Below are positions 1-64,000 of a DNA stretch of 64,000 nt, piece after piece. Positions within the stretch are counted from its first letter, which is position 1. The number at the start of each line of letters is the position of its first letter. The translations under genes and the position numbers were made by a program. This DNA is from a virus (lineage: Duplodnaviria; Heunggongvirae; Uroviricota; Caudoviricetes): IMG/VR virus record IMGVR_UViG_3300032330_001609, positions 69,975 to 133,974 of that record, one strand, 5' to 3'. Below the pieces are notes generated by a model. That model did no database searches, was not told the DNA's origin, and saw only the letters and a program-made list of their open reading frames with translations.

Positions 1-1965
1 GAGGATGTCTTATTATTAGATAGGGCGAGTAGAAATGTTGGGGATAAAATATTTGTGGATGTATTATCTTTAAAAAATAGGTTAACCGATATTAACGAAA
101 AAACGTCACTTTATACTATGATTGCGACAATTCTAACGGAAAATAATTTCCAAATTATGAATTTACCATCATATGTTAATTTTTATAATGTTCAAGATGT
201 GTCTAAAAATCCGACACCAAGAGCCGAAGGTAGTTTAGAGTTTGCTAACACTTTATTTGGTAATTTTATGAATGTTGATTACAGAGAATCATCACCAAAA
301 TTAGTATGTTTTTATGCGGGTAAAACAAGTGAACAATTAGCGATTAAAAATAATGTTGACTATAGATTTAGAGATGATGCTTTTGATTTAACAAGACAAG
401 GTGATAATCCATTGTTTGAAAATCAAATGGGTAAAAAAGATTGGGATAAATCAAATAAAGTTGTTGGTTTTAATGTTGATATTGGTCCACAAAATCAATC
501 AATGTTTCATTCATTCCAAGTTGCACAAAACCCCGGTTTAGCTACTATGGAATCATTAGCGGTTGAAACTCAAATGTCTAACTTATATAATGGTACCGGA
601 GGCGCTACTCAGAATATTTCACTTTATAACTTGTATAAAAATAGAAGTTATAGTTGTACTTTATTTATGATGGGTAACGCATTGATACAACCAACAATGT
701 ATTTTAATTTAAGACACGTACCAATGTTTTCAGGACCTTATATGATTCAAAAAGTTAATCATACAATTAGTCCGGGACATTTTGAAACAATTATTGAAGG
801 TGTAAGACAACCTACGGCTGAATTACCTAAAATTGAAAATTTTATTCAGGTATTAAAACAAACGTTATTAACCTCAATTATTCAAAAAATACAACAGGAG
901 AAAACTACCACATCGGCTAGTACGACTAATGTTTTAGGACAAACTGCTCAAAATTATGATTCACAAAAAGGTAATGATAAGATGAAAACATCTCAAACAC
1001 CTAAATGTGTCATTAGTGATACTAGATATAAAGGATTTTCACCGGTTGATAATCCTGCAAAAACAAGTGAAAATTTTAAAACAGTTATTGATTCAATTAA
1101 GTCATCTACCGATAATGTGTCGTTACAATATACTGTTTTTGCAACATTATATATTGCATCTAAAAATGGGGATGGTTTAACGGCTTATGATAACAATTAT
1201 TCAAACATAACATTAGACCAATATTGGGGTGAAGCATTTTCAAATAAATGGTTTAGTAATAAACAATTTTTCTGTGGTTCATTAAATAGTGATAAATCAG
1301 ATAGACCTTATATTAGTTTTTCAAATATAGGTGAATGTGTTGGAATGCTATGTGACAGATGGTTGCCTAAAATAGGTTTAATTAAAAATCTTGATACTCC
1401 GGATGATATTGCTAAATTTTGGATATTATATAATAACGCAAGTGATAAACGAGAGGATAATGTGTATACTACATATAATCCAACCGATTTACAAAATTTA
1501 AAAGATAAAATTACTGAATCATTTAAAATATTTAATCCGGCAACAGGTAATGTTACAAATACACAACCACCGGCAAATACAGTAGAATTTAACCCTTTTA
1601 TTGACAAATATAGTTATACTGTTTCAACTCCACCAATGTTAGAATCATTAAAAGTAACTATAGATTCTTCTCAAGGTGCTTGGGAAATATTTTCAGCAAG
1701 ATGGGATTATAAAATAACGGCACCTTGTAATGATGGTTCCGGTACTAATGCAGACCTTTCTGCTGGAAATATAAGTTCTAATAAACAACAATATTTTGTT
1801 GATACACAATCATTATTACAAGAATTTGACTGTGATAATAAAGATTTTAAAGGTGACTATACATTAACTCTAAGATTAAATGCTAATCCAATGACATCAA
1901 GTGGTCAACTTGATACAACGAGAAAACAGGCAATTAAAAGATTCTCGTATAATTTTAAACTTTAA
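1..1965 (+). CDS. Baseplate hub-like virion protein, 5'-truncated by the window edge
   Basis: Frame is open from base 1 (EDVLLLDRASRNVGDKIFVD...). The segment MYFNLRHVPMFSGPYMIQKVNHTISPGHFETIIEGVR resembles the C-terminus of gp27/gpD/VgrG-type hub folds. Baseplate wedge genes occur downstream. Confidence 0.5.
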   Translation, partial: EDVLLLDRASRNVGDKIFVDVLSLKNRLTDINEKTSLYTMIATILTENNFQIMNLPSYVNFYNVQDVSKNPTPRAEGSLEFANTLFGNFMNVDYRESSPKLVCFYAGKTSEQLAIKNNVDYRFRDDAFDLTRQGDNPLFENQMGKKDWDKSNKVVGFNVDIGPQNQSMFHSFQVAQNPGLATMESLAVETQMSNLYNGTGGATQNISLYNLYKNRSYSCTLFMMGNALIQPTMYFNLRHVPMFSGPYMIQKVNHTISPGHFETIIEGVRQPTAELPKIENFIQVLKQTLLTSIIQKIQQEKTTTSASTTNVLGQTAQNYDSQKGNDKMKTSQTPKCVISDTRYKGFSPVDNPAKTSENFKTVIDSIKSSTDNVSLQYTVFATLYIASKNGDGLTAYDNNYSNITLDQYWGEAFSNKWFSNKQFFCGSLNSDKSDRPYISFSNIGECVGMLCDRWLPKIGLIKNLDTPDDIAKFWILYNNASDKREDNVYTTYNPTDLQNLKDKITESFKIFNPATGNVTNTQPPANTVEFNPFIDKYSYTVSTPPMLESLKVTIDSSQGAWEIFSARWDYKITAPCNDGSGTNADLSAGNISSNKQQYFVDTQSLLQEFDCDNKDFKGDYTLTLRLNANPMTSSGQLDTTRKQAIKRFSYNFKL

Positions 1966-1983
1966 TTTTTCTTAACTAACAGA

Positions 1984-1990
1984 TATTTAT
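1984..1990 (+). promoter_or_regulatory. TATTTAT motif (candidate phage-sigma promoter)
   Basis: Intergenic, upstream of the ATG at 2004; recurring motif. Confidence 0.5.
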
Positions 1991-2003
1991 ATATAAAAAG
2001 ATT

Positions 2004-2228
2004 ATGAACACAAAATTAATATTAGACAATTATTTAGGTAAAACCACAAGAAGCTCAGAGAAAGATTTGGGTAATGGTTCTAAACAGGTTTGTGATTTAG
2101 ATACGGGAGATTGTTATACTATCAGAATGAAAGATGGTTTAATTGAACGTGTGGATAACACTATGAATACACATAAAAAAATCCAAGTTGAAACTGCAAC
2201 AGGTGTAAAACAATTATTAAACGGATAA
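2004..2228 (+). CDS. Hypothetical protein, 74 aa
   Basis: ATG in A-rich context; stop overlaps the next start (TAATG). Confidence 0.8.
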   Translation: MNTKLILDNYLGKTTRSSEKDLGNGSKQVCDLDTGDCYTIRMKDGLIERVDNTMNTHKKIQVETATGVKQLLNG

Positions 2229-2923
2229 TGAAAAAAATAGACAGTAGAATTATAGAGGAGATTGCTAGATACAATTCTATCAATCAATATATTGTTGAAC
2301 AAGACGCAACATTACCACCACCACCGGGAGAAGACCCAAATGCTCTTCCACCGGCTGACCCGGCTGCAGGGGCACCTGTAGACCCTAATTTAGCACCACC
2401 CGCACCGGAAGCACCAACTGCTCAACCTGTTGATGTTGCTAACGACCCGGATGTTGAAAAAATAGGTGATGAATCAAAACCTGAAACAGCACCTGAAACG
2501 GCTGGAGGTTCTACTGAAGAATTAGATATCACTGATTTGGTTAAATCTCAGAAAAAAGTTGAAGAAAAACAAGAAGAATATTTCAATAACTTATTCCAAC
2601 ACTTAACTGATTTAGAGACTAAATTAGGTGAAATGGATGGTATTATGACCAAATTAAACGACTTGGAGGCTAAAGTTGAAAAATATAGAGATAAAACACC
2701 TCAAGAAAAATTAGAGTTAAGAAGTTTAGACTCAGGACCATTCAATCAAAAGTTATCAGATTTCTTTGAAGATAAAGAAGAAGATATGGAAAAGTCCGGA
2801 AAAAATGAGTATATTTTAACTCAAGATGAGGTTGAGGATTTTTCACCTAGTGACATTAAAAAAACATTTAGAAATTTTGAAGATTCAATTCCCTCACAAG
2901 GAGGATTCCAAAAAATAGCATAA
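2228..2923 (+). CDS. Hypothetical protein with Pro/Ala-rich linker and coiled coil, possibly head-associated
   Basis: PPPPGEDPNALPPADPAAGAP low-complexity segment; heptad region LTDLETKLGEMDGIMTKLNDLEAKV; N-terminal IEEIARY..I..Y..EQ motif. Confidence 0.75.
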   Translation: MKKIDSRIIEEIARYNSINQYIVEQDATLPPPPGEDPNALPPADPAAGAPVDPNLAPPAPEAPTAQPVDVANDPDVEKIGDESKPETAPETAGGSTEELDITDLVKSQKKVEEKQEEYFNNLFQHLTDLETKLGEMDGIMTKLNDLEAKVEKYRDKTPQEKLELRSLDSGPFNQKLSDFFEDKEEDMEKSGKNEYILTQDEVEDFSPSDIKKTFRNFEDSIPSQGGFQKIA

Positions 2924-2956
2924 AATAAAACGGACTAAAAAAGTCCGTTTTATTTT
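2922..2956. terminator. Intrinsic terminator, potentially bidirectional
   Basis: Perfect 15-bp stem AAAATAAAACGGACT/AGTCCGTTTTATTTT with 5-nt loop, at the stop of 2228..2923. Confidence 0.85.
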
Positions 2957-2966
2957 CACAAAAAAT

Positions 2967-2995
2967 TTGACAAACACACGGCTGACACTTATACT
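2967..2995 (+). promoter_or_regulatory. Host-type (early) promoter of the SSB/recA block
   Basis: TTGACA-N17-TATACT between the terminator and the SSB start; same geometry as the Bacteroidota -33/-7 promoter. Confidence 0.7.
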
Positions 2996-3023
2996 TTTAT
3001 AAACTTTAAATATTTTAAACACT

Positions 3024-3878
3024 ATGGCGACAAATTCATTAGACGCAGTTTTGGCTCAATATGAGCAATCAAAACAAGGTAGTTCTTCTTCTACCTCAAA
3101 ATTCACACAAGAAGAGAGAATGAAAAAATACTTCGCGGCAATCCTTAACGATAAGGAAACCCAAGGACAAAGAAGATTAAGAATCTTACCTACAACAGAT
3201 GGTTCTTCACCATTCAAAGAGGTTTACTTCCACGAGATTCAAGTAGACGGAAAATTCCAAAAATTTTATGACCCGGGAAAAAACGACAATGAACGTTCAC
3301 CTTTAAATGAGGTTTACGAAGAATTACGTTCAACAGGTAAAGAAGCTGATAAAAAATTATCAACAAATTACTTATCACGTAAATTCTATATTGTTAAAGT
3401 TATTGATAGAGATAACGAGGCAGACGGAGTTAAATTTTGGAGATTCAAAGCTAACTACAAAAACGAAGGAATTTATGATAAAATTATTCCTATCTACAGA
3501 AACAAAGGTGACATCGCTGACCCTCAAACAGGTAGAGACCTTATCTTAGAATTAACTAAGGCAAAAACTCCAAAAGGTGCTTACTACACCGTGATTCAAA
3601 CTGTTATGTATGATGATGCAACTCCTGTTCACGAGGACAAAGAAATTGCAGAATCTTGGATTAACGATGAGTTAACTTGGGAAGATGTTTATTCTAAAAA
3701 ACCGGTTGAATACTTAGAGGCGATTGCAAGAGGTGAAACTCCAAAATGGAACTCAGAAAAAGGTGGTTACGATTATGGTAACTCTGATGAAGATGAAATG
3801 TCTTTTGGTGGGTCTAAACCATCAGTACCATCTGACCCACAAGCAGATGCTGAAGGAGATGACGATATGCCATTCTAA
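3024..3878 (+). CDS. Single-stranded DNA-binding protein (T4 gp32-like)
   Basis: RLRILP...PFKEVYFH core; acidic tail ending DDDMPF; adjacent to the recombinase. Confidence 0.75.
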   Translation: MATNSLDAVLAQYEQSKQGSSSSTSKFTQEERMKKYFAAILNDKETQGQRRLRILPTTDGSSPFKEVYFHEIQVDGKFQKFYDPGKNDNERSPLNEVYEELRSTGKEADKKLSTNYLSRKFYIVKVIDRDNEADGVKFWRFKANYKNEGIYDKIIPIYRNKGDIADPQTGRDLILELTKAKTPKGAYYTVIQTVMYDDATPVHEDKEIAESWINDELTWEDVYSKKPVEYLEAIARGETPKWNSEKGGYDYGNSDEDEMSFGGSKPSVPSDPQADAEGDDDMPF

Positions 3879-3886
3879 TAAAACAA

Positions 3887-3974
3887 ACTTGGACATATAT
3901 CTTGGACACTTGGATTATCCTGGTGTCCAAGTTGTCTAAAAAACTTACAAAAATTAACATTTACTTGGACATAT
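3887..3974. repeat. CTTGGACA x3 plus one inverted copy between ssb and recA
   Basis: CTTGGACA at 3888, 3901, 3964; TGTCCAAG at 3924; 12-mer ACTTGGACATAT identical at 3887 and 3963. Confidence 0.9.
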
Positions 3975-4971
3975 GGCAATAAAAAAGAAAACATTCTCTA
4001 TGGAGGATATTAAAGGAAAATACTCTACCAAAACAAAGTATAAAGACGAAAGTTATTATAATTGTGGTGAAGCGTTTATGGAGGCTTGTGGATTACCGGG
4101 ACCTATTATGGGTGGTATAAATATGTTTTTAGGACATTCAAACTCTTCAAAAACTACTGCGATGATTTTAGCGGCGGCTGATGCTCAAAGAAGAGGTGAC
4201 TTACCGGTTCTTATAATTACCGAGAAAAAATGGAGTTGGAAACACGCGGTTGAATTAGGATTACAAGCCGAACAAGATGAAGATGGTAATTGGGATGGTC
4301 ATTTTATCTTTAATGATAGTTTTGACTATATTGAACAATTAACCGATTATATGAATGATATATTGGATGCTCAAGAAAGTGGAGACATTCCTTATAACAT
4401 TTTATTTTGTTGGGATTCAGTAGGTTCTATTCCTTGTAAGATGACTTACGAAGGTAAAGGTGGAAAAATGCACAACGCGGCGGCACTTGCTGACACAATT
4501 GGTATGGGTATTCACTCAAGAATCTCTAAAACCAAAAAAGAAAGTGTTCCATACTACGCAACGATGGTTGTAATTAACCAACCTTGGGTTGACCTACCGG
4601 ACAATCCATTTGGACAACCTGAAATTAAAGCTAAAGGTGGTGAGGCATTATGGTTGGCATCAAGTTTAGTATTCTTATTTGGTAATCAGAAGAAAGCGGG
4701 TATTAACCACATTACAGCAACCAAAGGTGGAAGAACAGTGGCTTACGCAACAAGAACTAAAATCTCAGTATTAAAAAACCACGTTAATGGTATTTCATTC
4801 AAAGATGGTAAAATCATTGCGGTTCCACAAGGGTATATTAAAGACGATAAATCGGCTTTAGAAAAATACAAAAAAGAGTATTCAGAATTTTGGAATCAAA
4901 TCTTATCAGGTGATGGAGAAATCGTCTATAAAGATATTGTAACAAAAGTAGAAGAAGAGGACGAAGACTAG
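3973..4971 (+). CDS. recA: RecA/UvsX-family recombinase
   Basis: Walker A-like GHSNSSKT, Walker B-like LFCWDSVGS, VVINQ and KAKGGEAL motifs, TKISVLKNH. Confidence 0.85.
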   Translation: MAIKKKTFSMEDIKGKYSTKTKYKDESYYNCGEAFMEACGLPGPIMGGINMFLGHSNSSKTTAMILAAADAQRRGDLPVLIITEKKWSWKHAVELGLQAEQDEDGNWDGHFIFNDSFDYIEQLTDYMNDILDAQESGDIPYNILFCWDSVGSIPCKMTYEGKGGKMHNAAALADTIGMGIHSRISKTKKESVPYYATMVVINQPWVDLPDNPFGQPEIKAKGGEALWLASSLVFLFGNQKKAGINHITATKGGRTVAYATRTKISVLKNHVNGISFKDGKIIAVPQGYIKDDKSALEKYKKEYSEFWNQILSGDGEIVYKDIVTKVEEEDED

Positions 4972-4993
4972 TACTAACGTAAACAAACAAAAA

Positions 4994-5995
4994 GTGGTTA
5001 AAACACTATTAGTGGATGGTAACAATTTAACAAAAATTGGATTCCACGGGGTTAAAGATTTTTTTAATAAAGGTAAACACATAGGTGCCGTATGGCACTT
5101 TGTGAATACTCTTCGTAGACTTATAGACGAAGAAAACTACGACAAAGTAGTTGTGTTTTGGGATGGGGATGATAATTCCCTTACCCGAAAAACATTATAT
5201 CCCCAATATAAAGAAAAAAGAAGAGCGACCGACGATTTCAAAGACCAATCTTTTGAAGAACAAAAAGAGAGGATTAAAGAGTATTTGGAAGAGTGTTATA
5301 TAAGACAAATAAACGTCGAAAAAAACGAGGCGGATGATTTGATTGCTTATTACTGCCAAATCTCGGAGAACGAACAAAAGACCATATTTTCGGGGGATAA
5401 AGACCTTATCCAACTTATCTCGGACAAAGTGTCGGTATATTATCCAAAAACCAAACAAACATTCAGAAATGGTGACAAAGTAATGTTGGAATATTATTAT
5501 TTTCCACATCAAAATGTTCGTACCTATAAGATTTTATCGGGTGATAAATCCGATAACATTGATGGTATTTCCGGACTTGGAGAGAAAACACTCATAAAGT
5601 TTTTTCCTGAGCTACTTGAAAAAACGGTTTCTGTTTCCGATATTTTACAAAAGGCTGAAGTCCTACTAAAAGAGAATAGAAGTAATAAGACTTTACAGAA
5701 TCTATTATCAGGGAAAACAAGAACCGGAGTATATGGTGATGAGTTTTTTGAGGTTAACCAAAAGATTGTTGACTTATCAAATCCTCTAATAACCGAAGAA
5801 GGAAAAGAACTTGTTGAGTTGTATTATAAGGAAAGTTTGGACCCTGATGGGAGGGGTTATCGAAACCTTATAAAGATGATGATGGAAGATGGATTCTTCA
5901 AATATCTACCAAAGGGGGATGATGCGTGGGTGAATTTTGTTAGACCCTTTATGAAACTAACAAGAAAAGAAAAAAGAAATTACAAAAACAATTAA
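4994..5995 (+). CDS. 5'-3' exonuclease / flap endonuclease (PolI N-terminal, T4 RNase H family)
   Basis: LLVDGNN, VVFWDG, YPQYKEKR, EADDLIA, SGDKDL, GDKSDNIDGISGLGEKT motifs; GTG start. Confidence 0.92.
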   Translation: MVKTLLVDGNNLTKIGFHGVKDFFNKGKHIGAVWHFVNTLRRLIDEENYDKVVVFWDGDDNSLTRKTLYPQYKEKRRATDDFKDQSFEEQKERIKEYLEECYIRQINVEKNEADDLIAYYCQISENEQKTIFSGDKDLIQLISDKVSVYYPKTKQTFRNGDKVMLEYYYFPHQNVRTYKILSGDKSDNIDGISGLGEKTLIKFFPELLEKTVSVSDILQKAEVLLKENRSNKTLQNLLSGKTRTGVYGDEFFEVNQKIVDLSNPLITEEGKELVELYYKESLDPDGRGYRNLIKMMMEDGFFKYLPKGDDAWVNFVRPFMKLTRKEKRNYKNN

Positions 5996-6004
5996 TTTAA
6001 AATT

Positions 6005-6457
6005 ATGAAAGACCAAGATTCAGTAAAATTAGAATTCTTAATGATGGTAAACGATAACATTATCGTTCAAAGATTTTTCAACGTGAGAGAGTTTAACGAC
6101 AAAGCTAAAAATTCGTTAGAACTTTATGAAGTTATCCATACTTTGAAACAGGATATCCAATCTCAATTGGCGTTGAAAACCGTTACATATATGACAGACA
6201 ATATGTACGAAATTATTAACAATCCGGCTATTTTGGAAACGTCTTATATTGACGGACCGGAGTACTTTAACATCTTTATTAAACAAAATGATATGACAAT
6301 TTGTCATAGACAGATAGATGCAAAAGTATACCCTCCGAAGGTAAGATATACTGTAGATGTACGCCCACACCTAAAAAACTTGTTAATGAATTTGACTGAC
6401 ATTTTCTCGTCAAAAAATTTAACATACAATTATCTAGACGTTAACCTAAGTGTATAG
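6005..6457 (+). CDS. Hypothetical protein, 150 aa
   Basis: ORF fills the gap in the replication operon with an A-rich start context. Confidence 0.75.
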   Translation: MKDQDSVKLEFLMMVNDNIIVQRFFNVREFNDKAKNSLELYEVIHTLKQDIQSQLALKTVTYMTDNMYEIINNPAILETSYIDGPEYFNIFIKQNDMTICHRQIDAKVYPPKVRYTVDVRPHLKNLLMNLTDIFSSKNLTYNYLDVNLSV

Positions 6458-6464
6458 TATTTAT
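6458..6464 (+). promoter_or_regulatory. TATTTAT motif
   Basis: Intergenic, upstream of the helicase ATG at 6487. Confidence 0.45.
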
Positions 6465-6486
6465 CAAATACACTAATAAAAAATAT

Positions 6487-7878
6487 ATGGCGACAAACAA
6501 AAATTTTGAGTATCTAGGTAGCACATTTCAGCTACAATTATTAAACCAAATCATTGTTGATAAAGACTTCTCAAGGTCTATTATCGATGTGATTGAAGCA
6601 AATTATTTTGAAAATAAATATTTCAAACTAATCATCCAAATGATTAAGGAATATTATTCAAAATACGAACATACTCCTACGTTTGACACCTTAGAACAAA
6701 TTACAAAATCTGAATTACAACAACCTCTGGCAGCAAAAATCGTTATTGATACACTTAATAAGATTAAAGAAACGGATGTTGAGGGTGCGGAATTTGTACA
6801 AGAAAAATCAATGAAATTCTGTAAACAACAAGAGTTACAAAAAGTAATGGTTAAAGCTCAAAAAATCATCGATGCGGGTGAATTTGAGAGTTATGACACA
6901 TTAGAAGAATTGGTTAGTAAAGCTCTTCAGGTTGGGGAACACGATAAGGGAACTGAAAGTGTTTTTAGCAATTTGGATGAGGTTCTAAACGAAGATTATC
7001 GTCATCCGATACCAATGGGTATTCCGGGGATAGATAGACTCTTAAAAGGTGGTTTAGCGAAGGGTGAAATCGGTGTTGTTTTAGCACCAACTGGTGTTGG
7101 TAAATCTACTTTACTGACAAAAATCTCAAATCACGCATTTAATTTGGGATACAATGTTTTACAAATTTTCTTTGAGGATAACCCAAAGATTATTCAACGT
7201 AAACACATTACCTTATGGACAAAAATCCACCCGGATGAATTGTCTTTAAGAAAAGAGGAAGTTATGGAAAAAGTTAAGACTGTTAAGGAAACAATGACTA
7301 ATCAACTTATTCTTAAAAAACTTCCATCTGATACCGTAACAATGATGCAAATTAAAAATCAGATTAGAAAGATGATGTCTGAAGGAATAAAAATTGATAT
7401 GGTATTATTGGACTACATTGACTGTGTGGTTCCGGATAAAAACTTAGGAGATGAATGGAAATCTGAGGGTTCTGTAATGAGAGGATTCGAGGCAATGTGT
7501 CACGAGTTGGATATCGTTGGATGGACAGCAACTCAGGGTAATAGAAGTTCAATATCTTCAGATGTAGTGACTACCGACCAAATGGGTGGTTCTATCAAAA
7601 AAGCACAGGTTGGACACGTAATCATTTCCGTGGCTAAATCTCTACAACAAAAAGAAATGAAATTGGCTACAATCGCTATCACAAAATCACGTATTGGTGA
7701 TGATGGTGTTGTCTTTGAGAATTGTAAATTTGATAATGGTATGTTGGAAATAGATACAGAAAGTTCGGTAACGTTCTTAGGTCTTGAAGAACAAACTGAA
7801 GAGAGAAATAGACAAAGAATCAAAGATTTGTTAGACAAGAGAAAACAAAAAGAAGAACAAAAACAAAATCAAAATTAA
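6487..7878 (+). CDS. dnaB: Replicative DnaB-like helicase
   Basis: Walker [34 protein letters not shown] arginine-finger region. Confidence 0.9.
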
Positions 7879-7882
7879 AAAA

Positions 7883-8833
7883 ATGGAAGAAAAAATATTA
7901 AAAGAAAATCCGGATAGATTCGTGATTTTCCCAATTCAGTATAATGATATTTGGGAATATTACCAACAACATCAAGCGGCATTTTGGACGGCAGAAGAAG
8001 TTGATTTATCTAACGACATTAGAGATTGGGAAAATTTAACTGATAATGAAAGATTCTTTGTGAAGAATGTATTATCATTCTTTGCGGCATCTGACGGAAT
8101 TGTTAACGAAAACCTTGCGGAGAATTTCTTAAAAGAAGTTCAATACCCTGAGGCAAAATTTTTCTACGGATTCCAACTTATGATGGAGAACATTCACTCA
8201 TTAATGTATTCATTATTGATTGATACCTATATCTCAGATGCTGATGAAAAAGACGAATGTTTCCACGCAATCGATAGATTACCTGCGGTTCAGAAGAAAG
8301 CTAAATGGGCGTTAGATTGGATTGAAAATTCTACTTTCCAAGAAAGATTGGTGGCGTTTGCTGCGGTTGAAGGTATCTTCTTCTCAGGTTCATTCTGTTC
8401 AATCTTTTGGATGAAGTCAAGAGGTATTATGCAAGGTTTATGTAACGCAAATTCTTTGATTTTCAAAGATGAAAACTTACATTGTGATTTTGCAATTCAC
8501 TTATTAAATAATCACGTTGAGAATAGACCAAGTGAAAAACGAATTAGAGAAATCTTATTATCAGCTTTAGAGATTGAGAAAGAATTCATTACAGAATCTT
8601 TACCGGTATCATTGATTGGTATGAACTCAAACTTGATGAAACAATATTTAGAATTCGTTGTTGACGGATTACTAGTTAAGTTAGGATGTAAGAAACAATT
8701 TAACGTAGAACAACCATTTAAGTTTATGGAACAAATTGCGGTTGAAACAAAGGGTAACTTCTTTGAATCAAGAACTGTTGAGTACCAAAAAGCTAAATTA
8801 GGGGAATCATTAACATTTACAGACGATTTTTAA
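7883..8833 (+). CDS. nrdB: Ribonucleotide reductase class Ia beta subunit
   Basis: [32 protein letters not shown] (radical Tyr), [19 protein letters not shown]. Confidence 0.97.
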
Positions 8834-8834
8834 T

Positions 8835-11249
8835 ATGATGTCATTAAAGATAAGAAAAAGAGGGGGAGACGAAGTTTCGTTTAACCCTCAAAAAATTTAC
8901 AATAGAGTTAAACGTGCTGCTAGAGGATTAAACGTTAATGCTGATGAGGTATTCATTAAAGTTATTACGTCAGTTCCAACAGAAGGTGTTATTACAACTA
9001 AAGAGTTAGATAAATTGGTTTATGAGATTGCCGCAGCTTATACCGGTAGTCACCACGATTATTCAAGACTAGCGTCTTCAGTTGCAATTTCATCATATCA
9101 TAAAGAAACTGATGATAGTTTTTGTAATACAATGCACACATTACACGTTGATGGAATTATTAACGATAAGTTAATGGAAACTATTGAAAAATATGGTGTG
9201 GAAAATATTGATTCTGTAATTAATCACGAGAATGATTATAATTTTGATTATTTTGCGTGGAAATCATTGTCAGAAATGTATTTGTTGAAAACTCCGGAAG
9301 GTAGAGTAATTGAAAGACCTCAACATATGTATATGAGAGTTGCTTTATGGGTGACTAAATCATTTGAACAAGCGGTTGAGTATTACCAATCATTGTCAAA
9401 CCAACTTATTTCTCCGGCAACACCAATTATGATTAATGCGGGAACTAAAACTCCTCAACTAGCGTCTTGTGTATTGAAATACAATCACGGGGATTCTCGT
9501 AATGGGTTATTACAGACATTAAATGACATTTCAACTTATTCATCAGACGCTGCCGGTATTGGATTATGTATGTCTAACATTCGTAGTAAAGAAAGTAGAA
9601 TTAACTCATCAGGTGGATTTGCCGGTGGATTATTGAAGTATCTTAAAATTGTGAATGAATCATTACGTTTCTTCAACCAACAAGGAAGAAGACCGGGAAG
9701 TGCGGCAATCTACATTGAACCTTGGCACAAAGATATCTTTGACTTGTTAGACATTAAGAAAAACACAGGTGCTGAAGAGATGAGAGCAAGAGATTTGTTT
9801 ACATCTATATGGTTACCGGACAACTTTATGGAGGCGGTTAAAAATAATGACGATTGGTATTTGTTCTGTCCTAATGATATCTTAAAAGCGGGTATCAAAC
9901 CATTACAGGAAACTTATGGTGATGAATACGAACAAAACTACCAAAGAGCGGTTGAGTTAGGTTTAGGTAAGAAAGTTAAAGCACAATCAGTGTGGAATAA
10001 AATTATTGAATCACAGGTTGAAACCGGTGTTCCTTATTTATGTTCTAAGGATAATGCTAACAGAAAAACTAACCATCAAAACATCGGGGTGATTAAACAA
10101 TCTAACCTATGTAATGAGATTTACCAATATACTGATGAAGAAACTACAGCTATCTGTACTCTTTCATCTATGGTGTTGAAAAACTTTATTGTTAAAGGTG
10201 AGTTTGATTACAAATTACTTTATAGTGAGGTTAGAAAGGTTGTTAGAGCACTTAACAAAGTTATTGATATCAACAGTTATTCGACTGAACAAGGTAGAAA
10301 AGGTGGGTTGGAACAAAGAGCAATTGCTATTGGAACACAAGGACTTGCTGACGTATTCTATCTAATGGATTACATATTTACATCTGAAGAGGCGAGAAAG
10401 TTAAACAAAAACATTTTTGAAACAATCTACTTCGCGGCAATTACTGAGAGTATGGAATTATGTAAATCCGGAGAATACAAACCATATGACTTCTTTGAAG
10501 GGTCACCAATGTCAAAAGGAATCTTCCAATTTGATATGTGGGGATTAGATTACGAAGGATTAGGTGGATTATGGGATTGGGATACACTTAAATTAGAAGT
10601 GTCCAACCACGGGGTTTGTAACTCGTTATTCACGGCTCAAATGCCTGTTGCATCTTCAGCTAAGATTACGGGTTCGTTTGAAATGACAGAACCGGCTCAC
10701 TCGGCATTATTTAATCGTCGTGTTGTTGGGGGAGAAATCTTAATTGTTAACAAATACTTAATTACTGATTTTGAGAAAATTGGTATTTGGTGTGAGGATT
10801 TGAAAAATGAAATCATTATGAATGAAGGTTCAGTTCAAAACATTAATTTTAATCATTACCTTGATGTTGAGGATAAAAATTACAATAAGAAAGTTAAAAG
10901 AATTGAACATTTAATTCCAAAATACAAAACAATTTGGGAGATATCTCAAAGAGAACTTATTGATATGGCGGCTGACAGAGCACCATTCATTGACCAATCA
11001 CAATCAATGAATATCTATATGTCAAACCCAACATTATCAAAAATATCATCATCACACTTCCATTCTTGGGGTAGAGGATTAAAAACTCTTTGTTATTATG
11101 TTAGAACAAAAGCAATATCAACCGGAGCAAAACACTTGGCGGTGGACATATCAAAAGTAGGTCAACCAAAACCAATTGAAAAACCAACTGTTGATTTAAC
11201 ACAAAAACCTTCGGATTCCGAGTTTGAGTGTTTCGGATGTGGTTCTTAA
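8835..11249 (+). CDS. nrdA: Ribonucleotide reductase class Ia alpha subunit with N-terminal ATP cone
   Basis: ATP cone KIRKRGGDEVSFNPQKI; SCVL, QSNLCNEI, CTLSS, YYVR, C-terminal CFGC. Confidence 0.97.
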   Translation: MMSLKIRKRGGDEVSFNPQKIYNRVKRAARGLNVNADEVFIKVITSVPTEGVITTKELDKLVYEIAAAYTGSHHDYSRLASSVAISSYHKETDDSFCNTMHTLHVDGIINDKLMETIEKYGVENIDSVINHENDYNFDYFAWKSLSEMYLLKTPEGRVIERPQHMYMRVALWVTKSFEQAVEYYQSLSNQLISPATPIMINAGTKTPQLASCVLKYNHGDSRNGLLQTLNDISTYSSDAAGIGLCMSNIRSKESRINSSGGFAGGLLKYLKIVNESLRFFNQQGRRPGSAAIYIEPWHKDIFDLLDIKKNTGAEEMRARDLFTSIWLPDNFMEAVKNNDDWYLFCPNDILKAGIKPLQETYGDEYEQNYQRAVELGLGKKVKAQSVWNKIIESQVETGVPYLCSKDNANRKTNHQNIGVIKQSNLCNEIYQYTDEETTAICTLSSMVLKNFIVKGEFDYKLLYSEVRKVVRALNKVIDINSYSTEQGRKGGLEQRAIAIGTQGLADVFYLMDYIFTSEEARKLNKNIFETIYFAAITESMELCKSGEYKPYDFFEGSPMSKGIFQFDMWGLDYEGLGGLWDWDTLKLEVSNHGVCNSLFTAQMPVASSAKITGSFEMTEPAHSALFNRRVVGGEILIVNKYLITDFEKIGIWCEDLKNEIIMNEGSVQNINFNHYLDVEDKNYNKKVKRIEHLIPKYKTIWEISQRELIDMAADRAPFIDQSQSMNIYMSNPTLSKISSSHFHSWGRGLKTLCYYVRTKAISTGAKHLAVDISKVGQPKPIEKPTVDLTQKPSDSEFECFGCGS

Positions 11250-11258
11250 TAAGAATAT

Positions 11259-11286
11259 AAATCACGGCTTAGGTCGTGATTTTTTA
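11259..11286 (+). terminator. Intrinsic terminator after nrdA
   Basis: AAATCACGGC-TTAG-GTCGTGATTT stem followed by a T run. Confidence 0.85.
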
Positions 11287-11322
11287 TTTTGGGGGTATTT
11301 ATAAAAAATAATGACGACACTA

Positions 11323-11329
11323 TATTTAT
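11323..11329 (+). promoter_or_regulatory. TATTTAT motif, 4 nt before ATG 11334 (second copy at 11296)
   Basis: Recurring motif before the baseplate operon. Confidence 0.5.
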
Positions 11330-11333
11330 AGTT

Positions 11334-11789
11334 ATGGCAGATGGTAGAACATATGGAATAAATTTTCCTTTTAACGATTCTCGTAATGGGAAATATTTAA
11401 GTCTTTCAAGTGACGCGGCTCAGGAGATTAGAACTGATTTAATACATCTTTTATTAACAAGAAAAGGTACGAGATATTATTTACCTGATTTTGGTACAAG
11501 ATTGTATGAGTTCATATTTGAACCAATGGATGGACCAACATTTTCTGAGATTGAATCTGAAATTAGAGCGTCTGTTGAAGAATACATCCCAAACATTACT
11601 ATTACAAATATAAGTGTTACTTCCGCTGATATGGGGGAAGAAGATAAAGGTACTTATATTGATGGTGATGAGAGAATTTATAGAGTACCCGGAATCGGGC
11701 TTAAAGAACATACCGCAAAGGTTAAAATTGAATATACACTTAGTGATGACGTTTTTAATTCTAGCGATTTTGTAATAATTAACATTTAA
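11334..11789 (+). CDS. Baseplate wedge subunit, gp25/GPW-like
   Basis: DLIHLLLTRKGTRYYLPDFGTRLYEFIFEP signature; ATG 11334 preferred over the TTG at 11289. Confidence 0.88.
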   Translation: MADGRTYGINFPFNDSRNGKYLSLSSDAAQEIRTDLIHLLLTRKGTRYYLPDFGTRLYEFIFEPMDGPTFSEIESEIRASVEEYIPNITITNISVTSADMGEEDKGTYIDGDERIYRVPGIGLKEHTAKVKIEYTLSDDVFNSSDFVIINI

Positions 11790-11793
11790 TATT

Positions 11794-13632
11794 ATGGCTA
11801 ATAAAAAAATATCGTATACTACAAGAGACTTTCAATCGGTAAGAACTGAGTTAATAAATTTTACAAGAACTTATTATCCTGAATTAATCGATAACTTTAA
11901 TGATGCCGGAGTTTTTTCGGTGTTATTAGACTTAAATGCTGCGGTTACTGATAACTTACAGTTTAATATTGATAGAAGTATACAAGAAACTGTTTTACAA
12001 TATGCACAACAAAGGTCATCAATTTTTAATATTGCGAGAACATACGGATTAAAAGTTCCCGGACAAAGACCATCAGTTGCTTTGGTTGATTTTGCGATTA
12101 CGGTACCTGCTTATGGTGATAAAGAAGATTTAAGATATTGTGGTATCTTACGTAGAGGTTCACAAGTTAGTGGTGCAGGTCAAATCTTTGAAACGGTATA
12201 TGATATTGATTTTTCTTCTCCAATCGGGGCTGAGGGATATCCTAATAGATTAAAAATACCTAATTTTGATTCAAATAATACATTAATCAATTATACAATT
12301 GTTAAACGAGAAACTGTTGTTAATGGTATTACAAAAGTATTTAAAAAAGTTGTAACAGCTAATGATGTTAGACCATTTTTAGAAGTATTCTTACCTGAAA
12401 AGAATGTTTTAGGGGTAACTAGTGTTTTATTAAAAGATAGTACTCAATATTCTAATGTTCCTTCAGTACAGGAGTTCTTAGGGGTTGATAATAGATGGTA
12501 TGAGGTAAATGCTTTGGCGGACAGTAGAGTATTCGTTGAAGACCCAACTAAAGTATCGGACCAACCGGGTATTAAGGTAGGTAAGTATATTGAAACAAGT
12601 AGTAAATTTATAACAGAGTTTACTCCGGAAGGATTCTTAAAAATGACTTTTGGGGGTGGTAATCAATCAGCTGATGAACAATTGAGAGAATTTGCAAGAG
12701 ATGGTTATAATTTGAATTTATATAAATACTCGAATAACTTAGCATTAGGTAGTACTCTAAAAGCTAATTCAACATTGTTCGTTCAATATAGAATTGGTGG
12801 TGGTACCGGAAGTAACTTGGGGGTTAATGCTATCACACAAATTGGTACCGTATCATTCTTTGTTAATGGACCAAGTCAATCTCAAAATACAAGTGTTATT
12901 AATTCGTTATCTTGTACTAACGTAACAGCTGCAATCGGTGGGGCAAATTATCCTACAACTGAAGAGGTAAGAAACTTAGTAGCATTTAACTTCTCAGCAC
13001 AACAAAGAGCGGTGACAGTAAATGACTATGATTCAATTATTAGAACAATGCCATCACAATTTGGGGCTCCTGCTAAAGTATCAATCACAGAAGAAAATAA
13101 TAAAATTAAAGTTCAAATGTTATCATACGATGAAAATGGTAACTTAACCAATATTGTATCAAATACCTTAAAAAATAACGTAGCAAATTATCTTTCAAAC
13201 TATAGAATGATAAATGACTATGTTTCAATTGAAACTGCAAATGTGATTGATTTGGGGGTTAATGTTGATATTGTATTAGATAACAGTCAAAACCAAGGTA
13301 CTGTAATATCTCAAGTAATTAATCTAATAACAACCTTTTTTGCTCCAACTAATAGACAAATGGGGGAGAATGTTAACGTATCAGATTTAAGAAGATTGAT
13401 TCAAAGTGAAAATGGTGTTATTTCTTTGTCGGACATATTATTCTTTAATAAAGTCGGTGGAGAATATTCATCTTCTCAAACTTCTCAAAGATATTCAGAC
13501 CCTGACACTAGACAAATAGAATTGGTTGATGATACAATTTTTGCTGAACCAAGTCAAATTTATCAAATTAGATATCCGGGTAAAGATATTAATATTAGAG
13601 TTAAAAATCTTAAAACAGTAAATTTCTCGTAA
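11794..13632 (+). CDS. Baseplate wedge subunit, T4 gp6 / baseplate J-like
   Basis: N-terminal YTTRDFQSVRTEL...ETVLQYAQQRSSIFNIA; YRIGGG; QRAVTVNDY; follows the gp25-like gene. Confidence 0.85.
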   Translation: MANKKISYTTRDFQSVRTELINFTRTYYPELIDNFNDAGVFSVLLDLNAAVTDNLQFNIDRSIQETVLQYAQQRSSIFNIARTYGLKVPGQRPSVALVDFAITVPAYGDKEDLRYCGILRRGSQVSGAGQIFETVYDIDFSSPIGAEGYPNRLKIPNFDSNNTLINYTIVKRETVVNGITKVFKKVVTANDVRPFLEVFLPEKNVLGVTSVLLKDSTQYSNVPSVQEFLGVDNRWYEVNALADSRVFVEDPTKVSDQPGIKVGKYIETSSKFITEFTPEGFLKMTFGGGNQSADEQLREFARDGYNLNLYKYSNNLALGSTLKANSTLFVQYRIGGGTGSNLGVNAITQIGTVSFFVNGPSQSQNTSVINSLSCTNVTAAIGGANYPTTEEVRNLVAFNFSAQQRAVTVNDYDSIIRTMPSQFGAPAKVSITEENNKIKVQMLSYDENGNLTNIVSNTLKNNVANYLSNYRMINDYVSIETANVIDLGVNVDIVLDNSQNQGTVISQVINLITTFFAPTNRQMGENVNVSDLRRLIQSENGVISLSDILFFNKVGGEYSSSQTSQRYSDPDTRQIELVDDTIFAEPSQIYQIRYPGKDINIRVKNLKTVNFS

Positions 13633-13633
13633 T

Positions 13634-13640
13634 TATTTAT
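13634..13640 (+). promoter_or_regulatory. TATTTAT motif
   Basis: Intergenic, upstream of ATG 13671. Confidence 0.35.
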
Positions 13641-13670
13641 TTTAAATAAAAATGTGTTACGATTATTTTT

Positions 13671-14612
13671 ATGGAATATATCACACAATTTTTTGAATCT
13701 ATTAAAGATGGTTTATCTATATTATCGTTAGATAGTATAAAAGGTGACCACGGTACTTGGGCTCAGTCACTTTTCTTTGGGTTCATTTTAAATTTTAGAC
13801 TATTAATTAGTTTAATAACGTTAATTTATTTTAGATATAAATTAAAAACTGAAAAACGAAAAATAATTTATTTTTTTACGGGTTTATTTTTTATTTTTAC
13901 AATATCTGAGTTAGGGATAATTCTTCAAAGAAGACAATTTGAATCACAAAAATATGAATTAAATTATTATACTGAAAATACAGATAATTTAGTTATCATT
14001 ATGGAAGGGGCTAATTGGCCTATAACAGATTATATCCCAAATAATAAAACTCAAATTGATATTACTAGAAGTAGAGATGTTGATGCCCTTGGAGGATTAG
14101 AAAAAAAATTAACCTCAAAAAATACAACAGTTTTAACGTATGTTGGTTCTCATAGTTTTAATTTATCACCTCAAGAAGTTTATACCACTATTAAATATTT
14201 TAAAATTGCCAAACCAAATGGTAAAGTTATTTTGGTTGGTCATAGTCTTGGGGGTTATAATGTTGCTGAAGTTTTAGATAAATTATACTTGGATAAAAAA
14301 AATGTTGATTTAGTAGTATTTTTAGATAGTGCTTGTAAAAAATATAATAACTATAATTACGTTGTTAAAGATAATGTAAAATACGCAATAAATTTTACAT
14401 CTGATAAATGGACGGATAATTATATTTTCTTCACAAATTCAGGTGGTACCATTTCAAGAAGTTCTAAAAACAAAGTAACTGACTATATTAATATTCATAT
14501 ACCAAATACTACTCATACCACAATTGATAATATTATGGCGAATAAAGTCGGTGATATTATTACAAATTACCTATCTAACGAACAAGACCCAATTAAATTA
14601 TTAAAAAAATAA
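13671..14612 (+). CDS. Membrane-anchored alpha/beta-hydrolase-fold protein (putative lipase/esterase)
   Basis: Two hydrophobic N-terminal segments; nucleophile elbow VILVGHSLGGY; VDLVVFLDSA; late His in THTTID. Confidence 0.7.
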   Translation: MEYITQFFESIKDGLSILSLDSIKGDHGTWAQSLFFGFILNFRLLISLITLIYFRYKLKTEKRKIIYFFTGLFFIFTISELGIILQRRQFESQKYELNYYTENTDNLVIIMEGANWPITDYIPNNKTQIDITRSRDVDALGGLEKKLTSKNTTVLTYVGSHSFNLSPQEVYTTIKYFKIAKPNGKVILVGHSLGGYNVAEVLDKLYLDKKNVDLVVFLDSACKKYNNYNYVVKDNVKYAINFTSDKWTDNYIFFTNSGGTISRSSKNKVTDYINIHIPNTTHTTIDNIMANKVGDIITNYLSNEQDPIKLLKK

Positions 14613-14672
14613 GTTTTTATTAGAATTTATTTTAATTTAAGTTCAATTACCTTTTGAAAATAGTATATAAAC

Positions 14673-14679
14673 TATTTAT
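14673..14679 (+). promoter_or_regulatory. TATTTAT motif
   Basis: Intergenic, upstream of ATG 14695. Confidence 0.5.
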
Positions 14680-14694
14680 CAAAAAAAGAATATT

Positions 14695-17600
14695 ATGCCA
14701 AATTCATATAGAATAAGAACGGACTTAGGTATTAACAAGTCAATTAACGTATCAATCGACCAAGAATTTGAGTATCTTGAGATATTATCACTTAAAGTTT
14801 TACAAAGTGAGATTTATACAAGAGTATGCTCAGATTATGGTGTTATTATTGGACGTATTAGTGTTAATAATGGTTTTGGTCTTCCAAACGCAAAAGTATC
14901 CGTATTTATACCTTTAAATGATGAAGATTCGGTAAATCCAATTATATCAGAAATATATCCATACCGTTCAATTACAGATGTTAATGAGGATGGGTATAGA
15001 TATAATTTATTACCATATGAACCATCATATAGTAATCATATACCTACTGGTACATTTTTTAATAGAACTGATGTTTTAACAAACCCAACCCTTATCCAAG
15101 TTTACGACAAGTACTACAAATACAACGCGGTAACAAATGAAAGTGGTGACTTTATGATATTTGGTGTTCCGGTTGGAACACAGACACTTTCAGTAGATAT
15201 TGACTTATCAGATATTGGGGAATTTTCATTATCACCACAAGATTTAATTAGAATGGGTATTGCAACTCAAGCCCAAGTTAATGGTACTAAATTTAAAAAG
15301 TCTACAAATTTACGAGAATTACCACAAATTGTTAATTTAACTAGAACCGTTGTAGTTGAACCTTTATGGGGTCAGGATGAGGTATGTAATATTGGTATTT
15401 GTAGAAGTGATTTTGATTTAAGTAATGAGTCAAATATTAATATAACACCCACAGCTATTTTTATGGGGTCATTAATATCAAGTATTGATGGTGCCCCTTT
15501 AAGAACTAATTGTAATCCTAAATGGAAATTAGGGGGTTTATGTAATTTAACGGTGGCTCCCGGTGAAATATTGGCAATTAGACAAACAATTAAAGAAGAC
15601 CCTATGGGTAGACCAAGTTTAGAGTTATTTGACTTAGAACAAGGGGGTGTTGTTATTGATGACAATGGTGCTTGGCTATTAGACGTACCAATGAATTTAG
15701 ATTATTTAATCACAAACGAGTTTGGTGAATTAGTGATATCTGACGACCCTACAAAAGGTATACCAACTAAAGGTAAATATAGATTTAAAGTTAAGTGGGC
15801 TCAATCACCATCACTATCTGAAGAACTTAGACGTGGTTATTTTTTAGTTCCAAATGTTAAAGAATATGGATGGACTAATCCAGGAGTAGACCCAACACAA
15901 TCAAGTGGTATTGGTACACAATACGCTTTAAAATCATATGCGTTTAGTTTAGATTGGGATGATTATGGAGATTCAACAGCATTAGGTCAACATATGATTC
16001 AAGAAGCCATTAATTGTGAGGATAGATTTTATTTAATGCAATATAATAAAGTTTATACTGTATCCCAAATGATGGATAGGTTTAGGGGTGGTTTATTTCC
16101 TGATAACTTTGTTGGTATTAAAGCGGTATCACAAGATGACTGTAATACTGAAAATTATAAATTTCCTGTTAATGATGCTAATTTTAGATTTGACATTATT
16201 TATATACTATTTAACATATTATCGGTAATTATTAGGTCAATCGTATGGGTGCTTATTATAGTGTTGCACGTATTATATACGGCGGTTTATTTAATATGGT
16301 ACTTTTTTAATCTTCTTGGAGCTTATTTTGCGGCTTGGGCAATTCTATATATTATTGCTGCGTTTAGTACTTATCCACCTGTTACAGGATTATTGGCGGT
16401 TGGTGCGGCTTATGCCGCGGCATCGACGGTTATGTTTATTATTGCCAATTGGTGGAAACGAAAAGTGGTTGATAATTGTACTCCGATGAAATTACCTTTA
16501 ATACTTTATCCTGATTGTTCTATGTGTGATTGTACATTAGACCAAGGTGGTGTTAGCGGTAGTCAGATAACCGCAGACATTTCATCTGAAACTGATATAG
16601 ATGATGAAACTCAAGAACAAAATGGTAATTGTATTGGAAGTGGTAGTGTACAATTGGTTAAATTGTCTGATGGTATAACTTATAATGGAGATTTAATTGG
16701 TGGGAGTGATGATTATAAAACATTAATTACGTCATTTTTATCAGGGGAACCTATTAAAAATCCACCACCAGCAATAAATGATAATAGAATAAATGCTGCT
16801 CAACTTAATAGATATCCTAATGGTGCTCCTTACACAAGTTTTACAACAAGTTTAACTTTTGCTGCAAGAATGAATTTGTTTAATACCAAGGCTAAATATT
16901 TTGATGAAACAAACCCAATATTACCTAATCCGGGTGGTGGTGTTAATAGAATTAAAGTAAACTTTAACCCTAGTAATACTGACCATCATTTTGATAATGT
17001 TGTTGCTGTTTTATGTAATAAACAATCGTTGAGTAAATTATTACCGGGTACTTTAATAACTTTCCAAAATCCAATATTAACGGGAGATACAAGAGCATCT
17101 GCAGATATTAATGTTGATATGTATGTGTCGGATACAGGTGCAACTGAAAATCAATTTGGTAATTTTGCGATTACCGGAACAACATCTGCGTTAAATTCGT
17201 TTAGTGTTAATTACGCAAAATTTGATGGTTCAGGTAATGATACAACTAATTATACCGGATTAAATATTACAGCGTCAACCGATTATCATAAATTCCCGAT
17301 TGATGTTGAATATTTTCAAGTCATAACGGGAATGACTTATAGTGCTTATACAAATCAATGTGTGTCACAATTACCAAACTCATTTAATAACCGTTATTTA
17401 TCTAATAATATTCGTATTAATAATCTTAATATGAACGCATCCACTTTATATTGTCAATATCCAACATTTACAAATGATGGTTTTACATATAATAATCCAA
17501 ACTATATAAACCCAATAACTAAAATTAAAAATTATAATGAATTAGTTGTTGTATTTTTAGTTAGAGGTGTTGACCCATACTCACCTAAAGTTAACGTTAA

Positions 17601-19995
17601 ATTTGGTTTAGGTCGATTATTTGGGTATACAAATGAAGATTCGGTTCAAATAGGTGGTCCACTATCAGGGGACCCAAAATTCCATTTGAATATACCAATT
17701 CAAGGAGGGTTTAAGAATACTAGACAAAATATGTTGACTAATACTACTCTTGATACTTATGCGACTTTGAATAAAAATTTATATTATGATTCTTACACAT
17801 ATAAACCTGACCCTACATTATTCAAACCGTTTAATAGTATTTTACCAAGATTGTATTCTTCGTTAGATAATGGGTCAACATCGGTTAATGGTAATGGATG
17901 TACTAGTCATACTAATAATGTTGGAAGTGGTTCATATCAATCGGTAATAGGGTTAAAAATTGATGGTGATACTAATGATTTAACAAATGAATGGGGTAAA
18001 TCTGAATCAATTCTAACTCCGATATCACCAGTACTTAGTTGTGCTTATTTTGATTATACACAAAATAGTATTACAGGAACGACATCAAATAACACACCAT
18101 TGGCACCATCATATACAGGTGTTACTAGAGGTTATTTTCCGGATGAAGTGGTTGAAGGTGGTGACATTTTAATAATTAATACTAATAAAAACAATTTACT
18201 AACACCATATGTTCCTCATATTAATAGTTCTCTTTATCCAACTTTTGATGTGGATTCACTTTATAAATCCCCAAGTTATAGTGAAACCCCTAAAATGTCT
18301 TTTGGTTTGGGTACTAGTGGTAGACAAATCATTATGAGGTCGGATAGATTACCAACTTCCACTTGTGTTGAATGGAATAAGTGTAGTACTATATTTAGTT
18401 TTCCATTATTTGCTAATGATAATTTTTATATGGATACTATGAGTAGTGTTGGTGGTGTTTTTTATTTTGGGGTGTCATCATCGGCAAACCCTATTCCAAC
18501 AGGTCAAGGTGCTAATAACGCGATTGACGCAGGGTCTTATTCTGGGTCAGTACCAAATCAATTAATTGAAAGTTTTACTTGTGGTAAGTCGGTTAATTTA
18601 GATTGTTATACTGCTAATGGGGATGTTCTAACAGTATCTAGAGGGAGATGTTCTTATAATTTATTTGGTAGAGGTGAAAAATTTTTTCAAGGAGGATGTT
18701 ATCTTGTTGGGACAATACCATTCTTTTCATTAATTGAAGATTTACTTAGAGTTCAACCGGAATGGCAGTCAAGATTAAATATAAATTTTGCGGCTTGTAG
18801 AAATGTATGGTCTGATAGTTTTTCAAATAATTGGATTAATGGTACATTATTTGCGTTTCCGTTTAAAACATCAACTTATTATGATAATAATAATAACGCT
18901 CAATCTAATCATTGTAAGGTACCTATTATTTTTCATAACCCAACAAAAAACTTTTATTATAGGTCAAGTCCTTATAAATTTAGTACAAATGAATTTATTG
19001 GTTCTAATCCGGCATCACCGGGTGGATTTTTTGGTGGGTTATTAAGTTCTTATTTTGTAGAAAATAATAAAAATTTGAAATACCCAACAACTATGATGGA
19101 TTTAGGTCCAAGAACATATTATTTACAAGAAATTGTTATGTCAGACATTTATGATGGTTACGTTATGGATAAATTAGTACCAACAACATTCAATGATGTT
19201 TCGGATATATTGAACTTACATATTATTAGTAGAATGATTAATAAAAAATTTTTAGATAGTTTAATTAGTTTGGTTGTTGGTGAAAATATTATTGGTAAAT
19301 ATTTTGGTACAAGACCAAATCTTAAATCTGACGCTGATTATCCTCAAATGATAGGAATTAGTTCTGAATTAGGTGTTGCGGAATTTGATTCAATTAATTA
19401 TCCGGACCCCCCACCTGGCTCAGGGTTACAACCATCAATTTATTTTAATGGTGCTAGTTCAAGTAGTGCAATTATTGGTATTTTCTTTTCTTCTAACACT
19501 CAGATTAGAGATTATATAACACCAAAAAGAACTATTATTGATGATACGGTAAATATGAGTAATATTTGTGCTTTTAATAACTTTGGTGTTTATAGTCAAG
19601 TTGTACCATTTTATCAATGGAGTATAGACCAAAGTGGTCCGGGTAGAAGTTCCGGTAATGGTTCAGGACCTAGTATTTTTGGAGCTCAAGGAGACAATTG
19701 GGTTACAGGTCAATCTACATATTTATCTTCGCCATATCAATCTTTGGATAGATTAGACACTAATAGTAATTATTTTATGGGTGCTCAATTAGGACAACCG
19801 GTTAAAAATTTCAAAGGTTATATATATGCTGTTGACGGTAATGGTAATATAAACCCTAAAATACAATATTTTATTAATCCAAACCAACCATTGGTTGGTG
19901 CACCGTTCCATTTCTTTTTTGGATTGAAAAAAGGTAAATCTTCTTATGATAGATTTGTACAAAAATGGATAAACACTGAAAATATAGTAGATTAA
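14695..19995 (+). CDS. Giant 1766-aa virion/baseplate-associated protein with an internal multi-TM block
   Basis: N-terminal prealbumin/carboxypeptidase-regulatory-like beta domain (LPNAKVSVF...VTNESGDFMIFGVPVGTQTL); hydrophobic block aa ~501-587; located in the baseplate operon. Confidence 0.65.
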   Translation: MPNSYRIRTDLGINKSINVSIDQEFEYLEILSLKVLQSEIYTRVCSDYGVIIGRISVNNGFGLPNAKVSVFIPLNDEDSVNPIISEIYPYRSITDVNEDGYRYNLLPYEPSYSNHIPTGTFFNRTDVLTNPTLIQVYDKYYKYNAVTNESGDFMIFGVPVGTQTLSVDIDLSDIGEFSLSPQDLIRMGIATQAQVNGTKFKKSTNLRELPQIVNLTRTVVVEPLWGQDEVCNIGICRSDFDLSNESNINITPTAIFMGSLISSIDGAPLRTNCNPKWKLGGLCNLTVAPGEILAIRQTIKEDPMGRPSLELFDLEQGGVVIDDNGAWLLDVPMNLDYLITNEFGELVISDDPTKGIPTKGKYRFKVKWAQSPSLSEELRRGYFLVPNVKEYGWTNPGVDPTQSSGIGTQYALKSYAFSLDWDDYGDSTALGQHMIQEAINCEDRFYLMQYNKVYTVSQMMDRFRGGLFPDNFVGIKAVSQDDCNTENYKFPVNDANFRFDIIYILFNILSVIIRSIVWVLIIVLHVLYTAVYLIWYFFNLLGAYFAAWAILYIIAAFSTYPPVTGLLAVGAAYAAASTVMFIIANWWKRKVVDNCTPMKLPLILYPDCSMCDCTLDQGGVSGSQITADISSETDIDDETQEQNGNCIGSGSVQLVKLSDGITYNGDLIGGSDDYKTLITSFLSGEPIKNPPPAINDNRINAAQLNRYPNGAPYTSFTTSLTFAARMNLFNTKAKYFDETNPILPNPGGGVNRIKVNFNPSNTDHHFDNVVAVLCNKQSLSKLLPGTLITFQNPILTGDTRASADINVDMYVSDTGATENQFGNFAITGTTSALNSFSVNYAKFDGSGNDTTNYTGLNITASTDYHKFPIDVEYFQVITGMTYSAYTNQCVSQLPNSFNNRYLSNNIRINNLNMNASTLYCQYPTFTNDGFTYNNPNYINPITKIKNYNELVVVFLVRGVDPYSPKVNVKFGLGRLFGYTNEDSVQIGGPLSGDPKFHLNIPIQGGFKNTRQNMLTNTTLDTYATLNKNLYYDSYTYKPDPTLFKPFNSILPRLYSSLDNGSTSVNGNGCTSHTNNVGSGSYQSVIGLKIDGDTNDLTNEWGKSESILTPISPVLSCAYFDYTQNSITGTTSNNTPLAPSYTGVTRGYFPDEVVEGGDILIINTNKNNLLTPYVPHINSSLYPTFDVDSLYKSPSYSETPKMSFGLGTSGRQIIMRSDRLPTSTCVEWNKCSTIFSFPLFANDNFYMDTMSSVGGVFYFGVSSSANPIPTGQGANNAIDAGSYSGSVPNQLIESFTCGKSVNLDCYTANGDVLTVSRGRCSYNLFGRGEKFFQGGCYLVGTIPFFSLIEDLLRVQPEWQSRLNINFAACRNVWSDSFSNNWINGTLFAFPFKTSTYYDNNNNAQSNHCKVPIIFHNPTKNFYYRSSPYKFSTNEFIGSNPASPGGFFGGLLSSYFVENNKNLKYPTTMMDLGPRTYYLQEIVMSDIYDGYVMDKLVPTTFNDVSDILNLHIISRMINKKFLDSLISLVVGENIIGKYFGTRPNLKSDADYPQMIGISSELGVAEFDSINYPDPPPGSGLQPSIYFNGASSSSAIIGIFFSSNTQIRDYITPKRTIIDDTVNMSNICAFNNFGVYSQVVPFYQWSIDQSGPGRSSGNGSGPSIFGAQGDNWVTGQSTYLSSPYQSLDRLDTNSNYFMGAQLGQPVKNFKGYIYAVDGNGNINPKIQYFINPNQPLVGAPFHFFFGLKKGKSSYDRFVQKWINTENIVD

Positions 19996-19996
19996 G

Positions 19997-21820
19997 ATGA
20001 GTAATCGTAATGATACAAGAATTGTTTTAGGGTCTTTAAGATATAAATCAGCGTCAAATGTTGATTTAGGTCTTGATATTCCATTTGTTCAAACGAGTAA
20101 AGAAAATGTTGAGTTTGATAGAAGTTTAAACATTAATTTGGCGGAATTATATGACCAAGAAAGACAAGAATCAACTAATTTTAGACCAAGTTGTAAGTTT
20201 TCTATTTTATTTAAAAACGCTTATACTGGGTATTCAAATTACGAACGTTTTGAAAAGGTTTTATCTTACGTTAATGAAGCAGTTGCCGCTGACTTAAATT
20301 GTCCAACAGATTCAAATGTTTCTTGGTCAGGATTTCCACAATATAATGAATTTGATTTTATTAGAACGGATTACAATTTTCCGGGATATACTCAACCACC
20401 AAATGAACACATTCAATTTGTTAACAAAAGTGCTTCAACATATAATTGGAATTATTTTTTGAGTTACCCATTTGAAAATGATTATACAAAAACTTTACAG
20501 GCAATTGATTCAACAACAAATCAAACACTACAGTGGGTTGTGTCAGATGGGATACCATTTGTACTATATTCGTCAACAATAGGTGGATTAGGATTAATTT
20601 CATTTAGATGTCCGGTAAAACATAATTTAATGGTTGGTGAATATGTTAAATTAAGTTTTTCATATAATGGTGAAGATACTTATCAAGTTTTTTCATTAGG
20701 TACAGGTCTTGAAGGTACTGATTATTATACTTTTAATATTGTAAATATAGGTTTTACAGGGTCAACATTTAATGATAATACTACCGGTACATTTAAGAGA
20801 ATAATTAATATTGAAAATCCTATTGAAACTTTGTCATCATATTATGTTAGAAAACATAAAATTATAACAAATGTAGATGATGCAGTTTTAGTTAAAGCAG
20901 GTTTTGAACAAAATATATTTGGAACTAAGAAAAAATATGAAAGTAGTGGTTATACCCCAAATAGAGAAGCAAGAGTTTCAATTAGAGAAGGGGCTCAATC
21001 ATATACATTATCATTTAATAGGGATATAGATATAAATAAAATGTTGGATAACCAAAAAAGACCTGTTAGTCATTTATATTTTACGGTACTATATAAAGGA
21101 TATTTTGGTTGGATGTTTGGTCAACTTAACCCTAGTAATTTAGTATCGTATGTGGGTATGAAACAAGGTTATGAGTTTAATTTACCGTTAGATGAAAGTT
21201 TTACATCACCAAGACCTTCACCGTGGTGGAATTTAAGTAATAATTTATCAAATACTAATTTTCCGTATACGATATACAGTAGAACACAACCAATACCCGC
21301 TGGAACTTATGATTTTATGTATATTAATTCATTTATGTCCGGAGATACTTTAGATGGTGATTTTTGTGAATGGAATAATTATGAACAAAAAGAAAGGGTT
21401 ATATCTGAAATTTATCATAAATTAACATATAATTCTAATGTTTTTAATGTTATTTCATCGGATAATGGATTACAAGATAATCCTCTTGGTTTTTATTATA
21501 AACCTCATTATGGAATTAAAATTAGAGATTTTTCTGATTATATAGAAACAGGGTCACCTAAAGACGTTGTTGGGGTACCTGATTATTCTTTTTTCTCATC
21601 GACCGATAACCAATTTCGTTGGAGGGATATCTATACTTATGGATTTATAGATAACCAAGGTAATGGGGTTAATTATCCGTTTTTTAATTATACTCATTAC
21701 CCATATGAAAATTATACCTTTAGAATAATACCGGAAGGTACTAATTATATAGAAAGTGACATAAATTATTATGCAAATCTTTATGGTTCTGCATCACCAA
21801 TAGTTGACAATTGTGAATAG
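19997..21820 (+). CDS. Putative baseplate/tail structural protein, 607 aa
   Basis: Contiguous in the structural operon; aromatic/Asn/Thr-rich beta composition; no recognised family. Confidence 0.55.
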   Translation: MSNRNDTRIVLGSLRYKSASNVDLGLDIPFVQTSKENVEFDRSLNINLAELYDQERQESTNFRPSCKFSILFKNAYTGYSNYERFEKVLSYVNEAVAADLNCPTDSNVSWSGFPQYNEFDFIRTDYNFPGYTQPPNEHIQFVNKSASTYNWNYFLSYPFENDYTKTLQAIDSTTNQTLQWVVSDGIPFVLYSSTIGGLGLISFRCPVKHNLMVGEYVKLSFSYNGEDTYQVFSLGTGLEGTDYYTFNIVNIGFTGSTFNDNTTGTFKRIINIENPIETLSSYYVRKHKIITNVDDAVLVKAGFEQNIFGTKKKYESSGYTPNREARVSIREGAQSYTLSFNRDIDINKMLDNQKRPVSHLYFTVLYKGYFGWMFGQLNPSNLVSYVGMKQGYEFNLPLDESFTSPRPSPWWNLSNNLSNTNFPYTIYSRTQPIPAGTYDFMYINSFMSGDTLDGDFCEWNNYEQKERVISEIYHKLTYNSNVFNVISSDNGLQDNPLGFYYKPHYGIKIRDFSDYIETGSPKDVVGVPDYSFFSSTDNQFRWRDIYTYGFIDNQGNGVNYPFFNYTHYPYENYTFRIIPEGTNYIESDINYYANLYGSASPIVDNCE

Positions 21821-22658
21821 ATATAAATTTATATTACCAAAAGATGACCAATTCATTGATTTACCAATTGAATTGAAGTGGGATTTTTATGGTAGAGATG
21901 ATAGTATTAGCGTTTATGAGGATGATGTTATAAATCAATTAACAGGTAATAAAGAAGATTTTGAAATTTTAAGATTTGCTCACGCACCGTATAGTAGTGA
22001 CACTAAAACGGATATAAAATATAAGTTTCATTTTTTCAGTGTTAATGGTTTAGTTCCTCCTAATCCGGTATCAAATGTTACCGCATCAACCGCGTCTGAT
22101 TGGGTTTGTAGTTATATTCCTGAAGGATTTAATATTAAAGAAATTTATTACTTTGTAAAACCATTTACTAAGTCATTCTTTAAATTGGATTTTTACGATT
22201 CAAATAGTGCGATAACTCAAACTAATTATTTTACTGTGATTATTCCAACACAACAAGGTGCGACACAAAATGTTACAATATCCCCATACAAACCAAATGT
22301 TGATATTAGAACACCTGATTTTACATTGGATTATGTTGGAGATAAAGAAGGGTTCTTTTTATATTGGTTAAGGAAAAAAAGTTTCTTAGATATAAATCCA
22401 AATCCGGCTCACACTACGGAAACATTCTATATGACCGCTAAATTTTTTGATGCGAGATTAGGTGTTTTTGTTAAAATGAGTACTGAACCACAAATAACCA
22501 TAAATCCTTTTAATCCGTTTCAATTTACTCCGGAAAAATACTTTTATTATAAAGTGGTATTAGATTATACAACATATACTTATAAAATTTTTGATTGGCA
22601 AGACGTTAGAGTTGGGGACAGTGGACCCATAAAATGGTATGAATATATAAACCCTTAA
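21804..22658 (+). CDS. Putative structural protein, 284 aa
   Basis: Overlaps the previous gene by 17 nt within the structural operon. Confidence 0.55.
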   Translation: MTIVNRYKFILPKDDQFIDLPIELKWDFYGRDDSISVYEDDVINQLTGNKEDFEILRFAHAPYSSDTKTDIKYKFHFFSVNGLVPPNPVSNVTASTASDWVCSYIPEGFNIKEIYYFVKPFTKSFFKLDFYDSNSAITQTNYFTVIIPTQQGATQNVTISPYKPNVDIRTPDFTLDYVGDKEGFFLYWLRKKSFLDINPNPAHTTETFYMTAKFFDARLGVFVKMSTEPQITINPFNPFQFTPEKYFYYKVVLDYTTYTYKIFDWQDVRVGDSGPIKWYEYINP

Positions 22659-22659
22659 T

Positions 22660-23829
22660 ATGGACGATAGAAATTATCACATTAAAATTTCACCTGAGGT
22701 AATTCTTGGGGATATATTTAAAGTCCCATATTTTGCGGGACAATTAACAACATACAATGATTATCAAGTTTGTTGTAAAACATATAAGTCACCTGTAGTT
22801 ACAAATATTACGGGGGATACTTATGTTTATTCGTCAATGACCCAAATATTATCAGGAGGTACTGATGGGGCATCACTATTAACCGGATTAACTATACCAA
22901 TATTATTAACAGAAAATACTGTAGATATTGGATATTATTCTGTTTTTGATGGGATGGCGGTTCAAAAGGATGTTATGACTAATTTTGTCTTTTCAGCATC
23001 TCCGTTAAGTGCTATGACGGTCTACTTTTATAACACCTCAGATACTGAGTTTAAGAAATATTTGGAATTTTCAGAGTATAAATTGGATTGGGGTGATGGT
23101 ACACCAATAATAACATTAACACCGGGAATTACAATGTATTCACATACGTATTCTCAGGCTAGTACTGTGGATGGATATACAATAAGTATGTCAGGTATGA
23201 GTCCTTGGGGTTCCAATGTTGTTAAAAAAACGGTTCACGTACCTTATAGTGATGTTATAATACAGAATCCAAAAGGTACTGCTGTATTTACACCCGCGGG
23301 TGGTAGTTGGTCAGCAACTTCACTTATGTATGATTTTATTTATAGTGGTGACAGTACTTGTGATACAACATTGACTAGTATTAGTGACTTTACAACAATT
23401 CCAATTACAATTACCGGGTATACTCAGTCAAGTTTGAATGATATAAAACAATATGGTCAAACACCATTTAAGTTAAATACTGTTGTTACCGGTACTTCAG
23501 GAAACATTGGTGTTTATAGTGGTTTAACTAATGATGGGTTAGGAATTATGTATTCGGTTAATGGTGTTGATTATGTTGATTATCAAGATGGTACAACCAT
23601 ATTTATGGTCAAATCATCAGGTTTAACTTCAGATATGTTAGTATGTTCGGCAATTACAAAAAATGAGGTATTATTAAATGTTATTGATGAAGCTGAAGTT
23701 CAATCTGAAATATTCATAGAAAGAGGTAAACAATCTAGTTTAGAACGATTAGAAAGATTAGGTGAGGTTGATAATGTTGGTGACCTAACCAAATATGGAT
23801 ATAAATTTTTTAATATAATAAAAACATAA
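22660..23829 (+). CDS. Putative structural protein with a PKD-like Ig module
   Basis: YKLDWGDGT...SHTY PKD-type signature. Confidence 0.6.
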   Translation: MDDRNYHIKISPEVILGDIFKVPYFAGQLTTYNDYQVCCKTYKSPVVTNITGDTYVYSSMTQILSGGTDGASLLTGLTIPILLTENTVDIGYYSVFDGMAVQKDVMTNFVFSASPLSAMTVYFYNTSDTEFKKYLEFSEYKLDWGDGTPIITLTPGITMYSHTYSQASTVDGYTISMSGMSPWGSNVVKKTVHVPYSDVIIQNPKGTAVFTPAGGSWSATSLMYDFIYSGDSTCDTTLTSISDFTTIPITITGYTQSSLNDIKQYGQTPFKLNTVVTGTSGNIGVYSGLTNDGLGIMYSVNGVDYVDYQDGTTIFMVKSSGLTSDMLVCSAITKNEVLLNVIDEAEVQSEIFIERGKQSSLERLERLGEVDNVGDLTKYGYKFFNIIKT

Positions 23830-23835
23830 ATTTGA

Positions 23836-23842
23836 TATTTAT
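23836..23842 (+). promoter_or_regulatory. TATTTAT motif
   Basis: Intergenic, upstream of ATG 23863. Confidence 0.5.
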
Positions 23843-23862
23843 CAATATAACAACAATATAAT

Positions 23863-24771
23863 ATGGCAACAGGAACCTATGGAACTATAAGACCGGCAGA
23901 TGTAAGTCCTGCGGATGTAGAGATTATTTTAAATTACACACCAAGTCGTGATGAAACTGATAACTTTGTTTTAACAACTTTAGATGCTTTATCGGTATTA
24001 AGACCTTATTACAATAATGATGAAACAGGTGGTAATGCTAATATTGAAATTTTAGGTGGATTATATAATTTAAGGTTACCGGCAGAAACATTTAATAAAT
24101 TGGGTATTTACACCATATTCATTAGACCTGCTCAAATAAGAACAAGAATATTAGATTGTGGTGTTTTGTCATCACTTCCAAATGTTAAAGGTATTGTTAT
24201 TGATTTAACTGATGTACCGACTAAATTTAGAAACAAATTTGTTAATCAGGGGTTAGTAGGATTTAGAGTTGAGTACTTAAATTCTGATGGTACTAAAATA
24301 CCTAATTTTTTTAGATTAATTACATCTTCTTTCTTTTGTGAACCGGTTGTTCAAAATTTAACAAATACATCGGCAAAGTCTATTAGATATAGATATACTG
24401 ATAATAATACTAATTTAATATTCTGTACTTTATCTCCATCTTCTGCACCAACAAATAAGCCAAATGCTACCCCATTTATTGGACAGCCGAACCAAGATAT
24501 TATAATTACAAACACATTCTTCAACCCAATTACTATGGACGTTGAGATTGTTGAACACGATTTCTCAACATTGGCAATTGCGTTGTTTGGTAATCAAACT
24601 AAATCTATGGATGACGGAATTTACACGTTATACGATAGTCAAAATAATATTTACAAACAATACAACTTATACGAAATTAGAGACCAATTTAATAACTTAC
24701 TTTATGAAGTTAGAAAAGACAGAGGTAATAATATTGATTTTAGTAAAAACTTTACAAATATAACAGAATAA
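23863..24771 (+). CDS. Putative baseplate structural protein, 302 aa
   Basis: Coupled (TAATG) to the wedge-like gene downstream; no recognised family. Confidence 0.55.
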   Translation: MATGTYGTIRPADVSPADVEIILNYTPSRDETDNFVLTTLDALSVLRPYYNNDETGGNANIEILGGLYNLRLPAETFNKLGIYTIFIRPAQIRTRILDCGVLSSLPNVKGIVIDLTDVPTKFRNKFVNQGLVGFRVEYLNSDGTKIPNFFRLITSSFFCEPVVQNLTNTSAKSIRYRYTDNNTNLIFCTLSPSSAPTNKPNATPFIGQPNQDIIITNTFFNPITMDVEIVEHDFSTLAIALFGNQTKSMDDGIYTLYDSQNNIYKQYNLYEIRDQFNNLLYEVRKDRGNNIDFSKNFTNITE

Positions 24772-27700
24772 TGGCAGTAACAAAATACACTTGTCCTCCA
24801 CAATCAGCTACCGGTGCCGGTACATTTTCTGATGACTTAGTTGGATTCCAATTAGTCACGGGGGGTGGTTTAACGCAAGGTAATTTTGAATTTGTTACAT
24901 CAATAAATGAGAAGAGTAATAGAACATTTACTACCGGTAATTTTTCAGACCCAATAAGTTTAGATTCATTAGGGGTTGAAAGTTCAATACAATCAAAACG
25001 AATTGTTGAAAACAACTTTAAGGTTTACCCTAATTTTGATTTAAGTCAGGTAACTAATTTTAGTTTATATGGGTCAATGGTTAAAAGAATCTCAACATCA
25101 GTTGAAACTATTATTAGTCAATTCCCGGCAGGTATTGAATCTACATTTTTAGGTATTAACTATGTTACCGGAGCGACGGCAACAAATATTAGTTTTGATT
25201 CACAACAAAATATTACGACATTTGATTTAGATGTTGCTAGAATTAGAAACCCATTCTCTATTGATTTTACAAGTAATTCAACAAGAAATTTATCTTTGTT
25301 AGAAATACCTGTATCGGCATTACGAGATATGACAAAACAATATTCTAAATATTCATTGTATTATAATAACACGGGTTATACGGTAACATCAATAGTTCCA
25401 ACAACATCATTAACTAGTGGTACATTAACTATTAGTGTTGCGGGTAATCCTTTTTCATATCAAACAGTTGTGTTTGATGATTTAGTTGTTAGACCTAATG
25501 ATTATGAGGTTGCGAGAGTTTTTAATGAAAATTTGGATGAGGTAGAAAATTTCTTATTAAATAGAACGGTTACTCCAATATATACGTCAACATTTAAGGT
25601 CCCTAAAGAGAGTGAGGACGGTAGTTATTATACATTTAATCAGACGGTAACTTGGCCTTTGTATGGTAATTGGAATTTAGATATTTTAACACCTTCCTTT
25701 ACCAATTATCTTATCAAATTAAATGATATTTCAGAATCGTTAGATTCTTATAAAACAAATTTAGTTTCAAGGTTTTTAACAACCGGAGCATTTAAAGATT
25801 TTGACACTGTTGACCAAAAAATGGAAAAAGTGTTACAAGTTTATGGTAGAAGTTTTGACGAAACTAATAAATTTATAAGTGCTTTAGCATATATGAATTC
25901 TGTTAATTATAATGTGGGTAATGATATACCTTCACAATTATTAAAGAATTTATCACAAACATTAGGTTGGTCAATTAATATATCGCCAATAACCAATGAC
26001 GATTTTTTAAGTTCGGTATTTGGACAAACAAATACAGACCAATCAAGTTTTACGGGTGTTGGTATTGCATCAACACCTGATGAGTTAAATTATCAGTTTT
26101 ATAGAAATTTAGTATTAAACTCGGCGTATCTATTCAAATCAAAAGGTACTAGAAAATCAATTGAATCTTTGATGAGGATGATTGGTGCACCGGATGCTTT
26201 GGTTGAATTTAATGAATACATTTATTTAGCTGATGGTCCAATTAATATGACTGAATTTGACACACAATTTGCTCAAATTTCTACAGGTACTTATTTAAAA
26301 GAATTACCGGTGTTAGAGCCCGGAAATACATATACTATTCACGGACCACAAAATGTTTATACCGGTTTTACTACAACTTCAATTATGAAGGATGTTAACG
26401 TGACTTTAAGTGAGTATCCAATTGATAATTTAGGTTACCCATCAATGCCGGAAAATAGTGATGTATATTTCTTCCAAATGGGTAGTGGTTGGTTTGAATC
26501 AACACCAAAACATAGAGCACCTCAACAAGTGGATTTAACTAATAGTGTGTTTACAGGTTCAAATCCTAATTATCAAACTAGTTTAAAACCATATACTTAT
26601 GGTCAAGAATATTTGAATAATTACCGACAATTACCATTTACTGATTTAGGGTTTAATTTGACTGCTCAAATTGATAATAATAAAGCTTGGGTTGATAATG
26701 AAGTTGGGTTAAGAAGTAATCTTGATGGTAGTTACAATGCAAGATATTATACTGAGAGTGATAATTTGGTAATCAATGTTAAGAATGTTGATTTATTTAT
26801 GAATCCGGGACAAGGATTGGCATACGATGTTTGGTACTTATCAAGAACATATGATTTTCCAATATCAGATAATGGATTAGGATGGGTTGAACCAACTATT
26901 TGTGACCCTTTTCCTATTGCTGATTATCCGACAAGAAAAAATGTTGATTGGACAGTAATTGACCCCCAACCAAAGAGAAAAACTTTCTTTGAGTTTGCTC
27001 AAACATTTTGGTTAAATACGATTAATGTTAGAAACAGACAATTTGGTACTGATGGTAAAACGAGCGGTTATCCAACATTATCTTCAATCTATTGGAAATA
27101 TTTAGAATCAGAAAAAATTGCCGGAGTTCAAAATGATAACTTCACATATAAGACAATGATTGAGTATGTGGATGGTATGGGTGATTATTGGATTAGATTG
27201 GTGGAACAATTAATACCTGCAACTACTTTATGGAATACAGGTGTTAAGTATGAAAATTCTATCTTCCACAGACAAAAATTTGTTTGGAGAAGACAAATGG
27301 GTTGTGAATTAATACCAATACCTTGTACACCTTGTTCTTTAACAACAGGGTTGTTTATTAATGAGTGTCCAACACAGATTGTTGAATGTCCTATATATCC
27401 GTTTAACACAACGTTTAATGGTGTGTTAGGTATTGTATTAAATCAATATTTAACTGATAATGGTTATATTTTAAGTGATTGTTTAGTTAATACGATTCAA
27501 TCTCAATGGTTTGTTGAGGTATATATAGATAATACACACAAAATTAGTTTACCATTCTTTAATGGGGTTGGATATTTTAATCCAAGTCCTTGTATTGAAA
27601 CATCAACATTTTCAGGGGCAAGTGCTCCTTGTAACTCTGTTTGGGAAAGGTCAGTTTTAATTGCGTTGGATGGTTTAGAAACTTTCGGATATGATTATTA

Positions 27701-27812
27701 TATAACAACTGAAGGTAATGTTGCGATATATAATCTTGTGTGTGATATAGATAGAACTGATGTTAATTTTAGGTTAAGTGTGGGGATAAATTTTAATATT
27801 TTGTGTAACTAA
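24771..27812 (+). CDS. Baseplate wedge subunit, gp7 / P2 gpI-like core in a 1013-aa protein
   Basis: LLKNLSQTLGW and YLFKSKGTRKSIESLMRMIG motifs; late VEQLIPATT. Confidence 0.6.
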   Translation: MAVTKYTCPPQSATGAGTFSDDLVGFQLVTGGGLTQGNFEFVTSINEKSNRTFTTGNFSDPISLDSLGVESSIQSKRIVENNFKVYPNFDLSQVTNFSLYGSMVKRISTSVETIISQFPAGIESTFLGINYVTGATATNISFDSQQNITTFDLDVARIRNPFSIDFTSNSTRNLSLLEIPVSALRDMTKQYSKYSLYYNNTGYTVTSIVPTTSLTSGTLTISVAGNPFSYQTVVFDDLVVRPNDYEVARVFNENLDEVENFLLNRTVTPIYTSTFKVPKESEDGSYYTFNQTVTWPLYGNWNLDILTPSFTNYLIKLNDISESLDSYKTNLVSRFLTTGAFKDFDTVDQKMEKVLQVYGRSFDETNKFISALAYMNSVNYNVGNDIPSQLLKNLSQTLGWSINISPITNDDFLSSVFGQTNTDQSSFTGVGIASTPDELNYQFYRNLVLNSAYLFKSKGTRKSIESLMRMIGAPDALVEFNEYIYLADGPINMTEFDTQFAQISTGTYLKELPVLEPGNTYTIHGPQNVYTGFTTTSIMKDVNVTLSEYPIDNLGYPSMPENSDVYFFQMGSGWFESTPKHRAPQQVDLTNSVFTGSNPNYQTSLKPYTYGQEYLNNYRQLPFTDLGFNLTAQIDNNKAWVDNEVGLRSNLDGSYNARYYTESDNLVINVKNVDLFMNPGQGLAYDVWYLSRTYDFPISDNGLGWVEPTICDPFPIADYPTRKNVDWTVIDPQPKRKTFFEFAQTFWLNTINVRNRQFGTDGKTSGYPTLSSIYWKYLESEKIAGVQNDNFTYKTMIEYVDGMGDYWIRLVEQLIPATTLWNTGVKYENSIFHRQKFVWRRQMGCELIPIPCTPCSLTTGLFINECPTQIVECPIYPFNTTFNGVLGIVLNQYLTDNGYILSDCLVNTIQSQWFVEVYIDNTHKISLPFFNGVGYFNPSPCIETSTFSGASAPCNSVWERSVLIALDGLETFGYDYYITTEGNVAIYNLVCDIDRTDVNFRLSVGINFNILCN

Positions 27813-30800
27813 TGAGTTGTTTTTTAAATGTGGTAAAAAGTTTTACCGGAGATTGTACCAATACTAATTCGGGAGTAATTAATGTTGATATATTTGGTAG
27901 TGCTCCGGATTATACTATACAATGGATTGAACCTGCTTCACTTGGAACAATTGCTTTAGGACCTGGTGTTACGGGATATACAGAAACAGGGTTATCAGGT
28001 GGTACGTATACATTTAATGTTATTGATACTTGTTCACCAACAAGTACTATTTTCCCTATTAGTGTTTATATATCTACAGGTACTTGTGTTAGTATTTCAT
28101 CAACTCAAGATACAACTTGTAATTTTGATAATGGTTCATTAACTGCGACAACTCAAAATGTTTATAATGGTAACGCTGAATTTTATTTATATCACAATAC
28201 GTTAGGATATCAAACAAGTGGTGCTAGTTATACTAATAGTTACTTTTTTGATAATTTATCTGCGGGGACTTATTATGTAATAGCAAATGACGGTGGTGGA
28301 TGTACAGGTAAATCTGAAACTTGTATAGTTAAACCATCAACAGAAATGACTTTTGGATTTTTTGTTGTTAATAATGCGGGATGTACCGGTAATACGGGTA
28401 AACTGTATATAACAGGATTAACCGGTAATGCACCATACACTTATTTATGGTCAAATGGTTCAACAGATGACCATATAGTTGATTTAGCCTCAGGTAATTA
28501 TTCGGTTCAAGTTACGGATAGTTCGGGATGTATAATAACAAAAACAACAAACGTATTAGATGTACCTCAATTGGGTATTGTTTCATTTAGTGTTGAAAAT
28601 CCTGATTGTTTTGTAAATAATGGTTCTGTTACTGTTTATACTTCGGGAGGAACATTACCATTTTATTATTCAGGTTCAAATGGATACAGTGTTGTGACTT
28701 ATGATACTGAATTTACATTTAATAATTTAGGTTCAGGTTTATTTTCGGTATTAATTACCGACGCTGCTTTATGTAGTGCAAATGGTTCCACATCATTAAT
28801 GATACCACAAGGTTTTTCAATTGTTAATATTGGTATCCAAAATTCAATTTGTAATAATTTTAGTGGGGCTTTAAATCCAATAACTATTTTTGGACCAAGT
28901 CAACCTTATAATTATACCTTAACCTATCCTGACGGAATTACAAGTGATTCCATTACTGTAAACAGTACTAGTTGGTCGTTTAATGGGTTATCTTCGGGTA
29001 CATATACTCTAACTATATCGGGTGGTACTTGTGTTTATACAAATGAATATACAATTGTAAATGAAGTATTGTATGATTTAACAGTTACTCCGGTTGGAAC
29101 TAGTTGTAATGGTTCTAATGGTTCTGTAACATTATCGGTTAATGGTGGTGTTGGTCCATATCTTTATACAATATCGACAAGACCATCAATAACAAGTTCG
29201 GACACTAGTGTAACATTTAATAATTTACCATCGGGTAGTTATACCGCAACAACTGTTGATAATGGTAGTAATTGTACTCAAAGTCAAGTATTCTTTATTA
29301 ACGCGTCTGAGACGGTCGATTTTAGTTTGGTTGGTACTGATGCTATTACAGGTTCAAATGGTATGGTAGAATCGTTTATAACGAGTGGTACACCACCATT
29401 TACTTATTTATGGAGTAATGGTCAAACAACACCGAATATTACCGGATTAAATGCTGGTGATTATACTTTAACAATAACTGATGTTAATAGTTGTGTAAAA
29501 CAAAGAACAGTTACCATTTATGGGTATGATAAACTTTCATCATATCAAACATATACTATCTGTGATGATACATTTGTAGATGGGGGTAATTTAGTTAAAG
29601 GTATTAAACAAATGTATGTTGAAGGATTCTTTGACTCAACGGCGGATGATTTCAATTGTGTTTTAGATTCTGCGACATTTATTGCCCAAGTTACTGTTGG
29701 TGACAATACTATTTCTTTACCATTTTATTCATCAAATAGTTTAACAGATTATCCATCTGACAATGACTGGTTAGAATTTGTTAAATTAATACTTCAGGGT
29801 TATCCAAATATCGGTAACGTTATTATTGATTATGTTAATAATACAATAACTATTAATACTAATTGTGACCCCGAATCGTTATTTAATACAAGTGTTGTTG
29901 TTAGATTGAAAATTGAATATGTTATTTCTTGTGAGAAATGTAATCTTTCTTGTGATATTGATTATACTCAACCACCAACAGAGTTCTGTCCGGGTAATTT
30001 AATTACTAATCCAACATTTGATACTAATTTAGATAGTTGGGGTCAAACCATACCTAATGATTGGGTTTGGTCTTCTTTATATGGTGGATGTGCTCAATAT
30101 TCTAATTCTGATGAATTAGGTAGACTTTATCAAAATATTTTGACTGTAGGTGAAACATATGAAATTAGTTTTACATTATATAATATGGATAGTTCCGTGT
30201 TTAGTCAAATTGAAGTATATGCCGGTGATACGGTTTCATCAGTAATAACAACCAATGGTTTTAATACTGTGACATTATTATGTACGGGTAATAATAGTCT
30301 CTCAATTAAACCATTTTTCCAATCAGGTATAATTCCTGATTACAGTTTCTATATTGATGACATTTGTGTTGTGTTAGTAAATCCGTGTCCAAATTGTGTT
30401 ACTCAAGATGTAATAATTGGGACACAAACGTGGACAAAATGTAATTTGGACGTAACAACTTATAGTAATGGTGACCCAATTCCTGAAGTTACTGACCCAT
30501 CAGCTTGGAGTGCTTTAACCACAGGTGCTTGGTGTTATAATAACAATGACTCTGCTAATGGGCCTATTTATGGAAAATTATACAATTGGGCAGCTGTAAC
30601 GGACCCAAGAGGATTAGCACCCGTTGGTTATCATATCCCTAGTAATACTGAATGGACTACTCTTACAACATTTTTAGGAGGAATAGGTTCGGCAGGTGGT
30701 GCGATGAAAGAATCGGGGTTCTGTCATTGGAATGCTCCTAATACAGATGCCACAAATAGTTCTGGTTTTTCAGGTCTTAATGGAGGACTTCGTAACTACG

Positions 30801-30967
30801 ATGGTACATTCTATCCTAATGATGATTTTGGTTATTGGTGGAGTACAACAGAAAATAATCCATCACTTGTTTGGTATCGTGGTCTAAATGATAGTAATGG
30901 TACTGTTTATGTATCTGATGTTTTTAAGAAAAGTGGTTTATCAGTTCGTTGTATAAAAAATGTGTAG
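27812..30967 (+). CDS. Tail fibre/adhesin: SprB repeats, CBM-like module, C-terminal Fib_succ_major (FISUMP) domain
   Basis: Repeats such as GNAPYTYLWSNGSTDDHIVDLASGNYSVQVTDSSGC and GTPPFTYLWSNGQTTPNITGLNAGDYTLTITDVNSC; NLITNPTFD...W...YIDDICV; IGTQTWTKCNLDV...YGKLYNW...GYHIPSNTEW...GLSVRCIK. Confidence 0.8.
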   Translation: MSCFLNVVKSFTGDCTNTNSGVINVDIFGSAPDYTIQWIEPASLGTIALGPGVTGYTETGLSGGTYTFNVIDTCSPTSTIFPISVYISTGTCVSISSTQDTTCNFDNGSLTATTQNVYNGNAEFYLYHNTLGYQTSGASYTNSYFFDNLSAGTYYVIANDGGGCTGKSETCIVKPSTEMTFGFFVVNNAGCTGNTGKLYITGLTGNAPYTYLWSNGSTDDHIVDLASGNYSVQVTDSSGCIITKTTNVLDVPQLGIVSFSVENPDCFVNNGSVTVYTSGGTLPFYYSGSNGYSVVTYDTEFTFNNLGSGLFSVLITDAALCSANGSTSLMIPQGFSIVNIGIQNSICNNFSGALNPITIFGPSQPYNYTLTYPDGITSDSITVNSTSWSFNGLSSGTYTLTISGGTCVYTNEYTIVNEVLYDLTVTPVGTSCNGSNGSVTLSVNGGVGPYLYTISTRPSITSSDTSVTFNNLPSGSYTATTVDNGSNCTQSQVFFINASETVDFSLVGTDAITGSNGMVESFITSGTPPFTYLWSNGQTTPNITGLNAGDYTLTITDVNSCVKQRTVTIYGYDKLSSYQTYTICDDTFVDGGNLVKGIKQMYVEGFFDSTADDFNCVLDSATFIAQVTVGDNTISLPFYSSNSLTDYPSDNDWLEFVKLILQGYPNIGNVIIDYVNNTITINTNCDPESLFNTSVVVRLKIEYVISCEKCNLSCDIDYTQPPTEFCPGNLITNPTFDTNLDSWGQTIPNDWVWSSLYGGCAQYSNSDELGRLYQNILTVGETYEISFTLYNMDSSVFSQIEVYAGDTVSSVITTNGFNTVTLLCTGNNSLSIKPFFQSGIIPDYSFYIDDICVVLVNPCPNCVTQDVIIGTQTWTKCNLDVTTYSNGDPIPEVTDPSAWSALTTGAWCYNNNDSANGPIYGKLYNWAAVTDPRGLAPVGYHIPSNTEWTTLTTFLGGIGSAGGAMKESGFCHWNAPNTDATNSSGFSGLNGGLRNYDGTFYPNDDFGYWWSTTENNPSLVWYRGLNDSNGTVYVSDVFKKSGLSVRCIKNV

Positions 30968-31018
30968 GTATAGTAATGAATACATTGGGAATATAAAAAC
31001 AATAAATAATATAATAAT

Positions 31019-31891
31019 ATGCCAACAACAATACAAATAACAACAGATAATTACGACGGACAATCGGCGGTAATTACTTATTATCCTGATACGGGAGGAA
31101 CAATTAATTTAGGTACTCAGGTATTACCTTATGATTATAATGTGGATTATTACTATGGAACATATAGTTTATATTTTCCGGTATTTGATATAACTTGTAC
31201 ATTGGTGATTGCAAATCAAACACCAACTCCAAGTGCGACAATGACTCCAACACCTACTATAACACCTACAATGACACCAACACCAACACCAACATTACCT
31301 CAACAATATTATGTGTATCAAATATGTAATTCAAATCCATCACAATACATAGTTCAAACTCAACCCGGTTATACAATTATTTCCGGTAAAGTAATAAGAA
31401 ATGGATTTGATTATGGGTTTCCTATCGGGATTATTTATTCTTGTTGGGAATTCTTGTATGTTACCAATACTTTTCCAACATTTCCTCCCGGTACTAATGT
31501 AACGAATTATACAGGAAACTTTTTCACAATGATAAACCCTCAATCACCTTTTGATAAATGTTCAGATTGTTTATCATATGTTGAACCACCAAAACCAACA
31601 ACTTATGTCTTATTAGGACCTTATGCTTCTGATACGCTAGCGTGTGTTGCGGGTAACCAAAATGGTGTTGCGGGGTTAGGGTTTACCACTTTTAGTAATA
31701 ATAATCCTGCTATTGGTTCACAAGTTTATACTTCGTCATTATTTGGTGGTCAACAATTAGTCACAACACCCGGATGGTATTCTTATTCAGCATCATTTAC
31801 TGGTGGAGGTATTTATAATACTATTTATATTGATAATACAGGGACAATAATACAAACAGGTCAAAGTTGTATTAGTGTTATAATACCATAA
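31019..31891 (+). CDS. Fibre-associated protein with Pro-Thr linker and Cys module
   Basis: TPTPSATMTPTPTITPTMTPTPTPT linker followed by YYVYQIC...CWEF...CSDC. Confidence 0.65.
   Translation: MPTTIQITTDNYDGQSAVITYYPDTGGTINLGTQVLPYDYNVDYYYGTYSLYFPVFDITCTLVIANQTPTPSATMTPTPTITPTMTPTPTPTLPQQYYVYQICNSNPSQYIVQTQPGYTIISGKVIRNGFDYGFPIGIIYSCWEFLYVTNTFPTFPPGTNVTNYTGNFFTMINPQSPFDKCSDCLSYVEPPKPTTYVLLGPYASDTLACVAGNQNGVAGLGFTTFSNNNPAIGSQVYTSSLFGGQQLVTTPGWYSYSASFTGGGIYNTIYIDNTGTIIQTGQSCISVIIP
31220..31300 (+). repeat. Degenerate Thr-Pro codon repeat (ACACCA-type); similar tracts at ~34290-34350, 34570-34615, 37150-37195, 37775-37860, 41205-41325, 41655-41880 on the minus strand
   Basis: Visible in DNA and translation. 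Confidence 0.9.
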
Positions 31892-31919
31892 AAAAACCCA
31901 CCAAAAGGTGGGTTTTTTT
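31890..31919. terminator. Bidirectional intrinsic terminator between convergent operons
   Basis: AAAAAAACCCACC-AAAA-GGTGGGTTTTTTT perfect 13-bp stem between stops at 31891 (+) and 31920 (-). Confidence 0.92.
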
Positions 31920-32519
31920 TTACCAAATATTTTCTTGTTTCATATGACCTAAGACACAACAATAAGCGTCTGTTTGGTCGTAATTTTCTTTCTTAAGTGT
32001 GTTGTTACGAGTATATTGCCAAGTGATTTGAGGTTCTTTTTTGGCAACTAATTCCCAAATAATTTGTTTTTTATCGATGTCTTTTGGAAGACCACCAAAT
32101 AATACAAATTTACCTTTATCATTTTGTTTAACTAATTCAGGAAACGCGAACTTACGAGAATCATAAGTTGATATAAATTCCGGAACAACCTCTAACACAT
32201 CGTAAATTTCTTTAGTGATTAAAGTATTAAACCTTAAAAGAGTTTGTACTGTATATATATTGTTTGAGTTTAATAGAGGTGTTTCAATAATGACTTTGGT
32301 GATTCCTAAATCTTTATATTGTAAAAGTTTTGTTCTAAAAATTTCACTTTTAAGAAGTAACTCTTTCATTTTATTATCTTCTTTTGGTTTTGGAACCGGA
32401 GATATGTGAGTTAATTCTAATAGCTCTTTACTTTGTATGTCAAATAATGCCCAACCAATAGTTTTAGTTGAGACATCAAGCCCTAAAACTTTAGGGCTTT
32501 CTTTTAATGTCTTTTTCAT
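31920..32519 (-). CDS. RuvC-like Holliday junction resolvase
   Basis: VLGLDVSTKTIGWALFD, KVIIETP, DQTDAYC: RNase H-fold acidic tetrad. Confidence 0.8.
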   Translation of the reverse strand: MKKTLKESPKVLGLDVSTKTIGWALFDIQSKELLELTHISPVPKPKEDNKMKELLLKSEIFRTKLLQYKDLGITKVIIETPLLNSNNIYTVQTLLRFNTLITKEIYDVLEVVPEFISTYDSRKFAFPELVKQNDKGKFVLFGGLPKDIDKKQIIWELVAKKEPQITWQYTRNNTLKKENYDQTDAYCCVLGHMKQENIW

Positions 32520-32522
32520 ATA

Positions 32523-35180
32523 TTAAAAATCAAATTTTACCAAAAACTGTTGAATACCCTGTCTTTGTACAGGAGATTGTAGCTTTGATACAATCATAAG
32601 ATTCATATCAGAATCGTAAAGACCAATTTCAGAAATATATGATGGTGTGTTAACAGACCACGATGGGTTTGATGATGCTAAGAACTCGGCTTGACCAAGA
32701 TTTATCTTATATCTCATCTCATAAATAGTTGCTTGAATGTCAGTTTCTATTGAACCATAGAAGTAATATTCATCACCAAAATTTAACGTTGTACCTGTAC
32801 TACCACTAAGAGGTAAATTAAGGTCATTATAATATGGGTCATTCAAATTATAATAAGGAGCATTTTCGTAATCTAATTCACTTATTACGAAAGTATTACC
32901 GGTAATACCACTTTGAGTAATATATCCATTAATACTATTACCGCTAATTTGTGATGTAACATCAATAATTTTCCATTCCGAGGATTCCGGTCTAGTATCT
33001 CCGGTAACTCTTTGACAAATAAGTTCTAATTTTTCACCAAAAAAACCTGAAACTAAATCACAAGAATATGGGTTAGGGGATAATTCAGGTATTTGATTTA
33101 AACAAGGAAAATCACCACCAAATCTGACAGAAACGTTTTGACTTGTGTCTAAACCACAAGAGATGTCCGGACCTTGAATTCTAGTGTAATAGTTACAATG
33201 TAAAGAATTAGTAAATGAATTTTCATTTGTAAATCTATATGTTACATAAAGGTATTCTGTAGAATCCATTAGTAATCCTGTACTTGTTTCTCCATTTGAA
33301 CCGCAAGTGTTTGGTACTGTTAACCCAACTCTTGGTGCGGGTAATGTCCAATTTCTATTTGATTTATAAGACATTGCCGCAATGATTTCTTCGTCATCAA
33401 TAATAATAATTTGGTCATCAGGGAATACTTTACCAATTCTATTTGGTTTACCCAAATTATTAGGATTTGGATTAGTGTCCCATAAATGATAATATCTTAA
33501 TCCCGGATTATTCATATCCGAGTTTTTCTTTGAAGTAAGATAATGAGGTGTAAATAAATTAAGATTATCTTTACCCTCATCAAAACCTGGTGGGTCAACA
33601 TAGAATGTTTGTCCATAACAACACTCAGGGTTTTTATGCCACATTAATGTTGGGATGTGAATTCTAAAGTTTCTCGCTTCACCGGTTGAACCATCAAAAT
33701 AAGGTTCTAACGCAAATTTTTCACCATAGAAGAAATCAATACTTTGATTTGTATAGTGAATAATAGCAATTGCTTTTTGTTCTTTAGGTTGGACTGTAAT
33801 CACATCACCAAAAGAGTTATAATAAAAAACTAAACTACTGTCTGTTTGACCGCTATCTGACATATAACCAAAATATTCTTTAGCACCAATATATGATGTT
33901 GAACCAAAGTGTGAATAATCATATAATTCACCAACAAATGTTCCAGCAGGATTTTCGGTCCAAGGAATATTCATATTCCAAACTTTAACGTCAAATTGGT
34001 CGGTATCACATACAGATTCAAAATTAATTACATCTTCTTTCCAATGAGGTGTTGGTGTAATACTGTCATATAATGAAGTCATTGATGGTGGGTAAACAAT
34101 AGTTCTAGCGTAACAACAATTACAGAACATTGAGAAGTCCGGTGTTGGTCTATCTAAAGTTATTTGCGTACCACAAATATCAATAATTTTATAAGTTAAA
34201 ATTGTATAACAACTACTAACTGACATCTCACAATTTGCGGGTGCCGGTGGTGGGCAATAATATGGTTCAGTAACACATAATGTTGAAGTTGGTGTAGGTG
34301 TTGGTGGTGGGTCACAAGCAAATCCATAACTTGGAGTTGGAGTTGGTGTTACTTGGCTTGATATACAAGTAGTACAAGAAGTTTCATCACTACCATAATT
34401 ACCACCATTCCAAATTAAATTAGCACTACCTTCAATAGGATAATTCACTACATAACATTGGTTATAAATATCAGTAACAACCTCCCAACTATTATAGTTG
34501 TTAGGTAACGACATAATACCATCCGGACTTATACCATCACAATTTGTCATATAATATGTTTGATAGTATGTTGGCATTGTACTAGGTGTTGGTGTTGGAC
34601 TAGGTGTTGGAACATAACTACAATCACAATTAGTTGCACCACTACCATCAAAGAAAATAGTTATTAAATCACCAATCATTGGTAATCTAACAATATTAGT
34701 ATTACATCCTGAATAAACAACATCAATCACAGTTCCACCGGTTAATGTAGACATATCAACAATATAGTTAGAATTAATTGTGTATACATTGTTAGTGAAT
34801 GCACTCCAATTGATTGTGTCAGCTGTTGTATTACCTGTAAAAAAACCTCTCATTGCTGCGGTATTAAATACAGGTTGAACTACTGATGCTAAAAATGGAA
34901 TTCCATAAGTATTACCTGTTATTCCATCAACATAATACGGATATTTAACATATTGTTTATTATTATTTGGTACCCCTGTAGAATTTTGTGAATTAAAGTT
35001 CGGTTCCAAAATATTTGTATCAAATTGATTGTATGAGGTACCTGATAAAGTATAAGAAACTTCACTATCACCAATTTGAAAATATGAGATATTGAAAGTA
35101 CCTTGCGATATTTTTTGTCTAGCCGCGTCGGTCAATCTCGTGTTAATTAATCCTGATGTATTTTTAATAATAAAACCCAT
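32523..35180 (-). CDS. Baseplate/fibre-attachment protein with inserted PT-linked Cys module
   Basis: N-terminal LTDAARQKISQGTFNISYFQIGDSEVSY and C-terminal YISEIGLYDSDMNLMIVSKL resemble tail-collar/fibre attachment segments. Confidence 0.6.
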   Translation of the reverse strand: MGFIIKNTSGLINTRLTDAARQKISQGTFNISYFQIGDSEVSYTLSGTSYNQFDTNILEPNFNSQNSTGVPNNNKQYVKYPYYVDGITGNTYGIPFLASVVQPVFNTAAMRGFFTGNTTADTINWSAFTNNVYTINSNYIVDMSTLTGGTVIDVVYSGCNTNIVRLPMIGDLITIFFDGSGATNCDCSYVPTPSPTPTPSTMPTYYQTYYMTNCDGISPDGIMSLPNNYNSWEVVTDIYNQCYVVNYPIEGSANLIWNGGNYGSDETSCTTCISSQVTPTPTPSYGFACDPPPTPTPTSTLCVTEPYYCPPPAPANCEMSVSSCYTILTYKIIDICGTQITLDRPTPDFSMFCNCCYARTIVYPPSMTSLYDSITPTPHWKEDVINFESVCDTDQFDVKVWNMNIPWTENPAGTFVGELYDYSHFGSTSYIGAKEYFGYMSDSGQTDSSLVFYYNSFGDVITVQPKEQKAIAIIHYTNQSIDFFYGEKFALEPYFDGSTGEARNFRIHIPTLMWHKNPECCYGQTFYVDPPGFDEGKDNLNLFTPHYLTSKKNSDMNNPGLRYYHLWDTNPNPNNLGKPNRIGKVFPDDQIIIIDDEEIIAAMSYKSNRNWTLPAPRVGLTVPNTCGSNGETSTGLLMDSTEYLYVTYRFTNENSFTNSLHCNYYTRIQGPDISCGLDTSQNVSVRFGGDFPCLNQIPELSPNPYSCDLVSGFFGEKLELICQRVTGDTRPESSEWKIIDVTSQISGNSINGYITQSGITGNTFVISELDYENAPYYNLNDPYYNDLNLPLSGSTGTTLNFGDEYYFYGSIETDIQATIYEMRYKINLGQAEFLASSNPSWSVNTPSYISEIGLYDSDMNLMIVSKLQSPVQRQGIQQFLVKFDF

Positions 35181-35184
35181 AATA

Positions 35185-35191
35185 ATAAATA
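35185..35191 (-). promoter_or_regulatory. TATTTAT motif, 4 nt before ATG 35180
   Basis: Plus strand reads ATAAATA. Confidence 0.5.
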
Positions 35192-35215
35192 TTGTTTTTT
35201 TCTTTTTGTGATGTT

Positions 35216-36505
35216 TTAAGTTATGATTATATTACAGCAATCACAACCATTGATGTAAGCGTTTAATAATGAATAAGTATCGGTACTTTCACCAACGGTA
35301 CATAAATTATATTCAGATTTAGTTACACTAGTTGTTGTGTTAATTACTATACTATCAGTGTTAGTCATAGTTAATGACATCCAAGTTTCCGTTAAACCTG
35401 TTTGATATACCAATAAATCCTGACAACTCGGTGTATAATTTACTGTTGTTCCGGTTGTGTTACTACTACTATTATATGAAATTGTTGAACTATTTTTAGT
35501 TATAGTAGTGTTTGTCACTAATGATGATGTATTTTCATTTGGTGATGATTTAAAGTTATTATTATGTATTAAATCAAATGTAATTGAAACTCCATCAGGT
35601 AATGGTGGTGTTACACTAATTGTTGTTGTGTATTCTTTAGTTAATGTATATGTTGTGTTAGTTGGTGTTGTATTAGTAGTATTTAATGATACAGTGTAAG
35701 TTGTCGGTGGTACAGGGGTATTTAATGTTACTACATTACCATATACCATAGAATCTACGTCTGACACTACAATATTATAAATACCTGAACATAAATTGTT
35801 AAAGAATGGTGAATTTGAATATGTTGAACCATTATTTATTGAGTATGTATATGGAGGTGTTCCGTTTAAATTTATAGTATTAATAACAATATTTCCATCA
35901 CAACCACAATTAGGTTGATTAACACTATAAGGTAGAGTAATTCTTTTATTTGATGCTTGTGTAGTGCAAACACCTGAATAAGCGGTAACACTTCCATATA
36001 ATCCATCAATTACCCAATTAGTTAATGGTGGATATAAATTAGATGTTGATGTTATTGTTGGGCAAATGTCAAAATAACAAGACCAAGTTTGTAACTCCCA
36101 TTTACCTAATGATGTATTCCAAACAATTTGATATACTTCATCATCAGAAATCCATTTGTGTTTTCCGTTACTATCTAAACCATTTGGATTAAAATGTATA
36201 TTGTCAGTACTAACATCAGGAATAAATATATTCATACAAAAATCGTATAATTTTTCTGTTGGGTTTGCACTGAAAGTTTGTGGGTCACATTTTGGATTAT
36301 ATAAAATTATTGATGTTGTTGAATCGGGAACAATAACATTAATTCCATTTACGCTAGTAAGTTGATTTAATGTTAATCCTGTTGCGGGATTACCTGTATC
36401 ATAATTTGTCGCAGTACTACCTGAAGACACTGTATTCCAATAAATGGTGTACGGTCCTAAACTTGTTGAACTTGGTGTTAAATGTATGTTATAATATCTA
36501 CTCAT
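35216..36505 (-). CDS. Thr-rich fibre protein with an SprB-like repeat
   Basis: GNIVIN...GTPPYTYSINNGSTYSNSPFFNNLCSGIYNIVVSD; Cys pairs; terminal GCDCC. Confidence 0.65.
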   Translation of the reverse strand: MSRYYNIHLTPSSTSLGPYTIYWNTVSSGSTATNYDTGNPATGLTLNQLTSVNGINVIVPDSTTSIILYNPKCDPQTFSANPTEKLYDFCMNIFIPDVSTDNIHFNPNGLDSNGKHKWISDDEVYQIVWNTSLGKWELQTWSCYFDICPTITSTSNLYPPLTNWVIDGLYGSVTAYSGVCTTQASNKRITLPYSVNQPNCGCDGNIVINTINLNGTPPYTYSINNGSTYSNSPFFNNLCSGIYNIVVSDVDSMVYGNVVTLNTPVPPTTYTVSLNTTNTTPTNTTYTLTKEYTTTISVTPPLPDGVSITFDLIHNNNFKSSPNENTSSLVTNTTITKNSSTISYNSSSNTTGTTVNYTPSCQDLLVYQTGLTETWMSLTMTNTDSIVINTTTSVTKSEYNLCTVGESTDTYSLLNAYINGCDCCNIIIT

Positions 36506-36521
36506 TTTTTATATATTTTAA

Positions 36522-38867
36522 TTATGGTGTACAAGGGTCTACTCGATTTGTGTCAACAATACTAACAGCAACTATTTCTTGACAACCATTTTGTGCACAC
36601 CCAACAATGTAAATTTGTTCATCACCATTTTCATCAATGTATTTAACCCAATTATTTACTTCGGGGTCGTGTACTGGGTCAGGGCAATCAGGTCCCCAAC
36701 CTTCATAGTAAAATGATTGTACTACAGGGGGTGGTGGTATTGGGGTGCATAATGATTCACATTGTGATTGAGTTAATTCTCCCATACCAACGCCGACATA
36801 AGTACAAACACCACCAATACAATTCCAATCTAAACCTGTCGGAGCGGTACAACAACCACCTAAAGTAACATAAGAATTACCATTTAATGGTAATACTTGA
36901 GGTTGACCTTCAACAATAATATATAGAGATACTCCAATACCATTTGTTGTTACATCAACACAAATGTCGTTAAGATAAATTCCTGATGCGTATGGTTTTC
37001 CACCTCCTATACCATTTGTTACACAATAACAATGACCATCACAATCTAAATAAGATACGTAAACACTTCCATCATCTGACGCATCAACATCAATTTGTGA
37101 AATATAAACATTACCGTATCTACAATCGCATCTTGAAGGTATGCTAGACGGTGTTGGTGTCATAGTCGGTGTAGGTGTTGGTGTTGGTGGTGTAAATTCA
37201 GAAACAACTCCGGTAAAATTACAGTCAGTTGATGCTGTTAAAGTACAAGTTGTTGTTGCGGTAAAATCACCCCAATAATCTATTACGGTTACAGTATAAT
37301 CTCCAACCGGTACATTTTCAATTGCCGGAGCGTGATTATTATCACCAATATTACCTCCGGTCCAAGTATATTTGTAAGGAGGCGTTCCACCCGTTATTGA
37401 TACTGATACCATTCCACTATTAGGTTCGGTTTCTGTTGGTGATATTGAAACACATTCAATTTCCATTGGGAATATGGTTATAACACCACACTCGTTTCTA
37501 TACCCCATAATTTCTTGTGTTGGGGGTGGGGGACAAGGATGGTTAATTTTACATTGTTCACAACTATTATACTCATTTAACTCAATATTATTATTAAAGT
37601 CATATAATGTTACGGTATATGGTACTGATGGGACTTTTTTAACACAAAATGTGTTAGTCCCAATTGTTATTGATAAGTATGAATTATCAGGTATAAACAC
37701 ACCGTTGTAATTATAAACACCTAAATATTGACCTACGTTACAACATCTTTGAAAATAAATTGTTGTTGATGGTGATGTTGGTGTAGGAGTAATTGTTGGT
37801 GTTGGTGTTATTGTTGGTGTAGGTGTTGGAGTTTGTGTTGATGTTGGTGTTGGTGTTAATGGTTCAGGGTTACAAAAATATTCATTTTTTGTTTGACATT
37901 CTTCACACCCGTTAGGGTCAAATACAGAACCATCCCAATCTAAGTTTGCAATAGCTTCAGCCCCTTCAACAATTTTATAACAAGTATTGTCGGTTGAAGA
38001 ACCAACAACTTGGTCAACATTTAATCCGACCGGTAAATACATATATCCATCAGGTTTGTCTTCACAACAATCTGAGACTAAATATACGGTATAAGGGGTG
38101 TTAGGATTACATTCAATGTCTGAAGAACAAACCTCACCAAGTGCAACATTAAATGATGGGACTACTTCAAGACCATTTTCATAAAATATAGGTTCAGATT
38201 CAGAACACACATAATAAGTGAATGTTCCGTCAACATTAATATTAACTAATATATTTGTTAATACCTTGACTTGGTCAATGTATACGCCTTCAAAATTAGT
38301 GTAAGAAACATCTAACGATGGTGGTATATCTCCAGCATTTACTGTCCAATTATAACAATGGTTAACTATTGAACAACAACCTTCAAGTAAATTGTTATTA
38401 AGGGCATTACAACTACCACTTATTGTTCTTTTCACTATTTGACCTTCGGTTCCGTGTTTAATACAAGGAGGTTCTTCAAATGTAAAAAATGTTTGACCAC
38501 CGGTAGCTCCGGTTTGAGGGCCAACATTGATAGTTGTGGTTACAAGATAATTATTACAATTAATATAATCAACTTCAACTACTCCGGGACCTGCTTTGTA
38601 ATAAAACCCTATAAATGAATCACAATCACAAACACAACCACCTTGACAAAAACTTGATACGGATGGGCTAATTATTAAACCTTCCACCGATGCGTCAATT
38701 GGTGCTTCTAACGAACAGTAATATACAATTGTTGGACCTGTTGTTTCAGGTTGTGCAGGTGGAACCTGAACTTCATTGACCCATTGACCGGTATTACAAT
38801 CTTTATAGTTAAAATAACCATAAGAACTTGGTGAATCATTTTGTATTAAGTAGCATTGACAAGCCAT
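36522..38867 (-). CDS. Cys-rich modular fibre protein (Cys modules, PT linkers, SprB repeat)
   Basis: Many CC/CxC/CxxC motifs; TPTP tracts; GMVSVSITGGTPPYKYTW...GDYTVTVID. Confidence 0.7.
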   Translation of the reverse strand: MACQCYLIQNDSPSSYGYFNYKDCNTGQWVNEVQVPPAQPETTGPTIVYYCSLEAPIDASVEGLIISPSVSSFCQGGCVCDCDSFIGFYYKAGPGVVEVDYINCNNYLVTTTINVGPQTGATGGQTFFTFEEPPCIKHGTEGQIVKRTISGSCNALNNNLLEGCCSIVNHCYNWTVNAGDIPPSLDVSYTNFEGVYIDQVKVLTNILVNINVDGTFTYYVCSESEPIFYENGLEVVPSFNVALGEVCSSDIECNPNTPYTVYLVSDCCEDKPDGYMYLPVGLNVDQVVGSSTDNTCYKIVEGAEAIANLDWDGSVFDPNGCEECQTKNEYFCNPEPLTPTPTSTQTPTPTPTITPTPTITPTPTSPSTTIYFQRCCNVGQYLGVYNYNGVFIPDNSYLSITIGTNTFCVKKVPSVPYTVTLYDFNNNIELNEYNSCEQCKINHPCPPPPTQEIMGYRNECGVITIFPMEIECVSISPTETEPNSGMVSVSITGGTPPYKYTWTGGNIGDNNHAPAIENVPVGDYTVTVIDYWGDFTATTTCTLTASTDCNFTGVVSEFTPPTPTPTPTMTPTPSSIPSRCDCRYGNVYISQIDVDASDDGSVYVSYLDCDGHCYCVTNGIGGGKPYASGIYLNDICVDVTTNGIGVSLYIIVEGQPQVLPLNGNSYVTLGGCCTAPTGLDWNCIGGVCTYVGVGMGELTQSQCESLCTPIPPPPVVQSFYYEGWGPDCPDPVHDPEVNNWVKYIDENGDEQIYIVGCAQNGCQEIVAVSIVDTNRVDPCTP

Positions 38868-38884
38868 TAGTTTTTCTTTTTACT

Positions 38885-38891
38885 ATAAATA
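38885..38891 (-). promoter_or_regulatory. TATTTAT motif
   Basis: Upstream of minus-strand ATG 38867. Confidence 0.5.
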
Positions 38892-38967
38892 ATCAAAAAT
38901 TTGATTTTTTTATTTTTTATTATAAATATAATTCACAAACATCTTTAATAAATGGTGAGTGAGATGA

Positions 38968-38974
38968 TATTTAT
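38968..38974 (+). promoter_or_regulatory. TATTTAT motif, 4 nt before ATG 38979
   Basis: Defines the preferred start of the small plus-strand ORF. Confidence 0.45.
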
Positions 38975-38978
38975 AGAT

Positions 38979-39161
38979 ATGAAACTTATTAATACAATAT
39001 CAAATGTTGTTACCGAAGCAAAAGAGGCTTATGAATTGGCGTGTGACAAAGGTGTTCCTGAGAAGGAACTTGATAGACTTGAAAAAAATTACTACGAATC
39101 CTTAAAACTTCTAAGGATATATGAGAATTTGGGTAAAAAACCTAAAGACGAAACACCCTAA
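38979..39161 (+). CDS. Small hypothetical protein, 60 aa
   Basis: MKLINTISNVVTEAKE...; in frame with the track ORF at 38952; lone plus-strand gene in a minus-strand array. Confidence 0.65.
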   Translation: MKLINTISNVVTEAKEAYELACDKGVPEKELDRLEKNYYESLKLLRIYENLGKKPKDETP

Positions 39162-39187
39162 AAAGAAGAGTCACCCCTTGGGGTGAC
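39161..39187 (-). terminator. Probable minus-strand terminator
   Basis: GTCACCC-CAAG-GGGTGAC followed by TCTTCTTTTT on the minus strand. Confidence 0.6.
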
Positions 39188-39262
39188 GCACTAAAGACCA
39201 ATTACTCCTGAGAGAAAAACACTTGAAAAGCACTACTCCGTAGAGTAGAGCACTAATTTATT

Positions 39263-40234
39263 TTAAGATTTGTTTATAAAACTAAATCTGATTAAAGTAT
39301 TATTTGTTGATGCGGTAAATTTAGGATTAACGGTACAATTACCTTGAGTTGATGTTTTCAAAAATGGGAAATATCTATTACTAACCTTTATAGTTTTACT
39401 TAATGGACCTTCAATAAATTTACCTTTCCCATTATTAGAATATGGGTCAAACATTAAATATCTAAATGCAACATATAATGATGTTAAATTACCTGTATAA
39501 CATAAACGATATGGTACTCCTAATACTCCTGATTTATATTTTTGTTTAGAGTTTTTTGAACTATTTGTAAACGGTATTGGTATATTAGGTACTAATACGT
39601 TAGTCGCTCCATTCCAATACGCAAGTGACGAGTATCCAAATCTACCTTTAAAATAGTCATCAAGTTGTACGACTTGATTTACCCCCGATACTTGATAATG
39701 ATTCATTCTTGGGACTATCAAAGGTATTGTTGACCCAGGAGCATCTTTATATGTTTGAATACCACCTCTATTATTTATAGTTTTACCGTAATAATTCATT
39801 ATTCTTGTTTGTAATTCATTGGTTATATTACCAAAACCATCATCTTCCATCCTTGGTTGAACAATATATCCACCACCTTTAGAATTATTAAGTTTACCAC
39901 CTTTCATTTTATATTGGACCATTTCAATAAATACCCCGTGGTCAAGTTGTTCTTGGGATAAATCTTGTACAATAATTTTTGGGGGATTAATTAATTTTAC
40001 ATTACTTCCAACGGTATTATTAAAATTTAGAGTTACTACTTCAGAACCACTACCTGAAAAAATGGTTTGTAGTTTAACTAATGGTACCGGTAAATTATAT
40101 AATTCAAGTATTTGACCTATCGGTGCTTTATATGAAGAACCTTCAGGGCTATCAGTTGTATCTCCTGTTATTACAATGTGTATTAAATCTTGTTTGGTTA
40201 CACCGGTTGCAAAAGTTCTATCCGTTAATCTCAT
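39263..40234 (-). CDS. Hypothetical fibre-region protein, 323 aa
   Basis: Long ORF with TATTTAT upstream; no recognised family. Confidence 0.65.
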   Translation of the reverse strand: MRLTDRTFATGVTKQDLIHIVITGDTTDSPEGSSYKAPIGQILELYNLPVPLVKLQTIFSGSGSEVVTLNFNNTVGSNVKLINPPKIIVQDLSQEQLDHGVFIEMVQYKMKGGKLNNSKGGGYIVQPRMEDDGFGNITNELQTRIMNYYGKTINNRGGIQTYKDAPGSTIPLIVPRMNHYQVSGVNQVVQLDDYFKGRFGYSSLAYWNGATNVLVPNIPIPFTNSSKNSKQKYKSGVLGVPYRLCYTGNLTSLYVAFRYLMFDPYSNNGKGKFIEGPLSKTIKVSNRYFPFLKTSTQGNCTVNPKFTASTNNTLIRFSFINKS

Positions 40235-40248
40235 TTTATCTTTTTAAT

Positions 40249-40255
40249 ATAAATA
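40249..40255 (-). promoter_or_regulatory. TATTTAT motif
   Basis: Upstream of minus-strand ATG 40234. Confidence 0.5.
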
Positions 40256-40257
40256 CT

Positions 40258-40560
40258 TTAATCTTGGAAATCGTATACGATTAAATCCATAAACTCAAAC
40301 ATCATTAAATCTTGGAATTGTTTTGGACCTAATAAATTACAATCAATTATTTGAGTTTTAACGCAACCATCTAATGTTGAGACTTTAATCATTACTGCCG
40401 GAGATGAACTAAATAACGGTGGTAAATATAATGTGACAGCTGGCGGCACAGTTGTAAACACTTGTGATAACAAAATACAATTACTCCCATAAACATCACA
40501 TACTTCAATAAAGTAAGGGTTATTTAATCCGGTTATTGATAAAATTTCAATGGCAGTCAT
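40258..40560 (-). CDS. Small Cys-containing beta protein, paralog of 42147..42362
   Basis: Shared pattern I.I..I.G..P..I..CD.....C.....T.P.....P...KV....GC. Confidence 0.7.
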   Translation of the reverse strand: MTAIEILSITGLNNPYFIEVCDVYGSNCILLSQVFTTVPPAVTLYLPPLFSSSPAVMIKVSTLDGCVKTQIIDCNLLGPKQFQDLMMFEFMDLIVYDFQD

Positions 40561-40569
40561 ATTTTTTGG

Positions 40570-42144
40570 TTAATTTTTAATTAATCTCACTGATATTCCG
40601 TTAGTTAAGGAAACCCATTCTTTTACAATATTATTATCAAAACTACTTAATCTATAACTCCAACGATTACCGATTGCGGAATCTGGAGCTATTGAAGTTG
40701 TTGCAAAACGAGCCTCAACATTAATACCTACGAAATATCCTGAGGTTGCTACTTCTCCTCCGGGTAAAGCGGTGAATCCTACAGTGTCAGTTCCTCCGAC
40801 AGTCCAATGACAATTACCGATTTCTTTTAACTTACCACCGATTAATGGTTGATAATAAGAACCCGGACCAAATAATGGTAACCAACTTCCACCCCCTAAA
40901 TATGCTGTTAATGTTGTCCACTCCGCATCTGTTGGTATATGATATCCTGTAGGTGCGATACCACCGTTAGCGGTTGATATAACCGCGTAAACATTATATA
41001 GTTTACCATAAGCGGCCTCATTTGATGGGTCAAAATTGTAATAACACCAAGCAGGTGTAAACGTATTTGCCCAAGTGGCTGCATCAGTTATTTGAGGGAT
41101 TGGTGTTCCATTTCTAAAAGTAGTCACATTCAAGTTACAACCGGCCCACGTTTGCGTTCCGATAACAACATCGTGAGTAATACAGTTTGTACAACCTACA
41201 GAAGTTTTTGTTGGTGTTATACTTGGAGTGTTTGTTATTGTTTGTGTTATAGTTATTGTTGGTGTTATAGATGGTGTTAGTGTTATTGTTGGCGTAATAG
41301 TTGGAGTTGGAGTTGGGGTTGGTGTATTACTTATGTCACATAGATTACATTCACCTTTATTTGCAAAACCATAAGAGTCTGATAATAACACAATATGGTC
41401 AGTTCCTGATATTTGATTATTAAATCCAATATAATGTATACACATATTTTCACCATTCACTGTGGCGTAAAAAACCATAAATTGGGTAATAGTACCACCC
41501 GATGGAGTTTCAAGAGTATCAAATGTATAAAATTTCCGACCTGAACCAAAACACTCTTGGAATTCATAACTAAATGGACAAACAATATCGTCATTTATCA
41601 TATCAAAAGTAACTGCTCCCGAAAAAGTACAATCTCTTTCAACCATAATTGAAGGTGTTGGTGTCATAGTCGGTGTTGGAGTTGGACTTGCGGCTAATGT
41701 AAAAATTTCGGCATCAATAAATGATACAGGACAAATATTAGTTGATGTTGGAGTTACCGTTACCGTTGGCGTAACTGTACTTGTTGGAGTTACTGAAGGT
41801 GTTGGTGGTAAATCACAATCAAACAAGGCTTGAAAATCTAATGACGAACAATTATTTGTTGGTGTTGGAGTTGGTGTTGGACAACTACCGGTTGTAAATA
41901 ATTCATCACATAAATCAGGACACGTTGTTGAACAAGGTGATTTACCTGATAGATAACAAGTACCACCTAATGAATCAGACAAACACCATTGTGTGTCACC
42001 TGATGAGTAATAAATGAATAACCCGTTAGTTTGACCGGTGTAATATTGTACACCATTATAATTTGTTAAAGTATCTTCATAACTATCGTTATATAAAGGT
42101 ACTCCGGTATTACTAATACAATATATAGTTGATGGACACGGCAT
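40570..42144 (-). CDS. Tail fibre with Cys modules, PT linkers and C-terminal Fib_succ_major domain
   Basis: IGTQTWAGCNLNV...AWCYY...YGKLYN...GYHIPTDAEW...GISVRLIK; four Pro-Thr tracts. Confidence 0.8.
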   Translation of the reverse strand: MPCPSTIYCISNTGVPLYNDSYEDTLTNYNGVQYYTGQTNGLFIYYSSGDTQWCLSDSLGGTCYLSGKSPCSTTCPDLCDELFTTGSCPTPTPTPTNNCSSLDFQALFDCDLPPTPSVTPTSTVTPTVTVTPTSTNICPVSFIDAEIFTLAASPTPTPTMTPTPSIMVERDCTFSGAVTFDMINDDIVCPFSYEFQECFGSGRKFYTFDTLETPSGGTITQFMVFYATVNGENMCIHYIGFNNQISGTDHIVLLSDSYGFANKGECNLCDISNTPTPTPTPTITPTITLTPSITPTITITQTITNTPSITPTKTSVGCTNCITHDVVIGTQTWAGCNLNVTTFRNGTPIPQITDAATWANTFTPAWCYYNFDPSNEAAYGKLYNVYAVISTANGGIAPTGYHIPTDAEWTTLTAYLGGGSWLPLFGPGSYYQPLIGGKLKEIGNCHWTVGGTDTVGFTALPGGEVATSGYFVGINVEARFATTSIAPDSAIGNRWSYRLSSFDNNIVKEWVSLTNGISVRLIKN

Positions 42145-42146
42145 AA

Positions 42147-42362
42147 TTACGTTGTTAAAATTTTGAATGATTCACATCCATTATTATCAATAACCTTTAA
42201 GGTATAATCATTTTGACCTTCCATAATAACCGGAATTTGAAACTCATACGGAAAAGTTGTAATAGTATCAATATAAACACAAGTTGTGATTGGATTATCA
42301 CAAAGATAGATGTTAAAAGGTGGTTGACCGGCAATTAAGTTAATGTTAATGAATGTTGACAT
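42147..42362 (-). CDS. Small Cys-containing beta protein, paralog of 40258..40560
   Basis: MSTFININLIAGQPPFNIYLCDNPITTCVYID...LKVIDNNGC. Confidence 0.7.
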   Translation of the reverse strand: MSTFININLIAGQPPFNIYLCDNPITTCVYIDTITTFPYEFQIPVIMEGQNDYTLKVIDNNGCESFKILTT

Positions 42363-42380
42363 TTGATATAAGTTATTCCA

Positions 42381-42387
42381 ATAAATA
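42381..42387 (-). promoter_or_regulatory. TATTTAT motif heading the minus-strand fibre array
   Basis: Upstream of minus-strand ATG 42362. Confidence 0.5.
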
Positions 42388-42413
42388 TAGTTCCGAAGAA
42401 AAACTAATAAAGT

Positions 42414-42444
42414 TTTGATAATAATAATTTTATTCTTATATTTG
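42414..42444 (+). promoter_or_regulatory. Bacteroidota-type housekeeping promoter
   Basis: TTTG-N19-TATATTTG, exact -33/-7 consensus, 5 nt before the primase ATG. Confidence 0.75.
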
Positions 42445-42449
42445 CATTT

Positions 42450-43349
42450 ATGTCGGACGATGCAGAAATTTTATTAGAAATACTACACGAAATACTTGGT
42501 GATGAAAAACTTCACTATCAATCAAAAGGTCAAATATCTTTTGATTGTCCGATATGCGATGAAGATAAACATAAAGGAAACTTAGAGGTCAACTACTTTG
42601 AACACGTTTACAAGTGTTGGAGTTGTGGTGATGAGAATAATACTAAAGGGCCGCTTGGAAAGTTAATTGATGTTTGGGGAAATAAGAAACAACGAAAAAT
42701 CTACAACTTACTACAACCCGAAGAACACAAACCAAAAGAGAAACGAAAAGATAGGTTAAAACTACCTGAGGGATTTACACTTTTCAAGGACAGTAGTTTA
42801 GTTTACCCGGTTCGTCGTCAAGCTTACAACTACTTAAAACAACGTGGAATCACCGATGATATTATTGAAAAATATGGAATTGGATTCTGTGACCAAGGTA
42901 AATTTACCGGTAGAATTATTGTCCCATCTTATGATAGTGAGGGTGAACTAACTTATTTTATTGCAAGGAGTTGGGACCCCAACACAAGGTCAAAATATAA
43001 AAACCCTGAAGCCGAGAAAGATATAATCATCTTCAATGAGAGTTTAATTGATTGGGACAAAGACATCTTCTTATGTGAAGGGGTATTTGATAGTTTCTTC
43101 CTACCTAATAGTATTGCTATGTTGGGGAAACATATGTCTGAAATATTATTAAACTCTTTATATGAAAAGGCGAAGGGTAACATTATTATTGCTTTAGACG
43201 GGGATGCGTTTGGTAACGCTCTTAAATTATATGAAGAATTAAATGGGGGTACCCTATACGGAAAAATAAAGGTATTAAAATTACCACAAGATAAAGATGT
43301 CTGTGATTTGAAAGGACAGATTGATGAATATTATATAGATATGAGATGA
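42450..43349 (+). CDS. DNA primase (zinc-binding domain + TOPRIM)
   Basis: FDCPICD...YKCWSCG; YLKQRGI; GRIIVP; KYKNP; LCEGVFDS; ALDGDA. Confidence 0.88.
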   Translation: MSDDAEILLEILHEILGDEKLHYQSKGQISFDCPICDEDKHKGNLEVNYFEHVYKCWSCGDENNTKGPLGKLIDVWGNKKQRKIYNLLQPEEHKPKEKRKDRLKLPEGFTLFKDSSLVYPVRRQAYNYLKQRGITDDIIEKYGIGFCDQGKFTGRIIVPSYDSEGELTYFIARSWDPNTRSKYKNPEAEKDIIIFNESLIDWDKDIFLCEGVFDSFFLPNSIAMLGKHMSEILLNSLYEKAKGNIIIALDGDAFGNALKLYEELNGGTLYGKIKVLKLPQDKDVCDLKGQIDEYYIDMR

Positions 43350-44209
43350 TAGAATTAAATGAAGTTGCAAAAGAAATTAGAGATTTATTAGAAAAACGAA
43401 GACAAGACCTTGAACTTACATTCGTTGAGGACACCCACACCTATTATATGAAAGATATAAATGGTGAGACGAAAAGTGACTTTCCATCGGTAAGTAAGGT
43501 GATTAAGTATTTCTATGAAGAATTTGATAGTGAGGGGATTTCACTTAAAAAAGCCAAAGGTGACCCGGAAGTCCAACAACAACTATTAGACGAGTGGAAG
43601 GCTGCCGGTGATTACGCAACCAATATGGGTAGTAGAGTCCATTATTTATTGGAGAAAAAAGTTATTGATATGTTTGGGGGTTACAAAGATGTGAGACAAC
43701 CAATCTTTGAATGTGACTTTACCCAAGTATTAAAGGGGGATTCTATGGTGTCAGCCGGAACCGCATACCTTAACCTTATGGTTGAGAGAGGTGCTGTATT
43801 ATTAGATACGGAAATTGTGTTGGGTGACCCGGAGTTGGGTTATACGGGACAACCGGATAAGGTGTGGTTGATAATGAATAAAGAACAAACTGAATTTGGG
43901 TTGGTTATAACCGATTGGAAGTCAAATAAACCAAAGAACTTTGAGGAGAATCATTTTACAACAAGAATGAAACCACCTTTCCACAAACATCCGAATAACG
44001 CTTTGGGTCACTACTTCACCCAATTACCATTTTATGGGAAACTTCTTCTTAAAATGTTACAAGGAACCAAATATGAAAATATGAAATTATTTGGATGTAT
44101 TATTGTTTTGGTAAAAGAAACGGGGGAATATGAAGAGTTCAGAGTTCCAAAGGATGTAATTACAACCATACTAGAGATGGATATGAAAAAATATTTGACA
44201 AAGAAATAA
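43346..44209 (+). CDS. PD-(D/E)XK exonuclease
   Basis: PSVSKVI, GSRVH, YTGQPDKV, ITDWKS, QLPFY motifs. Confidence 0.8.
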   Translation: MIELNEVAKEIRDLLEKRRQDLELTFVEDTHTYYMKDINGETKSDFPSVSKVIKYFYEEFDSEGISLKKAKGDPEVQQQLLDEWKAAGDYATNMGSRVHYLLEKKVIDMFGGYKDVRQPIFECDFTQVLKGDSMVSAGTAYLNLMVERGAVLLDTEIVLGDPELGYTGQPDKVWLIMNKEQTEFGLVITDWKSNKPKNFEENHFTTRMKPPFHKHPNNALGHYFTQLPFYGKLLLKMLQGTKYENMKLFGCIIVLVKETGEYEEFRVPKDVITTILEMDMKKYLTKK

Positions 44210-44223
44210 AAAATAATTAAACT
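44195..44223 (+). promoter_or_regulatory. Candidate host-type promoter
   Basis: TTGACA-N17-TAAACT before ATG 44238. Confidence 0.5.
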
Positions 44224-44237
44224 TAAAAGAAAAACGT

Positions 44238-44453
44238 ATGGACGATTTATTAAAACCAAAAATTGACTTAAAACAACAACCAACACTTGAATGTGAAAAA
44301 TGTAAATCACAATTCTTCCAAGAGGTTGTTATGATTAAAACTGTTAACAAATTATTAACCGGTAGTTCCGAAGACACTATTGTTCCGTTCCCAACTTACA
44401 GATGTGCGGATTGTGGACACGTAAACGAGGAATTCAAATTATTTGACAAGTAA
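44238..44453 (+). CDS. Small zinc-ribbon protein
   Basis: CEKC and CADC pairs in 71 aa. Confidence 0.75.
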   Translation: MDDLLKPKIDLKQQPTLECEKCKSQFFQEVVMIKTVNKLLTGSSEDTIVPFPTYRCADCGHVNEEFKLFDK

Positions 44454-44454
44454 G

Positions 44455-45240
44455 ATGATTAAAAAATTAGTTCACTTTAGTGACTTACATATACGATTAT
44501 TCAAAGACCACGATTTATACCGTGGAATATTGAATAATATGTTGGAACAATTCAGAGAGATTGCTCCGGACAGGATTGTATTCACAGGAGACTTAGTTCA
44601 TTCCAAAAATCAAATGACTCCGGAACTTATTGAGTTCGTTGCTTGGATTCTTACGGAATGTTCTCAGATTGCCAAAACCATAGTTATAATTGGAAACCAC
44701 GACTTCTTGGAAAGTAACTCTTCAAGGTTGGACGCTCTTACACCCGTAATAGATTCATTAAAGAATGATAAAATCGTTTATTTGAAGAACAGAGGTGAAT
44801 ACGAGGACGATAATGTTGATTGGGTGGTGTATTCATTACTTGACCATAACATTCCGCCTGAGATTGAAAAAACGGGTAGATTGAAGATTGGTTTATTCCA
44901 CGGACCGGTTCAAGGATTAACAACCGACATCGGATATAAGTTTGAGACAGGTTTTGAAACTAATAAGTTTGACGGATGTGATTTGGTATTATGTGGTGAT
45001 ATTCACAAAAGACAAATCTTCAACATCCCGGGTGGTAAGAAAGCCTATATGGTGGGTTCAACAATTCAACAGAATTATGGTGAGACAATAACCAAACACG
45101 GATTTGGTATCTATAATCTTGAGACAGATGAATATTCATTTGTTGATTTGGATAATCCAAAACCTTTCTTATCATTTAAGATGAAATCATTTGATGATAT
45201 TATAAATGGAACAGAAAAACTTGTTAATAGTGGGAAATAA
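44455..45240 (+). CDS. sbcD: Mre11/SbcD-like metallophosphoesterase nuclease (short, nuclease domain only)
   Basis: HFSDLH, TGDLVH, GNHD, FHG, GDIH motifs; ATG 44455 preferred over TTG 44443. Confidence 0.85.
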   Translation: MIKKLVHFSDLHIRLFKDHDLYRGILNNMLEQFREIAPDRIVFTGDLVHSKNQMTPELIEFVAWILTECSQIAKTIVIIGNHDFLESNSSRLDALTPVIDSLKNDKIVYLKNRGEYEDDNVDWVVYSLLDHNIPPEIEKTGRLKIGLFHGPVQGLTTDIGYKFETGFETNKFDGCDLVLCGDIHKRQIFNIPGGKKAYMVGSTIQQNYGETITKHGFGIYNLETDEYSFVDLDNPKPFLSFKMKSFDDIINGTEKLVNSGK

Positions 45241-45415
45241 TTTAATAGGTAGAACACTTAATTTAGATTTAGGTTCTTCATCACCGGTCAACGTGACCAT
45301 AAAAGAAATAACTGAAACCAAAGTGATTGTGGGGTATAACTATTCCACACCGGGAAGGACTGAAGAGTTTAGTATTGGTGATTTTGAATATATCAGTGGA
45401 TTAAAAATTAAATAG
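45206..45415 (+). CDS. Hypothetical protein, 69 aa
   Basis: Tiles the operon; overlaps sbcD by 35 nt. Confidence 0.6.
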   Translation: MEQKNLLIVGNNLIGRTLNLDLGSSSPVNVTIKEITETKVIVGYNYSTPGRTEEFSIGDFEYISGLKIK

Positions 45416-45417
45416 AA

Positions 45418-45675
45418 ATGGGAAATTTAAGACAATCAATGACTGATTCCGAATGGAATGAAATTGAGAATCAGATTAAAAGAGATAGATTATTGGGAAA
45501 ACCGGAACACAACCATATTGCGGTTTGGGTGGATAAATTGACTATTAAACAATTAAAAAAACTTAAAAAGAAGTTAAAGAAATGTGGTATTGATAGTCAC
45601 GATTGTTCCAAAGTTGACCAATGGATAACGTATAATGAAAACAAAGAACGTGTCACAAATAAAACTAACGACTAG
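45418..45675 (+). CDS. Hypothetical protein, 85 aa
   Basis: ATG in A-rich context, tiles the operon. Confidence 0.65.
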   Translation: MGNLRQSMTDSEWNEIENQIKRDRLLGKPEHNHIAVWVDKLTIKQLKKLKKKLKKCGIDSHDCSKVDQWITYNENKERVTNKTND

Positions 45676-46327
45676 TCAATTAAAGTCAGTTCAAGAATAT
45701 TGTAAGTTAAATAATATTGAGGATGTTGATAAGTTCATTACGAAATGTTATACCGAAGGGTTTAACATTAAGAAATATGGACTGCTTGGGGACGATAAGG
45801 AACCAAACGTAATTGAGAAGGAAGTTGTTAAAGAGATTGAGGTCATCAAAGAAATAATTAAAGAAGTTCCGGTTGAAGTAATAAAGGAAGTTGTTAAATA
45901 TATTGAGACGCCGGTTGAAATAATCAAAGAGATTGAAGTCGTCCAATATGTTGACAGAGAGGTCATTAAGGAGGTACCTGTTGAAATAATAAAAGAGAAG
46001 ATTGTAAATGTTATTCAAGAAGTACCTGTCCCAATTATAGATGAAATTGGGGACAAACCTGAACCTGTAATTATTGAGAAGATAGTTGAGGTTATCAAAG
46101 AAGTTGTGGTTGAAAAGATTGTTGAAGTAGAAAAGATAGTTGAGGTTGAGAAACCAAATGATAAAATGAAAATGTTACAAGACACTTTACAAACTTTAAG
46201 AAAAGAATTAAACTCAAAGACCGATGAGGTTAAACAGTTACAAGAAATAAATAAACAATTAGAATCAATTAAAGTAAGTCAGGGTGCTGTCTATTTGAAA
46301 GGTTCAAACATAAATGAAACAATGTAA
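45635..46327 (+). CDS. Val/Glu/Ile/Lys repeat protein (EVIKEV repeats) with C-terminal coiled coil
   Basis: EVIKEIIKEVPVEVIKEVVK...EKIVEVEKIVEVEK. Confidence 0.8.
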   Translation: MKTKNVSQIKLTTSQLKSVQEYCKLNNIEDVDKFITKCYTEGFNIKKYGLLGDDKEPNVIEKEVVKEIEVIKEIIKEVPVEVIKEVVKYIETPVEIIKEIEVVQYVDREVIKEVPVEIIKEKIVNVIQEVPVPIIDEIGDKPEPVIIEKIVEVIKEVVVEKIVEVEKIVEVEKPNDKMKMLQDTLQTLRKELNSKTDEVKQLQEINKQLESIKVSQGAVYLKGSNINETM

Positions 46328-46328
46328 T

Positions 46329-46607
46329 ATGGAAAATTATTATTTAGATGTTAGAGTTAGTGGTGGTAAGGAAGAAATACAAGAATTACTTGAATTACTA
46401 ACAAAAATACAAATTTTAGGTTCAGTTGGGTCTAACAGAACCATCCCGGTCACAGTAGATGGTGATGGTAGTGCTAGACTACGTTTTGAAACGACCTCAA
46501 CTGAAAATGACCAAATTGAGAAAATAAAAGAATTCCGTTCTATCCAAAAATTCATAAGTGAAGTTGAAGAAGGTGAGAACATAAGTACACATTATATAGG
46601 AGAATAA
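46329..46607 (+). CDS. Hypothetical protein, 92 aa
   Basis: ATG 46329 directly after the previous stop. Confidence 0.65.
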   Translation: MENYYLDVRVSGGKEEIQELLELLTKIQILGSVGSNRTIPVTVDGDGSARLRFETTSTENDQIEKIKEFRSIQKFISEVEEGENISTHYIGE

Positions 46608-46608
46608 G

Positions 46609-46953
46609 ATGATAATATTAATTTGGTTATTAGCGGCATATGGAATGTCAAACATATTGGTCTATGGGTCAATATTCGCAGGATTTAGAGATGGGATAAG
46701 AAATTGGGGTAACACGGTATTACCTTTCAACGGGTTAGCAAAATTCATAGGTGAATTACTATCTTGTATGATGTGTACTTCAACTTGGGTTGGTTTTTTC
46801 CTTGGAATTACTTATTATTCACCATCAGCATCTTTGATTGGAAATCCAACTTGGATTAGTTGGTTCTTTGATGGACTAATAGCTTCCGGATTTGTATGGG
46901 CATTCAATGGAATGGTTGAATGGTTTGAAGAAAATAGACCAACAAAAAATTAA
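46609..46953 (+). CDS. Small membrane protein, DUF1360-like
   Basis: Three hydrophobic segments; ELLSCMMCTSTWVG motif. Confidence 0.6.
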   Translation: MIILIWLLAAYGMSNILVYGSIFAGFRDGIRNWGNTVLPFNGLAKFIGELLSCMMCTSTWVGFFLGITYYSPSASLIGNPTWISWFFDGLIASGFVWAFNGMVEWFEENRPTKN

Positions 46954-46982
46954 AAAATAAATAACAATAAATAAAAACAATT

Positions 46983-47246
46983 ATGCCAAAGTCAAAATTA
47001 CGTGGTGGTGCAAAGGCACACAGAACAAGAGTTACACACAGAAACAATACTCTTAGAGGGTTAAGAAAGAAAGCTCAAGCTGAGTATCAAGAAATGTTTG
47101 AGAAACAAATGGAATTATTAAAAGCTCAATATCAATCTGAGGATGGTAATACCGTTGAATTAAATGCTGAATTAGTTGGTGACACTACAGAAATAAATGT
47201 TACCGATGCTGAGGTAGTAACTCCTGAAGTAACTGATGAGAACTAA
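46983..47246 (+). CDS. Hypothetical protein, basic N-terminus and acidic C-terminus
   Basis: MPKSKLRGGAKAHRTRVTHR...; A-rich start context. Confidence 0.7.
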   Translation: MPKSKLRGGAKAHRTRVTHRNNTLRGLRKKAQAEYQEMFEKQMELLKAQYQSEDGNTVELNAELVGDTTEINVTDAEVVTPEVTDEN

Positions 47247-47736
47247 AATAGTATCAGCATTTCCCGGATTAGGAAAAACTACCTATCATAAAAATAACCC
47301 TGATACCACTTTGGATTCCGATTCAAGTGGATTCAGTTGGGTTGTTGATGAGTATGGTAATAAAACAAGAAATCCTCACTTTCCACAGAATTACATAAAC
47401 CACATCAAAGAAAATATTGGGAAGTATAACCACATCTTTGTTTCTTCACATAAAGAAGTGAGAGATGCGTTATTAGACAATTGTCTTTTCTTCTATTTGG
47501 TTTATCCAAAGTACGATAGTAAAGAAGAGATGCTTCAACGATATAAAGATAGGGGTAATGATGAGAACTTTATTAAACTAGTTGATAATAATTGGGAAGA
47601 ATGGATTGATGAATTCATTTGGATGGATAGAGGTTGTGAGAAACTAACCGCTTATGAAGGTTGGTATTTGGAAGACGTATTAAATGCTCAAGAGGCAAGA
47701 GATTACGGAGAAGTATTAACGGAAGACGTGGAGTAA
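47236..47736 (+). CDS. Small P-loop protein (nucleotide-kinase-like)
   Basis: N-terminal IVSAFPGLGKTT Walker A. Confidence 0.65.
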   Translation: MRTKIVSAFPGLGKTTYHKNNPDTTLDSDSSGFSWVVDEYGNKTRNPHFPQNYINHIKENIGKYNHIFVSSHKEVRDALLDNCLFFYLVYPKYDSKEEMLQRYKDRGNDENFIKLVDNNWEEWIDEFIWMDRGCEKLTAYEGWYLEDVLNAQEARDYGEVLTEDVE

Positions 47737-47742
47737 CAAACA

Positions 47743-50109
47743 ATGGATTTATTTAATCCCCCCTTAGAATTTAATTATACAATAATGGAAGACATAAATA
47801 TTGTAAACTTGGATAATCCTTACCTACAGGTTGTGTGGGAGGATTATGCCGAGAATTTTACACAAGAAAAAATTAAGAGTGTTCGTCATTACTTTCAAAA
47901 GAAGTATGATACGACCAACGTCAATGTAATCACAAAGACAAAGGTTGCTCAGGACACCATACATACCGTAGACATATCCTTTAACATCTTGGATGAGAAT
48001 TACCAATTAGAGTTAGTTCGTTCATTCTTGGAGTCAAAAGGTAATATGGAACACTACGATGATATCTACCAACTTAATAGTGTGGTGGATAACAAATTGT
48101 TACAAGACCAAACTGATGCGACACCATTTAAGAGATGGTACATTAAGAACATAGAGTTCTCAAACTTCTTATCCTATGGTGAGAATCAGAAGATAGATTT
48201 TGAGAAGTGTGAAGGTATTACGGTTGTTGAGTCAAACCCACCTAACTTTGGGGGTAAGACGGTACTTACCGTGGATTTACTTATGTTCTTATTCTTTAAT
48301 GAGACAACCAAGACATCCAAAGCTGAGGAGATATTCAACAGATTCACTGAGAGAAATAAAGTAGCCGTAAAAGGTGAGATTATGATTGATGGTGAGGAGT
48401 ATATCTTACTGAGAAATATTGAGAGAAAGTTATCAAAGAAAAATGAATGGAATGTTAAGACCGAGTTGGACTTCTATAAGAGATTATCTGATGGTAGTTT
48501 ACAGAACTTCACCGGAGAACAACGAAGAGAGACCGAGGCGTTTATTAAAACATCTATTGGAACCAAAGAGGATTTCTTAATGACCATTCTAACAACAGCC
48601 ACCAACTTGGAAGAACTAATTGACTCTAAACCTACGGCAAGGGGTCAAGTTCTTTCAAGATTTATGGGATTGGATTTTCTTAAACGTAAGGAAGAAGCAG
48701 CCAAAGAAATTTATAGTGACTTCTCCAAAGGTATGTTATCAAACATTTATAGTTCGGAACAACTTAAAACGGATAACCAAACTAGTAAGGAAACAATTGA
48801 TACTCTAACTGAAACTAATCTAACGTTAGATACTCAGTTAGAAGACGCCAAAAATAGAATTACCAAAGGTCAGGAATATCGTGATGGGTTGTTGAAGTCC
48901 AAACACAATATAGATAATGACTTGATATCTGTTTCTCCGGACAAAGTTCAAGAGGAGATAAATACATTAGGTTTTAATAAATCCAAAGCCATTTCAGATA
49001 GAGATGGTGTTAAGGTTGTTGAACCATCTGAGTTTTATCACGAAGACCAACACGACAAAGTTAAACAGGGGATTAAAGATTTAATGACCCAACAAGCGGA
49101 GAACAACGCCAAGATTAAAAGTATTGAGGAGTTGAAGAGTTCTGTTGATGGTGGAATCAAATGTGAACACTGTGGTATTGAACTGATGAATGCTGCGATT
49201 ACCAATGCAAAAATTGGGGAGCTTGCCGGTTTTATCACGCATAAAGGTCAATTAGAGGGGTTAATGCAGGATTTAACCAGCAAAGAACAAGGTTTTGTGA
49301 ATCTTAAAAAAGAGTTTGATGAGTATGAGAAAAACAAACTTATCAGAGAGAAATACGAATTAAGTATTGAAAGTTTCCAATTGAAGATTGACGCGTTAAA
49401 AACCAAATTGGATAGATACTCGGAGGTTCAGGATAAAATTGCGGAGAACAATAAAACTGATGGGTTATTGATTAAAGCTAAATTGAGGTTGGATGAACTT
49501 GAAGGTGAGAAGAAAACTATTGAAAAAAGTATTTCAGACAACACATTCCAAATAACAACTCTTAATACTAAGATTGAATCCAACTTGGAAACAATTAGAA
49601 AGATTGCTGAAGAGGCTGAGAAGGAAAGAATCTACAAAATCTATTTGGAAATCTTCGGTAAGAATGGTATTACCAAACTTATTATGAAAACGATGATGCC
49701 ACTTATTAATAGTGAACTTCAAAGGTTATTGGAAGATAGTTGTCACTTCAGATTGGAAGTTAGAATTAACGACAAGAATGAGGTTGATTTCTTAATGATT
49801 GATAACAACACTCAGGTTGAGAAACCGATGTCATCCGGTTCCGGGTATGAAAGAACAATTGCCTCACTAGCGTTGAGAGCGGTGTTAAGTAAAATCTGTT
49901 CATTACCAAGAGCGAATGTTGTGGTGTTTGATGAGGTATTTGGTAAGATTTCCAACGATAACTTGGAGATGGTATCAGAGTTCTTTACGAAGATAAAAGA
50001 ATATTTTGAAAAGATATTTGTTATTACACATAACCCACTAGTAACAAATTGGGCGGATAATGTTGTGAGAATCAGAAAAGAAGAAAATATTAGTTATGTT
50101 TCCCAATAA
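47743..50109 (+). CDS. sbcC: Rad50/SbcC-like SMC ATPase with ~125-aa N-terminal extension
   Basis: IKNIEFSNFLSYG, NFGGKT, zinc hook CEHC, signature MSSGSGYE, Walker B VVVFDE, ITH switch. Confidence 0.9.
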   Translation: MDLFNPPLEFNYTIMEDINIVNLDNPYLQVVWEDYAENFTQEKIKSVRHYFQKKYDTTNVNVITKTKVAQDTIHTVDISFNILDENYQLELVRSFLESKGNMEHYDDIYQLNSVVDNKLLQDQTDATPFKRWYIKNIEFSNFLSYGENQKIDFEKCEGITVVESNPPNFGGKTVLTVDLLMFLFFNETTKTSKAEEIFNRFTERNKVAVKGEIMIDGEEYILLRNIERKLSKKNEWNVKTELDFYKRLSDGSLQNFTGEQRRETEAFIKTSIGTKEDFLMTILTTATNLEELIDSKPTARGQVLSRFMGLDFLKRKEEAAKEIYSDFSKGMLSNIYSSEQLKTDNQTSKETIDTLTETNLTLDTQLEDAKNRITKGQEYRDGLLKSKHNIDNDLISVSPDKVQEEINTLGFNKSKAISDRDGVKVVEPSEFYHEDQHDKVKQGIKDLMTQQAENNAKIKSIEELKSSVDGGIKCEHCGIELMNAAITNAKIGELAGFITHKGQLEGLMQDLTSKEQGFVNLKKEFDEYEKNKLIREKYELSIESFQLKIDALKTKLDRYSEVQDKIAENNKTDGLLIKAKLRLDELEGEKKTIEKSISDNTFQITTLNTKIESNLETIRKIAEEAEKERIYKIYLEIFGKNGITKLIMKTMMPLINSELQRLLEDSCHFRLEVRINDKNEVDFLMIDNNTQVEKPMSSGSGYERTIASLALRAVLSKICSLPRANVVVFDEVFGKISNDNLEMVSEFFTKIKEYFEKIFVITHNPLVTNWADNVVRIRKEENISYVSQ

Positions 50110-50139
50110 AATTATTTTATATTTTAATCACTTGGTTTC

Positions 50140-50170
50140 TTGACTATGCGATATATTTATATTATATTTA
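50140..50170 (+). promoter_or_regulatory. Candidate promoter of the R-M module
   Basis: TTG-N20-TATATTTA, with a TATTTAT copy at 50154 in the spacer. Confidence 0.45.
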
Positions 50171-50189
50171 AAATATAAAATTAAAAAAA

Positions 50190-51935
50190 ATGAAAAAATT
50201 AGAAAAATCTACCGACTTAATTGTTTATGACCATTTTAGAAAATATTCTGAAGAGATAATTATTGAACCAAAAAAATCAGAAAATTTTAGAATACAAAAT
50301 ATTTTAACAACATCTTCTAAAAAAGGAACTGATAAAGTTGGTTTTCCTGAATATATTATTTCTTTTAAAAATCATCCTAATTTTATTTTAGTTATTGAGG
50401 ATAAAAAAGATAGAATATTACATCAAAGTACTAAATTAAACCAACCAATAAAATATGCGGTTGATGGGGCGATTCATTATGGTAAAAAATTATCAAAAGA
50501 ATTTGATGTTATTTCTATTGGTATTAGTGGTATATCTGAAAATGAATTATTAGTTACTCATCATCTACATTTAAAAGGGTCTACTGAGATAATTAAACTA
50601 GAATTTAATGAACTAAAAACTCCGAAAGAATATATTAAATTTTATGAAACAGATGATAGAAAAAATCGTCAAGATTTTGAAAATCTTCTTAAATTTTCCG
50701 ATAATCTAAACATAGAATTATTTAAGACTTATAAAATTAAGGAAGATGAAAGAGCTATTCTTGTTGCGGCAATATTAGTTAGTTTAAAGAATCAAGGTTT
50801 TAGAAATTCATATAAAATTTCAACGATGTCAAGTGAGTTATGTGAGAATATTTCCAATGCGGTTAGAACTGAATTACGAAAAAAATTACTTAATGAAAAT
50901 TATGTAAATATGGTATTGAGACATTTAGATTTTATATGTTTATCACCTAAATTCAGACAAGACATTAATTTACTTAAAAAATTAATTTATGATATTGATG
51001 AAAATGTTAACTGTTATATTGTAAATACACAGTTTCAAGATGTTTTAGGTAGTTTATACGTTAAGTTTCTTGAAAAGGCTAATGGGGACAGACAACTTGG
51101 TATTGTTCTAACACCTGAACATATTACTAAATTTATGTGTAGGTTATGTGAATTAACTGATGAATCTTTATTATTTGATAATTGTTCAGGAACCGGTGGA
51201 TTTTTATTATCGGGTTCAAAATTTAATTCAAAGGTTACTGGAATTGAATATGAACCAAAAATGTTTACTCTTATGGTTTTAAATATGATGATTCATAATT
51301 TACCATTAAATAATATATGGCAAGGTGATTCATTAGTTGATGAAAGTATTTTATCTGAGATACAAGATTTAAAACCAAATGCCGGAATTTTAAATCCCCC
51401 TTATGATGGGAGAGAGTGGGAATTTATAGAAAAAAATATTAGTAGACTCCAAAAAAAATCAAAATGTGTTGCAATCGTACCTATGTCTTTAGTGACTTCA
51501 AATGAGATTAAAAACTTAGAAAATAAAAAAAGAATACTTGAAAATCATACATTAGAGGCGGTATTTTCAATGCCAAATGAATTATTTTTTAATTCAAATA
51601 CTTCAGTTGTAACTTGTATCATTGTCTTGACGGCACATATTCCACATTCGGAGGATAAAGAAGTTTTTTTTGGGTATTATAAAGATGATGGGTTTGAAAA
51701 AAGAAAAAAATACGGGAGATACGATATAAATTCTCAATGGAAAGAAAAAGAAAATGATTGGTTTTGGACTTATAAAAATGGACAAAGTAAACCCGAATTT
51801 AGTGTTACTAAAAAAATTACATATGAAGATGAGTGGTGTGCGGAATATTTTTTAGAAGTTGATTATAGTACAATTACTTCTGAAGACTTTGTTAAAATGT
51901 TAAAAAAATACGCAGCTTTTAAAATTATTAACTAA
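50190..51935 (+). CDS. Type IIB (BcgI-like) fused endonuclease / N6-adenine methyltransferase subunit
   Basis: N-terminal PE(54)...EDK(70-72) nuclease motif; YAVDGAIHY; GIVLTPEHI; motif I DNCSGTGGFL; motif IV NPPY. Confidence 0.8.
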   Translation: MKKLEKSTDLIVYDHFRKYSEEIIIEPKKSENFRIQNILTTSSKKGTDKVGFPEYIISFKNHPNFILVIEDKKDRILHQSTKLNQPIKYAVDGAIHYGKKLSKEFDVISIGISGISENELLVTHHLHLKGSTEIIKLEFNELKTPKEYIKFYETDDRKNRQDFENLLKFSDNLNIELFKTYKIKEDERAILVAAILVSLKNQGFRNSYKISTMSSELCENISNAVRTELRKKLLNENYVNMVLRHLDFICLSPKFRQDINLLKKLIYDIDENVNCYIVNTQFQDVLGSLYVKFLEKANGDRQLGIVLTPEHITKFMCRLCELTDESLLFDNCSGTGGFLLSGSKFNSKVTGIEYEPKMFTLMVLNMMIHNLPLNNIWQGDSLVDESILSEIQDLKPNAGILNPPYDGREWEFIEKNISRLQKKSKCVAIVPMSLVTSNEIKNLENKKRILENHTLEAVFSMPNELFFNSNTSVVTCIIVLTAHIPHSEDKEVFFGYYKDDGFEKRKKYGRYDINSQWKEKENDWFWTYKNGQSKPEFSVTKKITYEDEWCAEYFLEVDYSTITSEDFVKMLKKYAAFKIIN

Positions 51936-51936
51936 T

Positions 51937-52881
51937 ATGGAAAAATTATCTGAAATATTTGATATTGTTTATGGAAATCAATTTGATTTAAACAAAATGT
52001 CGGTTAGTAATGACTCATCTATTAATTTTGTTAGTAGAGGTGCAACAAATTTAGGTGTTGTTAGTAAAGTTGATAGGTTTAATGATAAAGAACCATTTCC
52101 TGCTGGATGTATTACAGTTGCATTAGGTGGGTCTGTATTAAGTTCATTTGTTCAAACTAACGAATTTTATACCGGTCAGAATATAAAGGTTCTAAAACCT
52201 AAATCAAAAATGAGTTTTGAATTATTAGTTTATTATGCGTTATGTATTGAGAAAAATAAATTTAGATATTCATCTCACGGTAGAGAAGCTAACGTTACTT
52301 TAAATGATATTATAGTACCTACTTGTAATGAAATTCCATTTGACCGTAATTTTAACATTGAAACTGAGATTGATAATTTAAAAACACCTAAAAACAATAA
52401 TCAAATATCGTTAAACAATATTGTATTTAAAAATTTTTTAATTAAAGATATATTTGAAGTTACAGGAACAAAAACAACCCCAAAACAACAACTAATTAAA
52501 ATTGGTAAAGGTGAATATCCTTATATTACAACATCTAGTAAAAATTTTGGACAAAATGGTAAGTTTAATTATTTTACGGAGAATGGTCACGTATTAACAA
52601 TAGAATCCGCAGTAAATGGTGTTTGTTTTTATCAAGAAAACAATTTTTCAGCTAGTGACCACGTTGAAAAATTAACATCAAAATATGAAGTAAGTAAAGA
52701 ATTTTTGATTTATGTTTCAGTATTGGTTAATAAACAAACATTTAGATTTAATTACGGTAGAAAGGCAAATCAAGATAGAATAAAAAATATGGTAATTAGT
52801 CTTCCGGTGATTAACGATGATATTAATTATGAATTTGTTGATAATTTTATTGGTTCTTTAGATTATTCAGGTCAAATTTAA
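51937..52881 (+). CDS. Specificity subunit with two target-recognition domains (HsdS/BcgIB-like)
   Basis: Two similar halves starting KLSEIFDIVYG and LIKDIFEVTG, each ending in a YGRxAN-like motif. Confidence 0.82.
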   Translation: MEKLSEIFDIVYGNQFDLNKMSVSNDSSINFVSRGATNLGVVSKVDRFNDKEPFPAGCITVALGGSVLSSFVQTNEFYTGQNIKVLKPKSKMSFELLVYYALCIEKNKFRYSSHGREANVTLNDIIVPTCNEIPFDRNFNIETEIDNLKTPKNNNQISLNNIVFKNFLIKDIFEVTGTKTTPKQQLIKIGKGEYPYITTSSKNFGQNGKFNYFTENGHVLTIESAVNGVCFYQENNFSASDHVEKLTSKYEVSKEFLIYVSVLVNKQTFRFNYGRKANQDRIKNMVISLPVINDDINYEFVDNFIGSLDYSGQI

Positions 52882-52906
52882 TTGAATCTTAAAATATGAT
52901 TATACT

Positions 52907-52938
52907 TTTGAATAAGTAAAAAAAATATATTATCTTTG
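52907..52938 (+). promoter_or_regulatory. Bacteroidota-type housekeeping promoter driving the sigma operon
   Basis: TTTG-N20-TATCTTTG, exact -33/-7 consensus. Confidence 0.75.
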
Positions 52939-52969
52939 TAACTTAATTTAATAATTAAACGTATAACCT

Positions 52970-53530
52970 ATGAATGAATTAACCAAATACATTTTATTTG
53001 TATTTACCAAGAATGACAACCCCCAAGAATTCACAGAACAGATTGCTGAAGAGTTAAGTATTTTATCGGACACCCCAAATCTAAATTATTATTATGGTCC
53101 GGAATCATCAGTTTTTACTATTTCAACCTTAGACAAATTTGAGGATGTTAAAGATTATGTTGAGATGGTGTTAGGTGTTGATAACATAACTTATGTTTTA
53201 TTACCTTATACACCTGACAATATGTCATTTAATTTACCATCAGAAGTTGCTGAACATTTGTTTAACGATGGTGTTTGTGACTATATGTCAGGAAAAAGTG
53301 GAAAATCTGATGAAAAAGAGATTGAGGTACGAAATATGTTAAGAGACAAGATTCGTGATGAATTCTTATCGGGTTTACATTGGGTGGATATTGATGATTT
53401 TCCTGAAGAACTGATAATTAAAAATAAAAAAACCCCTACCTTTGACGAACTATTTGAAAAGATAGCTGAGTCGGGTATTGAATCGTTGACCCCCGAAGAA
53501 TTAGTAACACTTAACCAATATTCTAAATAA
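52970..53530 (+). CDS. Hypothetical protein with a C-terminal DUF6576-like helical motif
   Basis: FDELFEKIAESGIESLTPEELVTL. Confidence 0.6.
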   Translation: MNELTKYILFVFTKNDNPQEFTEQIAEELSILSDTPNLNYYYGPESSVFTISTLDKFEDVKDYVEMVLGVDNITYVLLPYTPDNMSFNLPSEVAEHLFNDGVCDYMSGKSGKSDEKEIEVRNMLRDKIRDEFLSGLHWVDIDDFPEELIIKNKKTPTFDELFEKIAESGIESLTPEELVTLNQYSK

Positions 53531-53535
53531 AAAAA

Positions 53536-54336
53536 ATGAAAGAGAAAAGTAGCGGAATCCCAATTAATCAAGATGAAATTCAAATGTATTTGAAAGATAT
53601 GCGAAAGATTAAAGTGATGACTCCGGAAAGAGAGAGAGAACTTGCTTTACTAATGAATTCTAATGAAATTAGTGATGCGAGGAGAAAGCAAATTGAAAAA
53701 GAACTTATTGAGGGTAACTTACGTTTTGTAATTACGGTGGCAAAAGGGTATCAAAATCAAGGATTGGATTTCCCTGATTTAATTGCTGAAGGTAATTTAG
53801 GGTTGATGAAAGCCATTCAAAATTTTGATTGGTCCAAGAACCTTAGATTTATTTCCTATGCGGTATGGTGGGTTAAACAATCCATCCTTCAATCGTTAAA
53901 TGATAACGCTCGTACCATACGACTACCTGTTAATGTTGTTCAGGATTTACAGAGAGCTAAGAAAGAAATTGAGTCTAACGGTGGTAAGTTAGATGACAGA
54001 TTTCAAAACCTACCTTCAATGATTGATTTGGATATGAACATCAATGAGGATGGTGATACGTTAGTTGATGTTATTGTAAACAAAAATGCTGATATGCCAG
54101 ATGAATCATTCAACTCAGGTGATATGTTAAAGATTAAATTATTGAATCTATTACATATCTTAGATGAAAGGGAAAAGGTTATCATTGAGGATTATTTTGG
54201 GTTGTCCGGGACACCAAGAACCCTTGAAGATATTGGTGGTGACTTCGCCTTAACCAAAGAGAGAGTTCGTCAAATTAAGGAGAAGGCACTCCGGAAATTG
54301 AGGAACGAAAGTTCGATATTGTTTGAATATATGTAA
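53536..54336 (+). CDS. RNA polymerase sigma factor, RpoD-like (Bacteroidota type)
   Basis: Region 1.2 YLKDMRKI; region 2 GNLRFVITVAKGY...DLIAEGNLGLMKA...FISYAVWWVKQSI; region 4.2 TLEDIG...LTKERVRQIKEKALRKLR. Confidence 0.93.
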   Translation: MKEKSSGIPINQDEIQMYLKDMRKIKVMTPERERELALLMNSNEISDARRKQIEKELIEGNLRFVITVAKGYQNQGLDFPDLIAEGNLGLMKAIQNFDWSKNLRFISYAVWWVKQSILQSLNDNARTIRLPVNVVQDLQRAKKEIESNGGKLDDRFQNLPSMIDLDMNINEDGDTLVDVIVNKNADMPDESFNSGDMLKIKLLNLLHILDEREKVIIEDYFGLSGTPRTLEDIGGDFALTKERVRQIKEKALRKLRNESSILFEYM

Positions 54337-54343
54337 AAACTTC

Positions 54344-54377
54344 AAAACCTTCTATTTATTATGATAGAAGGTTTTTT
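54344..54377 (+). terminator. Intrinsic terminator after the sigma gene, overlapping a TATTTAT motif (54353-54359)
   Basis: AAAACCTTCTAT/ATAGAAGGTTTT 12-bp stem, 8-nt loop, T run. Confidence 0.75.
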
Positions 54378-54407
54378 ACTTTTATGATAAAACTAATACA
54401 AAAAATT

Positions 54408-54680
54408 ATGAAAGCAATATTAAATTTTATTGATGCGTGGGGAGTTAGAATAATGTTCTTCCTTGTTATTATCACATTCTTCAAAACTTGTAGTACCAAC
54501 TCAAGAATCCAAGATGTTAATGATAGTGTTGATTCCCTATCTGTTAAACTTCGTAGAGAAATAAAAATTGAAGGTCTTAAATCAGAGAAAAGAGCTATTC
54601 AGGCATCTGACAGAAAAATCTTAGATGTTAATAGACAAACTGAGATTGACCAAGAAATAAATAAATTAACAAATGATTAA
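54408..54680 (+). CDS. Small membrane-anchored coiled-coil protein (possible lipoprotein / spanin-like)
   Basis: Hydrophobic IMFFLVIITFF followed by KTC and a helical tail; alternative ATG at 54384. Confidence 0.6.
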   Translation: MKAILNFIDAWGVRIMFFLVIITFFKTCSTNSRIQDVNDSVDSLSVKLRREIKIEGLKSEKRAIQASDRKILDVNRQTEIDQEINKLTND

Positions 54681-55461
54681 GTCATTATGGGCATCCATTA
54701 AGGAACACCCAAATAGAGCGATGTTCTTGGTACCAATTTTATTGGTTGCCGGGATATCAATATCACACGTTGTCTCTTGGTATAACTTAGCTAACCCAAT
54801 CAGTTGGGCGATATACTTATCCATTGCGATTGAAATTGGTGCAATGACCGCATTGGTTGCTGCAACAAATAAAATTAAAGGTGGTGTATGGTTTATGTTT
54901 GGTATTATTACCTTCATCCAAATGATAGGTAATATCTTCTTTTCATATAAAGAGATTGATGCTAACGGAGAACTATTCAAATCGTGGATGGAACTAACCG
55001 GACCGGTGTGGGAAATGTTAGGTTCTAAAGCTAACGATGTTATCGCAATGAAACGATGGTTGGCCTTCTTAGAGGGAGGATTACTTCCGGTTATCTCATT
55101 AACATCCTTACACTTCTTCACTAAATACGATGATGGAAAATCAGGTACAACTGAGGTAAAAGAGGTTATCAAAGAAGTTATTGTGGAAAAAGAGGTGATT
55201 AAAGAAGTTCCGGTTGAAGTGGAAAAGATTGTTGAGGTAATCAAAGAAGTTCCGGTTATTGAAGAAGTGATTGTAGAAAAAATTGTTGAAGTACCTGTAT
55301 TCCAACCACAACCAATTGAGGAGGACTATGTTGAACCTGTTAAAATTTCAGATTTAGAGGAAGAAACAACCCCTGAGGAAAATGATTATGTTAGTTCGGG
55401 AATGGATACCCACGAACCACCAAGATTAAATAGATTGAGTTACGTTAAACCACAATCATAA
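54673..55461 (+). CDS. Four-TM membrane protein with EVIKEV repeat tail (holin candidate)
   Basis: Four hydrophobic segments in aa ~15-150; repeat tail; directly upstream of the amidase. Confidence 0.6.
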   Translation: MIKSLWASIKEHPNRAMFLVPILLVAGISISHVVSWYNLANPISWAIYLSIAIEIGAMTALVAATNKIKGGVWFMFGIITFIQMIGNIFFSYKEIDANGELFKSWMELTGPVWEMLGSKANDVIAMKRWLAFLEGGLLPVISLTSLHFFTKYDDGKSGTTEVKEVIKEVIVEKEVIKEVPVEVEKIVEVIKEVPVIEEVIVEKIVEVPVFQPQPIEEDYVEPVKISDLEEETTPEENDYVSSGMDTHEPPRLNRLSYVKPQS

Positions 55462-55479
55462 AACATTAATTTATGTGGA

Positions 55480-56088
55480 ATGATAGACATAATAAAATAT
55501 GGTGACTTCAAACCATTAGGTAAACAAAAGAAAAAACGTCAAATAATACTTACTCACACTTCAAGAAACGTGAGTGAGTATTTAATGATGTTAAAATATC
55601 GTTACAATGGGAAATTTAAGAGAATCCCAAACTACATTGTAACAAGAGATGGGGAAATTCTCAAACTTTTAGAGAATAATGAACACACCGAATTTTTCCC
55701 GGATACAAACATTGATAGAAATTCAATAATAATTAGTTTAGAAAATTTAGGGTGGTTACAAAAAGAACCACTAACCGACCATTACATTAACTGGATAGGT
55801 GATATTTATAATGGTAAGGTGTTTGAAAGAAAGTGGAGAGAATACTTCTTTTGGCAACCTTATACAGATAAACAACTTGATTCAACCGCATTATTGTGTA
55901 ATAAATTGTTTGATGAATTATCAATTAAACGTCAAATAATAGAACATAACACTAAAATTGCCGGTATTGAAAAATATGAAGGAGTTGTGACTAAAAGTAA
56001 TTTTGATTCTCAATTTACTGATTTAAGTCCGGCTTTCAAATTTGATGAATTATTAAAAAAAATAGAATATGAACAATTCACACGATGA
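55480..56088 (+). CDS. N-acetylmuramoyl-L-alanine amidase (Amidase_2), putative endolysin
   Basis: IILTHTS, NYIVTRDGEI, ISLEN, YTDKQLDS, IIEH, TDLSP motifs. Confidence 0.82.
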   Translation: MIDIIKYGDFKPLGKQKKKRQIILTHTSRNVSEYLMMLKYRYNGKFKRIPNYIVTRDGEILKLLENNEHTEFFPDTNIDRNSIIISLENLGWLQKEPLTDHYINWIGDIYNGKVFERKWREYFFWQPYTDKQLDSTALLCNKLFDELSIKRQIIEHNTKIAGIEKYEGVVTKSNFDSQFTDLSPAFKFDELLKKIEYEQFTR

Positions 56089-56659
56089 AATTAAACAATT
56101 ATTAAACGCGTCAAGAAGACTATTAGGTGATGATACGGTTAATGAAGATATCAGAAGACAATATAAATTATTGACTGAGCAAGATGTTGCGGATAACACA
56201 GTTACTACAAAATATGATGTTGCTCAATCAGTTGAAGATGAGATTGAGGATGATACCGAGTCTAATGATGATAAATCACAAGCATATAGAATCTCAGGTG
56301 GTATATTAGTATTACACGGTAAAGAACAAACTGATTTGGAATTAACTACCGATGAGAAAATTGCGTTCCAAGAAACTATGGATGAATTTATTAATGAAGT
56401 TTCTGACTTGGTGGATTTTAATAAATTAAATTTATATCCAAATAATGTTGAATGGTCCGGAAAAATCATTGATTTTGATATAGACTTCCTTTTTTCAATT
56501 GGCGAAGAAAGTGGTATCTACATTAATGGTGATATGATAAAAACAGATGATGAATTTTTAAGTATGATTACTAAATTAAAATCTTATTATGAAAAGTTCA
56601 AATCAAAATGGTCAAAAGTTTTGGCTTCAAGAAAGAAAACAATTAAATCGGGGGAGTAA
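56069..56659 (+). CDS. Acidic hypothetical protein, 196 aa
   Basis: Tiles the operon; N-terminal DEIKQLL..SRRLL...LTEQ motif. Confidence 0.75.
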   Translation: MNNSHDEIKQLLNASRRLLGDDTVNEDIRRQYKLLTEQDVADNTVTTKYDVAQSVEDEIEDDTESNDDKSQAYRISGGILVLHGKEQTDLELTTDEKIAFQETMDEFINEVSDLVDFNKLNLYPNNVEWSGKIIDFDIDFLFSIGEESGIYINGDMIKTDDEFLSMITKLKSYYEKFKSKWSKVLASRKKTIKSGE

Positions 56660-57030
56660 TGGAGGACGTAACTAAAGATAAAGATAATATTATTTTATTG
56701 GTAATCATTGCCGGTTTAATTGGTTGGAATCTTTTTATGACCAACACAATTAAAACTGATGTTAAAGGTTATGAGAAAAGAATCGAGACTATTCAAACAA
56801 AAGTAGACTCTGCTAAAGTAATAAATGAACAAATTGATGATAAAGTTGGTGAAGTTAAAGAAAATGTTACAACCATAACAAATGAGATTCACCACATAGA
56901 TAAAAATATAACGGTTATAAAAAAACAGACAGATGAAAAAGTTAATAGTATTGATACTATTCCTGACAGTGAGCTTGAATTGTTTTTCACAAACAAGTAC
57001 GAACAACCAATCCCAAAAACAGGTAAGTAG
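56659..57030 (+). CDS. N-terminally anchored periplasmic coiled-coil protein (i-spanin-like topology)
   Basis: TM IILLVIIAGLIGWNLFM followed by heptad repeats. Confidence 0.6.
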   Translation: MEDVTKDKDNIILLVIIAGLIGWNLFMTNTIKTDVKGYEKRIETIQTKVDSAKVINEQIDDKVGEVKENVTTITNEIHHIDKNITVIKKQTDEKVNSIDTIPDSELELFFTNKYEQPIPKTGK

Positions 57031-57373
57031 TGACACAACAAGAGTTAAATTAAAACCTTCCACCGCTAGATTGGCAATTAAAGATATTGTTAAAGGTGAA
57101 GGATGTGAACAAGAATTAAAATTAACTCAAGAGAAGGTTATTAAATTAGAGGAAAGAGAAAATCAAAAAGATACCATCATCTCATTATTAGAGTCTAAAG
57201 ATAAAAATAACCAATTTATTATTAGTCAACAAGGATTACAAATTGATGAATTTAGAAATATGACTAATGATTTGAAAAAAGAAATTAAACGGGCAAATGT
57301 TAAAACATTCTTATATAAAGTTGGAACATTTGTTGGGGTTTTGACAACCTCATATTTATTAATAGTTAGGTAA
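56933..57373 (+). CDS. Secreted coiled-coil protein with signal peptide and C-terminal TM, overlapping the previous gene by 98 nt
   Basis: MKKLIVLILFLTVSLNCFS/Q signal peptide; heptads; C-terminal VGTFVGVLTTSYLLIV. Confidence 0.7.
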   Translation: MKKLIVLILFLTVSLNCFSQTSTNNQSQKQVSSDTTRVKLKPSTARLAIKDIVKGEGCEQELKLTQEKVIKLEERENQKDTIISLLESKDKNNQFIISQQGLQIDEFRNMTNDLKKEIKRANVKTFLYKVGTFVGVLTTSYLLIVR

Positions 57374-57375
57374 TT

Positions 57376-57621
57376 ATGGCATTAACTACAAGTGAGAAAA
57401 AAGATATTGAAGTGATGATTCGTAAAGAAATTAAAGATTTTTTTGGGAGTAACACTATGCAACAATATGAAAATAAACTAATAGACGCTATTTCCAAAGA
57501 ACTTAAACGAGGGAAACTTGAAGGTGATGTTAAAGAAATTGCATTACGAATGTTTAGAGAGTTTTATCAATTTATGTGGATGAATAGAAGTTATTGGGAA
57601 CCAAGACTTAAAAACGCGTAA
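57376..57621 (+). CDS. Hypothetical protein, 81 aa
   Basis: Tiles the operon. Confidence 0.7.
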   Translation: MALTTSEKKDIEVMIRKEIKDFFGSNTMQQYENKLIDAISKELKRGKLEGDVKEIALRMFREFYQFMWMNRSYWEPRLKNA

Positions 57622-57624
57622 TCT

Positions 57625-58587
57625 ATGTCAACTAATATTCCAAGTTTAAAAGATGCTGTAGGTAAAGAAATCGCTAAAACTAATGTATTTGGTAGTGGTA
57701 TTGAAGGAGCAACAGCTGCAGCAGAAATGTTACAAACTTTACCGGAGAATGAATCTGATAAAAAAAATAAAAAATTAAATATGAATAAGAAACCGTTAAA
57801 GAAAGGGGTCTCTAATAAAATAGTTGGTACAACAAAACTTAAAACCCCTGTAGGTAAGTTAACAACAGGATTACCAATAATGGGTGAGGATAAAAGTGCT
57901 AAGTCACAATTTAAGAAAGATTTACAATCGGATAAAGACTTTAAGATGTATAAACAAAATGATAATGAGTTTGGAACACCAAACGTAACAGTAAGTGACC
58001 CTTTCATTAAAAAAGATAGATACAAACGAGTTGGTAAAGAAGAAAGTAAAGAGAGTACCGGTTCAGGTTCTGCGGGTGGATTCTCAGCACCATTATTTTC
58101 AACAACCAAAAAAGAAATGGAAGAAGATTGTTGGAAAGGATATAAAGAAGTTGGTGGTAAAAAGAAAAATGGTAAAATGGTACCTAATTGTGTTAAAGAA
58201 GAAAAAGAAGAATATTGTGATTCTTGTGATAGAGTAAAATCTAAGTGTATTTGTGGTGAGACTAAAAAAGTTGAAGCTACTGAAGCTACAGGTTCAGGGT
58301 CTTCAGGTTCTTATGAAACAACCGCGGCTTGGGCAAAATCAACAAGTAAAAAAGATTGGAGAGGTAAGTCGAAAACACAAATCCCGGGTGGTAAATTCGT
58401 TCAAGTTAAAAAGAAATGTAAAAAATTTCCATACTGTAATCAAGGTGATATAAAGGCATTAAAGATTTTTGAGAATGAAAAAGTTAAAAAAGCAATTAAA
58501 AATATCAGTGAAAGACACAATATAAGTGAGAACGTAATCAAAACAATTATTGCTTATGAGTATGAAAATACATTTCCAAAGAAATAA
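57625..58587 (+). CDS. Lys-rich hypothetical protein, possibly head-associated
   Basis: Duplicated E.xE.TGSGS.G motif; CWKGYK...VPNCV and KKCKKFPYC Cys motifs. Confidence 0.7.
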   Translation: MSTNIPSLKDAVGKEIAKTNVFGSGIEGATAAAEMLQTLPENESDKKNKKLNMNKKPLKKGVSNKIVGTTKLKTPVGKLTTGLPIMGEDKSAKSQFKKDLQSDKDFKMYKQNDNEFGTPNVTVSDPFIKKDRYKRVGKEESKESTGSGSAGGFSAPLFSTTKKEMEEDCWKGYKEVGGKKKNGKMVPNCVKEEKEEYCDSCDRVKSKCICGETKKVEATEATGSGSSGSYETTAAWAKSTSKKDWRGKSKTQIPGGKFVQVKKKCKKFPYCNQGDIKALKIFENEKVKKAIKNISERHNISENVIKTIIAYEYENTFPKK

Positions 58588-58602
58588 ACTTGAAAACTAA
58601 TA

Positions 58603-58609
58603 TATTTAT
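58603..58609 (+). promoter_or_regulatory. TATTTAT motif
   Basis: Intergenic, upstream of ATG 58625. Confidence 0.5.
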
Positions 58610-58624
58610 AATAAAAACAATAAA

Positions 58625-59911
58625 ATGAAAAAATTAAATACAACTTATTTAGATAATTTAGTGTCTAAGATTCTAAAGGAAACGTTAGAAGAAAGAGCTG
58701 ACAGTATCGTGTCTAAAATCAAATCAGAATCTGCTGACGGTCAAATTTGTGAATGTGGTGGTCAAATGTATGAAGGTAAATGTAACGAATGTGGTAGTAT
58801 GTATGAGGATATGAGTGAAGGTATATATGATGTTGAAGACATCGATAATTCAGAAGAATTTGACTATGTTCAAGAGGATATGGTAATGGGTGATTCGGAT
58901 GATGAAGAATTGGATTCTAAAAACTCTGACGCTTGTAAATATCATATGGAAAGTCCTGATTTTGGACCGGAACACGAAAGAACTAAAAAATTCTGTGGTT
59001 CAGATATGAATGAAGCTTTAAAAGGTCGTCAAAGAAGATTAGATAAAAACAAAAACAATAAGATTGATGCTGAGGATTTTAAAATGTTAAGACAAGGTAA
59101 AAAAACTGAAACTGACGAAGGTAACGCATTTTCAGGAGCTTTGGCTAACGCTAAAAAAAGTGGTGAGGATTCTTTTGAAGTGGATGGTAAAAAATATCAG
59201 GTTAAAGAATCGTATAGATTAACTGAATCTGAATTAGTTTCAATGATTGAAAAAATTGTAAAAGAACAAAAAACTGAGACGGTTGAAAAAACTAAAGAGA
59301 GTAAATTAAAACCGATTGGAGGAACTCCTAAAGGTTACTCAGCATATGAAAAGGCTCATAAAGGTTCAGGTAAAGAAAATGATGATAATATCAAAGCGGT
59401 TACTAAGAAAATGAATGAGTATCTTAAAGATGGTTCTAAAGGTGATTATGATATGAACCCTAAAATGTTTCCTAAAGGAAATGGTGAAATAGAAAAAATG
59501 AAGAAAAAAGCATATATACCATCTAAAGCGGTTGAAGAGTTTACTGATAATTTAACAGCTGCGGCGTTAGAGAATCTTGATTATGATGAAATTCACCCAA
59601 ATGAAGAATGGGTTGATAACAATATTGTAGGTTCATCTAAAACCGGTAATAACCCTGAATGGGCTAACACAGGTGAATCGGATGTTAATAAAAAACGTAA
59701 AGAAATTAAAGATAAAAATTTATTAGCTAAGATTAAGAGAAAAGCTTACAATAAGGCACCTCAACCAATTGTTAGTGATAAGTCAGGTGAAGATGCTAGT
59801 GATAAATTAATGACCAAATTAGAATCGACAACTGATAAAAAACAAAAACAAATTAGTGAAGAATTTAGTAGAATGAAATCATTAATTGGGTATAATAGAA
59901 AAACTCAATAA
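58625..59911 (+). CDS. Charged modular protein, possibly scaffold/internal head protein
   Basis: LVSKILKE, LTESELVSMIEKIVKEQ and EEFSRMKSLIGY helices; CECG...CNECG; EF-hand-like DKNKNNKIDAED. Confidence 0.7.
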   Translation: MKKLNTTYLDNLVSKILKETLEERADSIVSKIKSESADGQICECGGQMYEGKCNECGSMYEDMSEGIYDVEDIDNSEEFDYVQEDMVMGDSDDEELDSKNSDACKYHMESPDFGPEHERTKKFCGSDMNEALKGRQRRLDKNKNNKIDAEDFKMLRQGKKTETDEGNAFSGALANAKKSGEDSFEVDGKKYQVKESYRLTESELVSMIEKIVKEQKTETVEKTKESKLKPIGGTPKGYSAYEKAHKGSGKENDDNIKAVTKKMNEYLKDGSKGDYDMNPKMFPKGNGEIEKMKKKAYIPSKAVEEFTDNLTAAALENLDYDEIHPNEEWVDNNIVGSSKTGNNPEWANTGESDVNKKRKEIKDKNLLAKIKRKAYNKAPQPIVSDKSGEDASDKLMTKLESTTDKKQKQISEEFSRMKSLIGYNRKTQ

Positions 59912-59939
59912 TTTACATACGAATAATATAACTTATCAT
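59912..59939 (+). promoter_or_regulatory. Candidate host-type promoter
   Basis: TTTACA-N16-TATCAT immediately after the stop at 59911. Confidence 0.4.
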
Positions 59940-59966
59940 TTCTCCATAGACGAACTCTATGGAGAA
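59940..59966 (+). promoter_or_regulatory. 11-bp hairpin enclosing the start codon of 59959..60426
   Basis: TTCTCCATAGA-CGAAC-TCTATGGAGAA perfect inverted repeat. Confidence 0.7.
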
Positions 59967-60426
59967 TTTTTTTAACTACATATCAAAACCCTTAACACCG
60001 GAAGACGTTGACGTTTGGTTCCGAGTGAACAATATGATTCCCGAAAAGATGGAGTTGTATTCTGATTTTGCACATTCAATTAATATTTTGATTTTAGAGA
60101 CTTATTTGGGGGAAAATGATTTACCTAATGAAACCAAAATTATATTGTCGGAAAACGATAATAAAAACCATTTTGATTGGTGTTGGAATAAAGTAATTGA
60201 AAATTTCAAAAGAGAAGGTATTAATTTTAATAACACCGGTGAACATTACGATTATTTTTATGATTTTTTTGGTGAAGTTTTTTATCATCAAAAAAATGAA
60301 AAAGTTAAAACCTCTATCGGTAAGTTCTTCAAAGAATTATTTAATGTAAAAAAATCATTTACAAAATCTGATATTGATATGGTCTCGGCAATATATAAAG
60401 TGTTGGATAAAAATCTAAAAAAGTAA
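59959..60426 (+). CDS. Hypothetical protein, 155 aa
   Basis: Aromatic-rich helical ORF filling the gap. Confidence 0.75.
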   Translation: MENFFNYISKPLTPEDVDVWFRVNNMIPEKMELYSDFAHSINILILETYLGENDLPNETKIILSENDNKNHFDWCWNKVIENFKREGINFNNTGEHYDYFYDFFGEVFYHQKNEKVKTSIGKFFKELFNVKKSFTKSDIDMVSAIYKVLDKNLKK

Positions 60427-60509
60427 AAAAATCCGTTATAGTGTTTACTATAACATAAAAAAAATTACTTTATACATAATAACATAAATTAAAAAAAACT
60501 GAATTTAAG

Positions 60510-60686
60510 ATGGAAACATTAGAAAAAATTAAGTCTTTAACTGAAGAATTATCTGTTGATACTACAAAATTCTTTGGTGGAAACAAAAGCGCTGGAACAA
60601 GAGCTAGAAAATCTGCACAAGAGTTGAAAAAATTATTAGATACTCTAAGAAAAGAGATTTTATCAGAAAGAAAAGGTGAAGAGTAA
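60510..60686 (+). CDS. Histone H1-like Hc1 family protein, 58 aa (below the ORF-track cutoff)
   Basis: Translated by hand: METLEKIKSLTEELSVDTTKFFGGNKSAGTRARKSAQELKKLLDTLRKEILSERKGEE; GNKxAxxRxRK is the Hc1 signature. Confidence 0.8.
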   Translation: METLEKIKSLTEELSVDTTKFFGGNKSAGTRARKSAQELKKLLDTLRKEILSERKGEE

Positions 60687-60874
60687 TGAATAATATTGAT
60701 ACAATTTATTTATTTGTATTCATTTTTTCACTATTGACGGTTTTAAGAACCATCGCTAGGATAATGAGTTCCCTATTTTCTAACCCCCCAAAGAAATTTG
60801 AGTGGTATAGAGGGGAACTTGTATATCTTGGATTAGCAATAACATATTGTTTAACCTATTTAATACAAAAATAA
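60686..60874 (+). CDS. Small two-TM membrane protein
   Basis: IYLFVFIFSLLTVL and LVYLGLAITYCLTYLI; coupled start (TAATG). Confidence 0.65.
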   Translation: MNNIDTIYLFVFIFSLLTVLRTIARIMSSLFSNPPKKFEWYRGELVYLGLAITYCLTYLIQK

Positions 60875-60876
60875 TT

Positions 60877-61305
60877 ATGAGTTTATATAAAGAATTTTCT
60901 TCGTTGTTACCTTATCTACAATCGGTTAGAAAATTAGAGAGTTACTTGAGTTTTGATGTTAGTTTTCCGACAACTTGGAAACTACCAAAAAAATTCGTAG
61001 ATGAAGAAAAAGTGATGGAACAAACTAGCAAGATGGAGGGTCACAGATTTTTTTCATTTGTTGCTGAGATTAGTGAAGAATCTGTTGAGTTGTTAAGTAA
61101 TAACTTGAAAAGTATTATTAAGTACAATCACGATAGAGAAGAAAAAGAAAGATTATTCCAAAATAAAGTTGAGGAACTTAAAAATATTTTTGAGAAACAA
61201 GATTTAACAAGTTTGAAAAACCTTAACTTTGAATTAAAGACGGGTAAAATTGAATTAGAAGATGAAGAAGAAGGTATTGAAAGAGTTGGAGTTACTGGAA
61301 AATGA
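60877..61305 (+). CDS. Hypothetical protein with C-terminal coiled coil
   Basis: ATG 60877 follows the previous stop and is preferred to TTG 60847. Confidence 0.7.
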   Translation: MSLYKEFSSLLPYLQSVRKLESYLSFDVSFPTTWKLPKKFVDEEKVMEQTSKMEGHRFFSFVAEISEESVELLSNNLKSIIKYNHDREEKERLFQNKVEELKNIFEKQDLTSLKNLNFELKTGKIELEDEEEGIERVGVTGK

Positions 61306-61459
61306 CTCAATAAAGAGTCAAATACAGCTCCAACAAGAAAAAGAAAAAATAATAAACGAGTTGAAGAAACTCAAGAAAGAAGATATACTTCCGAAAGCAC
61401 CGGAACCACCTAAAAAATTAACATTATGGGAGAGAATCAAAAAAGTATTGATGGAATAA
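61262..61459 (+). CDS. Small charged helical protein, 65 aa
   Basis: Own ATG; overlaps both neighbours. Confidence 0.55.
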   Translation: MKKKVLKELELLENDSIKSQIQLQQEKEKIINELKKLKKEDILPKAPEPPKKLTLWERIKKVLME

Positions 61460-61677
61460 TTGAAAAGTTGGCTTTAATTGCAGATGGATTAGAAGAGTTA
61501 TTTCCTGATGGTACAATTGCGGTAGCGTTAGAACTTAAAGAACCTGAGTTTAAGAAAGTTCAAAAAAATTTTAGAACAATAGACCACTCTCACAAACAAT
61601 TTAAGATTGATTTGTCGGGTGTTGAATTTATGTTTTTACTAAATGAGTCGTCGACTGACGATGTAGATAATTCTTAG
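61426..61677 (+). CDS. Hypothetical protein, 83 aa
   Basis: Own ATG; 3' end overlaps the convergent gene. Confidence 0.6.
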   Translation: MGENQKSIDGIIEKLALIADGLEELFPDGTIAVALELKEPEFKKVQKNFRTIDHSHKQFKIDLSGVEFMFLLNESSTDDVDNS

Positions 61678-62269
61678 AAAATCCTTTACTGATTAACAAA
61701 TCATAAAGGTATTTTCTTTGGGTTGTTGTGTAATCCTTCACAAAAATACAATCATTTCTTTTATCGTCCATAAATTTTTCGGATATAGTATCAATAAATC
61801 TTGACGCATCACTTTCATTTTTCAAAGTAATTAAATTAAATGTGTCATCATTTTGGACGATAATTTTATTATGTAACTTTGAAACTAATTTAAACCCGGT
61901 AGGGTCCAAATATAACTTAATAAACTCCTGTGAGTTTATTTTTTTGTTTGTAGTGGTATCTAGTATAAGTTCTTCTGTTTTATATTTAGATATTGAACTG
62001 ATGGTATAATCGTCATCCTCTAAACTAACTTTTACACGTCTTCCTAATTCATCTTTTAAGAATATAGGTAAGAAAGTCCCGGAAGTTTTTTCTAACAATG
62101 CTAGTTCATAACTACATAATGAACCATTTTCATATTCCTTTTCAAATAGAACATTATCACTTTCGGATAATAAACTTTCATAAAATTCATTTGCTCGTTT
62201 ATGAGTTTTGAATTTATTGATTATTTTCTTTTTTATCTTATTTTTGAATAATACTATTTGATAGTTCAT
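61628..62269 (-). CDS. Hypothetical protein, 213 aa
   Basis: Long minus-strand ORF divergent from dnaJ. Confidence 0.75.
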   Translation of the reverse strand: MNYQIVLFKNKIKKKIINKFKTHKRANEFYESLLSESDNVLFEKEYENGSLCSYELALLEKTSGTFLPIFLKDELGRRVKVSLEDDDYTISSISKYKTEELILDTTTNKKINSQEFIKLYLDPTGFKLVSKLHNKIIVQNDDTFNLITLKNESDASRFIDTISEKFMDDKRNDCIFVKDYTTTQRKYLYDLLISKGFSKNYLHRQSTTHLVKT

Positions 62270-62287
62270 AATAATAAATTAGTTTTA
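62257..62287 (+). promoter_or_regulatory. Candidate host-type promoter for dnaJ
   Basis: TTTG-N19-TAGTTTTA. Confidence 0.35.
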
Positions 62288-62309
62288 TATTAAATATAAG
62301 TAAACAAGT

Positions 62310-63224
62310 ATGGAGAATTTTTATCAGACATTAGGTGTTAGTGAAAATGCAACTCAAGATGAGATTAAGAAGGCTTACCGAAAATTGGCGGTAGAACATC
62401 ATCCGGATAAAGGTGGGGATGAGAATAAGTTTAAGAAAATATCTGAAGCTTATGATACAATAGGTGACGAAACAAAACGAAGTCAATATGACAACCAACG
62501 TTCTAATCCGTTTGGTGGAGGTTTTGACCCGTTTGGTGGTGGATTTAATCCATTTGGTGATATGTTTAGTGGTCAACAAAGAAAACGTGCGGTACCGGAT
62601 AAAATTGTTGATGTGACTATTGGTGTGTTTGAAAGTTATAATGGTTCAGATAAGACAATTTCATATTCTCGTAATCATATGTGTGGGGATTGTTCGGGAA
62701 CCGGTGGAGACAAAGTAAATTGTACTGTATGTAGTGGTTCAGGTTTTATCGTTCAAAGAATGGGAACCGGAATGTTCAGTCAGGTATTTAGACAAACTTG
62801 TAATAGTTGTGCGGGTAGAGGATTTAATTTTACTAAAATTTGTGGTGGATGTAGTGGTAATGGAGTTAAAAGTTCCGTGGATAGTATTACGATTAAATTA
62901 CCTCACGGAATTGACGACGGACAATTTTTAAGACTTCAAAATAAAGGAGATTGGAAAGATAATATGTATGGTAATTTAGTCCTTAGAATTAGAGTTCAAT
63001 CAGAAAAGAATTTTACTAAGAATGGTGATGATTTAATTTATGATGCTTACTTTAGTTTAAATGATTTGAAGAAAGATACTTTAGAAATACCACATCCAAA
63101 AGGGAATATATCAATAAAACTACCAAACCATTTTGATAGTTCAAAACCCCTTAGAGTTAAATCCAAAGGGTTTAATAACGGAGATATGTATATCAATCAG
63201 TTTATTGTATTTGATAGGTCTTAA
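62310..63224 (+). CDS. dnaJ: DnaJ co-chaperone (J domain, G/F region, four CxxCxGxG repeats, C-terminal domain)
   Basis: FYQTLGV...IKKAYRKLA..HHPDK; GGGFDPF; CGDCSGTG, CTVCSGSG, CNSCAGRG, CGGCSGNG. Confidence 0.95.
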   Translation: MENFYQTLGVSENATQDEIKKAYRKLAVEHHPDKGGDENKFKKISEAYDTIGDETKRSQYDNQRSNPFGGGFDPFGGGFNPFGDMFSGQQRKRAVPDKIVDVTIGVFESYNGSDKTISYSRNHMCGDCSGTGGDKVNCTVCSGSGFIVQRMGTGMFSQVFRQTCNSCAGRGFNFTKICGGCSGNGVKSSVDSITIKLPHGIDDGQFLRLQNKGDWKDNMYGNLVLRIRVQSEKNFTKNGDDLIYDAYFSLNDLKKDTLEIPHPKGNISIKLPNHFDSSKPLRVKSKGFNNGDMYINQFIVFDRS

Positions 63225-63442
63225 TAACCAAAATATTGAAGTAGGTCTTTAACTAATTTAATAGTCCCATAAATTGTTGCAAATAAAAAATAAACAGATA
63301 TAAGTATTAGAATTTTTTGAGTTTTTCTAACTTGTTGTTCCGCTTCTTTACCTGTTTTGCAAGTTTTACAGTTTTTAGGTTGATTTTGTGTTAGATTGAT
63401 GTCTTTTTCTTCAATAATCTGTGCGTCAATTGGTTCTTTCAT
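63221..63442 (-). CDS. Small membrane protein with CxxC
   Basis: CKTCK then TM ILILISVYFLFATIYG. Confidence 0.65.
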   Translation of the reverse strand: MKEPIDAQIIEEKDINLTQNQPKNCKTCKTGKEAEQQVRKTQKILILISVYFLFATIYGTIKLVKDLLQYFGY

Positions 63443-63495
63443 AATGATATAATTTAATATTATAAAATATAATAAAAATTTTTTGAATGTGAAAC

Positions 63496-63525
63496 TTGCT
63501 TTTTCACTTTTTATTTCGTATATTT
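63496..63525 (+). promoter_or_regulatory. Candidate host-type promoter
   Basis: TTG-N19-TATATTTA before ATG 63542. Confidence 0.45.
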
Positions 63526-63541
63526 AAAAAAAAGAAAAATT

Positions 63542-64000
63542 ATGGCATTATCGTACATCGGAGGTAAATCTAAAATAGGTAAATGGATTGTTCCATTCAT
63601 ACCAACTGACATTGAAACATACATAGAACCATTCTCAGGAATGTTTTGGGTGTTTTTTAATATGGACTTAACTAAATACCCAAATTTAAAAGAAGTTGTT
63701 TATAATGACTTTAATCCACTTAACTATAACTTATTCCAATGTCTTCAGAATCCGGATAGATTATTAGAAGAAGTGAATAACATTCCTTGTCAACAAAGAG
63801 GGGAATTTCCAACACCGGACATCTACAGAGAACAATTTATCAGCTTTCAAGCTGAAATTTTTGACGAGAATTTAAACTTACAGGCTTACGATTATGTTAT
63901 TGCTGCGAAATATGCTTATGTATTGGCACAAGTGTTCTCAGGGTCTAAACCTGAAACTAGTAACTTCATTGACTTAAAAGGTAAATATAAGTCAAAGTAT
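63542..64000 (+). CDS. D12-class (Dam-like) DNA adenine methyltransferase, 3'-truncated by the window edge
   Basis: Translated by hand: MALSYIGGKSKIGKWI...TYIEPFSGMFWV...VVYNDFNPLNYNLF. Confidence 0.88.
   Translation, partial: MALSYIGGKSKIGKWIVPFIPTDIETYIEPFSGMFWVFFNMDLTKYPNLKEVVYNDFNPLNYNLFQCLQNPDRLLEEVNNIPCQQRGEFPTPDIYREQFISFQAEIFDENLNLQAYDYVIAAKYAYVLAQVFSGSKPETSNFIDLKGKYKSKY

Follow-up and report, generated by a model that had tools for sequence, protein, structure and literature searches.

Restriction-site avoidance is well described in non-temperate double-stranded DNA phages (Rusinov et al. 2018, PMC6286503), and the phage studied here shares with those genomes the full elimination of two short palindromes (GATC and CATG, bias <0.1), the partial loss of other palindromes, and a set of purged words that is specific to the lineage. 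It differs from them in that one strongly purged word, CCAG/CTGG, is an asymmetric 4-mer for which no cognate enzyme was found in the literature searched. There is a superficial likeness to the footprint of very-short-patch repair, known from Dcm/Vsr in E. coli and, in a CCGG context, from V.NgoAXIV (PMC6116569), in that the T variant of a word is low and the C variant high; unlike in that footprint, no Vsr was found in the phage, nonsilent frames are purged, the redistribution is not toward C, and the host-like genomes are unmarked. A surplus of CCGG in an AT-rich genome is also on record for Helicobacter (PMC4687349; PMC10423294), whereas the surplus in the phage is accounted for by CCAG elimination together with forced Pro-Gly coding. 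In size (relatives are 309-322 kb), GC content (31-32%), and a probable Flavobacteriia host, the phage agrees with the bS21-encoding freshwater jumbo phages of Bacteroidetes (Chen et al. 2022, PMC9723584), an article in which a term search found no mention of restriction. The close relative G001 carries bS21 amid its head genes, on the reverse strand, but this region is absent from the 73%-complete record analyzed here.

That record is ∼215 kb (214,776 bases) of a giant (jumbo) phage from a freshwater lake, and our window is a stretch of 64,000 bases within it. Across the window (1..64000), GATC and CATG do not occur at all (183.6 expected for each), CCAG occurs eight times (78 expected) and CTGG 24 times (92 expected), leaving 32 residual sites, and CCGG occurs 195 times (39 expected). 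An earlier note, made by reading the window, had reported this pattern; its hand counts for positions 1-10000 are exact (35 CCGG, 7.3 expected; five CCAG+CTGG, 29.4 expected), and the Markov correction it called for gives z-scores of -10.0 or lower for all four depleted words (GATC -16.0, CATG -14.8, CTGG -10.4, CCAG -10.0) and of +6.0 for CCGG, which under the maximal-order model is only 1.32-fold in excess. Over the whole genome, evenly along its length, we count no GATC (about 633 expected, 641 with Markov correction), no CATG (about 633 and 613 expected, respectively), 89 CCAG+CTGG (673 expected, or 0.13 of the Markov expectation), and 698 CCGG, which is five times the number expected from base composition and 2.7 times that expected after a codon shuffle.

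Amino-acid and codon composition, the explanation that would have undone the note's claim, does not account for the bias: against synonymous codon shuffles, the window has 177 CCGG versus 63, nine CCAG versus 122, and 20 CTGG versus 115. The bias persists after shuffling genome-wide too, and it is present outside open reading frames. Codon choice follows it in part. As had been noticed, His is always CAC before G (45 CAC, 0 CAT) and Asp is always GAC before C (79 GAC, 0 GAT). The further claim that Thr, Ser, and Ala before Gly use xCC-GG is only partly right: C leads for Ala (A 8, C 14, G 13), is level with A for Thr (A 48, C 46), and is far behind A for Ser (A 51, C 12).

The explanation we favor, with a probability of roughly 70%, is selection against three DNA words, a restriction-type avoidance in which CCGG serves as an escape route; this agrees with one of the note's two alternatives, avoidance of at least three motifs of which one is non-palindromic, so that its overall interpretation is supported in part. 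Unmodified words in the double-stranded phage DNA would be attacked within the host population, probably Flavobacterium, by agents that we infer to be nucleases. GATC and CATG, both purged to zero, belong to the classical Type II targets (MboI/DpnII/Sau3AI types and NlaIII types, respectively) and are restriction-modification motifs in Helicobacter as well; their loss is textbook. CCAG/CTGG shows a restriction-site-like purge of about 8-14-fold and would be the asymmetric 4-base target of a putative host system, one that 5-methylcytosine may block. The purge is nevertheless incomplete, and the 89 remaining sites count against an efficient cutter as the agent, since such a purge would protect little. 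No special process would be required to generate CCGG: it is among the silent ways out of CCA-G and xCT-GG, on top of a base level shared by the family (1.8-2.7 times the first-order expectation where relatives retain CCAG), and this exit would stay open because the clade is not under CCGG restriction.

The host is probably Flavobacterium. Two array spacers match genomes of a large Flavobacteriaceae genus at 28 of 29 bases; an exact spacer search of GTDB returned no match, a search allowing three mismatches gave matches at chance level, the spacers of the relative G002 had no convincing match, and the glutamine-synthetase neighbors named no host. Systems recognizing CCGG, CCNGG, CGCG, and GATC have been described in Flavobacterium (PMC11837570). 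Nucleases of the DpnII and HpaII families are present in the genus, the former in only three of 151 genomes, and no candidate nuclease for CCAG emerged.

The relatives of the phage provide a natural experiment, in which the words switch on and off. The DnaB-like helicase (6487..7878, + strand, in the window) served as marker to gather 80 related loci. GATC is near zero in 47 loci of relatives, whereas 31 have it at more than 0.3. The loss of CCAG is not tied to the excess of CCGG: sister clades have no CCGG, and 11 loci without CCGG still avoid CCAG. ACAGC is absent from G013. An apparent tolerance of CCAG within CCWGG in G003 and G013 is partly an artifact, because a ban on CCGG forces Pro-Gly into CCWGG; Pro-Gly itself shows no clear depletion. 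In Mel-JY01 CCGG is likewise up and CCAG down, but CCTG is also missing there and the pattern is a different one.

The new observation is that tolerance of CCAG goes with a gene. In 84 loci of relatives we find a C5 methylase resembling M.MpeI, and at every locus of the helicase set that shows both flanks it occupies the slot between recA and an exonuclease gene. In the phage this slot is empty: only 22 bases (4972..4993) separate the UvsX/RecA-like recombinase (3973..4971, + strand) from the 5'-3' exonuclease (4994..5995, + strand). CCAG is tolerated in 81 of the 84 loci with the methylase and avoided in all 57 without it (median CCAG share of CCNG 0.45 versus 0.14, with a maximum of 0.28 in the latter), an association that depends on few independent phylogenetic events; the exceptions, L343, L368, and L372, carry the methylase yet avoid CCAG. 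The best solved-structure match of the enzyme is M.MpeI (PDB 4DKJ, E 4.5e-42). M.MpeI is a CpG methylase, and CpG is lower in the methylase-bearing phages (0.64 versus 0.83), but a pure CpG specificity would leave CCAG/CTGG uncovered. No bacterial source of the gene was found with this query in 301 genomes of the host genus, and polymorphisms gave no motif for a deamination footprint of the enzyme, in a signal confounded by codon position. A tentative reading, which we think possible but would not put at even odds, is that CCAG/CTGG is read by an undescribed anti-phage nuclease, widespread in Bacteroidota and perhaps in other phyla, whose action 5-methylcytosine prevents; some of the jumbo phages, on one branch, would respond by purging the word and those on another by carrying the methylase. 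If so, the specificity of this methylase would name the host system, and a single cloneable protein makes the putative defense directly testable.

The single asymmetric word might instead be a sum of longer known targets over mixed hosts (CCWGG/CCNGG, ACTGG, CCAGA, CCCAG, and Type III motifs) or part of the degenerate palindrome CYRG, which we regard as unlikely. The depletion does vary by flank (CCAGA 0.02, CCAGT 0.06, CCAGG 0.10, CCAGC 0.22) and is graded between relatives (0.13, 0.35, 0.58), F. psychrophilum often carries CCNGG systems of the ScrFI type, and CTAG, CCAG, and CCGG go up together in methylase-bearing relatives. However, all eight one-base extensions of CCAG/CTGG are depleted in both G000 and G001, the differences by flank track codon constraints (Ala-Gly, Pro-Ala), CCTG/CAGG is not depleted in the phage, and CYRG would require selective shielding, because CCGG is abundant here. 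Avoidance of Type III sites in the style of T7 and EcoP15 does not fit, since the leftover sites are not in a single orientation (36 CCAG and 53 CTGG, interleaved). CCAG and CTGG are equally scarce on the coding strand, which excludes an mRNA-level endoribonuclease target and points to DNA as the target.

Selection against the word itself predicts losses irrespective of reading frame, and CCAG/CTGG is depleted in every codon frame. The note's other alternative was a repair footprint, in which a CCGG C5 methylase and Vsr, of host or phage, would mend T:G mismatches toward C and convert CTGG/CCAG to CCGG. In vitro, V.NgoAXIV does cleave a CTGG/CCGG mismatch (PMC6116569). Within the host genus, a cassette of vsr, C5 methylase, and HpaII nuclease is present in one genome (G290), and about ten genomes combine high CCGG with lowered CCAG. 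Silent frames are also about twice as depleted as nonsilent ones (0.063 versus 0.139), and CCA|G of close relatives reads G here in 66 of 96 cases. Yet in the four frames where T-to-C alters the amino acid there are 18 sites against 130 expected from the outgroup phages, which are methylase-bearing relatives under pressures of their own (0.14; P = 6e-12 to 0.005), and in a pool of 57 loci, C precedes Trp at 0.03 versus 0.30 and Gln CAG follows C at 0.00 versus 0.15. The lost bases are redistributed proportionally rather than preferentially toward C: xCT|GG goes to A at 0.51 and to C at 0.28, where conversion would give C at 0.70. A model of elimination is better than one of conversion by 157-320 log-likelihood units, with a near-exact fit for Pro before G[ACT] (G = 2.6 versus 337). 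In the two main frames 508 CCGG are observed, where the outgroup rate gives 263, elimination 623, and conversion 1050; with Pro-Gly (115) and C|CGG (12), coding sites total 635. Polarizing the substitutions between orthologs was rejected, third positions being near saturation. CCAG depletion moreover continues in loci without CCGG, the spacer-matched host-like chromosomes have neither phage bias (CCAG 0.96-1.43, CCGG 0.47-1.19), and Vsr is sparse in the genus (three of 30 CCGG-rich and one of 30 CCGG-poor genomes) and was found in none of five host-like draft genomes; the search for Vsr and C5 methylase genes that the note had proposed found neither in the phage or its two complete relatives, G001 and G002. 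The frame and redistribution tests largely refute repair, which we now hold to be improbable, and the CCGG-up, CTGG-down look is a by-product of site elimination. The frame test can be applied again elsewhere, for instance to Helicobacter, whose CCGG surplus is unexplained.

A mutational origin, in which CCAG/CTGG is hypermutable owing to the phage's family B polymerase (PolB) or its own adenine or cytosine methylases and the nonsilent frames are cleared by second-order selection, is in our judgment very improbable. The phage encodes this polymerase and three methylase systems, and a family-wide depletion of GpC suggests some mutational bias; but a single hypermutable position cannot account for empty frames in which three different positions of the word vary, second-order selection could produce a sevenfold loss only with a hot spot well in excess of the 16-fold loss in silent frames, the D12 methylase does not follow GATC, and no hot context at CCAG emerged from a weak scan of polymorphisms. 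Least probable of all is positive selection of CCGG as a methylated self-mark or signal, for which the Helicobacter surplus recorded as unexplained (PMC4687349), an enrichment of Arg CGG after C (odds ratio 4.5, P = 5e-4), and CCGG at 1.4-6.1 times in 80 of 80 loci with this clade's N4/N6 methylase variant (median 0.86 with the other variant, variant and clade being confounded) might speak, but CCGG falls short of the passive prediction (508 versus 623) and has no extended consensus around it. Returning to elimination with CCGG as the exit, every Pro-Gly codon pair holds CCAG/CTGG or CCGG, so that CCGG is its sole exit; the Arg CGG enrichment leaves a small CCGG surplus beyond this explanation. 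The flanks of CCGG are plain AT-rich sequence, and a HIP1-like extended repeat was rejected.

The N4/N6 methylase (genome positions 144509-145366) may shield CCGG. A D12-class adenine methylase, whose 5' part lies at 63542..64000 (+ strand) with the gene running past the window end, was rejected as the cause of GATC loss, since it occurs both where GATC is absent (47 loci) and where it is present (31 loci). The three methylases have no close characterized homolog from which to name a specificity. The DpdA/TGT-family gene (PF01702) of 7-deazaguanine-modified phages was not found in G000-G003 or G012. T4-like replication and tail genes are present, and the relative G002 has an IceA/NlaIII-type nuclease, a cassette rare among viral contigs. 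A BcgI-like (Type IIG/IIB) nuclease-methylase subunit (50190..51935, + strand) adjoins the specificity subunit of the system (51937..52881, + strand), a cassette found in no other viral contig searched; it lies within an island of 25.7% GC with no counterpart in the relatives examined. Further low words in the genome are GpC (rho 0.52), TCGA, GCGC, TTTAAA, and CTTAAG. The island has neither GATC nor CATG but contains 11 TTTAAA.

The record (214,776 bases, 32% GC, 73% complete; the window is 69975-133974 of it) comes from a T4-like jumbo myophage with genes for SSB, UvsX, an exonuclease, a helicase, ribonucleotide reductase, and baseplate proteins, and with a family B polymerase of its own. Genome-wide, GATC and CATG are absent (~633 expected each), CCAG and CTGG together occur 89 times against 673 expected (Markov), and CCGG occurs 698 times: 5.0 times the base-composition, 3.3 times the dinucleotide, 2.7 times the codon-shuffle, and 1.38 times the maximal Markov expectation. 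The depletion and excess described in the earlier note are thus real, and its hand counts were exact. Further low words are TCGA, GCGC, GGCC, TTTAAA, and CTTAAG, and GpC is low in general (rho 0.52).

Two explanations had been proposed: avoidance of the words, or Vsr-type repair that turns CTGG into CCGG. The latter change is silent only in the frames xCT-GG and CCA-G (hyphens mark codon boundaries); in xxC-TGG, xxC-CAG, CTG-G, and xCC-AG it alters the protein, so repair alone would be unable to empty these four. They hold 18 sites, where the rate in relatives retaining CCAG predicts 130. The frequency of C preceding Trp is 0.03, compared with 0.26 preceding other T-starting codons, and the CAG share of Gln after C is 0.01, compared with 0.13. 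Selection acts against the CCAG/CTGG word itself, on both strands and also outside genes.

The fate of the lost bases was judged against a baseline of CCAG-tolerant relatives (outgroups). For Pro before G followed by A, C, or T, the third-position shares of A, C, G, and T are 0.03, 0.06, 0.47, and 0.44; elimination with proportional refilling predicts 0.03, 0.07, 0.48, and 0.41, and conversion would predict 0.80 for G. The C share in Thr/Ser/Ala-Gly is 0.28 (elimination 0.41, conversion 0.70), and CCGG in the two main frames is counted 508 times, against 263 at the outgroup rate, 623 under elimination, and 1050 under conversion. Pro-Gly coding forces either CCAG/CTGG or CCGG; CCGG is used in 115 of 132 cases here versus 17 of 117 in the outgroups. 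Together with 12 C-CGG sites, the 508 and 115 account for all 635 coding CCGG. A small surplus is left: Arg favors CGG when C precedes it (odds ratio 4.5). An early impression of directed conversion, with A going to G, was removed by the outgroup baseline, because G before G is favored family-wide.

The phage carries an in-frame repeat-spacer array outside the window (L010:9660-9930; genome 209660-209930), whose spacers 1 and 2 have 28/29-base matches to genomes of one large Flavobacteriaceae genus; one match falls in a gene reading as dnaN. Related arrays are held by both complete relatives (309 and 322 kb; G001, the first, and G002). G001 has bS21 among its head genes, and the group can therefore be assigned to the freshwater bS21 phages of Bacteroidetes (PMC9723584). 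Family, genus size, and that study together point to Flavobacterium as the probable host genus. Systems of F. psychrophilum include CCGG, CCNGG, GCSGC, CGCG, and GATC (PMC11837570).

The repair idea was worth testing since one genome of the host genus (G290) holds a vsr, C5-methylase, and HpaII cassette and since Vsr activity of the CTGG/CCGG type is known in vitro (PMC6116569). Vsr occurs in three of 30 CCGG-rich versus one of 30 CCGG-poor genomes of the genus. None was seen in five spacer-matched draft genomes, and sampled spacer-matched genomes bear no footprint (CCAG 0.96-1.43, CCGG 0.47-1.19). Searches of this record and of both complete relatives turned up neither a C5 methylase nor Vsr; the phage methylases are a D12 adenine methylase, a TSPPY-type N4/N6 methylase, and a BcgI-like pair. 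With the genes not found, the protein-changing frames emptied, and the lost bases not directed to CCGG, we reject Vsr-type repair. Nine host-genus chromosomes (G042, G084, G131, G167, G239, G241, G253, G267, and G322) have two- to fourfold CCGG and less CCAG than is normal for the genus; in most of them neither Vsr nor HpaII is present.

Avoidance is favored, since CCAG/CTGG is selected against in all frames and the purged words differ in a lineage-specific way among relatives. We give a probability of roughly 70% to a reading in which host enzymes would attack unmodified GATC, CATG, and CCAG/CTGG, the words would be lost through silent changes, and CCGG would accumulate passively because in this lineage it escapes restriction. 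That nucleases do the attacking is our inference. Purging of such words is already known as a general phenomenon. What is out of the ordinary is an asymmetric four-base target, CCAG/CTGG, for which no recognizing enzyme was found in the literature searched; a candidate antidote gene, a C5 methylase, renders the case testable.

Among 80 loci collected through the DnaB-like helicase, the words vary independently. The phage's own clade has no GATC, almost no CATG, low CCAG, and high CCGG; in sister clades, 11 loci have no CCGG and still avoid CCAG. GATC is kept by other relatives, with a bimodal distribution (near 0 or near 1), and other asymmetric words are purged in some, such as ACAGC (0 in G013). 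This switching of words shows the same pattern as lineage-specific restriction pressure (PMC6286503).

A C5 methylase occupies the recA-exonuclease interval in all six CCAG-tolerant helicase loci where that interval is visible; in this phage the interval is 22 bases. In a wider set, the CCAG share of CCNG is 0.21-0.67 (median 0.45) at 84 C5-methylase loci, with no CCAG loss in non-silent frames, and 0.01-0.28 (median 0.14) at 57 empty-slot loci, with near-total loss there, a comparison in which host range and methylase are confounded, as carriers are mostly one clade. The solved structure closest to this methylase is that of M.MpeI. Three carriers with an apparently intact methylase still avoid CCAG and have no CCGG; they are perhaps recent recipients. 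That a CCAG nuclease and its methylase antidote both exist is, in our judgment, less likely than not. The N4/N6 methylase variant of the phage's clade accompanies CCGG at 1.4-6.1 times expectation in 80 of 80 loci (median 0.86 with the other variant), a hint, confounded with clade, that it self-protects CCGG. In relatives, an insertion of ~350 residues is common in both the C5 and the N4/N6 methylase (L095 of G016, L097 of G014; P0241-P0276), and some insertions match LAGLIDADG/intein Pfam families. Inteins usually reside in conserved, needed genes.

Between an SbcC-like gene and the sigma region, relatives carry other R-M cassettes: a putative nuclease with an N4/N6 methylase in G014 (L107:793-2157), and, in G002 (L108:891-2259), the clade member that has CATG (0.25 of expectation), a methylase together with a nuclease of the IceA/NlaIII type. 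Here the slot holds the BcgI-like pair (window 50190-52881), which lies in an island of low GC content for which no counterpart was seen in the relatives examined. The island contains no GATC or CATG (~6 expected each) yet 11 TTTAAA, which marks it as a recent arrival, though one already cleared of the two strictly avoided words.

GpC is low in the window (1-64000) and in all relatives (rho 0.52-0.7), unlike host-like chromosomes (1.1-1.2); family-wide, GGC, TGC, AGC, and CGC make up 0-4% of the codons for their amino acids and NNG is shunned before C. One candidate explanation is PolB, which the phage itself encodes. Other lowered or purged words include ACAGC in G013 (L306-L308), CGAG and GAATTC in G012 (L280-L285), and ACGT, CCCG, GATATC, and GTNNAC-type words in G014 (L286-L289). 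Microcystis phage Mel-JY01 (L011, PP395634.1, 30001-80000), too, is heavily purged and has surplus CCGG (5.4-fold): GATC and CTAG are 0, CCAG 0.22, and CCTG 0.47, and GGACC, GAATTC, GATATC, and TTATAA are absent.
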